A stretch of 64,000 nucleotides of DNA. Source: Adineta vaga (Eukaryota; Animalia; Rotifera). Positions 1 to 64,000 of this stretch are shown piece after piece. Made by a program: the position numbers and the translations under genes. The stretch covers positions 10,168,001 through 10,232,000 of the forward strand of contig CP075494.1 in NCBI GenBank assembly GCA_021613535.1, read 5' to 3'. A model generated the notes under the pieces. That model ran no database searches and had not been told where the DNA came from. It saw only the letters and a program-made list of their open reading frames with translations. The number at the start of each line of letters is the position of its first letter. Within the stretch, counting starts at the first letter, position 1.

Positions 1-3000
1 AGCATAACCAAACTTTAGGGAAGGAGAATAGTACAGGTGCATAAGACTGATAGATTCACCAAAGACAAACATTTAGGTATAGTATAACCCAACTTTAGAG
101 ATGGAGAATAGTACGTGTGTATCTGAGTGATAGATTCACGAAAGACAAACATTTAGGTATAGTATAACCCAACTTTGGAGAAGGAGAATAGTAAAGGTGC
201 ATAAGACTGATAGATTCACGAAAGACAAACATTTAGGTATAGTATAACCCAACTTTGGAGAAGGAGAATAGTAAAGGTGCATAAGACTGATAGATTCACG
301 AAAGACAAACATTTAGGTATAGTATAACCCAACTTTGGAGAAGGAGAATAGTAAAGGTGCATAAGACTGATAGATTCACGAAAGACAAACATTTAGGTAT
401 AGTATAAACCAACTTTGGAGAAGGAGAATAGTAAAGGTGCATAAGACTGATAGATTCACGAAAGACAAACATTTAGGTATAGTATAACCCAACTTTGGAG
501 AAGGAGAATAGTAAAGGTGCATAAGACTGATAGATTCACGAAAGACAAACATTTAGGTATAGTATAAACCAACTTTGGAGAAGGAGAATAGTAAAGGTGC
601 ATAAGACTGAGAGATTCACGAAAGACAAACATTTAGGTACAGTATAACCCAACTTTAGGGAAGGAGAATAGTACAGGTGAATCTGAATGATAGACTCGCG
701 AAAGACAAACATTCAGGTATAGTATAACCCAACTTTAGAGAAGGAGAATAGTACGGGTGTATCTGAGTGATAGATTCACGAGAGACAAACATTTAGGTAT
801 AGTATAACCCAACTTTAGAGACGCAGAATAGTAAAGGTGAATCTGAATGATCGATTCACGAAAGACAAACATTTAGGTACAGTATAACCCAACTTTAGAG
901 ACGCAGAATAGTAAAGGTGAATCTGAATGATCGATTCACGAAAGACAAACATTTAGGTACAGTATAACCCAACTTTAGAGACGCAGAATAGTAAAGGTGC
1001 ATAAGACTGATAGATTCACGAAAGACAAACATTTAGGTACAGTATAACCCAACTTTAGAGACGCAGAATAGTAAAGGTGAATCTGAATGATCGATTCACG
1101 AAAGACAAACATTTAGGTATAGTATAACCCAACTTTAGAGAAGGAGAATAGTACGGGTGTATCTGAGTGATAGATTCACGAGAGACAAACATTTAGGTAT
1201 AGTATAACCCAACTTTAGAGACGCAGAATAGTAAAGGTGAATCTGAATGATCGATTCACGAAAGACAAACATTTAGGTACAGTATAACCCAACTTTAGAG
1301 ACGCAGAATAGTAAAGGTGAATCTGAATGATCGATTCACGAAAGACAAACATTTAGGTACAGTATAACCCAACTTTAGGGAAGGAGAATAGTACAGGTGA
1401 AGCTGAATGATCGCTTCACGAAAGACAAACATTTAGGTATAGTATAACCCAACTTTAGAGACGCAGAATAGTAAAGGTGAATCAGAATGATCGATTCACC
1501 AAAGACAAACATTTAGGTATAGTATAACGCAACTTTAGAGAAGGAGAATAGTACGGGTGTATCTGAGTGATCGATTCACGAAAGACAAACATTTAGGTAT
1601 AGTATAACCCAACTTTAGAGACGCAGAATAGTAAAGGTGAATCTGAATGATCGATTCACGAGAGACAAACATTTAGGTATAGTATAACCCAACTTTAGAG
1701 ACGCAGAATAGTAAACGTGAATCTGAGTGATCGATTCACCAAAGACAAACATTTAGGTATAGTATAACGTAAGTTTAGAGAAGGAGAATAGTACGGGTGT
1801 ATCTGAGTGATAGATTCATGAAAGACAAACATTTAGGTATAGTATAACCCAACTTTGGAGAAGGAGAATAGTACAGGTGAATCAGAATGATCGATTCACC
1901 AAAGACAAACATTTAGGTATAGTATAACCCAACTTTGGAGAAGGAGAATAGTAAAGGTGCATAAGACTGATAGATTCACGAAAGACAAACATTTAGGTAT
2001 AGTATAACCCAACTTCGGAGAAGGAGAATAGTACAGGTGAATCCGAATGATAGACTCGCGAAAGACAAACATTTAGGTATAGTATAACCCAACTTTAGAG
2101 ACGCAGAATAGTAAAGGTGAATCTGAATGATCGATTCACGAAAGACAAACATTTAGGTACAGTATAACCCAACTTTAGAGACGCAGAATAGTAAAGGTGA
2201 ATCTGAATGATCGATTCACGAGAGACAAACATTTAGGTATAGTATAACCCAACTTTAGAGACGCAGAATAGTAAACGTGAATCTGAGTGATCGATTCACC
2301 AAAGACAAACATTTAGGTATAGTATAACGTAAGTTTAGAGAAGGAGAATAGTACGGGTGTATCTGAGTGATAGATTCATGAAAGACAAACATTTAGGTAT
2401 AGTATAACCCAACTTTGGAGAAGGAGAATAGTACAGGTGAATCCGAATGATAGACTCGCGAAAGACAAACATTTAGGTATAGTATAACCCAACTTTGGAG
2501 AAGGAGAATAGTACAGGTGAATCCGAATGATAGACTCGCGAAAGACAAACATTTAGGTATAGTATAACCCAACTTTAGGGAGGGAGAATAGTACAGGTGA
2601 AGCTGAATGATCGCTTCACGAAAGACAAACATTTAGGTATAGCATAACCCTACTTTAGAGATGAAGAATAGTACAGGTGCATAAGACTGATAGATTCACC
2701 AAAGACAAACATTTAGGTATAGTATAACGCAACTTTAGGGAAGGAGAATAGTACAGGTGACGCTGAATGATAGACTCGCGAAAGACAAACATTTAGGTAT
2801 AGCATAACCCAACTTTAGGGAAGGAGAATAGTACAGGTGACGCTGAATGATAGACTCGCGAAAGACAAACATTTAGGTATAGCATAACCCAACTTTGGAG
2901 AAGGAGAATAGTACAGGTGAATCCGAATGATAGACTCGCGAAAGACAAACATTTAGGTATAGTATAACCCAACTTTGGAGAAGGAGAATAGTACAGGTGA

Positions 3001-6000
3001 ATCCGAATGATAGACTCGCGAAAGACAAACATTTAGGTATAGCATAACCCAACTTTAGGGAAGGAGAATAGTACAGGTGAAGCTGAATGATAGACTCGCG
3101 GAAGACAAACATTTAGGTATAGTATAACCCAACTTTAGAGAAGGAGAATAGTAAAGGTGCATAAGACTGATAGATTCACCAAAGACAAACATTTAGGTAT
3201 AGTATAACCCAACTTTGGAGAAGGAGAATAGTACAGGTGAATATGAATGATCGACTCGCGAAAGACAAACATTTAGGTATAGCATAACCCAACTTTGGAG
3301 AAGGAGAATAGTACAGGTGAATATGAATGATAGACTCGCGGAAGACAAACATTTAGGTATAGTATAACCCAACTTTAGAGATGGAGAATAGTACAGGTGA
3401 ATCTGAATGATAGACTCGCGGAAGACAAACATTTAGGTATAGTATAACCCAACTTTAGAGATGGAGAATAGTACAGGTGAATCTGAATGATAGACTCGCG
3501 AAAGACAAACATTTAGGTGTAGTATAACCCAACTTTAGAGATGGAGAATAGTACAGGTGCATAAGACTGATAGGTGCACGAAAGACAAACATTTAGGTGT
3601 AGTATAACCCAACTTTAGAGATGGAGAATAGTACAGGTGCATAAGACTGATAGATGCACGAAAGACAAACATTTAGGTATAGTATAACCCAACTTTGGAG
3701 AAGGAGAATAGTACAGGTGAATATGAATGATCGACTCGCGAAAGACAAACATTTAGGTATAGCATAACCCAACTTTGGAGAAGGAGAATAGTACAGGTGA
3801 ATATGAATGATAGACTCGCGGAAGACAAACATTTAGGTATAGTATAACCCAACTTTAGAGATGGAGAATAGTACAGGTGAAGCTGAATGATAGACTCGCG
3901 GAAGACAAACATTTAGGTGTAGTATAACCCAACTTTAGAGATGGAGAATAGTACAGGTGCATAAGACTGATAGATGCACGAAAGACAAACATTTAGGTGT
4001 AGTATAACCCAACTTTAGAGATGGAGAATAGTACAGGTGCATAAGACTGATAGATGCACGAAAGACAAACATTTAGGTATAGTATAACCCAACTTTAGAG
4101 ATGGAGAATAGTACAGGTGCATAAGACTGATAGATGCACGAAAGACAAACATTTAGGTGTAGTATAACCCAACTTTAGAGATGGAGAATAGTACAGGTGA
4201 ATCTGAATGATAGACTCGCGAAAGACAAACATTTAGGTATAGTATAACTCAACTTTAGAGAAGGAGAATAGTAAAGGTGCATAAGACTGATAGATTCACG
4301 AAAGACAAACATTTAGGTATAGTATAACCCAACTTTGGAGAAGGAGAATAGTACAGGTGAATCTGAATGATAGACTCGCGAAAGACAAACATTTAGGTGT
4401 AGTATAACCCAACTTTAGAGATGGAGAATAGTACAGGTGCATAAGTCTGATAGATGCACGAAAGACAAACATTTAGGTGTAGTATAACCCAACTTTAGGG
4501 AAGGAGAATAGTACAGGTGACGCTGAATGATAGACTCGCGAAAGACAAACATTTAGGTATAGCATAACCCAACTTTAGAGATGGAGAATAGTAAAGGTGA
4601 ATCTGAATGATCGATTCACGAGAGACAAACATTTAGGTATAGTATAACGCAACTTTAGAGAAGGAGAATAGTACGGGTGTATCTGAGTGATAGATTCATG
4701 AAAGACAAACATTTAGGTACAGTATAACCCAACTTTGGAGAAGGAGAATAGTACAGGTGAATCCGAATGATAGACTCGCGAAAGACAAACATTTAGGTAT
4801 AGTATAACCCAACTTTGGAGAAGGAGAATAGTACAGGTGAATCCGAATGATAGACTCGCGAAAGACAAACATTTAGGTATAGTATAACCCAACTTTGGAG
4901 AAGGAGAATAGTACAGGTGAATCTGAATGATAGACTCGCGAAAGACAAACATTTAGGTATAGTATAACCCAACTTTAGGGAAGGAGAATAGTACAGGTGA
5001 ATATGAATGATAGACTCGCGAAAGACAAACATTTAGGTATAGTATAACCCAACTTTAGAGAAGGAGAATAGTAAAGGTGCATAAGACTGATAGATTCACG
5101 AAAGACAAACATTTAGGTATAGTATAACCCAACTTTGGAGAAGGAGAATAGTACAGGTGAATATGAATGATAGACTCGCGAAAGACAAACATTTAGGTAT
5201 AGTATAACCCAACTTTGGAGAAGGAGAATAGTACAGGTGAATCCGAATGATAGACTCGCGAAAGACAAACATTTAGGTATAGTATAACCCAACTTTGGAG
5301 AAGGAGAATAGTACAGGTGAATCCGAATGATAGACTCGTGAAAGACAAACATTTAGGTATAGTATAACCCAACTTTGGAGAAGGAGAATAGTACAGGTGA
5401 ATATGAATGATAGACTCGCGGAAGACAAACATTTAGGTATAGTATAACCCAACTTTGGAGAAGGAGAATAGTACAGGTGAATATGAATGATCGACTCGCG
5501 AAAGACAAACATTTAGGTATAGCATAACCCAACTTTAGGGAAGGAGAATAGTACAGGTGAAGCTGAATGATAGACTCGTGAAAGACAAACATTTAGGTAT
5601 AGTATAACCCAACTTTGGAGAAGGAGAATAGTACAGGTGAATATGAATGATAGACTCGCGGAAGACAAACATTTAGGTATAGCATAACCCAACTTTAGGG
5701 AAGGAGAATAGTACAGGTGAAGCTGAATGATAGACTCGCGGAAGACAAACATTTAGGTATAGTATAACCCAACTTTAGAGATGGAGAATAGTACAGGTGA
5801 ATCTGAATGATAGACTCGCGAAAGACAAACATTTAGGTGTAGTATAACCCAACTTTAGAGATGGAGAATAGTACAGGTGCATAAGACTGATAGATGCACG
5901 AAAGACAAACATTTAGGTGTAGTATAACCCAACTTTAGAGATGGAGAATAGTACAGGTGCATAAGACTGATAGATGCACGAAAGACAAACATTTAGGTAT

Positions 6001-9000
6001 AGTATAACCCAACTTTAGAGATGGAGAATAGTACAGGTGCATAAGTCTGATAGATGCACGAAAGACAAACATTTAGGTGTAGTATAACCCAACTTTAGAG
6101 ATGGAGAATAGTACAGGTGCATAAGTCTGATAGATGCACGAAAGACAAACATTTAGGTGTAGTATAACCCAACTTTAGAGATGGAGAATAGTACAGGTGA
6201 ATCTGAATGATAGACTCGCGAAAGACAAACATTTAGGTATAGTATAACTCAACTTTAGAGAAGGAGAATAGTAAAGGTGCATAAGACTGATAGATTCACG
6301 AAAGACAAACATTTAGGTATAGTATAACCCAACTTTGGAGAAGGAGAATAGTACAGGTGAATATGAATGATCGACTCGCGAAAGACAAACATTTAGGTAT
6401 AGCATAACCCAACTTTAGGGAAGGAGAATAGTAAGGTGAAGCTGAATGATAGACTCGTGAAGACAAACATTTAGGTATAGTATAACCCAACTTAGAGATG
6501 GAGAATAGTACAGGTGAATCTGAATGATAGACTCGCGAAAGACAAACATTTAGGTGTAGTATAACCCAACTTTAGAGATGGAGAATAGTACAGGTGAATC
6601 TGAATGATAGATGCACGAAAGACAAACATTTAGGTGTAGTATAACCCAACTTTAGAGATGGAGAAATAGTACAGGTGCATAAGTCTGATAGATGCACGAA
6701 AGACAAACATTTAGGTGTAGTATATAACCCAACTTTAGAGATGGAGAATAGTACAGGTGCATAAGTCTGATAGATGCACGAAAGACAAACATTTAGGTGT
6801 AGTATAACCCAACTTTAGAGATGGAGAATAGTACAGGTGAATCTGAATGATAGACTCGCGAGATCACGAAGACAAACATTTAGGTTAGTAGTATAACCAA
6901 CTTTAGAGAAGAAGGAATAAGTAAGTGAAGATGATAGATCCGAAAGACAACATTTAGGTATAGTATAACCCAACTTTGAGAAGGAGAATAGTACAGATGC
7001 ATAAGACTGATAGATTCACGAAAGACAAACATTTAGGTATAGTATAACCCAACTTTAGAGATGGAGAATAGTACAGGTGCAATAAGACTGATAGATTCGC
7101 GAAAGACAAACATTTAGGTATAGTATAACCCAACTTTAGAGATGGAGAATAGTACAGATGCATAAGACTGATAGATTCACGAAAGACAAACATTTAGGTA
7201 TAGTATAACCCAACTTTAGAAGGAGAATAGTAAGGCATAAGACTGATAGATTCACGAAAGACAAACATTTAGGTATAGTATAACCCAACTTTGGAGATGG
7301 AGAATAGTACAGGTGAATCTGAATGATAGACTCGCGAAAGACAAACATTTAGGTATAGTATAACCCAACTTTAGAGATGGAGAATAGTACAGATGCATAA
7401 GACTGATAGATTCACGAAAGACAAACATTTAGTATAGTATAACCAACTTTGGAAAGACAATAGTACAGGTGAATCTGAATGATCGACTCGCGAAAGACAA
7501 ACATTTAGGTATAGTAAACCGAACTTTAGAGATGGAGAATAGTACAGATGATAACACTGATAGATTCACGAAAGACAAACATTTAGGTGTATAACCCAAC
7601 TTTGGAAAGGACTGATAAGACTTAGATTCACGAAAGACAAACATTTAGGTATAGTATAACCCAACTTTGGAGAAGGAGAATAGTACAGGTGCATAACACT
7701 GATAGATTCACGAAAGACAAACATTTAGGTATATTATAACCCAACTTTGGAAAAGGAGAATCGTATAGGTGCATAACACTGATAGATTCACGAAAGACAA
7801 ACATTTAGGTATATTATAACCCAACTTTGGAGAAGGAGAATAGTAAAGGTGCATAAGACTGATAGATTCACGAAAGACAAACATTTAGGTATAGTATAAC
7901 CCAACTTTGGAGAAGGAGAATAGTACAGGTGAATCCGAATGATAGACTCGCGAAAGACAAACATTTAGGTATAGCATAACCCAACTTTAGGGAAGGAGAA
8001 TAGTACAGGTGAAGCTGAATGATAGACTCGCGGAAGACAAACATTTAGGTATAGCATAACCCAACTTTAGGGAAGGAGAATAGTACAGGTGAAGCTGAAT
8101 GATAGACTCGTGAAAGACAAACATTTAGGTATAGTATTACCCAACTTTGGAGAAGGAGAATAGTACAGGTGAATATGAATGATAGACTCGCGGAAGACAA
8201 ACATTTAGGTATAGCATAACCCAACTTTAGGGAAGGAGAATAGTACAGGTGAAGCTGAATGATAGACTCGCGGAAGACAAACATTTAGGTATAGTATAAC
8301 CCAACTTTAGAGATGGAGAATAGTACAGGTGAAGCTGAATGATAGACTCGCGAAAGACAAACATTTAGGTATAGTATAACCCAACTTTAGAGATGGAGAA
8401 TAGTACGGGTGTATCTGAGTGATAGATTCACGAAAGACAAACATTTGGTATAGTATAACCCAACTTTAGAGAAGGAGAATAGTAAAGGTGCATAAGACTG
8501 ATAGATTCACGAAAGACAAACATTTAGGTGTAGTATAACCCAACTTTAGAGATGGAGAATAGTACAGGTGCATAAGACTGATAGATGCACGAAAGACAAA
8601 CATTTAGGTGTAGTATAACCCAACTTTAGAGATGGAGAATAGTACAGGTGCATAAGACTGATAGATGCACGAAAGACAAACATTTAGGTGTAGTATAACC
8701 CAACTTTAGAGATGGAGAATAGTACAGGTGAAGCTGAATGATAGACTCGTGAAAGACAAACATTTAGGTATAGTATTACCCAACTTTGGAGAAGGAGAAT
8801 AGTACAGGTGAATATGAATGATAGACTCGCGGAAGACAAACATTTAGGTATAGCATAACCCAACTTTGGAGAAGGAGAATAGTACAGGTGAATATGAATG
8901 ATCGACTCGCGAAAGACAAACATTTAGGTATAGTATAACCCAACTTTGGAGAAGGAGAATAGTACAGGTGAAGCTGAATGATAGACTCGCGAAAGACAAA

Positions 9001-10600
9001 CATTTAGGTGTAGTATAACCCAACTTTAGAGATGGAGAATAGTACAGGTGCATAAGACTGATAGATGCACGAAAGACAAACATTTAGGTGTAGTATAACC
9101 CAACTTTAGAGATGGAGAATAGTACAGGTGCATAAGACTGATAGATGCACGAAAGACAAACATTTAGGTATAGTATAACCCAACTTTAGAGATGGAGAAT
9201 AGTACAGGTGCATAAGACTGATAGATGCACGAAAGACAAACATTTAGGTGTAGTATAACCCAACTTTAGAGATGGAGAATAGTACAGGTGAATCTGAATG
9301 ATAGACTCGCGAAAGACAAACATTTAGGTATGGTATAACTCAACTTTAGAGAAGGAGAATGGCACAGGTATATTTGACTGATAGATTCGCCAAAGACAAA
9401 CATTTAGGTATAGTATAACCCAACTTTAGAGATGGAGAATAGTACAGATGCATAAGACTGATAGATTCACGAAAGACAAACATTTAGGTGTAGTATAACC
9501 CAACTTTAGAGATGGAGAATAGTACAGGTGAATCTGAATGATAGACTCGCGAAAGACAAACATTTAGGTATAGTATAACTCAACTTTAGAGAAGGAGAAT
9601 GGCACAGGTATATTTGACTGATAGATTCGCCATAGACAAACATTTAGGTATAGTATAACCCAACTTTAGAGATGGAGAATAGTACAGATGCATAAGACTG
9701 ATAGATTCACGAAAGACAAACATTTAGGTATAGCATAACCCAACTTTAGAAGGAGAATCGTAAAGGTGCATAACACTGATAGATTCACGAAAGACAAACA
9801 TTTAGGTATAGTATAACCCAACTTTGGAAAAGGAGAATCGTAAAGGTGCATAACACTGATAGATTCACGAAAGACAAACATTTAGGTATAGTATAACCCA
9901 ACTTTGGAGAAGGAGAATAGTACAGGTGCATAAGACTGATAGATTCACGAAAGACAAACATTTAGGTATAGTATAACCCAACTTTGGAGAAGGAGAATAG
10001 TACAGGTGCATAAGACTGATAGATTCACGAAAGACAAACATTTAGGTATAGTATAACCCAACTTTGGAGAAGGAGAATAGTAAAGGTGCATAAGACTGAT
10101 AGATTCACGAAAGACAAACATTTAGGTATAGTATAACCCAACTTTGGAGAAGGAGAATAGTAAAGGTGCATAAGACTGATAGATTCACGAAAGACAAACA
10201 TTTAGGTATAGTATAACCCAACTTTGGAGAAGGAGAATAGTAAAGGTGCATAAGACTGATAGATTCACGAAAGACAAACATTTAGGTATAGTATAACCCA
10301 ACTTTGGAGAAGGAGAATCGTAAAGGTGCATTAGACTGATAGATTCACGAAAGACAAACATTTAGGTATAGTATAACCCAACTTTGAAGAAGGAGAATAA
10401 TACAGGTGAATCTGAATGATCGAGTCCCAAAAGACAAACATTTTGGTATGGTATAACCCAACTTTGGACATGGAGAATAGTACAGGTGAATCTGAATGAT
10501 CGAGTCGCGAAGGACAAACATTTAGGTATAGTATAACCCATTTTTAGAGAAGGAGAATATCACAGGAGAAATATATGGCAAATATTGTTGAAAGACAAAC
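1..10600. repeat. 80-bp tandem satellite array, about 130 monomers, open at the 5' edge of the window and decaying over ~10,380-10,700
   Basis: Exact 80-bp periodicity. Consensus is approximately AGTATAACCCAACTTTGGAGAAGGAGAATAGTACAGGTGAATCTGAATGATAGACTCGCGAAAGACAAACATTTAGGTAT, with a near-invariant AAAGACAAACATTTAGGT block. Indel-rich stretch at ~6,430-7,640. Confidence 0.98.
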
Positions 10601-13314
10601 ATTTTGATATGAGATGACGGAATCATAAATGAAGGAGGTATATTTTGATATTGCATTATCTGGCGTTTAGCAGAAGAAACACATTTCGTGTGGTTATGAC
10701 TGAACTATTGTTAAAATATGAATCTTTGGCACTATATAGTGTATCGAGTAGGAGGAGTTTTGCGCATTGGTATAGTATCATTGTTTAAACAATTTGTCAG
10801 TGTAATGGGGCTGATTGTTATTTGAACTATTTGAATTTCCATGGAGAAAGCATGTGTTTTGCTTTTTGGGTAGTATCATTGGCCTGCTAGCACCTGAAGA
10901 ATAGTACTATGATTTATAATATCGGTATAGAGTTTTCATGGCGTCTTAAATTTCTCTAATGGAAAATCGTACGTCGTAGTTTATTTTTTTTTTGAAAGAA
11001 ATCTCATTCACAACTTTTTTCGGTGTGGTAAGTGGAAAGGAATACTGGCAATGGTCACTGTATAATTTGAGTATGAGAAGTTATTTGAATTGCGTTGTTT
11101 TGGTGTCTCTATACGATAAATTAATAGAGCTTGCATTGATTTAAAAACATCAAGAAATACAGTCAAGGGGAAAGTAGAAGCATTAGCCTGAACGTAAACT
11201 ACTCGATCATGATCGACTTCCTAGGACTTCCAGAATTCATAAACTGAATCACATCCTCCATTGCACCATCATTTAATGTATTGTGTTGTTGTATGCTGAT
11301 CGCAATTGGTGGATGGATATCCGGAAAGTAGCTCCGGGATGTTCAATCTCGAGAAATAGTATGACTACTCGATTGAAACGGTTTTAATCAGTCATTCAGA
11401 TGCTTTTTGTACTTTTCATTATGAATTTCTTACAAGAAATGTTGAGTTTCTTGCGGCAAGCATATTGAATAAAATTATAAGATGTAAGGAAGTATACAGT
11501 ATGTAGTTATAATTGATAATATCTCGCTTTTGTTAGTCGAAAATTCGAAATAAAATCGGCAACAAAAAGTTTTCGTGTTATTGCCACACGAGTGTAACTG
11601 ACAAACATATCTTTTTTTGAATGATGCTGTACATTATAGAACTGAAATCGTAATGGTCAATCAATCAGTCAAAGATGTATTTCTCGTGGAAAATTGAAAT
11701 CAAACAGAGAAAGTAAAGAAATATGATTGAAAAGATAGAGCATGGTATTTATTTCGATTGGAAAAGTATATTGTGTCATATACTTTTTTCAATACTCTTA
11801 TCGGCCATCGTAAGATAAAAATCTCATATTTATGATTCGTAAAATGGCTACAAGATTTTCTTAAACTAAAATATTGCAAAGTAGTTTCTTTCAAATAAAA
11901 ATATCTTGTTCTCTCTACTAAAATAAAGATTTCGATCAATCATGGATGAATTCTGTATGTCACAAGTAGATCCGATTCATTAGATGACATCAGAACTTTT
12001 TGATCACTTTTAAGTATTAATTACGTATTGGAACAAAACTGAAGTTTTCATATTAACAACAAATTACACCATGACACTAAAGAAAATTCGATTATTCATA
12101 TCGTTTTTAGTTGTTTTAGTATATAAACCAAATTCAAAACGGATGTAGACGTAGGTATCAAAAATACACTCGTCTACATTTTTATGGAGGACGCTTAGTA
12201 ACTCGGACGTTTTCCTTCATATTAAATGAACCAGTTGTGAGATTGATTACAGTTAATATCTACTAAACCAGTTTAAAGTGAGAAATATGTGATTTGGATG
12301 TAATTTCTCTTGAGCTATACATAAAAAACATTCATATCATTCCGTACAGGCATACGACTCAATAAAATTGTTGTAACATCATATAAAATCTTGGCGCCTG
12401 ATAAGAAGTTTGTATTGGTACGAAGCTGCTGTTAGATAAATACAACTTGGAAAAAAGCTAACTGTGATATAGAAAAAGAATCATGTATAGGATATTCAAA
12501 ACCTAGTATGCGTTTTCGTCGAGCAACTTATCTGTAATCAAATTATTTAAAACTATTAAGATGGTTTCTCACATGTTTCACTGACAAAATCTATACTCAA
12601 CTAGTTGAAACTACTAATTCGAGGATGTCGTGAACTTTTTTACTAGCAAGTTTCTCAATATTTAGCCGGAATATTTGAATTTATTGCTTTGGCAAGCAGA
12701 ATATAAGATAATTTTGAAGAACTCGAATGTAGTATAGATTTTATATAGCACTAGCAATATCTTCTTGACGTCACTAACATAAAAAAGTCATGGAAACATG
12801 ACATAATACGGTATTAAACCTCCCTAATGATTTTTTCTTTATTCTTGCTATACTTGATTTTACAATTGTTACCTACTGTTCCATCAAACGAATACTTGTA
12901 GTAATAGCATATTGATGAGCAACTATCTCAAAAGTATTTAAATGGAATCAATTTTTCGATTTCAGTTGAGTAGAATTTTGTCATCGATACATTTTCTTCA
13001 TAACTTATGACTATTAATAATAATTTGGAGTTCGGGCAACCAGATGTCAATATTATCTTCCTTTTACGAAGATATTAAAAATATCTGTTCAAAAAAGAGC
13101 CTGTACTGAAGCAAACTTTTGCACTCCACTGGATATATGTATTCGTGTGTTGCTTCATGAATCAATAAGATCACGAACCTCACTGTTCGTTACACTGTGA
13201 TCTTCTGATTATAGTAATCATTGAAATTTGATAATTGTTTAGGACAGATTCGTAGTGAATTGTATATTCAAGGATTTCATCTGGTTGGTCGGGAATTGGC
13301 ATTTTCATCTCAAA

Positions 13315-16300
13315 ATGAAGAGGAAGTCTCAAAAAGTAGTGCGCTGGTATCTTTACCTTCATTCAGATAAATACTATTATGATCGAATTCAATATCCTCG
13401 GTGTGTTCACTTTGTAGGACCCAACTCTTTTTATATTAGAGTATATTTTCGATTCATTAAACCTGTCCAAACCGACTTTATTGACATAAAACAAAATCCA
13501 GACATTCTCCGCCCATCATTCAAAGTAGTCGATAGGTCTCGACAACTTGATGAACATTCAATATCAACAAATCATTATACTCTATTCGAAGAATATGCTC
13601 CACCTGAAGACCATCAAACTTCATGGCAAACATCTGGATCCTTCTCTCATTACACAAACGACCGTTTGAAAAATGATGTAAATGATTCGAAAGACCTTCA
13701 ACATAAATGGTCTGAAAAGTTAAAGATGGGTATATCTGAATATTATTATGATCGAATCCAGTATCCTCGGTATGTTGACTTTGAAGGACCCAACTCTTTT
13801 TATATTAGAGTATATTTTCGATTCATTAAACCTGTCCAAACCGACTTTATTGACATAAAACAAAATCCAGACATTCTCCGCCCATCATTCAAAGTAGTCG
13901 ATAGGTCTCGACAACTTGATGAACATTCAATATCAACAAATCATTATACTCTATTCGAAGAATATGCTCCACCTGAAGACCATCAAACTTCATGGCAAAC
14001 ATTTGAATCCTTCTCTCATCGCACAAACGACCGTTTGAAAAATGATGTAAATGATTTGAAAGACCTTCAACATAAATGGTCTGAAAAGCTAAAGATGGGT
14101 ATATCTGAATATTATTATGATCGAATCCAGTATCCTCGGTATGTTGACTTTGAAGGACCCAACTCTTTTTATATTAGAGTATATTTTCGATTCATTAAAC
14201 CTGTCCAAACCGACTTTATTGACATAAAACAAAATCCAGACATTCTCCGCCCATCATTCAAAGTAGTCGATAGGTCTCGACAACTTGATGAACATTCAAT
14301 ATCAACAAATCATTATACTCTATTCGAAGAATATGCTCCACCAGAAGACCATCAAACTTCATGTCAAACATCTGGATCCTTCTCTCATTACACAAACGAC
14401 CGTTTGAAAAATGATGTAAATGATTCGAAAGACCTTCAACATAAATGGACTGAAAAGCTAAAGATGAATGTATCGAATCCAGATCAAAGTGAATTACCAT
14501 CAAGCAAGCATGAAAAATCGTCACAAACGTCAACAGATTCGACATCCTTCAAATCCATTTCATCGTTAGAAAACATACAACCAAATGCAAAAACGCAATC
14601 ATCTGTACCAAATACAGCTTCATTTATCAGTCTTGGTGGTGATTCATTAACAATGACCAAAATCTATTACCAGATCCAGTTGGAACTAAACATAGAACCT
14701 GGAGCTTTGAGTATGCGCTTATTCCACGAACACAACACCATAGCGGATCAAGTGAAATTACTACAACAAGCGGAATCTAAACAAAATAGATTCATACGTT
14801 GGCAACCATTACATATTACCAAAGGTAAAGATTTTTCATATCTTGAGGATGGAAAGTATCCTTTTTAATCATTTTAATTCTTCAGGCGTAACATCTTTCG
14901 CTCAAGAACGCATAATTCTTGATGAAGAAATCCGTTTTACCAACATAATCGCGATTTATAATGAATTGATCGCTTTACGAATAGTTCGAGGTTCAATACC
15001 AGTAAAACGTCTCGCTAAAGCTCTCCGAAATATTTTGTCTAAACACAAAATATTAACAACATCTTTCGTGTTCAATCACCTTGATAATATTCTGAATCAG
15101 ATCGTTAACGGCCATCAGGGTAAATTCGAATTAGCTCAGCCAAAGATATTCAGAACTGAAATTGAACTTCATCACATTATTGCTCAAACAATCATGGATC
15201 CCAACTTATTCGATTTAGCACGTGGTCACGTTTTTCAGTGTCGAATGCTCAAACATCAATTCTCACCTCATGACAATATTGATAATGATATCATCTCTAA
15301 ATCTGATGTTCTCCTTATAGTTTTTCATCATACAGTATACGATGGATCTACTTCTTCAATCTTTTTGAGTGATCTGTCCAGAGCTTACAATAACAATACA
15401 GAATGGTCAGAAGATCAAGAATCATTACAATATATCGATTATAGTGTGCATGAACGCCTGATGGACATGACAATATCACGTGATTTTTGGCGTTCTTACT
15501 TAGATGGATATAATGCCAATGGTCGATTATCATTACCAGTTGATCGACATCATTTGTCAAGTGAACAACGCTCCGGATATGCTTCCGTCATTGAATTTTT
15601 TTTAGAAAAGGACACTTCAGTGTCATTTATAAACTATGCTACGACATATCAAATTACACCATTTCAACTGGGTCTAGCTATATTTTATGCATTTTTGTTG
15701 AAACTATCACATAATCATCATGATCTATGTATTTCTTGCATTAATGCTAATCGTTATAGGCCTGAATTACAAAACTTAGTCGGAATGTTTGTCGCTACAT
15801 CACCATGCCGTGTTAAAGTTGATTCTAACTGGTCATTCCACGAACTGGTCAGATGTGTGCGAGAACAATGTTTGTCAATTATGGAACATTCTCATTATCC
15901 ACTACAGCATATTCTTGCTGATCTTCATTCGGATCAATCAATGGTTCCTTTTCTTGATATAATGTTTCATTTTGTTAATATATCTTCAAACATGTCACAG
16001 TTCACTTTGGACGAAACCAGTTTAGAACAAGTACCATTAGCACCTTCATCTGAAGTGGCTAAGTTTGATTTTATGTTGAAATTTGTGTATGACTCAACAA
16101 GTGACGATAGCAAAATATCGTTTCGTTTGATTTGTTCACGAGATGTATTTGATGACAGTACAGTCGCAACGACAGCTCGAAGATTCAAACAAATTTTTGA
16201 ACAGCTTTTTCCATCAAATTTAACCAGCGAACAAACTAATCTATGTGATACGCTCGTGACCAAACTTAATCTCATCCTACCAGAAGAAGATTTAGAAGTT

Positions 16301-19300
16301 CAAAACATGACTTTCTGTCGACAACCAAATGCAATTAACGAAGGTATGTTTTCATATCTCTTAACAAGACAGTCCAATTATATGAAACTAAAACACTACG
16401 AAATAAATATAAGTGTATCAGACATTTCTAAGATACTCGCTCTATCCTGGTGGCTATTTTCCTTCCATGGTTATTGGTTGTTTGACACTATTTTTTTATT
16501 ACAGCACCTGCATCATACGCACAAAGGCAACTTTGGGATTATGAACAGAATCTGTCAAACGCAGAAAAGTCATCAACAGCAATCTACAACATGCCTTTTC
16601 TGTATCGAATAACATCTCAACACGTCTTATCTGCCGAACGACTTGAGAAAGCGCTACGTCTGTTGGTTATTAAACATCAGTCTCTTCGAACCGCACTCGT
16701 CTTTCATCAAGAAAATAATGCTCTTGTGCAAAATATTATTGATCTTGATGATAATCACATCCATCTATTTGAATTTATTGAAAGTACATTCGAAACAGAG
16801 AAACAACTCAGCGATGTTATAAAAGATGAAAGACAAAACGCCCGTCATTTCAATCTTACTCGTGGCTTCGTTTTTCGATGTCATATTCTCTATCATAAGC
16901 ATATTTCTTTGAATCACATTGTGGCTGACAAAGATGCGATTATTTTCAATTTTCATCACATGATCTTTGATTTTGCATCAATGGACATATTTCTTCATGA
17001 TCTCAATCAAGCGTACACAACTGGCCAACTATCTTCGGAGAATGATGATACTCTTCGTTACCTTGATTGTAACTATCTACACATATTGTCTTTTCATACC
17101 ACGTCATTTAACTCTTCTTTCTCTTATTAAGATGCTATTGTTGAACAACAGATACCAATGATGGGTGCACGTATGTTTTGGCTTGATGCTTTGCATAATT
17201 ATGATCTAGATCGACCTCTACCATTACCATACGATCGACATCCTCTCTCACACAAGCATAGAACAGATCGTGGAACATCTGTTTCATTTGATTTTGGTCG
17301 AGATGTTTTTGATTCATTCTTGACATATGCATCATCACATTGCATATCGCTTCAGCAACTATCACTTGCTGTTTACTATGCCTTTTTATTCAAATTCACT
17401 AACGGTGAACGAGACTTATGTATTGCGATGACCATTAACAATCGATATAAAGAAGAACTGAAATCAGTGATTGGATTGTTTGACAATATTATTCCATTAC
17501 GATGTGAACTTCATCCACATTGGTCTTTTGAACAATTCATCGAATATGTTTGTGCGACAGAGATTGATAGCATGAAATATTCATATTTCCCACTTCAGCG
17601 TACTCTTGATCCAAAGTCGAATGGGAAAATAGATGCGTTATACGATATTGCTTTCGACTTTCAATCAAGCGACAAGAGGCAGAGTGCAGTGTTTATAAAT
17701 GATACGCAACTTTATCCAATGCTCACCTCTATCAACAGAAACAGGTACGAGTTGATGAATGCGTTCAATTTGTCACTTGCAACTAAATTTGATATGAATC
17801 TGAAGCAGCTATCATACACATGTAATGCATCACTTGATTCATTCAATGCAGAAACAGCTTTTATGATTGCACAACGATTTCAAACTTTGTTGGAACAGAT
17901 CTTTTGTGCAGCGGATGACAACATGAAGAAAACAATCTATGACCAATCTTTATTGTTAGCAAATGAAAGACTACTAATACAATCAATGAACAAAACAAAT
18001 ATGTTACATTCATCTGTTTCCTGTATACACCATGACTTTGCGTATCGAGTGATAAGACATCCTCAAAAACTAGCAGTTGAACTTGATGAACAATTTCTCA
18101 CGTATTCAGAACTTTTGCATCATACTCAAACTTTATCATTGCATCTTCTTAAGAAATATCATGTCATTCCAGGTGACATACTTTGTCAATGTGTTGAAAG
18201 GAGTTTATCAATGGTAAGTTAATGGATATGTTTTTATGAGAATAATGTGATATTTATGTTCATTAGGTTATCGGTATAATGGCAATTGAGATGATCGGTG
18301 GCGTGTACTGTCCATTATCACCTCGGGATCCGGAGCAACGATTGTATGCACTAGTGGAACAAACAAAAAGTCGTCTAGTTCTTATTCATCATCTAACAAA
18401 AACAAAATTTCCAGATAAATCCGTACTAGTTGACATTGATATATTACTGAATTGTAATAGTATCGATCATGCCATTAATATTGATCGACTATCGATTAGT
18501 ATAATCTCACCAGAAAGCATTGCTTATATCATCTTCACAAGTGGATCAACAGGAATACCGAAACCGGTAAAAAAAAGATAATATTCCTGTTACAGAGTGC
18601 ACTCTTCTTTAATATCTGTAGGCTCAACTTCGTCATCGAAATTTTACTGGATCAATTTATTCTTTGCTGCGTGTTGACATTTTCAATAATATCCATAATG
18701 TTATACAAATGGCACGATGCTCATTTGATATTCATGTTCAAGAAATCATCGGTACATTAATCATCGGAGCAACGCTAGTGATGCTACATCCAAGAGGCAA
18801 TATTGATTTTGAATATCTTTCTATGATCTTAGAATCTAAACAAATTACATTTTTGTATACCGTACCAACTTTGCTCAATTTACTTTTCCAGTTCATTAAA
18901 GAAAATGAGAGACTTTATTCGGTTAAATATCTTAAATCCCTTTGCACCGGAGGTTAGTTTACGAAATACTTTTTCATTAGCGTTCTTCAATCATTGTTTT
19001 TCTAATATTCAGGCGAACGTTGCTCCATACAGTTAGTAAAATTATTAGAGAGTATTGTGAATAGCAACTGTTCAATTTGGAATTTATGTGGTCCCGCGGA
19101 AACCACTTTGCAATCGTTATTTCATCGAGTGAATTCTAAATTAGATACAGAATCTGTACCACTCGGGAAACCACTTCCTCATTACCACTGTATGATTCTT
19201 GATGATTTCGGTCAATCAGTTATTGTTGGTCAAGAAGGAGAAGTGTTAATGGCTGGGGTAGGTATCTTTGCTGGTTATTTTCAACATGATGACTTAACAG

Positions 19301-22300
19301 CGAAGGTTCTTATCGATATTGATGGCGATGTCTATTATCGAACAGGCGATCTTGTTCGAATGGATAACAATGGACTTCTTCATTATGTTGGTCGAAAAGA
19401 TTTTCAAATCAAACTACGTGGTCAACGTATTGAATTAGGAGAAATCGAACGATGTTTACTCAATACATCCATATCTGCTTGTATTGTCGTAAAGTGGAAT
19501 GATAATCATCTCGTTGCTTATGTGCAAAGCTCTGGTACTAAGGAAGAACAACTACGTGAACATTGTCAATCTTATCTTCCACCACATATGATTCCATCGA
19601 TATTTATGATACTTGACAAACTCCCTCTCAATGCAAATGGGAAAATAGATCGAAAAGCTTTACCTATTCCGAACCTCACTATTGATTCATCTGATATACT
19701 TATTAATCAATATAGCGAACCAAAGGATGCACTTGAAATATACGTTCACTCATTATGGTGTAAGGTTCTTGGTCATACTAAAATTTCAACTAGTGCAAGT
19801 TTTTTTGATATCGGTGGTCATTCTCTATTACTTGTGCAACTGTACCAAAATTATAAGATGACTTCAGGTAATAATATCAATAAAATCAGTATTGCAGATC
19901 TTCTGCAGTATCCTACTGTTCGTGGCCATGCTCGTCTGATGGATCAGCAAATGAATAAATCACAAGCTTATGCAGATATTCCTTCAAAATTATCTACTAT
20001 GCTAGGTATATTTCATTGTTGTATCAAGTTTATATATACTTTCAAACAATCTTCTTTTTTTACACTAGCAAAAACAAATTCAACTCAGGAACAAATCCAC
20101 TTTATCCCACATAAAAGCATTAGTCTAATAGTTGATGAGTCGGCACGTTATCAACCATTTCCTGTTACAGACATTCAACAAGCATATCTTGTTGGACGCG
20201 AAGGTTTTATTGTTCTTGGTCATGTTGCTTCATTTTTTTATCAAGAATTCGATTTTCCGTCAACATTTGATACTGAAAGATTAGAAAAGGCACTAAATTA
20301 TTTGATCAATTATCACGATGCACTACGTATCGTTTTTCCGTCTCCTTCAGAACAAAGGATTCTCGAAAAAGTTCCTTATTACACTTTACAAAAACTGAAA
20401 TTAGATGATATTTTGACAGTAGAAAAACAATTAATAGAACGACGACAGCAACTCTCACATCAAATCCGACCAGCTGATCAATGGCCATTGTTTGATATTC
20501 AAATGACTCGTTTTAATGTTAAACATGACTATCAAATTCGTATACATATTGGTTTTGACGCGCTTATCATGGACTTCTGGAGCATGATCTTAATATTGCA
20601 ACAACTAAGTCATTTATATAATAATTTGAGCATTACCTTACCACCACAAGCATTTTCTTTCAGAGATTATGTTTTGGCCGAAGAACAGATCAAGCAATCA
20701 GACATTTATAAAATCGATAAACAATACTGGATGAATCGTTTGAAGACATTTCCTTTGGGTCCTAAATTACCTTTAGTACGTTTGCCACACGAAATACGTA
20801 TACAGCGACATTGCAATTCACAGAAAATATTGGATCATTCATTCTGGGATAAGCTGAGAAAAAAAATACTTGATAATAATCTTACACCGGCTGGTTTTCT
20901 AGCATCCATTTATGTTATCGTGCTGTCCAAGTGGAGCGAAAATAAACACTTCGCTTTAAATCTACCAATATTTAATCGGTTATTGATTCATCCGCAAATC
21001 AATGATATAGCGGGCGATTTTACAGCAGTTCTACCACTAGAAATCAATTTTAACGAACCAATCACATTCTATCAATTCATGAAAACTGTGCAGAAACAGC
21101 TATGGAATGATCTGGAGCATATATCTTACAGTGGCGTATCCTTTATTCGTGATCTGATGCAAGCACATCAGACAAGAGAAATAGTTTTACCTTTTGTTTT
21201 TACTTGTGGAATAGATATTGGTGGTGTAGGTCATAATAACACTCGAGAAAATATGTTCAATAATCGGTTGCCAATATATTCAGTTAGTCAAACACCACAA
21301 GTTTTCCTTGATAATGTAGTATATGAAAACAATGGGCGTCTAATCGTCAACTGGATATATGTAGAAGGTTTATTTTCGGCGGATCTCATCAACGATATGC
21401 ATAAGACATTCATGGACTTGATTTATGAGTTGAGTTCGTCTGATGATATGTGGCAACAACGTGTTTCCATACCGTTACCATCTAATCAGCAAAAAAGAAG
21501 ATTATATCTTAATGAAACACAGTGGGAATCGAATGTCGAACAGCAATTAATTCATTCTCTTTTCACTCAACAGGCTAAACAGACGCCAGATAAATTAGCT
21601 ATTATTTCATCACAAACAAATCTCACATACAAACAACTCATGAATCGTGTATATTCATTAGCATCTCATCTTGAGTCTGAATATAAGATACAACCTAATC
21701 AGCTTATTGCTATTCTAATGGAAAAAGGATGGGAACAAATTGTTGCTTGCCTGGCAATATTAGTTTCGGGTGGTGCTTATTTACCATTGGATATTGATTT
21801 ACCATATGATCGCCTTAGTTTATTGATCGAAGAAACCAATGCTCATATCATTCTTACACAATCTCATTGTCAACATATATTTTCACATTTAACAACTATT
21901 GCAGTGGATACATTTACATATAATAATCAACCAACAACATCATTTCCTATCAAACAACAATCACCAACTGATCTAGCTTATGTAATTTATACATCTGGTT
22001 CAACTGGAAAACCGAAAGGTGTTATGATTAGTCACCAAGCTGTGTTAAATACAATTCTTGACATGAATTCAAGATTGGAAGTATCGCCTAACGACAACAT
22101 ATTTGCATTATCACATTTGAATTTTGATTTGTCTGTTTATGATATATTTGGAATATTGATTGCTGGGGGAACTATTGTAATTCCGAATCATGAAGAATAC
22201 AAAAATCCTAAGCACTGGTATGATATAATGATTAAGTATGGTGTTACCATTTGGAATAGTGTTCCAATGCTAATGCAAATGTTGGTTGAACATGTCAAAC

Positions 22301-25300
22301 ATAACAGCAGTAAACAGCATCACCTACGACATGTCTTGTTAAGTGGTGATTGGATACCTTTAACGCTACCAAAAGCTATACAAACAACATTTGGTGAACA
22401 GGTAACAATCACTAGTTTAGGTGGTGCCACAGAGGCATCTATTTGGTCAATTGCTTATAATATACCAAACCTGGTACTTCAAGAATGGAAATCAATTCCT
22501 TATGGAGTACCATTACGAAATCAACGCTATTATGTTTATGATACTCATCTTGATGATTGTCCTGAATGGGTTATGGGTGAATTATACATCGGCGGTAGAG
22601 GTTTAGCTGATGGTTACTGGAATGATCAAGTAAAAACTCAATCAAGTTTTATTATTCACCCACGAACAGATGAACGTCTCTATCGAACAGGTGACTATGG
22701 TCGATTTATACCAGATGGTTATATTGAATTTATGGGTCGAAAAGATTTCCAAGTGAAAGTACATGGTCATCGAATTGAACTTGGAGAAATTGAATACCAT
22801 CTACAACAGCATTCAGATATTCATCAAGCGGTCGTTAATGTCGTGAAAAAGTCTCAACAGTTGGTTGCTTATGTTAAGCCAGAAAGACATTCGGTCCCTT
22901 CTGAAGAATACGATCCATCACAAATTGAAATCACAGATCGTATTGAACGTACTGATTTTAAAGTAGCAAGACATAGTATACAACATCATTATATAGAAGA
23001 AAAGAGCTATTCCTTAACAAAACCAAAATTAACCGACACATTAATCAACAAATATTACGCTAGAAAAAGTTATCGACAATTCACGAATGAAAGTATTGAC
23101 AGGTCGACTATTGAACATCTGTTAAAACAATGTTATAACATAGATGATAATACTTATCAGCCATCTCCATCACATTTCGATTTCGATACTCTGAGTGAAT
23201 TGCTCGCTGCATTAACACCAATCAATATTTCTGATCAACCTCTACCGAAGTATCGTTATGCATCAGTTGAAGAGCTCTATCCGGTTCAAGTATATGTCGA
23301 AGTACATAACCAGATAAATAACATCTCTTCTGGTCTTTATTACCATAATCCAGATAAACATACTCTAGAACTTGTTACTACACATCTCAATGATGAAAGA
23401 ACGAATATATGTTTACACTTCGTTGGCCGATCATCGGCAATTGCACCTCTGTATGGAAAAAAATTAGGCTACGAATTTTGTGTCTTAGAAACAGGATATA
23501 TGATCGGCTTATTGGAGAAAGAAGGATTTCGAATGGGATTAACATTTTCGAGAGACAATCATATTGAATATTTAAGAAGAGATGCTCTCGATGTGCAAGA
23601 AGACGACACCCATTACTGCTATACTATTTCCCTAAATGAGCAACACATGACGAATGATAAACATCATAACTATTATCGATGCCTTGTGTATATAAAATCC
23701 GGTATAAATAGAAAAGACGAATGGTTTAGTTATAATGCAGACACTGATTGCGCTATCTCTCACAGTAGCGGAGCTGAGACTAAAGAAGAAGCAATGCCGT
23801 TGTTTTTTGATGATGATAACGATGCAAAAGCTATCTTTCATGATTGCCAATGTGCAGTTTTCTTGATTGGAAATTCGAACTCTAGTTTACAGGCAGGCAA
23901 AATATCACATTTACTTATGGACAATTGCTTAGAGAAAAATATTGGTATATGCCCAATTGGAACTCGTACTAGTTTTCCAACAAAAATTAATAATACATTA
24001 GATAATATTATCGATAGTGCCAATCCAGATAAAGATAGCAGTTTACTGCATATTCTACTAATGGGAAAGATTAGTGATGAACAAAAATATGATCGAACGA
24101 CTTCGAAAGTAAAAACAATGCCTAAATGGAATGAAACATTAAAAATATATTTAAGTGCGAATCTTCCTACATATATGGTGCCATCACACTTTATGACTGT
24201 GTCGAAATTTCCGTTAAATTCAAATGGAAAGATAGACCGAAACGCTTTACCGGAAATATCTATGGAAATTATTCAGCAAGAAGCTATATATCGTGCACCA
24301 GCGACCGACTTAGAAAAGACGATTGTAAACATCTGGCAACAAGTATTATACATCAATGGATCAAATTCTCACCCACTGTTATCAGTTGACAATGATAATT
24401 CATCTTCAAGCTATTATTCGGATGCGAACTTATCTGAAACAAGAACACAACGGTTTCCGCCTATATCAACAACATCAAGTTTCTTCAATCTTGGCGGTGA
24501 TTCTCTTCTACTCGTTCAGATTTATCGACATTATCAATCAGTTTTTAGTTTTGACATCGAAACGACGAGTATTCGACCATTTTTTGAACGTGATACTGTA
24601 ATAGACCATGCAAAACTACTTGAAACCATAGCAGCCAATAACACTACACTCAAACAGTGGCACACATTACATATTGAAGAGGGTAAAATGTTTTTGAGTT
24701 TACTATGTCAATAACTTACAGTATGTGCTCAATAAATTTTTAGGCATCGCATCGTTTGCTCAAGAACGTATATTTCTAGATGAGCAAGTTCGTTTTTCTA
24801 GTCAAATCGCCATCTACAATGAGTTGGCAGCTTTACGACTTACTAATAGTTCATTGTCAGTAGATCGTCTGACAAAAGCTCTGCGATCTATTTTGAGCAA
24901 ACATAAAATATTACGAACCTCTCTCGTCTTCAATCATGATAACAATACTCTGATTCAACATATCAATGACTGCTATCTAACATTCAAACTAACACCAGAA
25001 AAAATATTTAGAAGCGAAAACGAACTTCATGACATTATCTTTGAAATAACGATTGATCCTGATCTCTTTAACCTACCAACTGGTCGTGTTTTTTATTGTC
25101 AAATACTTCGTCAACACATGCAATCTGGAAAAAGTAACAATAAAAAATTTATTGCACAGGGTGATGTAGTTATAATCGGTTGTCACCATGCTGCTGCTGA
25201 TCGATCAACCTTTTCGATTATTTTGAATGACCTATGCAAAGCTTACAATAGTAATGCAATATGGTTAGAAGATCAAGAATCATTGCAATATATTGATTAT

Positions 25301-28300
25301 AGTGTCCATGAGCGGTTAATAGATATGACATCGTCACGTGAATTTTGGCGCTCGCAGTTAGATAGATACGATACTGAGTGTCACTTATCGTTACCAATCG
25401 ATCGCCAACGCCTACCTACTGAACAGCGATCTGGATATGCTTCAGTCGTCCGAATCTCTTTTGACGAAAACCTTGAATACAACTTCATTAGATATGCTTC
25501 TTCACATCAAACCACTCTATTTCAACTAGGACTTGCTACGTTTTTTGCATTTCTATTCAAGTTAACCTTTCAAGAAACTGATTTAAATGTTGCGTGTGTC
25601 AATGCTAATAGATACAGGCGGGAATTAGAGAATATAGCTGGAATGTTTGTTTCGACATTGCCATATCTTATTCATCTTGAAAATGATTATTGTTTCAACG
25701 ATCTTGTCATGTATGTTCGAGACATATGTTTATCAGTTTTTGAGCATTCTCATTATCCGTTACAATACATTATCAAAGATCTCCATCTCAATTCGTCAAA
25801 CACCTCGTTTCTCGAAACTTTGTTTGACTTCATTGTTGTTACATTTAATGTTGATAAACTGTCTTTTGATGGAACAAATTTGCAGAGAATTCAAACAACC
25901 AAGTCGATAGAAGTGGGTAAATTCGATTTCAAGCTCACATTTGTGTATGATCCCGAGTTAAGCGACGCCAAACTATCGTTTAATCTGGCGTGCTCATATG
26001 ATCTGTTTGACGACACAACAGTTTCGAAAATGGCTCAACGATTTCAGTATTTGTTTCAACAATTATTTACAAGTAGTTCAGATAGTAGTCAAAACAAGTT
26101 CAATGTTCCTTCGATTGCAAAACTTATTCTTATACTACCAGAAGAAGCTGATGAAGCACAAAGAATGATATTTCGACGTGTATCACGTATCACTGACGAA
26201 GGTATGATTTCTCACTTTAAGTCTGTATGGCACTTATATAAACTTCGATTAAGAGAAGACTTCAAACAATACAGTAGAGTGCTTGGTTTGCATGAGTATT
26301 ATCTTATTTGATATTCACTCAGAAAAAATAAAGGAGATCGGCAGCAACTGACGACGACAGTCAGCATTTCTTTTGGAAACTCAAATGTAAAAAAATTGCA
26401 AAGGATTGCATAATGATGACAAGTATCGATCAATATTTGTATATAATAGAAGCTGAGCATTCAAGCATTTCATTTCTAGCAGCCATGCACTAAATCAGAT
26501 TTGGACAGATATATTTCACCAGTAAAATGCATAACTACTTCTTTTAACTGTTTTTGATGAGTGTCGATGTATGTATGCATCACTTGATTATCATGTTGCA
26601 AATCGACATATTTTGTCGACTCAACATTTCAACACAAAATTCGCATAAAAACACGAGTCTACGAAAATTGATCGACGATTATTGATCGACACGAAAATTG
26701 ATCGATACGAAAATTGATCGAAACGAAAGTTAATTGTAACAAAAATCGTTGTATAAGAGAATACGACGCAGAATAAGAGAAAAATAACATCCTGATATCT
26801 TTCTCATCCTGGAGATAGAGATAAATTAAAATAAAACGAAACTGGGATAAAGAGAGAATCCCTAAATAATACAATTTTCTGATAATAAAACATTCTCTGA
26901 TGCAATTAAATAATTATACATCATACAATCACTTGAAAGCAGCCTAAGATTCGTAGAGAATACCTTTAATTAAGAGCTAATTTCTCTTAATTATAAACTA
27001 ATCAGATCAATAGATCACCGACAAAGTATTAAAGTAACTGTTCGAGTGAAATCATGAGTTATTGTGTTCTAAATGTCGACTTTCACGCTAAGTAAAACTC
27101 AACAATTGAAACCTTTATTAATTTGTAAAGGTTTCTTGTGTTCTTGTAAATGTAGATGTTCTTCATAGAATAAATTCTCTCAAAACTAACTCAGTCGACT
27201 AATTTTCTTATACACTTATTTTCGTAACGATCAATTTTCGTTCGATCTTTTTTCGTTCGATCAATTTTCGCTTTCCCTAAAAACACATGATATTGAAAAA
27301 GATCAAATTGATTTTCACAGAAAATGTAATGTTTATAAAAGCAACATCTTGATTAAGTGGACATATATGAGGATGACTTAGACGTCAAAATATAATCAAC
27401 CACACTCTCGTCCAGCTAATATTGTACATATGTGCCTATCACAAATAAAGTAACAAAAGTAGAGCTCGGACGAGTACTTGTCATGTACTTGAACTAAATA
27501 GACTTTATTTCTATCTGAGTTTGCTTTTGAGGACAATCCACTAGGTCCATTCGATGCAGCGTTTTAAGCTCTACAAAATAGATCCAGTCACATTTTTCAC
27601 TTCTAATTTAACTAGATCCAAAAAATCGAAAAACCACGAAAAATACTTGTACTTGCCAAGTACAAGCATTTTCTTCATTATTTTCAAACTATAATTAATC
27701 GCAAATATAATGTGAAAATGTGGCCCCAGTGATGTTGTAAAGCTTAAAAAGCTGCATCTAATGGACCTAATGGATTATCCTCAATAGTAAACTCTGATAA
27801 AATAAAGTCTGTTTAGTTCAAGTGCATCACAAGTACCTCCCCGAGCTCTGAACAAAAGTGACTATTGAGTTGAGCTCTCCCTCTTTTCTCAAAAGCGTAA
27901 ATCAAGACATTCATTGACATAACTTAATCTCAGCCACTCCTCAATCGAGCGAAGCGAAAAACAGTTATCCTTCTTTTCTCCAATATTCAGTCATACTTCC
28001 GTCTAGTGCCAGCATCATATGCGCAAGCTCGCATTTGGCTCGATGAACGAATTCGATTCGATCCCGATAAACCACAACTCGCAATATACAACATGCCTTT
28101 TCTCTATCGCCTCTCTTCCGAATGTACCCTATCAATATCACAACTTCGCCATGCTCTTCAACTCATTGTGCAGAAACATCTATCACTACGAACATCACTC
28201 AACTTCGATTCAGAAAACAATGTACTCATGCAACGAATTGTTGATTTAGACAACGATAATAAAGATCAACTATATGAATTCATCGAAAGTACTTATGAAA

Positions 28301-31300
28301 CAGAAGAAGAACTCAGTCACATTATGCACACTGAGAAAGGCAATCCACATATCTTTGATCTTTCCCGAGGTCTTGTTTTTCGATGCCATCTCGTCTACTA
28401 CAAACGAATATCTACAAATGATTTTCTCTCCAACAAAGACGCAATCATTTTCAATTTCCACCATGCTTTGTTTGACTTTCCATCAATGAAAATATTCCTT
28501 CATGATCTCAATCAAGCATACACAACTGGTCAACTACCTCCTGATAATGATGATACTCTTCGTTATCTTGATTGTAACTATCTACATATATTGTCTTTCA
28601 ATACCACTTCATTTGACTCTTCATTCTCTTTTTAAGATGCTATTATTGAACAACAAATGCCAATGGCAGGCGCAAGCATGTTTTGGCTTGATGCGCTACA
28701 TGATTGTCAACTCGATCGACTACTACCGTTACCATATGATCGACATCGTCTTTCAAACGAACATCGAACTGGTCGTGGAACATCCGTCACTTTTGAGTTC
28801 GGTCAAGATCTTTCACATCATTTTCTTACCTTTGCAACATCACTCAATATTTCTCTTGAGGATCTAGTGCTTGCAACTTATTATACTTTTCTATTCAGAT
28901 TAACGACTGGAGAAAAGGATTTTTGCATAGGAATGAACACACATGGTCGCTATAAAAATGAGTTTAAATCAGTGATAGGTATGTTTGTCAACGCTATTCC
29001 ATTGCGATATCAGCTGAATCCTCATTCGTCATTTCATCAGATGGTTACAGGTGTCTGTGAGATGAAGTCTAAAACTGTGAAATACTCGTATTTTCCGCTG
29101 CAGCGCATTCTCTCTCAACACGCGAATGTTTCGAAACCTGTATTCCTTGATACTTCATTCGAATTTCGATCATATGCATCAAAACTCGAGAAGAGTGATA
29201 TAACGATTGGTAGCAGTCGACTTTTAACAAGGCCTCACTCACTCGATATTGGAAACGATCAGATAATGACGAAATTTGATTTCACATTTAGCGTATTGTA
29301 TGATAGACAACATGAAAGTTTTTCATGTGACATTTCTGCATCATTGGATTTGTTTAATACTCAAACAGTCTATCAGATTGCACAACGATTTCATATTTTG
29401 ATAGCTGCGTTGATCTCTTTTCTTCATGATCAAACGAAAAAACCAATCTACGAATTATCAGTAATGACACCCGATGAAATGTGGCTCACACGGTCGTTGA
29501 ATAACACACATGCGGCATATACTAATTTTATATGCATTCATCATGCGTTTGTTTATCAAACGATGAAGTACTCACAAAAACTTGCAGTTGAGCTTGATGA
29601 ACAATCGTTAACGTATGCTGAACTTCTTCATTATGTGCAAATTCTGTCTGCGTGTCTTCTCAACAAATATGATGTTGATGTAGGTGAAATTATTTGCCAA
29701 TGCGTAGAACGCAGTCTATCGATGGTAAGTTGGTTGGAAGGAAAAACTTTCAACATACCATTAATCCACTGTCGAATAGGTAGTTGGTATGATGGCAATT
29801 GAAATGATTGGTGCTGTATATTGTCCGTTATCACCTCGAGATCCGCAACAACGATTGCATACATTGTTACAGCAAACAAATAGTCATATAGTTCTTGCTC
29901 ATCATTTCACGAAGTCGAACTTTGATGAAAATACCGTCACAATCGATATTGATTTTATACTTATTGACAATGATATTCAAAAAGATATTGATGTTTGTCG
30001 ATTAACAGACGTGATCATGACATCAGATAACATCGCTTATGTAATTTTCACCAGTGGATCAACAGGAATACCCAAATCAGTAGATAACTCGTTGCATTGT
30101 TTATTGACTAGATTAACTATATCATTCTCTTCCTAGGTTCAAATCAAGCAACGCAGCTTCATTGAACTCATATGTTCGCTAGTTCGTAGTGATGTTTTAA
30201 TCAAGCATGACACTGTTGTGCAAATGTCACGTTGCTCTTTTGATGGTCACATACAGGATATACTGGGTTCACTGGCTGTTGGAGCTACTCTTATCATGTT
30301 ACATCCACATGGTATTATGGACTATGATTACCTTGCTAATGTTCTCCAACAAAAGAATGTTACTTGGATCCTAACAGTACCAAGTATCCTTTATAATTTC
30401 TTTACTTTCGTACAACAAACAAACTACCTCTCTAAGATTAAATGTTTGCGATCGGTTTGTACTGGCGGTATGTAGTCAAATATTGTAATACATAAATTCT
30501 TACTTTATTGATAATGTATATAGGTGAGGCGTGTTTTGACAAACTAGTAGTCCTAATTCGAAATAGTGTGACACAAAGTTGTCGATTATGGAATATGTAT
30601 GGCCCTGTAGAAACAACAGTTGAATGCGTTTCTCATAATCTGAGTGGTGCAACAAATACGGCGAGCATTCCTATTGGTAAACCAATACAAAACTACAAAT
30701 GCCTAGTCTTGGATGACTTTTTGCAAATGAATATAATTGCTCAAAAAGGTGAGTTGCTTGTCGGAGGAGCAGGCGTGTTTCCTGGTTATCTTGGGCGTGG
30801 TGATTTAACGGCACAAGTACTCATCAATATTGATGGTCAGACTTACTATCGAACAGGTGATCTTGTTCGAATGGATGACAATGGACTACTCCATTACATT
30901 GGAAGGAAAGACTTTCAAATCAAACTTCGTGGTCAACGTATCGAAATCGGTGAAATTGAACAATGTTTACTGGGAATTTCCATCGAAGCATGCATCGTCA
31001 TCAAATGGGGAGAAGATCATCTAGTTGCTTATGTTCAAAGTTCTCATACTACCGAAGAACAACTACGTGAACATTGTCAATCGCATCTACCACCACATAT
31101 GGTTCCATCCATGTTCATCATACTTGACAAACTTCCTCTCAATGCTAATGGAAAAGTCGATCGAAAACAACTTCCTTCGCCAGAATTTTCGAATTTAACC
31201 GCTTTATCACAAGACGAATCTCAAAATTCACTGAATCACTTGGAACAACGAGTATATGATATCTGGTGTCAAGTTCTTCATTTCAAAGGAAGTCATTTAT

Positions 31301-34300
31301 CTAAAACTATCAACTTCTTTAGTGCGGGTGGTCATTCACTACTTTTTATCGAATTGTACCACCGTTATCAAACTGTGTTCGAGTTTGATATTCATGCTCT
31401 GTCAATCGCTCCTTTTCTTGAACAACCGACTATAGTTCAACACGCAAGCTTACTGGAAAAAGTCACAATGAATGAGTTGAAGTCAGCACAATGGCATACA
31501 CTCCATCTGATAAAAGGTAAGCTATTTTCATCTCATACCATATTCTTTGAAAAACTAATGTGGTTTATACATAAATTTGTAGGTAACGCATCTTTTGCTC
31601 AAGAACGCATTTTTCTGGACGAGCGAGTTCGGTTTTCAAAGAAAGTCGCTATCTATAATGAACTGATTGTCTTAAGACTTGCTGATGGTACCTTGCCAGT
31701 GAATCGTCTAAGAGATGCTTTCCGATATCTGTTAAGTAAACATGCTGTATTGCGAACATCTATTGTTTTCGACAACGAAACCGGTTATGTTCATCAATAT
31801 ATCAATGACAATATTCAAAACTACGCATCAGTTAACAAACACACATTTGAGAGTGATCATCAACTCAACGACATCATACATCTGCTATTAATTGATCCTC
31901 ATCTCTTCGATTTATCCACTGGACGTGTCTTTAGCTGTCAACTATTTTATCGACAATCATCTAACAGCGAAGAAAGAAATACTGATTTCATCGAAGAATC
32001 TGATGTTCTCATATTTGCTTTTCATCATGCAGCCTTTGATCGGACATCTCGCTCGATATTTTTCAAGGATCTGTATCATGCTTATAATAATAATTCAATA
32101 TGGTTCGACGAAGAGAAATCATTGCAATACATTGATTACAGCGTTCATGAACGTCTAATTGATATGACACCATCACGCGAGTTTTGGCGTTCTCAACTAG
32201 CTGGCTACCATGTCGAGCATAGCTTAGCGTTACCTGTTGATCGACGTCGTTCGCTCAGTGAACAACGATCGGGTGCAAGCTGTGTCGTTCAAACATCCTT
32301 CGACAAAGAAATTTCTGCATCATTCTTGGAATATGCTTCATCACATCAAGTGACACCATTTCAACTAGGTCTTGCTACATTCTATGCATTTTTGTTCAAG
32401 TTAACACATGGTGACAATGATATATGTGTTTCTGCTCTGAATGCTAATAGATACAGACCGGAATTGCAGAACATTATGGGCATGTTTGTTGCAACATTAC
32501 CACATCGAATTCATCTTGACAAGCAGTTGACCTTTCACGAACTTGTTAGAGTTGTGCACGAAACATGTTTAGCGATTCTTGAGCATTCTTATTATCCTCT
32601 GCAACAAATTCTAACTGATCGGCGTCTGAATCAATCTCCTGTTTCATTTCTTGACATAATGTTTGAGTTTGCTACTGGATTTTCTGGCGAGGGTCGAAAC
32701 TTTTCGAACAGTCTGTACTTGGAAAATGTATCATTAGAACAAACATTACAAATGGCTAAATTTGATGTCATGCTTTGGTTTGGCTATAATCCATCATTGA
32801 AAGATGAAAAATTATCATTCAGTTTGATTTGTTCAAGTGATTTGTTTGAGGTGTCAACGGTCAGAATGATAGCTCGAAGATTTAATCATTTTCTTCATCA
32901 GATTTTTTTAACAAATCCAATTGTCGATCAAGCAGATGCTCATGCTCGTTCTCTCACTAAATATAATCTTATTCTACCAGAAGAAGATTTAGAAATTCAA
33001 AAACAAGTATTCTGTCGACAATTAACTGTTATAAATGAAGGTACGTTAATTTAAAATGTGTGAAATCTACTAGTATTAAAGAGAATTGAGTCGATAATAG
33101 TTTGGAAACCTGTATTAATTAGAAAAAATCTGATTATTTTTCATACATGAACTTTTGAAAGTTGATAAGGAAAGAAAGAAAAATCACTATTTCACATGTC
33201 TGAGATTTATGGGACCTTGAACAATAATCTGAATGCGCTCATCTATTATATAATTTACAATGTTTGTTATTTTATGTCACACATTCATATATATCATGTA
33301 TAATTCTCGAACAATTACTATGTTCTATTGTCAAGTAGGAGATTACAGATCCTCGGTAGTATAGTTGCGTTTTGTAACATTTTCGCATGTCGTCCAGTGT
33401 AATGGTGACTTGTTTCGTGTGAAAATTGAAGCATTCTTTTTGTTCGACTACATGTTTTACTTTGACAAAGATATTGGAATAGTGAAGGACATCAACATGT
33501 TGTAATGCAAATGAATTTTGTCTGATTGAACTATTAATGATTATGACTAAATACATTTTGATATCGCGATATAAACCAGTGACAGAAATATTTCAAAATA
33601 AATCACATCTACAGCCCAATAAAATACTGTAAGACGCAGCTTTGTTCCAAATACTTTAAAAGAAATAATGCTTTTTTAGAAATATTAAATAATTTTTACA
33701 TACGATGGAATCCACGGAAGATTGCACTGTAGTCTTCTATGAAATAGTTAAGATTTGCTATGAAAAATAGAGTCAGTCGTGTGTCATAATTAGTCAGTCT
33801 CACATATTCGATGGTCGATCTATTTTTACTATTGCTGTTCCGATATATTCCTGATGGTGATTCTACCGCACTCTGTAGTCTGAAGACATACCATAATAAT
33901 TCTCAAACAATTATTCTTTTTCTAACATAGCACCTGCTTCTTATGCACAAACTCGACTTTCGTATGATGAGAAAACACCTTTTCATCCAGATCAGTCTTC
34001 GACAATCAATTACAACATGCCATTTCTTTATCAGCTATTACCAAAACACACTTTATCTATCAAGCGACTTCGGCAAGCTCTAGAACTGTTGGTCATCAAA
34101 CACGAATCATTCCGAACTTCTCTCATTCTCCCCCAAGAAACCAATATACTCATACAAAAAATCATAGATCCTGCGTATAATAAGTCCGATCTGTTTAAGT
34201 TTCTCGAAAGTACATATGAAACGATCGAACAATTGAACGACATCATTACTAGTGAAAAGGAAAACTCGAAATGTTTTGATTTACCTCAAGGCCTCGTGTT

Positions 34301-37300
34301 TCGATGTCATCTCATTTACTACAAACATATCTCTGATAACGATATTCTTTCTGGTAGCGATCGAATTATTTTCAACTTCCACCATGCTGTATTCGATATT
34401 CCATCAATGAATATTTTTCTTCGTGATCTCAATGAAGTATACACGATAGGTCAACTACCGAACGATGACAATGATAGGTTGCGTTATATCGATTGTAAGC
34501 ATACATGGATTGTATCGACCCATTTAATGTTATTTTTCTTTGTTTATATTTAGATACTATAATCGAACAGCAAATGCCAATGACTGGTGCAAATATGTTT
34601 TGGCTGGATGCTCTGCAGGATTGTCATCTCGATCGATCTCAGCCACTGCCATATGATCGACACCGTCTTTCCAACGAGAATCGAACTGGCCACAGCATTT
34701 CGACATCTTTTGATTTCGGTCATGATCTCTCCTATGAATTTCTCGCTTATACATCGTCTCACAATATTTCACTCCGGCAACTGACACTTACTGTCTATTA
34801 TGCTTTTCTATACAAATTGACGAATGAAGAGACAGATATTTGTGTTGTGATGAACGTTAACAATCGATACAGAGATGAACTCAAATCAATCATTGGATTG
34901 TTTGAGAATATCATTCCATTGCGTTGTCAAGTTGATCCTCACTGGTCTTTTCACCAATTAATTCAACATGTTTGCGAAATAGAGGAAAGTTGCGTCAAGT
35001 ATTCGTATCTTCCCTTTCAACGCATTGTCAATCAACATGCAAATCCTACAGGAACTGCATTTCTAAATATCTTTTTTCATTTTCAATCAAGTGAAAGTCA
35101 ACATAATCAGACTAAAGTGATGATAGGAGACGCTAGACTCTATCGTTTATCTGACCCGGTCGAGAAAACTAATCATGATATGATAAATCAGTTTGATTTC
35201 TTAGTTTTCATCGAACACAACGCAAGTGATAATCGACTATCATGCACAATCAAGGCGTCACTCGATTTGTTCAGTGAAAATACGGTTTCTACGATTGCAC
35301 ATCGATTCCATTGCATGATACAAAGTATGGTTCACCCGACAAATGATCAAATGACAACACCAATCTACGAATTATCATTCAGATCACCGAATGACGAATT
35401 GTTAATGCAATCAGTGAATAACACAGAAATGAAGAATTCATCTGTTTCCTGTATTCATCATGAGTTTGTCCGTCAGGTGATCGCACATCCACAGAAACTA
35501 GCAGTTGAACTTGACGAACAGTCTCTCACGTATTCAGAATTGTTACATTCAGTTCAAGTTTTGTCTCTACGTCTTCTGAACGAATATCGCGTTGTTCCAA
35601 ACGAAATCATCTGCCAGTGTCTTGAGAGAAGTCTTGCGATGGTAAGTTGATGAAAGGTATTAACCATAGTCTTAGTGAAATATTGATATTGATTAGGTCA
35701 TTGGTATGATGGCAATTGAGATGATCGGTGGTGTATATTGTCCTCTATCACCTCGAGATCCGGAACAACGTTTGTATGCACTTGTACAACAGACGAATAG
35801 TCGTCTTGTACTGGTGCATAGTTCAACAATAAACAAGTTTCCCCTTTCTTTCATTATATTAGATATTGATATTCTAACGATTCGTGTAGATCTCGAAGAT
35901 GTTTCTAGTATTGTTCAACTATCAAATATTATAGTCACGCCAGATAATATTGCCTATATTATTTTTACCAGTGGATCAACTGGGATACCGAAAGCTGTGA
36001 GTGATGTCTTCAACGATGAAGTGACAAAGCAGTAATATCCATTTCTTTTATAGGCACAAATTCAACACCGAAACGTGAGCGCGTGTATGCATTCTATGGT
36101 GACAATTGATGCTGTCAATCAATACGATATGGTCATACAAATTGCACGTTGTTCATTTGATGTTCATGTTCTAGACATAATGGGAACATTGATGATTGGT
36201 GGATCTTTGATAATGCTACATCCTGACGGTATTCTAGACCTTGAATATTTCACATCAGTGCTGCAAGAAAAACAAATCACTTATATTCAAGCAGTTCCTA
36301 GTTTGCTTAAAGCATTCTTTACATTTCTGAAAGAAACATTTCAATACTCTCAAGCAACATGTTTCAGATCTGTCTGTAGTAGTGGTTAGTGGTTATAAAT
36401 CACATTTTTATCTCAATAATCTCTCTTTCTTTTCGTAGGAGAACCTTTCTCACTCGACTTAATGTCGTTAATAAACAGTTACGTCACAAGCAAATGTAAT
36501 ATATGGAATTTGTACGGTCCCGCCGAGACAATAATTTGTACATTTCAATGTGTCAATTCGTCAGAGGATATAATAAAAATTCCAATCGGCTTGCGTATGC
36601 CTGACTATCAATGTCTGATATTAGACAAATTCTTACAAAAACTTGCGCTAGATCAGGAGGGTGAATTATTTGTGGGAGGGTTAGGAGTCTTCGCTGGCTA
36701 TCTTGCACAAGATGATTTGACAACGAAAGTACTCACTAATATTGATGGTGCGAATTTCTATCGCACAGGTGATCTTGTTCGAATGGACAGCAATGGACTT
36801 CTCCATTACATTGGAAGAAAAGACTTTCAAATCAAACTTCGTGGTCAACGTATCGAAATCGGTGAAATTGAACAGTGTTTGTTGCAAACTTCCATCGACG
36901 CATGCATCGTCATCAAATGGGGAGAAGATCACCTAGTTGCTTACATTCAAAGTTCTGGCATCACTGAAGAACAGCTACGCGAACATTGTCAATCGCATCT
37001 CCCACCACATATGATTCCATCGATGTTCATCATACTTGACAAACTTCCTCTCAATCCAAATGGAAAAGTAGATAGAAAACAACTTCCTCTGCCCGAATTT
37101 TCTCATTTATCATCAGCACATTTGGGTGAAGATGGTAAACCAACAACACCAAGAAATGAAACTGAACGCATCATTCATCACATTTGGTGTGATATACTTA
37201 AGAGAAATGAGATCTCAATCGATACAAGCATCTTCAGTATTGGTGGCCATTCATTACTCATCATGCAACTCTTTCATCGATACAAGATAGAACTTCATCT

Positions 37301-40300
37301 AGAAGAAAACATCCTCTCCATTGCTGATCTCTTTCAACATTCATCCATCTCAGATCATGCAAGACTCATTCAAGAGACATTATGCATCATACGAACCGAT
37401 GATGAGCATCACTGGTATCCACTATATCTCAGTCAAGGTAAAATACATGTTACATACCTTTGAACAACTATATTTCTCTCTATTCGTTTATTTATAGCTA
37501 AAGCATCATCTGCTCAAGAGCGCATCTTTCTCGATGAACAAATTCGTTTTGCATCTCAAACTAGCAAAAACATATATGCAATCCCACATCTCTACCGCCC
37601 TATGTCAAACAATGATCAGATCTCAATGTCTAGATTCCACCAAGCACTTCACGCTGTCGTCACAAAACATACCATCCTTCGAACTGCCCTCTATCTCGAC
37701 ATCGATGGTTCTATTTTACAACGATGCTTAGAGTCAAATATCTCGTCTTTCCACGGGTCACGAGTATATGGTTTCACAATCATTAATCTTCAGAATGATG
37801 ATCGTCAAATCAATGAAACTGTGAGAGAGATTCAAAATCAATCTGATCTGTTTGATTTGTCACAAGGACGTGTCCTTCATTGTCACATTCTTCGTTATTC
37901 ACACATCGATGAAGATCTACTCACTGATCGTGACTTCATACTAATCAACATTCATCATGCAGCATTTGATGGTGCATCCACATCCACTTTTCTCTCTGAT
38001 CTTGCTCTTGCCTATGAGAACACCCACCCGCTACTGAGAGATAAAAGTACATTACAATACATTGACTATTCTGTTCATGAACATGTCATGGACACAACAT
38101 TAGCGCGTGACTTCTGGCATTCTCATCTCGAAGGATACAATCTTCAGCATCCTCTCGCCCTACCCATGGATCGGCAACGTCCATCCACTACTCAACGATC
38201 AGGTCTTGCATCCAGTAGTCACATCGTGTTCGATGATGATGTTGCTGAAGCCTTTCTTAACTATGCATCATCACATCATCTCACACTCTTTCAACTCGGC
38301 TTGGCTACATTCTATGCATTTCTCTTCAAACTGACGCATGGTCAAGACGACTTATGTGTTGCATCGATCAATGCGAATCGATATCGAAGTGAACTAGTGA
38401 ACATGATTGGAATGTTTGTTTCGACATTGCCATACCGTGTTCAACTGGATCCTCATTGGTCATTCGATGACCTTGTTCGACATGTGCGAGAGAGGTGTTT
38501 ATCAATTCTTGAACATTCTCATTATCCACTACAGCACATCTTGGCTGACTTTCATCTGAATCAATCGAATGCTTCGTTTCTTGAGACAATGTTCGATTTT
38601 ATCACTGTATCTCCGACTGTTCATCGTTTTAGTTTGAATGGCATTGAGTTGGAACAAGTATCAATGGGCGGAGAAGCAGGTGGAGGATTGAAGTTTGACT
38701 TCTCTGTTACATTTGTTCACAATAAAGCAGCGAGTGACAAACAACTATCATACTTCGTTGCGTGTTCACAAGATCTATTCGATGTAGAATCAGTCGATAA
38801 AGTGGCACAACGATTGCATTGTATGATACAACGAATGTTTTCAATCATGGGACATCACATAGAGACCACAATCTGCGAATCTTCACTGATATTACCAAAT
38901 GAACGCGTGTTGATGCAATCGATGAACAATACCGAGATGCAGTATTCTTCTGCTTCGTTTATTCATCATGAGTTTGTTCGTCAAGTCGTCGAGCATCCGC
39001 AGAAACTAGCGGTTGAACTCGATGAACAGTCACTCACCTACACTGAGCTTCTCTATCACGCTCAAGTTCTGTCTTTGTATATTTTGGAGGAATATTATAT
39101 TATACCGGGTGACATCATTTGTCAGTGTGTCGAAAGAAGCGTATCAATGGTAAGTTTGATTGAGAGAATATATGTGGATGTCATTAATGTATGCATGTTG
39201 ATTAGGTGATTGGTACGATGGCAATCGAGATGGTTGGTGGTGTATATTGTCCGTTATCACCTCGTGATCCACAACAACGTTTGCATGCACTAGTGGAACA
39301 AACTCAATGTCGTCTCGTTTTATTACATTGTTCTACAGACACCATGTTCAGCAATGATTTAGTTCTAATTAATATCGATTCGCTGTTGATTAATAACAGT
39401 ACACATGACAATATTTATTATGATCTACTATCGAATATTTCAGTGGTCTCAGATAGTATTGCATACATCATATTCACAAGTGGATCGACAGGAGTACCAA
39501 AACCGGTCAGTAACACAAAACATAGGAGTGAACCGATTTTTTCTAGTACTATTGACGCGAGCGAGCAAAGTAACATCCTGTACAATTTCTAAGCTATACA
39601 GTTTGATATAATTCGATATCTTCCCTAAAAAGTTGAACAAGTAACACAATATAGTTACATAACGTTATGATGTGTTTTTCAAAAATTTCTCATGTTTTTC
39701 ATTTGTATATATGTGTATATTTCAAACTGCATGTAGTCAACAAGGGATGGATGCTGGAAATGTTTCTTGATTCCATTATTGTTAGAACTATCTTCAATAG
39801 AAATCCGTGATGAGACAAATAAGCTGCTTAAAATTTATTAGGAATTAATGTTTCAAAAAGCCCTTTTCCAAAGGAAAGAAAACTAACTTCTTTTCAGAAA
39901 AACAAAACAATTTTTTGGTTAAGACGAAAGTTGCTCAGATGATATATTCTTTATTACATAATTTTTTAGTAGACGGGGCTTCGTTCGAACATGTTCGAAT
40001 TTGTTTTTTGTACTAAAAGAGAAAATTGAATATAAATTATTCTATTGAAATACGATAAATCCAGATTTCTAGCAATGTATTCCAGACGACCGAGCGCAAA
40101 AGTATAGAAACAGTTACGAAAGATACATCATATAATAGAATATTTTACAGTGCACAGGGGATTATGTGTAACATCTTTTCTTTTATCACCAAAATATTTT
40201 TTGTGTTCCGTAGATTTTCCTATAATACTTGATAATTTACGTGTATGCTCTATAACTCAGTGATTATATGAATTATAGGACAGAATTTGGTTTAACAGCA

Positions 40301-43300
40301 AATGATAGCAACACACTAAAATTGAGCGAGAGTTTTAGGAAAAAACAAAACTTACTGGCGCAGTCTAACCTAAATATCTACTAATGAAAGAAAGATACAA
40401 CTTCACTTATATACAAATGAATATCATACTCGTTTTTTATTTTTGCAGGCTCAACTTCGGCACAGAAATTTTACTCAGGCTATTCAGTCGCTTGTACACG
40501 TTGATATATTGAACAAAAACGATACTGTTGTGCAAATGGCACGCTGTTCTTTCGATATTCATGTTCAGGAGATTCTAGGAACTCTTATTGTCGGGGGTAC
40601 ACTCATAATGCTACGTCCACGAGGTAATATTGACTTCGAATATCTCTCGACAATATTAAAAGAAAAAAAAATTACATCCCTCTACAGTGTACCAACACTG
40701 CTACAACTATTTTTCAATTTTCTTACGACAACTCAGCAAACGTTTGCTACACAATACCTTCGAATTCTTTGTACCGGAGGTAAGCGCATACGAATCGATA
40801 CTCATTGTTGTTTATGATCATATTTTTCAGGCGAGCGATGCTCATTAAAGTTGGTTGAGTTGATGAAAAGTATTATAAATGAAAATTGTTCCATATGGAA
40901 TTTGTGTGGTCCAGCTGAAACTACTCTACAGTCTTTATGTCATCGAGTAAACTTTTCAACAGATATAAAATCGGTTCCTCTTGGCAGGCCTCTTCCTAAG
41001 TATGATTGTATAATTCAAGACGATTTCGGTCAGCCTGTCATTGTCGGTCAAGAGGGTGAAGCACTGATTGGAGGTGTTGGAATATTTGCTGGTTACTTTG
41101 GACGTGATGATTTGACAAAAAAAGTACTTATTACCGTTGACAATGAAAGATTTTATAGAACAGGTGATCTTGTTCGAATGGACAGCAATGGACTTCTCCA
41201 TTACATTGGAAGAAAAGACTTTCAAATCAAACTTCGTGGTCAACGTATCGAAATCGGTGAAATTGAACAGTGTTTGTTGCAAACTTCCATCGACGCATGC
41301 ATCGTCATCAAATGGGGAGAAGATCACCTAGTTGCTTACATTCAAAGTTCTGGCATCACTGAAGAACAGCTACGCGAACATTGTCAATCGCATCTCCCAC
41401 CACATATGATTCCATCGATGTTCATCATACTTGACAAACTTCCTCTCAATCCAAATGGAAAAGTAGATAGAAAACAACTTCCTCTGCCCGAATTTTCTCA
41501 TTTATCATCAGCACATTTGGGTGAAGATGGTAAACCAACAACACCAAGAAATGAAACTGAACGCATCATTCATCACATTTGGTGTGATATACTTAAGAGA
41601 AATGAGATCTCAATCGATACAAGCATCTTCAGTATTGGTGGCCATTCATTACTCATCATGCAACTCTTTCATCGATACAAGATAGAACTTCATCTAGAAG
41701 AAAACATCCTCTCCATTGCTGATCTCTTTCAACATTCATCCATCTCAGATCATGCAAGACTCATTCAAGAGACATTATGCATCATACGAACCGATGATGA
41801 GCATCACTGGTATCCACTATATCTCAGTCAAGGTAAAATACATGTTACATACCTTTGAACAACTATATTTCTCTCTATTCGTTTATTTATAGCTAAAGCA
41901 TCATCTGCTCAAGAGCGCATCTTTCTCGATGAACAAATTCGTTTTGCATCTCAAACTAGCAAAAACATATATGCAATCCCACATCTCTACCGCCCTATGT
42001 CAAACAATGATCAGATCTCAATGTCTAGATTCCACCAAGCACTTCACGCTGTCGTCACAAAACATACCATCCTTCGAACTGCCCTCTATCTCGACATCGA
42101 TGGTTCTATTTTACAACGATGCTTAGAGTCAAATATCTCGTCTTTCCACGGGTCACGAGTATATGGTTTCACAATCATTAATCTTCAGAATGATGATCGT
42201 CAAATCAATGAAACTGTGAGAGAGATTCAAAATCAATCTGATCTGTTTGATTTGTCACAAGGACGTGTCCTTCATTGTCACATTCTTCGTTATTCACACA
42301 TCGATGAAGATCTACTCACTGATCGTGACTTCATACTAATCAACATTCATCATGCAGCATTTGATGGTGCATCCACATCCACTTTTCTCTCTGATCTTGC
42401 TCTTGCCTATGAGAACACCCACCCGCTACTGAGAGATAAAAGTACATTACAATACATTGACTATTCTGTTCATGAACATGTCATGGACACAACATTAGCG
42501 CGTGACTTCTGGCATTCTCATCTCGAAGGATACAATCTTCAGCATCCTCTCGCCCTACCCATGGATCGGCAACGTCCATCCACTACTCAACGATCAGGTC
42601 TTGCATCCAGTAGTCACATCGTGTTCGATGATGATGTTGCTGAAGCCTTTCTTAACTATGCATCATCACATCATCTCACACTCTTTCAACTCGGCTTGGC
42701 TACATTCTATGCATTTCTCTTCAAACTGACGCATGGTCAAGACGACTTATGTGTTGCATCGATCAATGCGAATCGATATCGAAGTGAACTAGTGAACATG
42801 ATTGGAATGTTTGTTTCGACATTGCCATACCGTGTTCAACTGGATCCTCATTGGTCATTCGATGACCTTGTTCGACATGTGCGAGAGAAGTGCCTATCTA
42901 TTCTAGAACATTCTCACTATCCGCTACAGCACATCTTGGCTGACTTTCATCTGAATCAATCGAATGCTTCGTTTCTTGAGACAATGTTCGATTTTATCAC
43001 TGCAAATGAAAACACCGATAATTTCTTTTTGAAAAAGACTCGTTTGGAACAAATATACTTGAAAGATACTAATCCAATGCGAAAGTTTGATTTTGCACTA
43101 ACATTTGCATTTAATTCAATTTTGAGTCGAAACCTACTATCATGTTATTTGGTCTGTTCTACTGACTTATTCGCGGAATCAACGGTATTATTGATTGGAC
43201 AACGATTTAAATTTTTCTTGGAAAACATTTTTCAAACGATTTCCGATGGCAATACAACAGATAGATCAGATATATCAATAAACAGATATTCCATAATTCT

Positions 43301-46300
43301 ACCAGAGGAGACGAGAGAAATAGAAGATCAACTTTTCCATCCTCAGTCGAATGTTTTCAATGAAGGTATGTAGATTTCTGAATATTGAGTTGTATAATAT
43401 CTCTATGAAAACTAAACACGATATACCAAATTTCTACGGTATTTGTTGGAAACTTTTCGCCACAAAAGCGATCTACTTGATTTCAAACAAAATAAAAGAG
43501 ATTTGCAAAGCTTTCGAAATTCTGATGAGTACCCAACAATAGAATCCACTTGAAATTGTTGTGCTGTTGAATAGTCGACAGAACTTAGAAGGATTCTGCA
43601 AACCTCCTTTATCTCTTTGAAGAGTGCATTAAGACGAGTCATCTGCAACTAGACCTTACTCTCAGAAGAAAAGATGAATAACAAATGCTAGATTCTCTCG
43701 TCGGAAAATCTTTATTAAAACTGTCAACCTCTATGATTAATAACTTTGAAGACACTCTCTTGAAATTATGCCATGTTTAGTTTTAGAGAAAACACGCCTA
43801 ACTCTTGTCCATGAACTAAGAGTCTAGAATTTGTATATGCGATATCATTGGAGAATACGATGAAAACGATTGAAATTTATGAAATCTGATGGAGCTGTTT
43901 TTGCAGGAAATACCGTTTACTAGATTGATTGTAGTCAGTGATAGCTCGTCTTACAGAATTTTTGAGCAAAAAGTTATTCTGATCAATAATTTTAATCATA
44001 ATTATAATTTTTAACTGGAGTCATAATCTTTAACTACGATTTTCAACATCATTTATTTCAAATCTGTAAAATAGTTTCATTTTTATCTATAAAACAAGAG
44101 TGGAAAAATGTAACAGTAATGTCAAAGTAACACTTGATTCCTCTATTATACGAGTTATGATTTGAATTAAATCTGAACAACTCTTTAAAGGAAAGACTAT
44201 AATAGTGAAAATCATTTTGACTTTTCCTAAATTATATAGACTTTTAACATCTGAAAATCAATTTTAACTTCCACACTATAAACCAACAGTTTTAACCGAC
44301 TACGCTTGATTAATTGATATTATTTAATACATGTTAACGTATTATTACATTCAATCGGCAAAATGTAATATCACAGATCGTGATCGACATATCATTATTG
44401 TTCAGAAAACGAGACTATGAGGATCTCACTTATGGTTCACTTATAGTAGCTGATTCGTATTCGTATGTCACGCTTCAGTCCTGCATGAATAAAACCGATG
44501 GCTTTTCTTAATATTTAGAATACATTTCGAGCGGGAACAAACTGATTTCATCATTTGGTGATTTCATGTGATTTCAAATGATTTCAGTTATTGAAATCAG
44601 TTTGTTCCCCCTTGATACATGAGGAATACAGAATCAAAAACTTGGAATCTGATTGATTTATTTAGGCAATCTTGTCGGTAAACTGATATTTTTAAAGCTA
44701 ATAAAAACGCATTAAAGCCCTATCTGCATTATCGTTTACAATAGTTACTTTTCAAAAGGAAATGAGCGTATTTATGCACGTTCAAACATGGGGAAGATAA
44801 AATCTAGATAAATGTTGAGCCATTACTTATGGAAAACAGTTCAACTATACATAACTTTTAATTTAAATTTATAAACACTGCGATCTAACAAATCATACCA
44901 GATATTGAGAATAAGCGTTAACACTTTTTTTGTCAATCTGTTCTTTCAAAAATTTTCGTTAATCTATCGCTGTAAGAGAAATATCATCTTTGTATAGCAA
45001 AAATAAGATAGATATTATGCACAAGACAATAGAATAGTCGTTGAAATGATCATTCATACATACCTCACCTAGATAATACAGACGAAGAACATTTGGCTAA
45101 TATTATTCCCCTGTAGCTCCAGCATCTTCCGCTCAAGCTCGTATCTGGCTCGATGAACGGATACGCTTTGATCCTGACAAACCACAAGTGGCCATCTACA
45201 ATATGCCTTTTCTATACCATCTCCATCCAGGATATACTCTATCGATACCACAACTTTGTCATGCTCTTCAACTTATAGTCAGCAAACATCTCTCATTACG
45301 CACATCACTTAACTTCGATTCAGAAAACAATGTACTCATGCAACGAGTGATGGATTTCGATAATCATACTGCAACTAACAGATTATATACATTTGTTGAA
45401 AGCACTTATGAAACAGAGAAACAATTTAACGATATTATTCATGAAGAAAAAAGTAATCCTCAGCTTTTCGATCTTTCTCGAGGTCTTGTCTTTCGATGCC
45501 AACTTGTCCACTACAAACAAACATCTACAAATAATCTTCTTTCTGACAAAGATACAATCATTTTCAATTTTCATCATGCTTTGTTCGACTATCCATCAAT
45601 GAACATATTTCTACATGATCTCAATCAAGCATACACAACTAGACAACTACCAGATAATCACGATATTGATCTACGATATTTAGACTGTAAGTAACACGAC
45701 TCCTTTCTTATCATTATACATTGTTTTTATGTATTGTCTAGATGCTATTACTGAACAACAGATGCCAATGACAGGTGCGAGTATGTTTTGGCTCGATGTT
45801 CTTCATGGTTGTCGCCTCGATCAACTTCTATCGTTGCCGTATGATCGACATCGGTTATCGAATGAATATCGAACAGGCCGTGGAACATCTGTTTCTTTTG
45901 AGTTAGGTCGAGATCTTTCGAATAATCTTCTCCCTTATGCATCATCAAACAACATCAATTTTAAACATTTATCACTTAGTATTTACTATGCCTTCTTATT
46001 TAAATTAACAAATGGAGAGAAAGATATTTGTATTGGAATGAATACACACGGTAGATATAGACAAGAGTTTAAATCTGTGATCGGGATGTTTGTAAATGCT
46101 ATCCCATTGCGATGTCAACTTGACCCTCACTGGTCTTTTCGACATTTATGTGATTATGTCCGTGAGACAGAAACAAGTTGTATGAAATATTCGTATTTTC
46201 CTCTTCAACGTATCCTCTCTCAGCATCCTAATATCTCAAGAGCTGCGTTTCTTGACACTTCCTTCGAATTTCTAGCAACGCTCGCTGATGAGCACAATAA

Positions 46301-49300
46301 CAAGATCACAATTGGTGATAGTCATTTATCTTCAACACCGTTTTCCATCAAGATAAGCGAAGATGAAATAATGAGTAAATTTGATTTCGTTGTTAGTATT
46401 CATCATCATATGCGCGAGAATGCATTCTCATGTACAGTGAATGCATCAGTTGATCTTTTTAATTACGAAAGAGTGTATATGATTGCGCAACAATTCTATT
46501 TCACACTCGAATACTTGTTTTCAATTAATCATAGCCAGACTATGAAATCCTTTTGTGAAATATCAATGATGTTACCGAAAGAAAAGTTACTGTTACAATC
46601 ATTAAATAATACTCAACCGGCGTATATGAATGGTTCTTGTATTCATCATGAATTTGCGTATCGAGCGACGACATATTCACAAAAACTAGCTATTGAGCTT
46701 GATGAACAGTCCCTCACATATTGCGAACTACTGCATTATGTTCAAGTACTCTCTTTACAACTTATAACAACTTATCACGTCGTTCCATATGAGACCATAT
46801 GTCAATGTGTGGAACGAAGCGTATCAATGGTAGGATAATTAGTAATCACAATGCCTATCTATTCTAATAAAAAATTGATACAAACTAGGTAATTGGTATG
46901 ATAGCTATTGAAATGGCTGGTGGTGTGTATTGCCCATTGTCAGCTCGTGATCCACAACAACGTTTGCATGCACTAGTGGAACAAACTCAATGTCGTCTCG
47001 TTTTATTACATTGTTCTACAGACACCATGTTCAGCAATGATTTAGTTCTAATTAATATCGATTCGCTGTTGATTAATAACAGTACACATGACAATATTTA
47101 TTATGATCTACTATCGAATATTTCAGTGGTCTCAGATAGTATTGCATACATCATATTCACAAGTGGATCGACAGGAGTACCAAAACCGGTCAGTAACACA
47201 AAACATAGGAGTGAACCGATTTTTTCTAGTACTATTGACGCGAGCGAGCAAAGTAACATCCTGTACAATTTCTAAGCTATACAGTTTGATATAATTCGAT
47301 ATCTTCCCTAAAAAGTTGAACAAGTAACACAATATAGTTACATAACGTTATGATGTGTTTTTCAAAAATTTCTCATGTTTTTCATTTGTATATATGTGTA
47401 TATTTCAAACTGCATGTAGTCAACAAGGGATGGATGCTGGAAATGTTTCTTGATTCCATTATTGTTAGAACTATCTTCAATAGAAATCCGTGATGAGACA
47501 AATAAGCTGCTTAAAATTTATTAGGAATTAATGTTTCAAAAAGCCCTTTTCCAAAGGAAAGAAAACTAACTTCTTTTCAGAAAAACAAAACAATTTTTTG
47601 GTTAAGACGAAAGTTGCTCAGATGATATATTCTTTATTACATAATTTTTTAGTAGACGGGGCTTCGTTCGAACATGTTCGAATTTGTTTTTTGTACTAAA
47701 AGAGAAAATTGAATATAAATTATTCTATTGAAATACGATAAATCCAGATTTCTAGCAATGTATTCCAGACGACCGAGCGCAAAAGTATAGAAACAGTTAC
47801 GAAAGATACATCATATAATAGAATATTTTACAGTGCACAGGGGATTATGTGTAACATCTTTTCTTTTATCACCAAAATATTTTTTGTGTTCCGTAGATTT
47901 TCCTATAATACTTGATAATTTACGTGTATGCTCTATAACTCAGTGATTATATGAATTATAGGACAGAATTTGGTTTAACAGCAAATGATAGCAACACACT
48001 AAAATTGAGCGAGAGTTTTAGGAAAAAACAAAACTTACTGGCGCAGTCTAACCTAAATATCTACTAATGAAAGAAAGATACAACTTCACTTATATACAAA
48101 TGAATATCATACTCGTTTTTTATTTTTGCAGGCTCAACTTCGGCACAGAAATTTTACTCAGGCTATTCAGTCGCTTGTACACGTTGATATATTGAACAAA
48201 AACGATACTGTTGTGCAAATGGCACGCTGTTCTTTCGATATTCATGTTCAGGAGATTCTAGGAACTCTTATTGTCGGGGGTACACTCATAATGCTACGTC
48301 CACGAGGTAATATTGACTTCGAATATCTCTCGACAATATTAAAAGAAAAAAAAATTACATCCCTCTACAGTGTACCAACACTGCTACAACTATTTTTCAA
48401 TTTTCTTACGACAACTCAGCAAACGTTTGCTACACAATACCTTCGAATTCTTTGTACCGGAGGTAAGCGCATACGAATCGATACTCATTGTTGTTTATGA
48501 TCATATTTTTCAGGCGAGCGATGCTCATTAAAGTTGGTTGAGTTGATGAAAAGTATTATAAATGAAAATTGTTCCATATGGAATTTGTGTGGTCCAGCTG
48601 AAACTACTCTACAGTCTTTATGTCATCGAGTAAACTTTTCAACAGATATAAAATCGGTTCCTCTTGGCAGGCCTCTTCCTAAGTATGATTGTATAATTCA
48701 AGACGATTTCGGTCAGCCTGTCATTGTCGGTCAAGAGGGTGAAGCACTGATTGGAGGTGTTGGAATATATGCTGGTTACTTTGGACGTGACGATTTAACA
48801 GCGAAAGTACTCATCAATATTGATGGTCAGACTTACTATCGAACAGGTGACCTTGTTCGAATGGATGTCAACGGACTACTCTATTATGTTGGCAGAAAAG
48901 ATTTTCAAATCAAACTACGTGGTCAACGTATTGAAATTGGTGAAATCGAACAATGCCTCTTGAACACATCTATATCTGCTTGCGTTGTCATCAAATGGGG
49001 AGAAGATCATCTAGTTGCTTATGTTCAAAGTTCTCATACTACCGAAGAACAACTACGTGAGCATTGTCTATCGCATCTCCCACCACATATGGTTCCATCC
49101 ATGTTTATCCTGCTTGACAAACTTCCTCTCAATGCTAACGGAAAAGTAGATCGAAAACAACTTCCTTCGCCGGAATTTTCGAATTTAACCTCTTTATCAC
49201 AAGACGAATCTGATAATCCACTGAATCACTTGGAACAACAAGTATATGATATCTGGTGTCAAGTTCTTCATTTTAAAGGAAGTCATTTATCTAAAACTAT

Positions 49301-52300
49301 CAACTTCTTTAGTGTGGGTGGTCATTCACTACTTTTTATTGAGTTGTATCATCGCTACCAAACCACGTTCCAGTTTGATATTCATACTCTGTCAATTGCA
49401 CCTTTTCTTGAACAACCGACTATAGTTCAGCATGCAAGCTTACTGGAAAAAGTCATAATGAATGAGCTGAAGTCAGCACAATGGCATACACTCCATCTGA
49501 TCAAAGGTAAAACACTCTCATTCCACATGATGCTCTTACATAAAATGATTTTATTTACTAATTAATATGTAGGCAACGCATCTTTTGCTCAAGAACGCAT
49601 TTTTCTGGACGAGCAAGTTCGATTCTCAAACGAAATTGCTATCTACAATGAGTTGGTCGTCTTAAGAATCATTGATGGTACCTTGTCAGTGGATCGACTA
49701 TTAAAGGCTTTTCATTTTCTGTTAAGCAAACATACTATACTAAGGACATCTATTGTTTTTGACAATGAGAGTGGTACTGTTCATCAGTATATTAATAACA
49801 CCACTGATATCTCTACAGTAGTGAAAAAACAAACATTTGAGAATGAAAGTCATCTCAACGAGACCATAGGTTTGCTAGTAATTGATCCTAATCTCTTCGA
49901 TTTATCCATTGGACGTGTCTTTAGCTGTCAACTATTTTATCGACAATCATCAAACAGCGAAGAAAGAAATACTGATTTCATCGCAGAATCCGATGTTCTC
50001 ATATTTGCTTTTCATCATGCAGCCTTTGATCGGACATCTCGCTCGATATTTTTCAAGGATCTGTATCATGCTTATAATAATAATTCAATATGGTTCGACG
50101 AAGAGAAATCATTGCAATACATTGATTATAGTGTTCATGAACGTCTAATCGATATGACACCATCACGCGAGTTTTGGCGTTCTCAACTAGCTGGCTACCA
50201 TGTTGAGCATCACTTAGCGTTGCCTGTTGATCGACGTCGTTCGCCCAGTGAACAACGATCTGGTGCAAGTTCTATTGCTCAGATATCATTGGACAATGAT
50301 GTTTCAACCGCATTCTTGGAATATGCTTCATCACATCAAGTGACACCATTTCAACTAGGTCTTGCTACATTCTATGCATTTTTGTTCAAGTTAACACATG
50401 GTGACAATGATATATGTGTTTCGACCCTAAATGCTAACCGATACAGACCTGAGTTGCAGAATATGGTCGGAATGTTTGTTACAACATTACCACATCGAAT
50501 TCAACTTGACCAACAGTGGACTTTTCATGAACTTGTTGAAATTGTGCACGATAAATGCTTATCGATTCTTGAACACTCTTATTATCCTTTGCAGCAAATT
50601 ATAACTGACATGCGTCTGAATCAATCAACTGTTCCATTTCTTGAAACGTTGTTTGACTTTGCTACTGGAACCTCGGATAGCAATCGGACATGTTTACAAG
50701 CAGCAACTTTGGAATCTATGCCAGTAGAACAATCTACTCATGTTGCTAAATTTGATGTCAAGTTTTCGTTTGTCTATGACCCATGGTTAAAAGATAATAA
50801 GTTATCATTTAATTTAAATTGTTCAAGTGATTTGTTTCACGGGACAACGGTTCTGACGATGGCTCGAAGATTCAATCATTTTCTTCATCAAATTTTTTCA
50901 ACAAATCTAAATGACTCTCAAGTCGACACTCATACTCGAACTTTGAATAAGTGTAATATTATTCTACCAGAAGAAGATTTAGAAATTCAAAAGCAAGGCT
51001 TCTGTCGACAATTAACTGATACAAAGGAAGGTATGTTGATATTTCAAGAGAAAGCTGCTAGCATGTGAGAGATTGAATCGATAAAAGCTTGAAAATCTCT
51101 CCTGCTTGGAAAAATCGCTTTATTGCTGAAAAGAATTCGTTATAGTACAATGATAAACTTCGCATTCTTGACTAACTTTTTGCATTGTGAGATCTTAGCG
51201 AAAGCATGGGACGTCGCCCAAGAAGTTTTTATTGTTATAACCGGGTAATGGGTTCCTTTTGCGCGTATACTGTCGCTTTCGTTCACATCTATCACTGTTA
51301 TACGCTCTGTAAAAGCTTATTATCGCCAGCCTTAACGAAGATATTCTGAACAAAAAATTAACAGAAAAAGGACGCGGATAAAAGTGAAGGTGTAGCAAAA
51401 GGAGGAACACGTATTATTATGATTTGAACACTCTTTGCATCTACTCTTACGCCTACTCCAGCAGCTTTTATACCCATTGATTATGGTTGATCTTTGTTTT
51501 TCGATCCTTGAAATACGAAAGATCAAAGGACTTTGATATCGCTCGAGAAAAGCTGATCTGGATAAGATAGATCTCAGTTACCTCTAAATCTATACGCTTG
51601 CTTTTGCTCCTATTCACCTGCATCCAAACTCTCGTATCGAAGATGAAGATTTGTTTTTATAGATCATTCTCTTTCTCGTACAGAAGAGTCTTGCAAGAAA
51701 AAACTGTTTGCTTACTTGCTTGTTTGTCTGTGCGCACTTCACTGATTGGTACAAAATCAATGTAAAAATAAAAAGAATTATTTTCGATAAAACCTGAACG
51801 AAGGTTAATCAACATCAGAGATGAACACGGCGCAACATGTTATGTCCTCCTCTGTTCTGATGAACGACAGAACAAAACAAAAATCGAAAGCACTTCCTGT
51901 ATAGAGGGCAGGACAACACAGTAAAAGCTCGAATGTGAAAATCGTCCGGACCGACATAAACATCCAGTTTAGCGGGGCAATCGTTACAGAGAAAGTTCAA
52001 CTAGTATTTGCACTTTACAGTTACTTTTCAAAAATAACAATTTTTTACTCGATTAAAAAAACATTATTTCATACGTTTGAAGCAACTGTAAAGTACTACT
52101 CCTGGGTTCAACAAAAACAAATCCACCCATCCTTTTGCATTATTGTCTACGTTTTTTAGTTAGATTTTATTACTTTATTCAATGAAGTATAATCGATTGC
52201 GACTAAACATTTATCAATACAACAGATACAAATGATAAATAAAGATTCTCTTAAATATGTTGCGAATAATCATTTCTTCTTTTAAGAATATCAGGTATAT

Positions 52301-55300
52301 TTGCTATTGAAACACAAAACTTATCTTTCAATTTTCGAAAAGATAAACTGCGGTCACTGTCTCTTGATAAATCAACCTTTTACTCCGAATGCATATTATG
52401 CCTAGACGTCATATTGAGACAAGTATCTTTCATTCTTTATGTCGATCTTGATCGAATATAACTTTACCATCAGTAAAATTCAGAACATTGACTTTCACAA
52501 TATCGGCTATATATTTAGATGTGTGTTTCGGTGAGGATGACGAGATAAGCAGACGATTAGACGATGGTATGAGTGTTTGCTAGCGTAACAAAATGACGGA
52601 TTCGCAGAGTAGAGTTCTAACGATGAATACATAGCTACAGTTCATCTATGCGACCTGTTCACCGGGCACTATCTTAGCTTTCTTTGTTTTCTGATGGATG
52701 ATCACTCCTATAGGAGTTGTGCTAAATAAAGAAAAAACACGATTGTGAGTATACAGATGAAACAATACATCATCATATCGAAAGACCAAGGGAGAAAAGC
52801 GGATCATGTGGATCCTTTTGTATTCGGCAGATACGCTTGGATCCTATATATTCTATGAATTCTACCGGATCATTTTGGGTCGTATGGATTCTCTTTGATT
52901 TTATCGGATTCTCCTTGATCTTGAGAAAGGGATAAGGCATATCCTAGGATATAACAGAAACCGATAGGATTCAACAGAATCTGATAGGATCCAACAGAAT
53001 CCATAGAGTTCGCTTTTCCCCCCTTGTGATAAATTGATTGAGCTGTCATAAACTCTTTTTGAACGTTTACTGTTCTCCACTTATTTTTTTCAGTGCTAGT
53101 GGTCTTTTTATACACCCCTAACTTCTTTACCTCAAGTTCGGTTAAATTGTTACTGTTCTCATTATTCTAATAATTATAAATTCAAGAGTATGTTAGAATT
53201 ATAATACTTCTCAATTTTACTCGCTCCGACTCTAGGGTATTTTTGAATTCTTTTCAAATTCAAAATGAAAAAAAAAGAACGATATTTTTTCACACAACCC
53301 AGGGTATACGGACTAAACAAAAAAAACGTTTTTATTCAATAAAGACAGTCAATCTTATATTCACTTGGCATCACTAACCGTTTTTATCGTTCTCTCACGA
53401 TTTCAACCCTCTCATCAGACACTGACCAGACATACTTACACTACTATCATCATAGAATCAACACAGTCATTTATTAATATATGGAAATATAGATAGACAT
53501 CAATGTATACTTTCATATATCCTTAATTCTGAAAAGGTTGGGTGTACGGTCTGAGAATATACAGATCTTCACATGCTCTTAAAAGTTTCTATACTGCATA
53601 ACAAATAAAGAGCTGAACATCGGTAGACCTAGCCTCGTCCAGATCAAGGATACATGGAAGTATACATGTATGTATAGTTTTGTATATTTATGTATGAACA
53701 ATTATAAAGACCCAGATACCCATGATTTCAGTCGGAAATGGGGTCATTTTTTTTCTTTTAAATCCAGAAAGAATTCAACTAGACCATTCTATGCTTATTC
53801 CGAGATTCAGATTGTCATAGAAGTCCGATTATTCTAGAACTCTTATTTAGGGATGACACTTTAACTTTTTTTAGAGGTTAAAGTAACTACTTTAACGGGA
53901 AAATGACGTTTCATACCACTTTGTTTTTCCGAACTGCGTGACGAAAAAAAATGATAGAAATCTTATCATGGAATCCGTGAAGCGAAAGTTGAAGTAAGTA
54001 AACAGCATTTTTCGAACGAATGGATGTATAAAATAAGTACTTATATCAATTGGCGGTGCCTGAGCCCACCCAGTCTTACTTGTGGGTGAATTTGGCCCTC
54101 GTTGGCCCACTCTGGACAACATGTCTGCTCACATCCACATCCTCTCGGCAAGAAATTTCCGAACATCCGATAAAAATTCCCGGATATCCGACATCCCCGA
54201 ACATCTGCACGAAATCAGCAAAAAATAGTTTTCTTTTCAAACACCCGGACACGTTACCCGATGTTCAGAATGGATGGTACGAAACGTAGTTCACCCACTT
54301 TAACTTTAAAATCATAGCAAAATAAAACTATTTTGAATTTTAGAATCGTATTAAAGTTAAAATATTTTGAAGTGACTTAGTATCATTTGCAACTGAGCAA
54401 CGAACACATTTTAAATACTATAAAGAAATTTTTAATGTTAAAGCTAAAATGAAACTTTAATCACTTTTTCAAAGTAAAGTTAAAGTTAAAGTGTCACCTC
54501 TACTCTACTTCGTTCAATGTTTCGATAAACCCTACTGGGTCAAAATTCTTGTACTTTTGATTATACTCACGGATCCAAAATTGCGATCATTCTAACATTC
54601 TAACTCTTCTAAAACTCAAACTTATTCATTTTCATAAAAATTTCCACAATATGATAGTCTTTGGTTTCTTGTGCCCGTAATCCGTGTATAATATGCGTAG
54701 TATTTGGAATCCTATTCGAAGTTCGAGTATCAGAAGAGGACTACATGTAATTCTAACTATATTCGACAAATACTAAATTTGATGATGTTCGTAAAGTGAA
54801 TTTGTACGTTAGCACCAGCGTCCTATGCGCAAGCTCGCATTTGGCTCGATGAACGGATTCGATTCGACCCTGACAAACCACAACTCGCAATATACAACAT
54901 GCCTTTTCTCTATCGCCTCTCCTCCGGATATACTCTATCAATATCACAACTTCGCCATGCTCTTCAACTCATTGTGCAGAAACATCTATCACTACGAACA
55001 TCACTCAACTTCGATTCAGAAAACAATGTACTCATGCAACGAATTGTTGATTTAGACAACGATAATAAAGATCAACTATATGAATTCATCGAAAGTACCT
55101 ATGAAACAGAGGAAGAACTCAGTCACATTGCACACTGAGAAAGGCAATCCACATATCTTTGATCTTTCTCGAGGTCTTGTCTTTCGATGCCATCTCGTCT
55201 ACTACAAACGAATATGCACAATTGATCTTCTTTCCGACAAAGATGCGATCATTTTCAATTTTCATCATGCTTTGTTCGACTTTCCATCAATGAGCATATT

Positions 55301-58300
55301 TCTTCATGATCTCAATCAAGCATACACAACCAGTCAACTACCTCCTGATAATGATGATACTCTTCGTTATCTTGATTGTAACTATCTACATATATTGTCT
55401 TTTAATACCATGTTATTTGACTCTTCATTCTCTTTTTAAGATGCTACTATTGAACAAAAGATGCCGATGACAGGTGCAAGCATGTTTTGGCTTGATGCGC
55501 TACATGATTGCCAACTCGATCGACCACTACCGTTACCATATGATCGACATCGTCTTTCAGATGAGCATCGAACTGGTCGTGGAACATCTGTTTCTTTCGA
55601 TTTTGATCGGGATCTTTCACATCACTTCCTTACTTACTCATCTTCAAATGCCATCGGTCTTGAACATCTCGCACTTGCACTATACTACGCCTTTCTATTC
55701 AAACTAACAAACGGAGAAACAGATTTATGCATCGGAAAGAACACAGATGGTCGATACAGAGAAGAGCTTAAGTCAGTCATTGGAATGTTTGTAAATGCTA
55801 TCCCATTACGATGTCAAGTGGATCCTCATTGGTCTTCGCAACAGTTAGTCATGCATGTTAATGAAATAATGACTAATAGTATGAAATACTCGTATTTTCC
55901 TCTTCAACGTATTCTCTCAACATCCGCATGTTGCTAATCCTGCATTTCTCGATGCATCTTTTGGTTATTTTATGCTGGACAATGAAAATAAAAAGAGTGA
56001 AATCATGATTGGTGGTTTTCATCTTCACGGTATGCGTTCCTCACTTAAGATTAGCGAAGAAGAAATAACGAGTAAGTTCGACTTCTTCTTCAATATTCAA
56101 CATAATATTGTCACAAATCAACTATCATGCATAATCAATGGATCGCTTGATCTATTCGATACAGCAACAGTTGATATGATTGTGCAAAGATTCCATTTGT
56201 TTGCACAACATTTTTTTAAATCTGTCGATAATCGAATGAGTAGGCCAATTCATGAGCTATCAATGATATTACCAAATGAGAACATGGTTATGCAATCTTT
56301 GAATAATACGAAAGTGTCATTTCCTTCTGCCACGTGCATTCACCATGAATTTGTTGCTCAAGTAATACAACATCCACAAAAAATAGCCGTTGAACTTGAC
56401 GATCAATCTCTCACATTTGCGGAGCTTCTGCATCAAGCTCAAGCATTAACTCTGCATCTTCTCATACATCACGATGTTCTCCCAGGGGAAATTATCTGTC
56501 AATGTGTGGAGCGTAGTTTATCAATGGTAAACACAATTAAATGATTGTTTCATGATTATCCTATAAATAACTCATTTTCTCTAGGTTATTGGCATTTTAG
56601 CGATCGTCATGGTTGGTGGTTCATATTGTCCATTATCACCACAAGATCCTCCGCAACGTCTGAAAGCTCTTGTCAACCAAATTCATAGTCGTTTGGTTAT
56701 CATTCATCCTACCACAACTGCTATGTTCGAATTGAACACAATGACAGTTAATATTGATACAGCTATGCATTTCAATGAATCGTGTAACGAAGCAAAGGTT
56801 CAGCAACTTTCAGACATACCTATCACAGCAGAAAATATTGTCTTTACAATTTTTACTAGTGGTTCAACTGGTATTCCAAAAGCGGTTTGTATAGTGTCTG
56901 AATTCATATTTATCTAATAAATGTCTGTTTCTTTTCTAGGTTCAAGTGCGTCATCGAAACTTCACTGACTTTATGCACTCGTTTGTTTTTACTGGTGTAC
57001 TCGGAAAGAGCGATGTAATAATACAAATGGCACGTTGCTCTTTCGATAATCATCTTTTAAGTCTCGTTGGTACATTGATGACTGGAGCAACATTAGTAAT
57101 GCTTCGACCGCAAGGCAACATGGACTTAGAATATCTCACTAGAGTGCTTGATAAAAAGCAGATTAGTGTTATGCACGCGGTTCCGTCTTTGTTGAATAGT
57201 CTTTTTCATTTTCTTAAAGAAACTGAGCGTACGTTAGCTGTGAAATGGTTACGATCGTTGTGTAGTGGAGGTTTGTAGTTTTTTTTAACGATTATTGGAG
57301 TATTATAGATTTCTTTTTATTATTTTGTTACAGGTGAAGCTCTCAATGTCAAGACAGCTACCCTATTAAAAAGTGTAGTTTCAGAGACGTGTCAAGTTCG
57401 AAATCACTATGGTCCAGCCGAAGTCACTGTGAACTGTGCTTGTCATCTAATTGATCTGACTAAAGATCAAGAAAGCATTCCTCTCGGTCGACCTCTACCT
57501 AATTATCGATGTTTGATTCTGGACGAGTACTTGCAGACTGTCTATATTGGACTTGTAGGAGAACTTGTTGTTGGAGGAGTTGGCATTTTCGCAGGATATC
57601 TTGCTCGTGCTGATTTAACGAGAGCAGTATTAATTAAAATGAATGATGAGATTTTCTACAAAACAGGTGATCTTGTTCGAATGGACGAAGATGGGTTGAT
57701 TCATTATGAAACTCGTAAAGATTATCAAGTGAAATTACGAGGTCAGCGTATTGAACTGAGTGAAATAGAACAGTGCCTATTGCAAACTTCTGTCGGCGCA
57801 TGCATCGTCATCAAATGGGGTGATGATCATCTTGTTGCTTATGTCCAAAGCTCTGATATTACTGAAGAACAGCTACGCGAACATTGTCAATCATATCTTC
57901 CACCACATATGATTCCATCGATGTTCATCATACTTGATAAACTTCCACTCAATGCAAATGGAAAAGTAGATAGAAAACAACTTCCGCTACCCAATGTATC
58001 ATCCCTGAGCATGCTATCACCAGATGATTCTGATGTTCCACATAGTGAGTTAGAACAAAGTGTGCACGACATCTGGATTCGTGTTTTACGAAGTAATGAA
58101 AAGCAGATTTCTACAAGTACGAATTTTTTCAGTATTGGTGGTCATTCACTTTTGTTTATTGAACTTTATCATCGTTATCAATCATTTTTTGGCTTCAATA
58201 GTCATGAAGTGTCTATTGGTTCATTTCTCCAACAACCAACTATTTTCCAGCATGCACAATTACTTTGTTGCATCCCGATGAACGATTCGGAATCTACACA

Positions 58301-61300
58301 ATGGCATACGTTGCATATACAGCAAGGTATTGAACTTAATATGAATTACTGAGATATAAATAGTGTAATGGTCTTTCTGAATTTGCAGGTATTGCGTCTT
58401 TTGCTCAAGAACGAATTTTTCTCGATGAAAAGGTTCGATTCTCTAATCAAATTGCTATATACAATGAATTGGCTGCTCTGCGAGTTATTCAAGGTTCATT
58501 GTCAGTAGATCGTCTAACACAAGCTTGTCGATATGTCCTTGGCAAACATAAGATACTACGCACATCTCTAAGTTTCAATGAGAATGATGGAATTTTGATA
58601 CAATACATTACTGACAAACATAGAACATTTACAATAGTTACAAATCAAACATTTGAGAATGAGAATGAAGTTCAGAATATTTTTTATCGTGCGACAATCG
58701 ATCCTGATCTATTCGATCTATCAACTGGTCGTGTTTTTCATTGTCAAATAATTTGGCAACAGAACTCAATCGATATAAATGAGAACAGTGAACTTATTAA
58801 AGACAATGATGTGCTCATTATCGGCTTTCATCATGCAGCAAGCGATCGATCATCTCGTCCAGTATTTTACAGCGATCTATATCATGCTTATAATAACAAT
58901 TCAATATGGTTCGACGAAGAGAAATCATTGCAATACATTGATTATAGTGTTCATGAACGTCTAATCGATATGACACCATCACGCGAGTTTTGGCGTTCTC
59001 AACTAGCTGGCTACCATGTTGAGCATCACTTAGCGTTGCCTGTTGATCGACGTCGTTCGCCCAGTGAACAACGATCTGGTGCAAGTTCTATTGCTCAGAT
59101 ATCATTGGACAATGATGTTTCAACCGCATTCTTGGAATATGCTTCATCACATCAAGTGACACCATTTCAACTAGGTCTTGCTACATTCTATGCATTTTTG
59201 TTCAAGTTAACACATGGTGACAATGATATATGTGTTTCGACCCTAAATGCTAACCGATACAGACCTGAGTTGCAGAATATGGTCGGAATGTTTGTTACAA
59301 CATTACCACATCGAATTCAACTTGACCAACAGTGGACTTTTCATGAACTTGTTGAAATTGTGCACGATAAATGCTTATCGATTCTTGAACACTCTTATTA
59401 TCCTTTGCAGCAAATTATAACTGACATGCGTCTGAATCAATCAACTGTTCCATTTCTTGAAACGTTGTTTGACTTTGCTACTGGAACCTCGGATAGCAAT
59501 CGGACATGTTTACAAGCAGCAACTTTGGAATCTATGCCAGTAGAACAATCTACTCATGTTGCTAAATTTGATGTCAAGTTTTCGTTTGTCTATGACCCAT
59601 GGTTAAAAGATAATAAGTTATCATTTAATTTAAATTGTTCAAGTGATTTGTTTCACGGGACAACGGTTCTGACGATGGCTCGAAGATTCAATCATTTTCT
59701 TCATCAAATTTTTTCAACAAATCTAAATGACTCTCAAGTCGACACTCATACTCGAACTTTGAATAAGTGTAATATTATTCTACCAGAAGAAGATTTAGAA
59801 ATTCAAAAGCAAGGCTTCTGTCGACAATTAACTGATACAAAGGAAGGTATGTTGATATTTCAAGAGAAAGCTGCTAGCATGTGAGAGATTGAATCGATAA
59901 AAGCTTGAAAATCTCTCCTGCTTGGAAAAATCGCTTTATTGCTGAAAAGAATTCGTTATAGTACAATGATAAACTTCGCATTCTTGACTAACTTTTGCAT
60001 TGTGAGATCTTAGCGAAAGCATGGGACGTCGCCCAAGAAGTTTTTATTGTTATAACCGGGTAATGGGTTCCTTTTGCGCGTATACTGTCGCTTTCGTTCA
60101 CATCTATCACTGTTATACGCTCTGTAAAAGCTTATTATCGCCAGCCTTAACGAAGATATTCTGAACAAAAAATTAACAGAAAAAGGACGCGGATAAAAGT
60201 GAAGGTGTAGCAAAAGGAGGAACACGTATTATTATGATTTGAACACTCTTTGCATCTACTCTTACGCCTACTCCAGCAGCTTTTATACCCATTGATTATG
60301 GTTGATCTTTGTTTTTCGATCCTTGAAATACGAAAGATCAAAGGACTTTGATATCGCTCGAGAAAAGCTGATCTGGATAAGATAGATCTCAGTTACCTCT
60401 AAATCTATACGCTTGCTTTTGCTCCTATTCACCTGCATCCAAACTCTCGTATCGAAGATGAAGATTTGTTTTTATAGATCATTCTCTTTCTCGTACAGAA
60501 GAGTCTTGCAAGAAAAAACTGTTTGCTTACTTGCTTGTTTGTCTGTGCGCACTTCACTGATTGGTACAAAATCAATGTAAAAATAAAAAGAATTATTTTC
60601 GATAAAACCTGAACGAAGGTTAATCAACATCAGAGATGAACACGGCGCAACATGTTATGTCCTCCTCTGTTCTGATGAACGACAGAACAAAACAAAAATC
60701 GAAAGCACTTCCTGTATAGAGGGCAGGACAACACAGTAAAAGCTCGAATGTGAAAATCGTCCGGACCGACATAAACATCCAGTTTAGCGGGGCAATCGTT
60801 ACAGAGAAAGTTCAACTAGTATTTGCACTTTACAGTTACTTTTCAAAAATAACAATTTTTTACTCGATTAAAAAAACATTATTTCATACGTTTGAAGCAA
60901 CTGTAAAGTACTACTCCTGGGTTCAACAAAAACAAATCCACCCATCCTTTTGCATTATTGTCTACGTTTTTTAGTTAGATTTTATTACTTTATTCAATGA
61001 AGTATAATCGATTGCGACTAAACATTTATCAATACAACAGATACAAATGATAAATAAAGATTCTCTTAAATATGTTGCGAATAATCATTTCTTCTTTTAA
61101 GAATATCAGGTATATTTGCTATTGAAACACAAAACTTATCTTTCAATTTTCGAAAAGATAAACTGCGGTCACTGTCTCTTGATAAATCAACCTTTTACTC
61201 CGAATGCATATTATGCCTAGACGTCATATTGAGACAAGTATCTTTCATTCTTTATGTCGATCTTGATCGAATATAACTTTACCATCAGTAAAATTCAGAA

Positions 61301-64000
61301 CATTGACTTTCACAATATCGGCTATATATTTAGATGTGTGTTTCGGTGAGGATGACGAGATAAGCAGACGATTAGACGATGGTATGAGTGTTTGCTAGCG
61401 TAACAAAATGACGGATTCGCAGAGTAGAGTTCTAACGATGAATACATAGCTACAGTTCATCTATGCGACCTGTTCACCGGGCACTATCTTAGCTTTCTTT
61501 GTTTTCTGATGGATGATCACTCCTATAGGAGTTGTGCTAAATAAAGAAAAAACACGATTGTGAGTATACAGATGAAACAATACATCATCATATCGAAAGA
61601 CCAAGGGAGAAAAGCGGATCATGTGGATCCTTTTGTATTCGGCAGATACGCTTGGATCCTATATATTCTATGAATTCTACCGGATCATTTTGGGTCGTAT
61701 GGATTCTCTTTGATTTTATCGGATTCTCCTTGATCTTGAGAAAGGGATAAGGCATATCCTAGGATATAACAGAAACCGATAGGATTCAACAGAATCTGAT
61801 AGGATCCAACAGAATCCATAGAGTTCGCTTTTCCCCCCTTGTGATAAATTGATTGAGCTGTCATAAACTCTTTTTGAACGTTTACTGTTCTCCACTTATT
61901 TTTTTCAGTGCTAGTGGTCTTTTTATACACCCCTAACTTCTTTACCTCAAGTTCGGTTAAATTGTTACTGTTCTCATTATTCTAATAATTATAAATTCAA
62001 GAGTATGTTAGAATTATAATACTTCTCAATTTTACTCGCTCCGACTCTAGGGTATTTTTGAATTCTTTTCAAATTCAAAATGAAAAAAAAAGAACGATAT
62101 TTTTTCACACAACCCAGGGTATACGGACTAAACAAAAAAAACGTTTTTATTCAATAAAGACAGTCAATCTTATATTCACTTGGCATCACTAACCGTTTTT
62201 ATCGTTCTCTCACGATTTCAACCCTCTCATCAGACACTGACCAGACATACTTACACTACTATCATCATAGAATCAACACAGTCATTTATTAATATATGGA
62301 AATATAGATAGACATCAATGTATACTTTCATATATCCTTAATTCTGAAAAGGTTGGGTGTACGGTCTGAGAATATACAGATCTTCACATGCTCTTAAAAG
62401 TTTCTATACTGCATAACAAATAAAGAGCTGAACATCGGTAGACCTAGCCTCGTCCAGATCAAGGATACATGGAAGTATACATGTATGTATAGTTTTGTAT
62501 ATTTATGTATGAACAATTATAAAGACCCAGATACCCATGATTTCAGTCGGAAATGGGGTCATTTTTTTTCTTTTAAATCCAGAAAGAATTCAACTAGACC
62601 ATTCTATGCTTATTCCGAGATTCAGATTGTCATAGAAGTCCGATTATTCTAGAACTCTTATTTAGGGATGACACTTTAACTTTTTTTAGAGGTTAAAGTA
62701 ACTACTTTAACGGGAAAATGACGTTTCATACCACTTTGTTTTTCCGAACTGCGTGACGAAAAAAAATGATAGAAATCTTATCATGGAATCCGTGAAGCGA
62801 AAGTTGAAGTAAGTAAACAGCATTTTCGAACGAATGGATGTATAAAATAAGTACTTATATCAATTGGCGGTGCCTGAGCCCACCCAGTCTTACTTGTGGG
62901 TGAATTTGGCCCTCGTTGGCCCACTCTGGACAACATGTCTGCTCACATCCACATCCTCTCGGCAAGAAATTTCCGAACATCCGATAAAAATTCCCGGATA
63001 TCCGACATCCCCGAACATCTGCACGAAATCAGCAAAAAATAGTTTTCTTTTCAAACACCCGGACACGTTACCCGATGTTCAGAATGGATGGTACGAAACG
63101 TAGTTCACCCACTTTAACTTTAAAATCATAGCAAAATAAAACTATTTTGAATTTTAGAATCGTATTAAAGTTAAAATATTTTGAAGTGACTTAGTATCAT
63201 TTGCAACTGAGCAACGAACACATTTTAAATACTATAAAGAAATTTTTAATGTTAAAGCTAAAATGAAACTTTAATCACTTTTTCAAAGTAAAGTTAAAGT
63301 TAAAGTGTCACCTCTACTCTACTTCGTTCAATGTTTCGATAAACCCTACTGGGTCAAAATTCTTGTACTTTTGATTATACTCACGGATCCAAAATTGCGA
63401 TCATTCTAACATTCTAACTCTTCTAAAACTCAAACTTATTCATTTTCATAAAAATTTCCACAATATGATAGTCTTTGGTTTCTTGTGCCCGTAATCCGTG
63501 TATAATATGCGTAGTATTTGGAATCCTATTCGAAGTTCGAGTATCAGAAGAGGACTACATGTAATTCTAACTATATTCGACAAATACTAAATTTGATGAT
63601 GTTCGTAAAGTGAATTTGTACGTTAGCACCAGCGTCCTATGCGCAAGCTCGCATTTGGCTCGATGAACGGATTCGATTCGACCCTGACAAACCACAACTC
63701 GCAATATACAACATGCCTTTTCTCTATCGCCTCTCCTCCGGATATACTCTATCAATATCACAACTTCGCCATGCTCTTCAACTCATTGTGCAGAAACATC
63801 TATCACTACGAACATCACTCAACTTCGATTCAGAAAACAATGTACTCATGCAACGAATTGTTGATTTAGACAACGATAATAAAGATCAACTATATGAATT
63901 CATCGAAAGTACCTATGAAACAGAGGAAGAACTCAGTCACATTATGCACACTGAGAAAGGCAATCCACATATCTTTGATCTTTCTCGAGGTCTTGTCTTT
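13315..64000 (+). CDS. Giant intron-containing multimodular nonribosomal peptide synthetase (7 A domains in the window; 3' end lies outside it; true 5' start uncertain)
   Basis: Removing GT-AG introns joins the exons in frame, apart from two 2-bp deletions near 55,129 and 55,918. Introns: 14825-14885, 16344-16504, 17069-17131, 18214-18266, 18567-18621, 18953-19012, 20006-20068, 24683-24743, 26202-28006, 28574-28636, 29725-29779, 30080-30136, 30468-30523, 31517-31582, 33041-33930, 34495-34553, 35642-35696, 35997-36053, 36385-36438, 37438-37497, 39150-39205, 39506-40448, 40780-40830, 41833-41892, 43366-45116, 45687-45741, 46830-46888, 47189-48131, 48463-48513, 49507-49572, 51031-54812, 55378-55440, 56527-56584, 56885-56939, 57271-57333, 58327-58388, 59847-63626. 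A-domain motifs (FTSGSTGxPK, YRTGD, GRKDFQIKLRGQRIELGEIE, NGKxDR), T motifs (GG[HD]SL) and C motifs (SxAQxR, HHxxxD) recur in each module. The first in-frame ATG is at 13,315; a possible acceptor at 13,366 would imply an upstream exon. Confidence 0.92.
13372..14470 (+). repeat. Three in-frame 369-bp (123-aa) tandem repeats at the NRPS N-terminus
   Basis: The unit YYYDRIQYPR...DLQHKWSEKLKM starts at 13,372, 13,741 and 14,110. Copies are near-identical and stop-free. Confidence 0.95.
14430..14824 (+). other. N-terminal carrier (T/PCP-like) domain T0
   Basis: SFISLGGDSL phosphopantetheinylation motif, followed by the same ...TIADQVKLL...WQPLHITKG linker seen after the other T domains. Confidence 0.8.
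14886..20005 (+). other. NRPS module 1: C(HHTVYDG)-C(HHMIFDF)-A1-T1
   Basis: Motifs read from the spliced exons: A4 FDIHVQE, A5 NLCGPAETTLQ, T FFDIGGHSLL. Confidence 0.9.
20069..24682 (+). other. NRPS module 2: heterocyclization Cy-A(Cys) with embedded oxidase-T2, on a single 4,614-nt exon
   Basis: Cy motifs FPVTDIQQAYLVGR, DALIMDFWS (DxxxxDxxS), PFVFT and SQTPQVFLD. A-domain segments FDLSVY, IWNSVP, LLSGDW and SLGGATEASIWS give the Cys code DLYNLSLIWK. Ox motifs RKSYRQF, KYRYASxxxLYPV, GLYYHNP and LETGY lie between A8 and A9. T motif FFNLGGDSLL. Confidence 0.93.
26655..27277. mobile_element. Non-autonomous Mutator-like (MULE) element, 623 bp, intronic
   Basis: Perfect 9-bp flanking duplication TAAAAACAC (26,646-26,654 and 27,278-27,286). 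Ends GAGTCTACGAAAATTGATCG / CGATCAATTTTCGCTTTCCC, with iterated inverted CGAAAATTGATCGA subterminal repeats. Confidence 0.85.
27460..27850. mobile_element. hAT-type MITE, 391 bp, intronic
   Basis: Imperfect ~140-bp terminal inverted repeats (TAGAGCTCGG... / ...CCGAGCTCTG) and a perfect 8-bp target-site duplication AACAAAAG (27,452-27,459 and 27,851-27,858). Confidence 0.88.
31583..37437 (+). other. NRPS module 4: C(HHAAFDR)-C(HHAVFDI)-A4-T4
   Basis: A4 FDVHVLD, A5 NLYGPAETIIC, T IFSIGGHSLL. Confidence 0.9.
36765..38607 (+). repeat. Segmental duplication A, copy 1 (copy 2 at 41,160-43,002; offset 4,395)
   Basis: Near-identical sequence from the A7 motif (TGD) through T, the 60-nt intron and most of the following C domain. 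Confidence 0.93.
37498..41832 (+). other. NRPS module 5: single C(HHAAFDG)-A5-T5
   Basis: The C domain runs directly into the A domain (SMNNTEM...IHHEF) in one exon, 37,498-39,149. A4 FDIHVQE, A5 NLCGPAETTLQ. Confidence 0.9.
39261..41107 (+). repeat. Segmental duplication B, copy 1 (copy 2 at 46,944-48,790; offset 7,683)
   Basis: Near-identical A-domain core, including the 943-nt and 51-nt introns. Confidence 0.93.
41893..49506 (+). other. NRPS module 6: C(HHAAFDG)-C(HHALFDY)-A6-T6
   Basis: A-domain core identical to that of module 5; T FFSVGGHSLL. Confidence 0.9.
44528..44614. mobile_element. Tiny foldback MITE with CAAGG-type ends (P-element-like by inference), 87 bp
   Basis: 23-bp TIR CGAGCGGGAACAAACTGATTTCA / TGAAATCAGTTTGTTCCCCCTTG, internal TGATTTCA repeats, flanks ATACATTT / ATACATGA. 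Confidence 0.65.
52787..53026. mobile_element. MITE with CAAGGG ends and GGATC/GGATT subterminal repeats (copy at 61,602-61,841)
   Basis: TIR CAAGGGAGAAAAGCG / CGCTTTTCCCCCCTTG. No clear target-site duplication. Confidence 0.6.
53848..54502. mobile_element. hAT-type MITE, 655 bp, with a GC-richer internal segment (copy at 62,663-63,316)
   Basis: TIR TAGGGATGACACTTTAACTTT / AAAGTTAAAGTGTCACCTCTA, degenerate 8-bp TSD CTCTTATT / CTCTACTT, iterated TTTAAC/GTTAAA subterminal motifs. Confidence 0.72.
58389..64000 (+). other. NRPS module 8, partial: C(HHAASDR)-start of second C
   Basis: IASFAQERI exon at 58,389-59,846. The APASYAQARIW exon starts at 63,627 and runs off the window. Confidence 0.88.

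Follow-up and report, generated by a model that had tools for sequence, protein, structure and literature searches.

The repeating unit of a giant, intron-containing NRPS gene on chromosome 5 of the bdelloid rotifer Adineta vaga is T-Ca-Cb-A, in which two distinct condensation-family (C) domains, Ca and Cb, stand in tandem ahead of one A domain. The window, meaning the whole stretch of 64,000 nucleotides analysed here (contig CP075494.1, positions 10,168,001 to 10,232,000), covers most of this gene. The reading that we favour, with modest confidence, is that the T-Ca-Cb-A family is specific to bdelloids, that Cb condenses and that Ca is a repurposed donor-side partner placed in a slot of the E (epimerisation) type. 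Which copy condenses and what Ca does, its chemistry included, we infer from sequence.

Architecture of the locus

Pfam recognises a full Condensation domain in every Ca open frame; every Cb has another, whose match is divided between two frames (Table 1). The window holds eight C-containing modules, namely six with Ca and Cb, one Cy-A-(Ox)-T module and one T-Ca-A module without Cb (Ca4). A first-pass annotation of this DNA had described T-C-C-A as the standard module and counted seven C-containing modules; the six double-C modules stand, and the total is eight. All the Ca and Cb motifs that it listed were found again by motif scan, except that it had merged Ca4 with its 97.8% identical copy Ca4'. 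It was also right that Ca occupies one exon and that Cb is interrupted within a YxD^Y motif: Ca is uninterrupted, and the Cb intron lies at YLD^Y in phase 1. In the Cy-A-(Ox)-T module, the motif scan found no HHxxxD in the C-family domain, and no Ca precedes that domain. The Ca4 module is a copy of the terminal module of the gene, Ca9-A-T-Hexapep. The gene runs about 37 kb beyond the window, whose end cuts off the sixth Cb. Some copies in the locus carry frameshifting indels; Cb5 differs from its otherwise identical tandem copies by two 2-nt deletions, which are either frameshifts or assembly errors.

Table 1. Features of the NRPS locus in the window, with HHxxxD-type motifs and their start positions from the motif scan
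Feature	Position	Strand	Motif (start)	Evidence and remarks
N-terminal region before T0, three 123-aa repeats	13370-14478	+		Internal 369-nt repeat
T0, lone carrier domain	14605..14760	+		PP-binding match at aa 455-506 of frame 13243-14865; GGDSL at 14635
Ca1 exon, 1458 nt, phase 1 at both ends	14886..16343	+	HHTVYDG (15326)	Pfam C 163 bits; Ca HMM 14882-16249, 709 bits; splice sites read
Cb1, two exons, 63-nt intron 17069-17131, continues into A1	16504..17931	+	HHMIFDF (16954)	Pfam C in two frames; Cb HMM 16501-17070 + 17134-17931
Single C-family domain of the Cy-A-(Ox)-T module (exon 19006-24711)	20248..21489	+		Pfam C at aa 415-828 of the exon
Ca2 exon, 1458 nt, phase 1 at both ends	24744..26201	+	HHAAADR (25184)	Ca HMM 720 bits; RNA contigs; AlphaFold model
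Ca2/Cb2 intron, ~1.8 kb, inverted-repeat (MITE-like) elements	26202..28005	+		Donor GAAG/GTATG, acceptor AG, phase 1; elements repeated elsewhere in the genome
Cb2, two exons, intron around 28576-28638	28003..29442	+	HHALFDF (28459)	Cb HMM 335 + 400 bits; RNA contigs 28774-29585
Ca3, in one exon with the C-terminus of A and T3 (30496-33040)	31570..33040	+	HHAAFDR (32023)	Pfam A/T/C in a single open frame; Ca HMM 682 bits
Cb3, two exons	33921..35356	+	HHAVFDI (34380)	Pfam; Cb HMM; matches annotated protein P0001:829-1291
Ca4, followed directly by C-A linker and A	37488..38876	+	HHAAFDG (37953)	Pfam C then A in adjoining frames; Blast joints
Ca4'	41883..43365	+	HHAAFDG (42348)	Pfam; Ca HMM 672 bits
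Cb4, two exons	45113..46541	+	HHALFDY (45572)	Pfam; Cb HMM
Ca5	49572..51030	+	HHAAFDR (50013)	Pfam; Ca HMM 733 bits
Ca5/Cb5 intron, 3.78 kb	51031..54811	+		Sequence comparison with the next two such introns
Cb5	54806..56244	+	HHALFDF (55263)	Pfam; Cb HMM; 2-nt deletions at 55128 and 55912
Ca6	58382..59846	+	HHAASDR (58829)	Pfam; Ca HMM 755 bits
Cb6 start, truncated by the window end	63620..64000	+		Cb HMM

Distribution of the Ca-Cb pair

Alternation of Ca and Cb was found by HMM search of the A. vaga genome at loci on chromosomes 1, 2, 3, 5 and 6, and it is present in 218 annotated bdelloid proteins of Adineta and Rotaria (A. steineri, A. ricciae, A. vaga and Rotaria). Because it recurs at loci on five chromosomes and in so many proteins, the tandem pair is not a chance arrangement. 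Pairing is near-obligate. Among 169 full Ca domains in these proteins, 73 are followed by Cb (7 of these low-scoring), 91 stand at the end of the gene model and not one precedes A; the proteins include those A. vaga gene models that were found. Likewise, none of 121 full Cb domains directly follows T. In two small bacterial samples, tandem C-C was absent from about 210 C domains in 79 loci and from 69 matches in five genomes, where no match covered both halves of the didomain profile.

Domain class of Ca and Cb

Sequence places both Ca and Cb among complete condensation domains of LCL type rather than among E, DCL or starter domains. For Cb, the queries were single exons or database proteins such as P0001 and P0005, and its exons were never joined. 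Both types match PF00668 above the gathering score, Ca with 159-183 bits over profile positions 7-440 and Cb with exons that together cover positions 5-442. Subtype HMM scores for LCL, DCL and E are 212, 88 and 29 bits for Ca and 190, 85 and 26 bits for Cb. In profile searches of the PDB, LCL domains (DhbF, TycC6, Txo) are hit at E-values of 1e-30 by both Ca and Cb; E domains are hit at 3e-5 to 0.009 by Ca and no better than 0.03 by Cb. An AlphaFold model of Ca2 (pLDDT 89.4, pTM 0.89) has the two-lobed, V-shaped fold. No E domain is among its 50 best structural matches, all of which belong to the C superfamily; LCL C domains rank first, with TM scores of 0.77-0.81 to TycC6, FscG C3 and TomB C. 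A model of the Ca-Cb didomain built from 11 sequences was unusable (pLDDT 50, pTM 0.30), and an ESM Atlas look-up returned only 'Condensation domain'.

The order T-Ca-Cb-A puts Ca in the T-X-C-A position that E domains occupy. The first-pass annotation had stated that Ca lacks E signatures and carries a C-type motif, and had named a grouping of Ca with E domains as something that would undo its reading. The motifs EGHGRE and RTVGWFT are indeed absent from both Ca and Cb, and GMFV(S/A/T)TLP is present in Ca. TIGR01720 has no match at E-values up to 1 in Ca, in Cb or in the whole 100.8-Mb, six-piece genome, and a B. subtilis control was positive. The dual C/E motif HH[I/L]xxxxGD is absent from the first 90 consensus positions of Ca and Cb. 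In the best trees, E domains form a clade of their own (support 100) and Ca goes with Cb; the AU test did not reject a topology that holds Ca and E together, with the long E branch on Ca (p = 0.098, above 0.05). The DCL clade (support 99) excludes both Ca and Cb, and the starter/DCL clade is separate.

Paralogous origin and selection

Ca and Cb are paralogs that arose by duplication inside a rotifer NRPS clade, which also holds one-C modules. An hhalign comparison of the two gives a probability of 100 and 32% identity over 464 columns, and the best bacterial C domains reach 24-29% in one comparison and 20-26% in another. Quick trees under LG+G4, with SH-aLRT as the sole measure of support, unite all rotifer C domains in a single clade (100) that is sister to bacterial LCL domains (96). 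Within this clade the one-C module types are basal, and support is 93 for Ca with Cb, 99 for Ca and 100 for Cb. An LCL-type condensation domain was duplicated in tandem within a bdelloid NRPS family; in the favoured reading, the two copies diverged into the fixed types Ca and Cb, and module duplication then spread both.

Codon comparisons show that both domains are under purifying selection: dN/dS is 0.36-0.49 for Ca, at dS of 0.26-0.64, about 0.15 for Cb exon 1 and 0.2-0.3 for Cb exon 2. No exception to the H, H and D of HHxxxD occurs among 30 Ca and 23 Cb sequences or among the copies in the window. Three features make a non-catalytic role unlikely for Ca, whether in scaffolding, docking or dimerisation, as in VibF C1 or the glycopeptide X domain: the constraint on Ca, its retention of all core motifs and the second His, which every Ca examined keeps and which is lost in the X domain (HRxxxDD) and in PfaA C2 (HPxxxD). 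What speaks for such a role is that the acceptor-side positions of Ca are altered, that its pairing with Cb is near-obligate and that silent C-like domains have precedents (PMC5577590, PMC11546977).

Residues that separate Ca from Cb

The Asn of motif C5 is kept in all domains sampled from condensing classes (45/45 LCL, 11/11 DCL and 13/13 rotifer single-C) and in 20/20 Cb. At the same position, E domains have Ser (76%) or Cys, and Ca has Ser (72%) or Ala in this smaller set. In a larger set, Ca has Ser in 129, Ala in 27 and Thr in 10 sequences and Asn in 0/166, and Cb has Asn in 117/117. The earlier suggestion that one member of each pair has been repurposed thus gains a concrete mark, in that only Ca has lost the Asn.

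The second distinguishing position is the residue after the Asp of HHxxxD, which is Arg or Gln in about 75% and Gly in about 20% of Ca; in Cb it is Phe or Tyr, and Gly occurs in none. A Gly at this position is an acceptor determinant, as in VibH G131, CDA-C1 G162 and PapA5 G129 (PMC6996325 Table 5). Measured against the canonical LCL combination of this Gly with the C5 Asn in (I/V)GxFVNT, Ca has neither as a rule and Cb has the Asn only. It had been proposed that DG versus DR marks different functions between modules. The residue follows the Ca subclades: all five members of one Ca subclade (support 99) have DG, and so does Ca1, which belongs to the other. An equivalence of the C5 Asn with VibH N335 was rejected, since N335 lies about 209 residues past the catalytic His and the C5 position about 155. 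The equivalent of the C5 position may be CDA-C1 S309 (+152).

Introns and transcription

The intron that separates Ca from Cb lies in phase 1 and is often swollen by TEs. At five of the six Ca/Cb junctions it measures 0.9-3.8 kb and contains fragments of dispersed repeats; at the first it is only 160 nt. Each of the six junctions has the sequence GAAG/GTA(T/C)G ... AG, lies in phase 1 and connects ..NE with (A/V)PASYAQ. The next two such introns, one at 59847-63625 and one past the window, match the Ca5/Cb5 intron with 99.95% identity.

RNA contigs with spliced joints cover Ca2, Cb2 and A and leave the Ca2/Cb2 intron empty. The joint 24681>24743 (GT..AG) links T2 to Ca2, and contigs at 24600-25751 and 26014-26195 lie over Ca2. 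No RNA contig crosses 26283-28713, though DNA reads cover that interval. These contigs contradict the possibility, named in the first-pass annotation as one that would undo its reading, that transcripts only ever include one of Ca and Cb; the Ca-to-Cb joint itself is not among them because the depth is only about 3. It was considered whether each long Ca/Cb gap is a gene boundary between separate Cb-A-T-Ca proteins. This was set aside, though no RNA read spans the joint, because all six gaps are in frame, in phase 1 and bounded by GT..AG, because the first is only 160 nt long and because gene models of other species join Ca and Cb.

The Ca exons are symmetric, with phase 1 at both ends in Ca1 and Ca2, so that a transcript without Ca would stay in frame, with T running into (A/V)PASYAQ. 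It is nevertheless very improbable that Ca is a cassette exon whose omission yields an ordinary T-Cb-A module and that the pair is a splicing option, since Ca2 is both joined to T2 and covered by further contigs, Ca3 shares its exon with its T, Ca is under purifying selection and the gene models of other species contain both domains.

Co-inheritance with neighbouring domains

Ca tracks the upstream T, Cb tracks the downstream A, and Ca and Cb are uncoupled from each other. In Mantel tests over 22 junctions, rho is 0.69 (p = 0.0005) between the upstream T and Ca, 0.14 (p = 0.14) between Ca and Cb exon 1, 0.79 between Cb exons 1 and 2, and 0.54 (p = 0.004) between Cb exon 2 and the downstream A. 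The unit of inheritance is Cb-A-T-Ca; the phase-1 introns that bound it precede motif C1 of each C domain by a few codons.

Division of labour between Ca and Cb

Because Cb adjoins A and retains all the residues found without exception in condensing C domains, it is probably Cb, seated directly on A, that forms the peptide bond. In Ca the C5 Asn has given way to Ser, Ala or Thr and the Gly usually to Arg or Gln, and Ca is therefore unlikely to be an ordinary acceptor-using condensation domain. Travelling with the upstream carrier, Ca most likely works on the chain held there or hands it over. Its slot in T-X-C-A is that of an epimerisation domain, and an epimerase-like or gating role would be the leading candidate. 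Ca lacks the acid/base Glu of E domains (no EGHGRE), so any epimerisation by Ca would use different means. Near-obligate pairing, however, is less what one expects of an optional tailoring domain such as E than of a unit made of two parts.

Some observations run against assigning condensation to Cb. Cb too deviates at the Gly position, with a bulky Phe or Tyr at the acceptor determinant (PMC6996325). This would suit reversed roles, in which Ca forms the peptide bond and Cb is an accessory fixed to A, serving as a platform, gating the acceptor or carrying out a tailoring step on the acceptor side. The window gene contains two T-Ca-A modules without Cb, at 37488 and at its terminus; should they be functional, Ser at C5 does not keep a Ca from condensing. 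Reversal would also suit the slightly higher score of Ca against bacterial LCL (212 vs 190 bits), the canonical DG kept in about a fifth of Ca and an N-lobe of Cb that is unusually uniform across modules with differing A domains. We judge it improbable all the same: the C5 Asn, invariant in the sampled condensing classes, is missing from Ca and kept in Cb, the normal C-A linker and the co-variation with A belong to Cb and not to Ca, and T-Ca-A occurs in 0/218 database proteins, the A. vaga gene models found among them.

That both domains condense, either with two acylations per module and an extra unit supplied in trans at each step or redundantly, is more doubtful still. HHxxxD and constraint in both Ca and Cb would agree with it, as would the tandem C domains of IcoA, which carry out one condensation each (PMC6553374), and the tandem Cy domains of VibF, which split the labour (PMC5577590). 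Two acylations would be needed at nearly every module; neither Ca nor Cb is of the starter type, the C5 Asn is gone from Ca, and no second carrier or trans donor is evident. Redundancy would not keep two distinct types fixed across Adineta and Rotaria.

A bolder version of the favoured reading, in which Cb condenses and Ca is its donor-side partner, can be put forward only tentatively and is itself rather doubtful. Ca would be a new functional class of the C superfamily that evolved in an animal lineage from LCL and converged on the solution of E domains, keeping the His and exchanging the C5 Asn for Ser. Nearly all residues would be epimerised, or processed in some other way, by Ca while on the upstream carrier and only then coupled by a uniform Cb, and the Cb-A-T-Ca cassette would be a natural counterpart of the engineered XUC. 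If this is true, Cb-A-T-Ca bounded by phase-1 introns lets an animal shuffle NRPS modules by intron recombination.

Comparison with known systems

Bdelloid NRPS genes are numerous and are induced against a fungal pathogen (PMC11258130), and the T-Ca-Cb-A design is not described in the bdelloid NRPS literature of PMC11258130 and PMC10531068. Tandem C domains have so far been isolated oddities (IcoA, PfaA, VibF). Here the pair is the rule: it occurs in hundreds of modules from two or more bdelloid families, and its two fixed subtypes are told apart by a simple residue signature. It offers a clean natural setting in which to study the function of an extra C domain. Domain classifiers would label Ca, a candidate new C subtype, as plain LCL, and product predictions for such clusters, including stereochemistry, could therefore be wrong.

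In the T-E-C(DCL)-A arrangement of bacterial and fungal NRPSs, as in the rotifer unit, a carrier-less C-superfamily domain stands between the upstream T and the condensing C. Both E and Ca are inherited with the upstream module, and both have HHxxxD and Ser in place of the C5 Asn. However, Ca derives from LCL, falls outside the E clade in the best trees and lacks EGHGRE, GWFT and TIGR01720; it is present at nearly every junction, whereas E is present at selected ones, and Cb is not DCL by sequence.

Module 3 of bacterial icosalide synthetase IcoA (LCL-CI-A-PCP) likewise has two tandem C domains ahead of one A-T, and both are catalytically competent (PMC6553374). It is a single module whose second C is of the starter type and loads a fatty acid, whereas the rotifer domains are both LCL-type paralogs, recur at every module and lack the C5 Asn in the first. 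The tandem cyclisation domains of VibF (Cy1-Cy2) and AngN are paralogous C-superfamily domains that share labour, the one adjoining A condensing and the other performing a second step (PMC5577590, PMC10510592). They are Cy domains with DxxxxD and occur once per enzyme; the rotifer pair has HHxxxD, and Ca's part in a division of labour is a proposal. In the fungal PKS-NRPS PfaA, the tandem C1-C2 domains are both required, with no explanation yet for what the additional domain does (PMC11731387). They resemble the rotifer pair in being nearer to C than to E, but belong to an unrelated lineage, occur at one junction only and lack the catalytic His in C2 (HPxxxD), whereas the rotifer pair keeps HH in both.

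Cb-A-T-Ca may be a natural exchange unit whose break point separates donor-side from acceptor-side functions, a feature relevant to NRPS engineering. The XUC is an engineered exchange unit of the form CAsub-A-PCP-CDsub (PMC11546977). In both, the acceptor-side part moves with A and the donor-side part with the upstream T. The XUC, however, splits one C domain into two subdomains, whereas the break in Cb-A-T-Ca is an intron flanked by two whole C domains.

Module organization of the NRPS gene

The 100.8-Mb genome of Adineta vaga is assembled in six pieces, and piece 5 carries the window (bases 10,168,001–10,232,000). A single NRPS gene on the + strand starts near 13,255 and extends beyond the window end. 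Its short GT..AG introns, about 60 nt in length, and a G+C content of 35% are both in keeping with a bdelloid rotifer. The repeating module consists of a carrier domain (T), two C-family domains in tandem (Ca and Cb, numbered by module) and an adenylation domain (A). All Ca and Cb motifs listed in the first-pass annotation were recovered in the motif scan. Ca lies in one exon and Cb is split by an intron, as described there; this intron is 57–63 nt long and sits at YLD^Y. The number of C-containing modules has to be corrected from seven to eight.

Domain map of the NRPS gene and neighboring features (Pfam scans over all open frames plus motif scans where stated; coordinates without prefix are window positions, C5: is chromosome 5)
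Feature	Place or remark	Coordinates	Strand	Basis
Satellite	just ahead of the NRPS gene; 80-bp unit in ~130 tandem copies, 84–92% identity between registers, strong purine skew on + strand	1–10610		
N-terminal repeats then T0 (lone carrier)	gene start; three 123-aa repeats (369-nt period, 96.8% identical) before T0, without Pfam match	13370–14478 (repeats)	+	Pfam + motif scan
Ca1-Cb1-A-T	first C-bearing module		+	Pfam + motif scan
Cy-A-(Ox)-T	second C-bearing module, single 5.7-kb exon		+	Pfam + motif scan
Ca2-Cb2-A-T	third C-bearing module		+	Pfam + motif scan
Ca3-Cb3-A-T	fourth C-bearing module		+	Pfam + motif scan
Ca4-A-T	fifth C-bearing module, A directly after Ca4, no Cb	37488–38876 (Ca4)	+	Pfam + motif scan
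Ca4'-Cb4-A-T	sixth C-bearing module		+	Pfam + motif scan
Ca5-Cb5-A-T	seventh C-bearing module		+	Pfam + motif scan
Ca6-Cb6...	eighth C-bearing module, open at window end		+	Pfam + motif scan
T-Ca-A-T, then hexapeptide-repeat region	gene end; left-handed beta-helix, PF00132 (loci L081/L101)	C5:10260022–10265220		
LINE-like retroelement	~3 kb past gene end; endonuclease and reverse transcriptase open frames	C5:10268252–10271313 (L101:6252–9313)	-	

The first 1.1 kb of Ca4 is a 97.8% copy of Ca4'. The Ca3-Cb3-A-T-Ca4-A-T stretch (through 37488–41700) copies the last two modules of the gene, with Ca3 and Ca8 99% identical. The gene end contains no thioesterase or reductase. From 48600 to 64000 and on into the fetched locus L080, three tandem 8.8-kb units are ~100% identical from mid-Ca (~50100) on, a 3.78-kb intron included. 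What sets them apart are indels of 1–2 nt, and at several sites (55128, 55912 and, in a further copy, window-equivalent 64271) the Cb frame is shifted; compared with its tandem copies, to which it is identical in all else, Cb5 lacks 2 nt at two places. These indels may be either real recent damage or assembly/polishing errors in the repeat.

Subtype and origin of Ca and Cb

The epimerisation (E) domain marker TIGR01720 of NCBIfam matches neither Ca nor Cb at E-values up to 1. Nor does it match anywhere in the genome, despite at least 74 C-domain matches and a positive Bacillus subtilis control, and canonical E domains seem to be absent from the NRPS set of this animal. In searches, Cb of the window was entered one exon at a time or through database proteins. 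When solved structures are searched with profiles of 30 Ca and 23 Cb sequences, the top matches are LCL domains (DhbF, TycC6, Txo1/2; E 1e-26 to 1e-31), and the E domains of GrsA, TycA and TycB reach 6e-7 to 0.009 with Ca and no better than 0.03 with Cb. The Ca profile was used to fetch 79 bacterial loci, whose reference domains were labeled by domain context: a C domain right after T as LCL, an EGHGRE/GWFT domain as E and a C domain after E as DCL. HMMs built from them (LCL/DCL/E) give 212/88/29 bits for Ca and 190/85/26 for Cb. The best 50 structural matches of a Ca2 model (pLDDT 89.4) are all non-E members of the C superfamily, led by LCL domains. By marker, profile and HMM, neither Ca nor Cb is an E domain.

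A C-superfamily tree had been proposed as a check, and the best trees (quick LG+G4 searches) put Ca with Cb. E domains make up a clade of their own on a long branch (support 100); a further clade unites DCL and starter-like domains (99). However, attachment of the long E branch to Ca is not rejected by the AU test (delta lnL 37.8, p 0.098), so that on Ca versus E the tree alone is weaker than the HMM and motif evidence. All C domains from rotifers fall into a single clade (100) whose sister group is bacterial LCL (96). In the rotifer clade, single-C types are basal and a Ca+Cb clade (93) splits into Ca (99) and Cb (100). This topology indicates that the tandem pair arose by duplication within the rotifer NRPS family. 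The pair is older than the Adineta/Rotaria split because both genera have both types. Ca can be aligned with Cb over the full length at 32% identity (hhalign probability 100), and the closest bacterial C domains are 20–29% identical to them.

Junctions and transcription

All copies of Ca end in ...ILPEE..E.Q..F.RQ...NE followed by GAAG/GTA(T/C)G, and in all copies of Cb two bases after AG finish an Ala or Val codon ahead of PASYAQ. At all six Ca–Cb junctions the intron is therefore of the GT..AG type, in phase 1 and at one position. The T–Ca introns are likewise phase 1, at the equivalent spot ahead of the C1 motif of Ca, making the Ca exons symmetric (1458 nt in Ca1 and Ca2). The first Ca–Cb intron is 160 nt long and the remainder are 0.9–3.8 kb, the long ones containing pieces of dispersed, partly palindromic repeats. 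Inverted-repeat, MITE-like pieces lie at 26662–27849 and 51035–54815, with 70–95% copies on other chromosomes (e.g. C4:1419167, 95%). Other introns of the gene measure ~45–65 nt, except for ~785-nt introns within two A domains (39589–40374 and 47272–48057).

Three small sequencing runs from one 2024 study behave like RNA; their contigs skip 24682–24743 and 30080–30136 at GT..AG. Ca2, Cb2 exon 2 and the beginning of A are covered by these contigs, which are absent from 26283–28713, whereas a DNA run covers the whole stretch. Ca and Cb are both transcribed, contrary to the alternative that only one of them is ever included, in contigs that fall short of one continuous Ca2–Cb2 transcript; at a depth of ~3, no RNA contig spans the Ca2-to-Cb2 joint.

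Co-inheritance and spread in bdelloids

Pairwise identities of adjacent parts at 22 junctions were compared by Mantel tests. Upstream T correlates with Ca (rho 0.69, p 0.0005), Cb exon 1 with Cb exon 2 (rho 0.79, p 0.0005) and Cb exon 2 with the next 95 residues, comprising the linker and A start (rho 0.54, p 0.004); the value for Ca with Cb exon 1 is 0.14 (p 0.14). In the window, Ca3 and Ca5 are 75% identical and their A-C-terminus/T stretch has 85% DNA identity, with Cb partners only ~50% alike. Cb2 and Cb5 share 87% DNA identity, but for Ca2 and Ca5 the protein identity is 53%. These patterns together define Cb-A-T-Ca as the heritable cassette, which breaks at the Ca–Cb intron and mirrors the engineered XUC unit CAsub-A-PCP-CDsub (PMC11546977). 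Ahead of Ca domains of the DG subclade (37176 and 41571 in the window; database proteins P0020, P0033 and P0036), T carries HH(I/T)WCD(I/L) ~22 residues before the GGHSL serine, a conserved stretch that probably marks co-inherited T-Ca pairs.

Loci fetched from chromosomes 1, 2, 3, 5 and 6 show alternation of Ca with two-exon Cb as well. In 218 annotated proteins of bdelloids (A. steineri, A. ricciae, A. vaga, Rotaria sordida and Rotaria sp.), whose gene models are predictions and often partial, the part before a full Cb is a first-position C domain (81), the protein start (24) or an unresolved neighbor (16), and never T directly. Full Ca is followed by Cb (73), the gene-model end (91) or an unresolved neighbor (5) and never directly by A. 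Elsewhere in A. vaga, clusters at 1.0 and 13.6 Mb of chromosome 6 and at 13.7 Mb of chromosome 1 contain ordinary one-C T-C-A modules with canonical HHxAFD(G/A). A third C type with HHIAFDN/L, a clade of its own (L092:2359–5303, L082:640–2916, L095:1622–4990), stands at apparent gene starts either in first position before Cb or ahead of T-Ca-Cb, and so pairs are not always Ca+Cb. Taken together, we regard the architecture, classification, origin and co-inheritance of the pair as very probably correct.

Constraint and proposed division of labor

HH and D of the HHxxxD active-site motif are invariant in both domains, and all seven core motifs are recognizable. Among unsaturated paralogs, dN/dS is 0.36–0.49 for Ca; for Cb, at higher dS, it is ~0.15 in exon 1 and 0.2–0.3 in exon 2. 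Neither domain is a decaying relic. Mean pairwise identities of the N-lobe and C-lobe are 0.60/0.57 in Cb and 0.47/0.54 in Ca, Cb being more uniform across modules, unlike the A domains of those modules, which vary at specificity-pocket positions.

The residue after the HHxxxD Asp is a listed acceptor-substrate determinant in VibH, CDA-C1 and PapA5 (PMC6996325). It is Arg or Gln in about three quarters of Ca and Gly in one fifth, and Phe or Tyr in Cb. The sharpest difference lies in the C5 motif, with the canonical form (I/V)GxFVNT (Marahiel motifs). Its Asn is present in all 45 bacterial LCL, 11 DCL, 13 rotifer single-C and 117 Cb domains and in no Ca, which has Ser (129), Ala (27) or Thr (10); E domains have Ser or Cys.

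In a T-E-C-A-T module, the upstream carrier calls at the extra domain before it reaches the donor site of the C domain that sits on the following A. T-Ca-Cb-A-T is geometrically equal to this arrangement. Cb would be the bond former, because its C-A linker is normal, it co-varies with A and it has lost none of the invariant residues. Ca would act on or gate the donor chain without condensing, since it belongs to the upstream module, keeps the catalytic His, is changed at both acceptor-side positions and has an E-type residue at C5. This division of labor has about an even chance of being right. Two T-Ca-A modules in the gene, one of them terminal (T-Ca-A-T-Hexapep), argue against it as a whole, because they would require a condensing Ca if they work. 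For Ca, epimerisation would be the leading specific guess in a genome without a canonical E domain. However, the E-domain Glu is missing and the pairing appears near-obligate rather than selective, and a role in gating or hand-over has much the same likelihood. The earlier suggestion that one partner may have been repurposed is supported in that Ca alone has lost the C5 Asn, which is kept in all condensing classes that were sampled.

Comparison with known systems

Two studies of bdelloid NRPSs report numerous clusters, monophyly of the C domains of bdelloids and "substantial diversity in domain organisation"; the text of these papers, figures aside, does not describe the Ca/Cb pair (PMC11258130, PMC10531068). 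Tandem C-family domains are known elsewhere. IcoA module 3 has an LCL domain followed by a starter C domain that loads a second fatty acid (PMC6553374). In the tandem Cy domains of VibF and AngN, Cy2 condenses and Cy1 cyclises (PMC5577590, PMC10510592). Fungal PfaA needs both of its C domains for an unexplained reason, the second lacking the His (PMC11731387). These are single cases, whereas the rotifer pair holds as a rule throughout its family, with two fixed subtypes derived from LCL.
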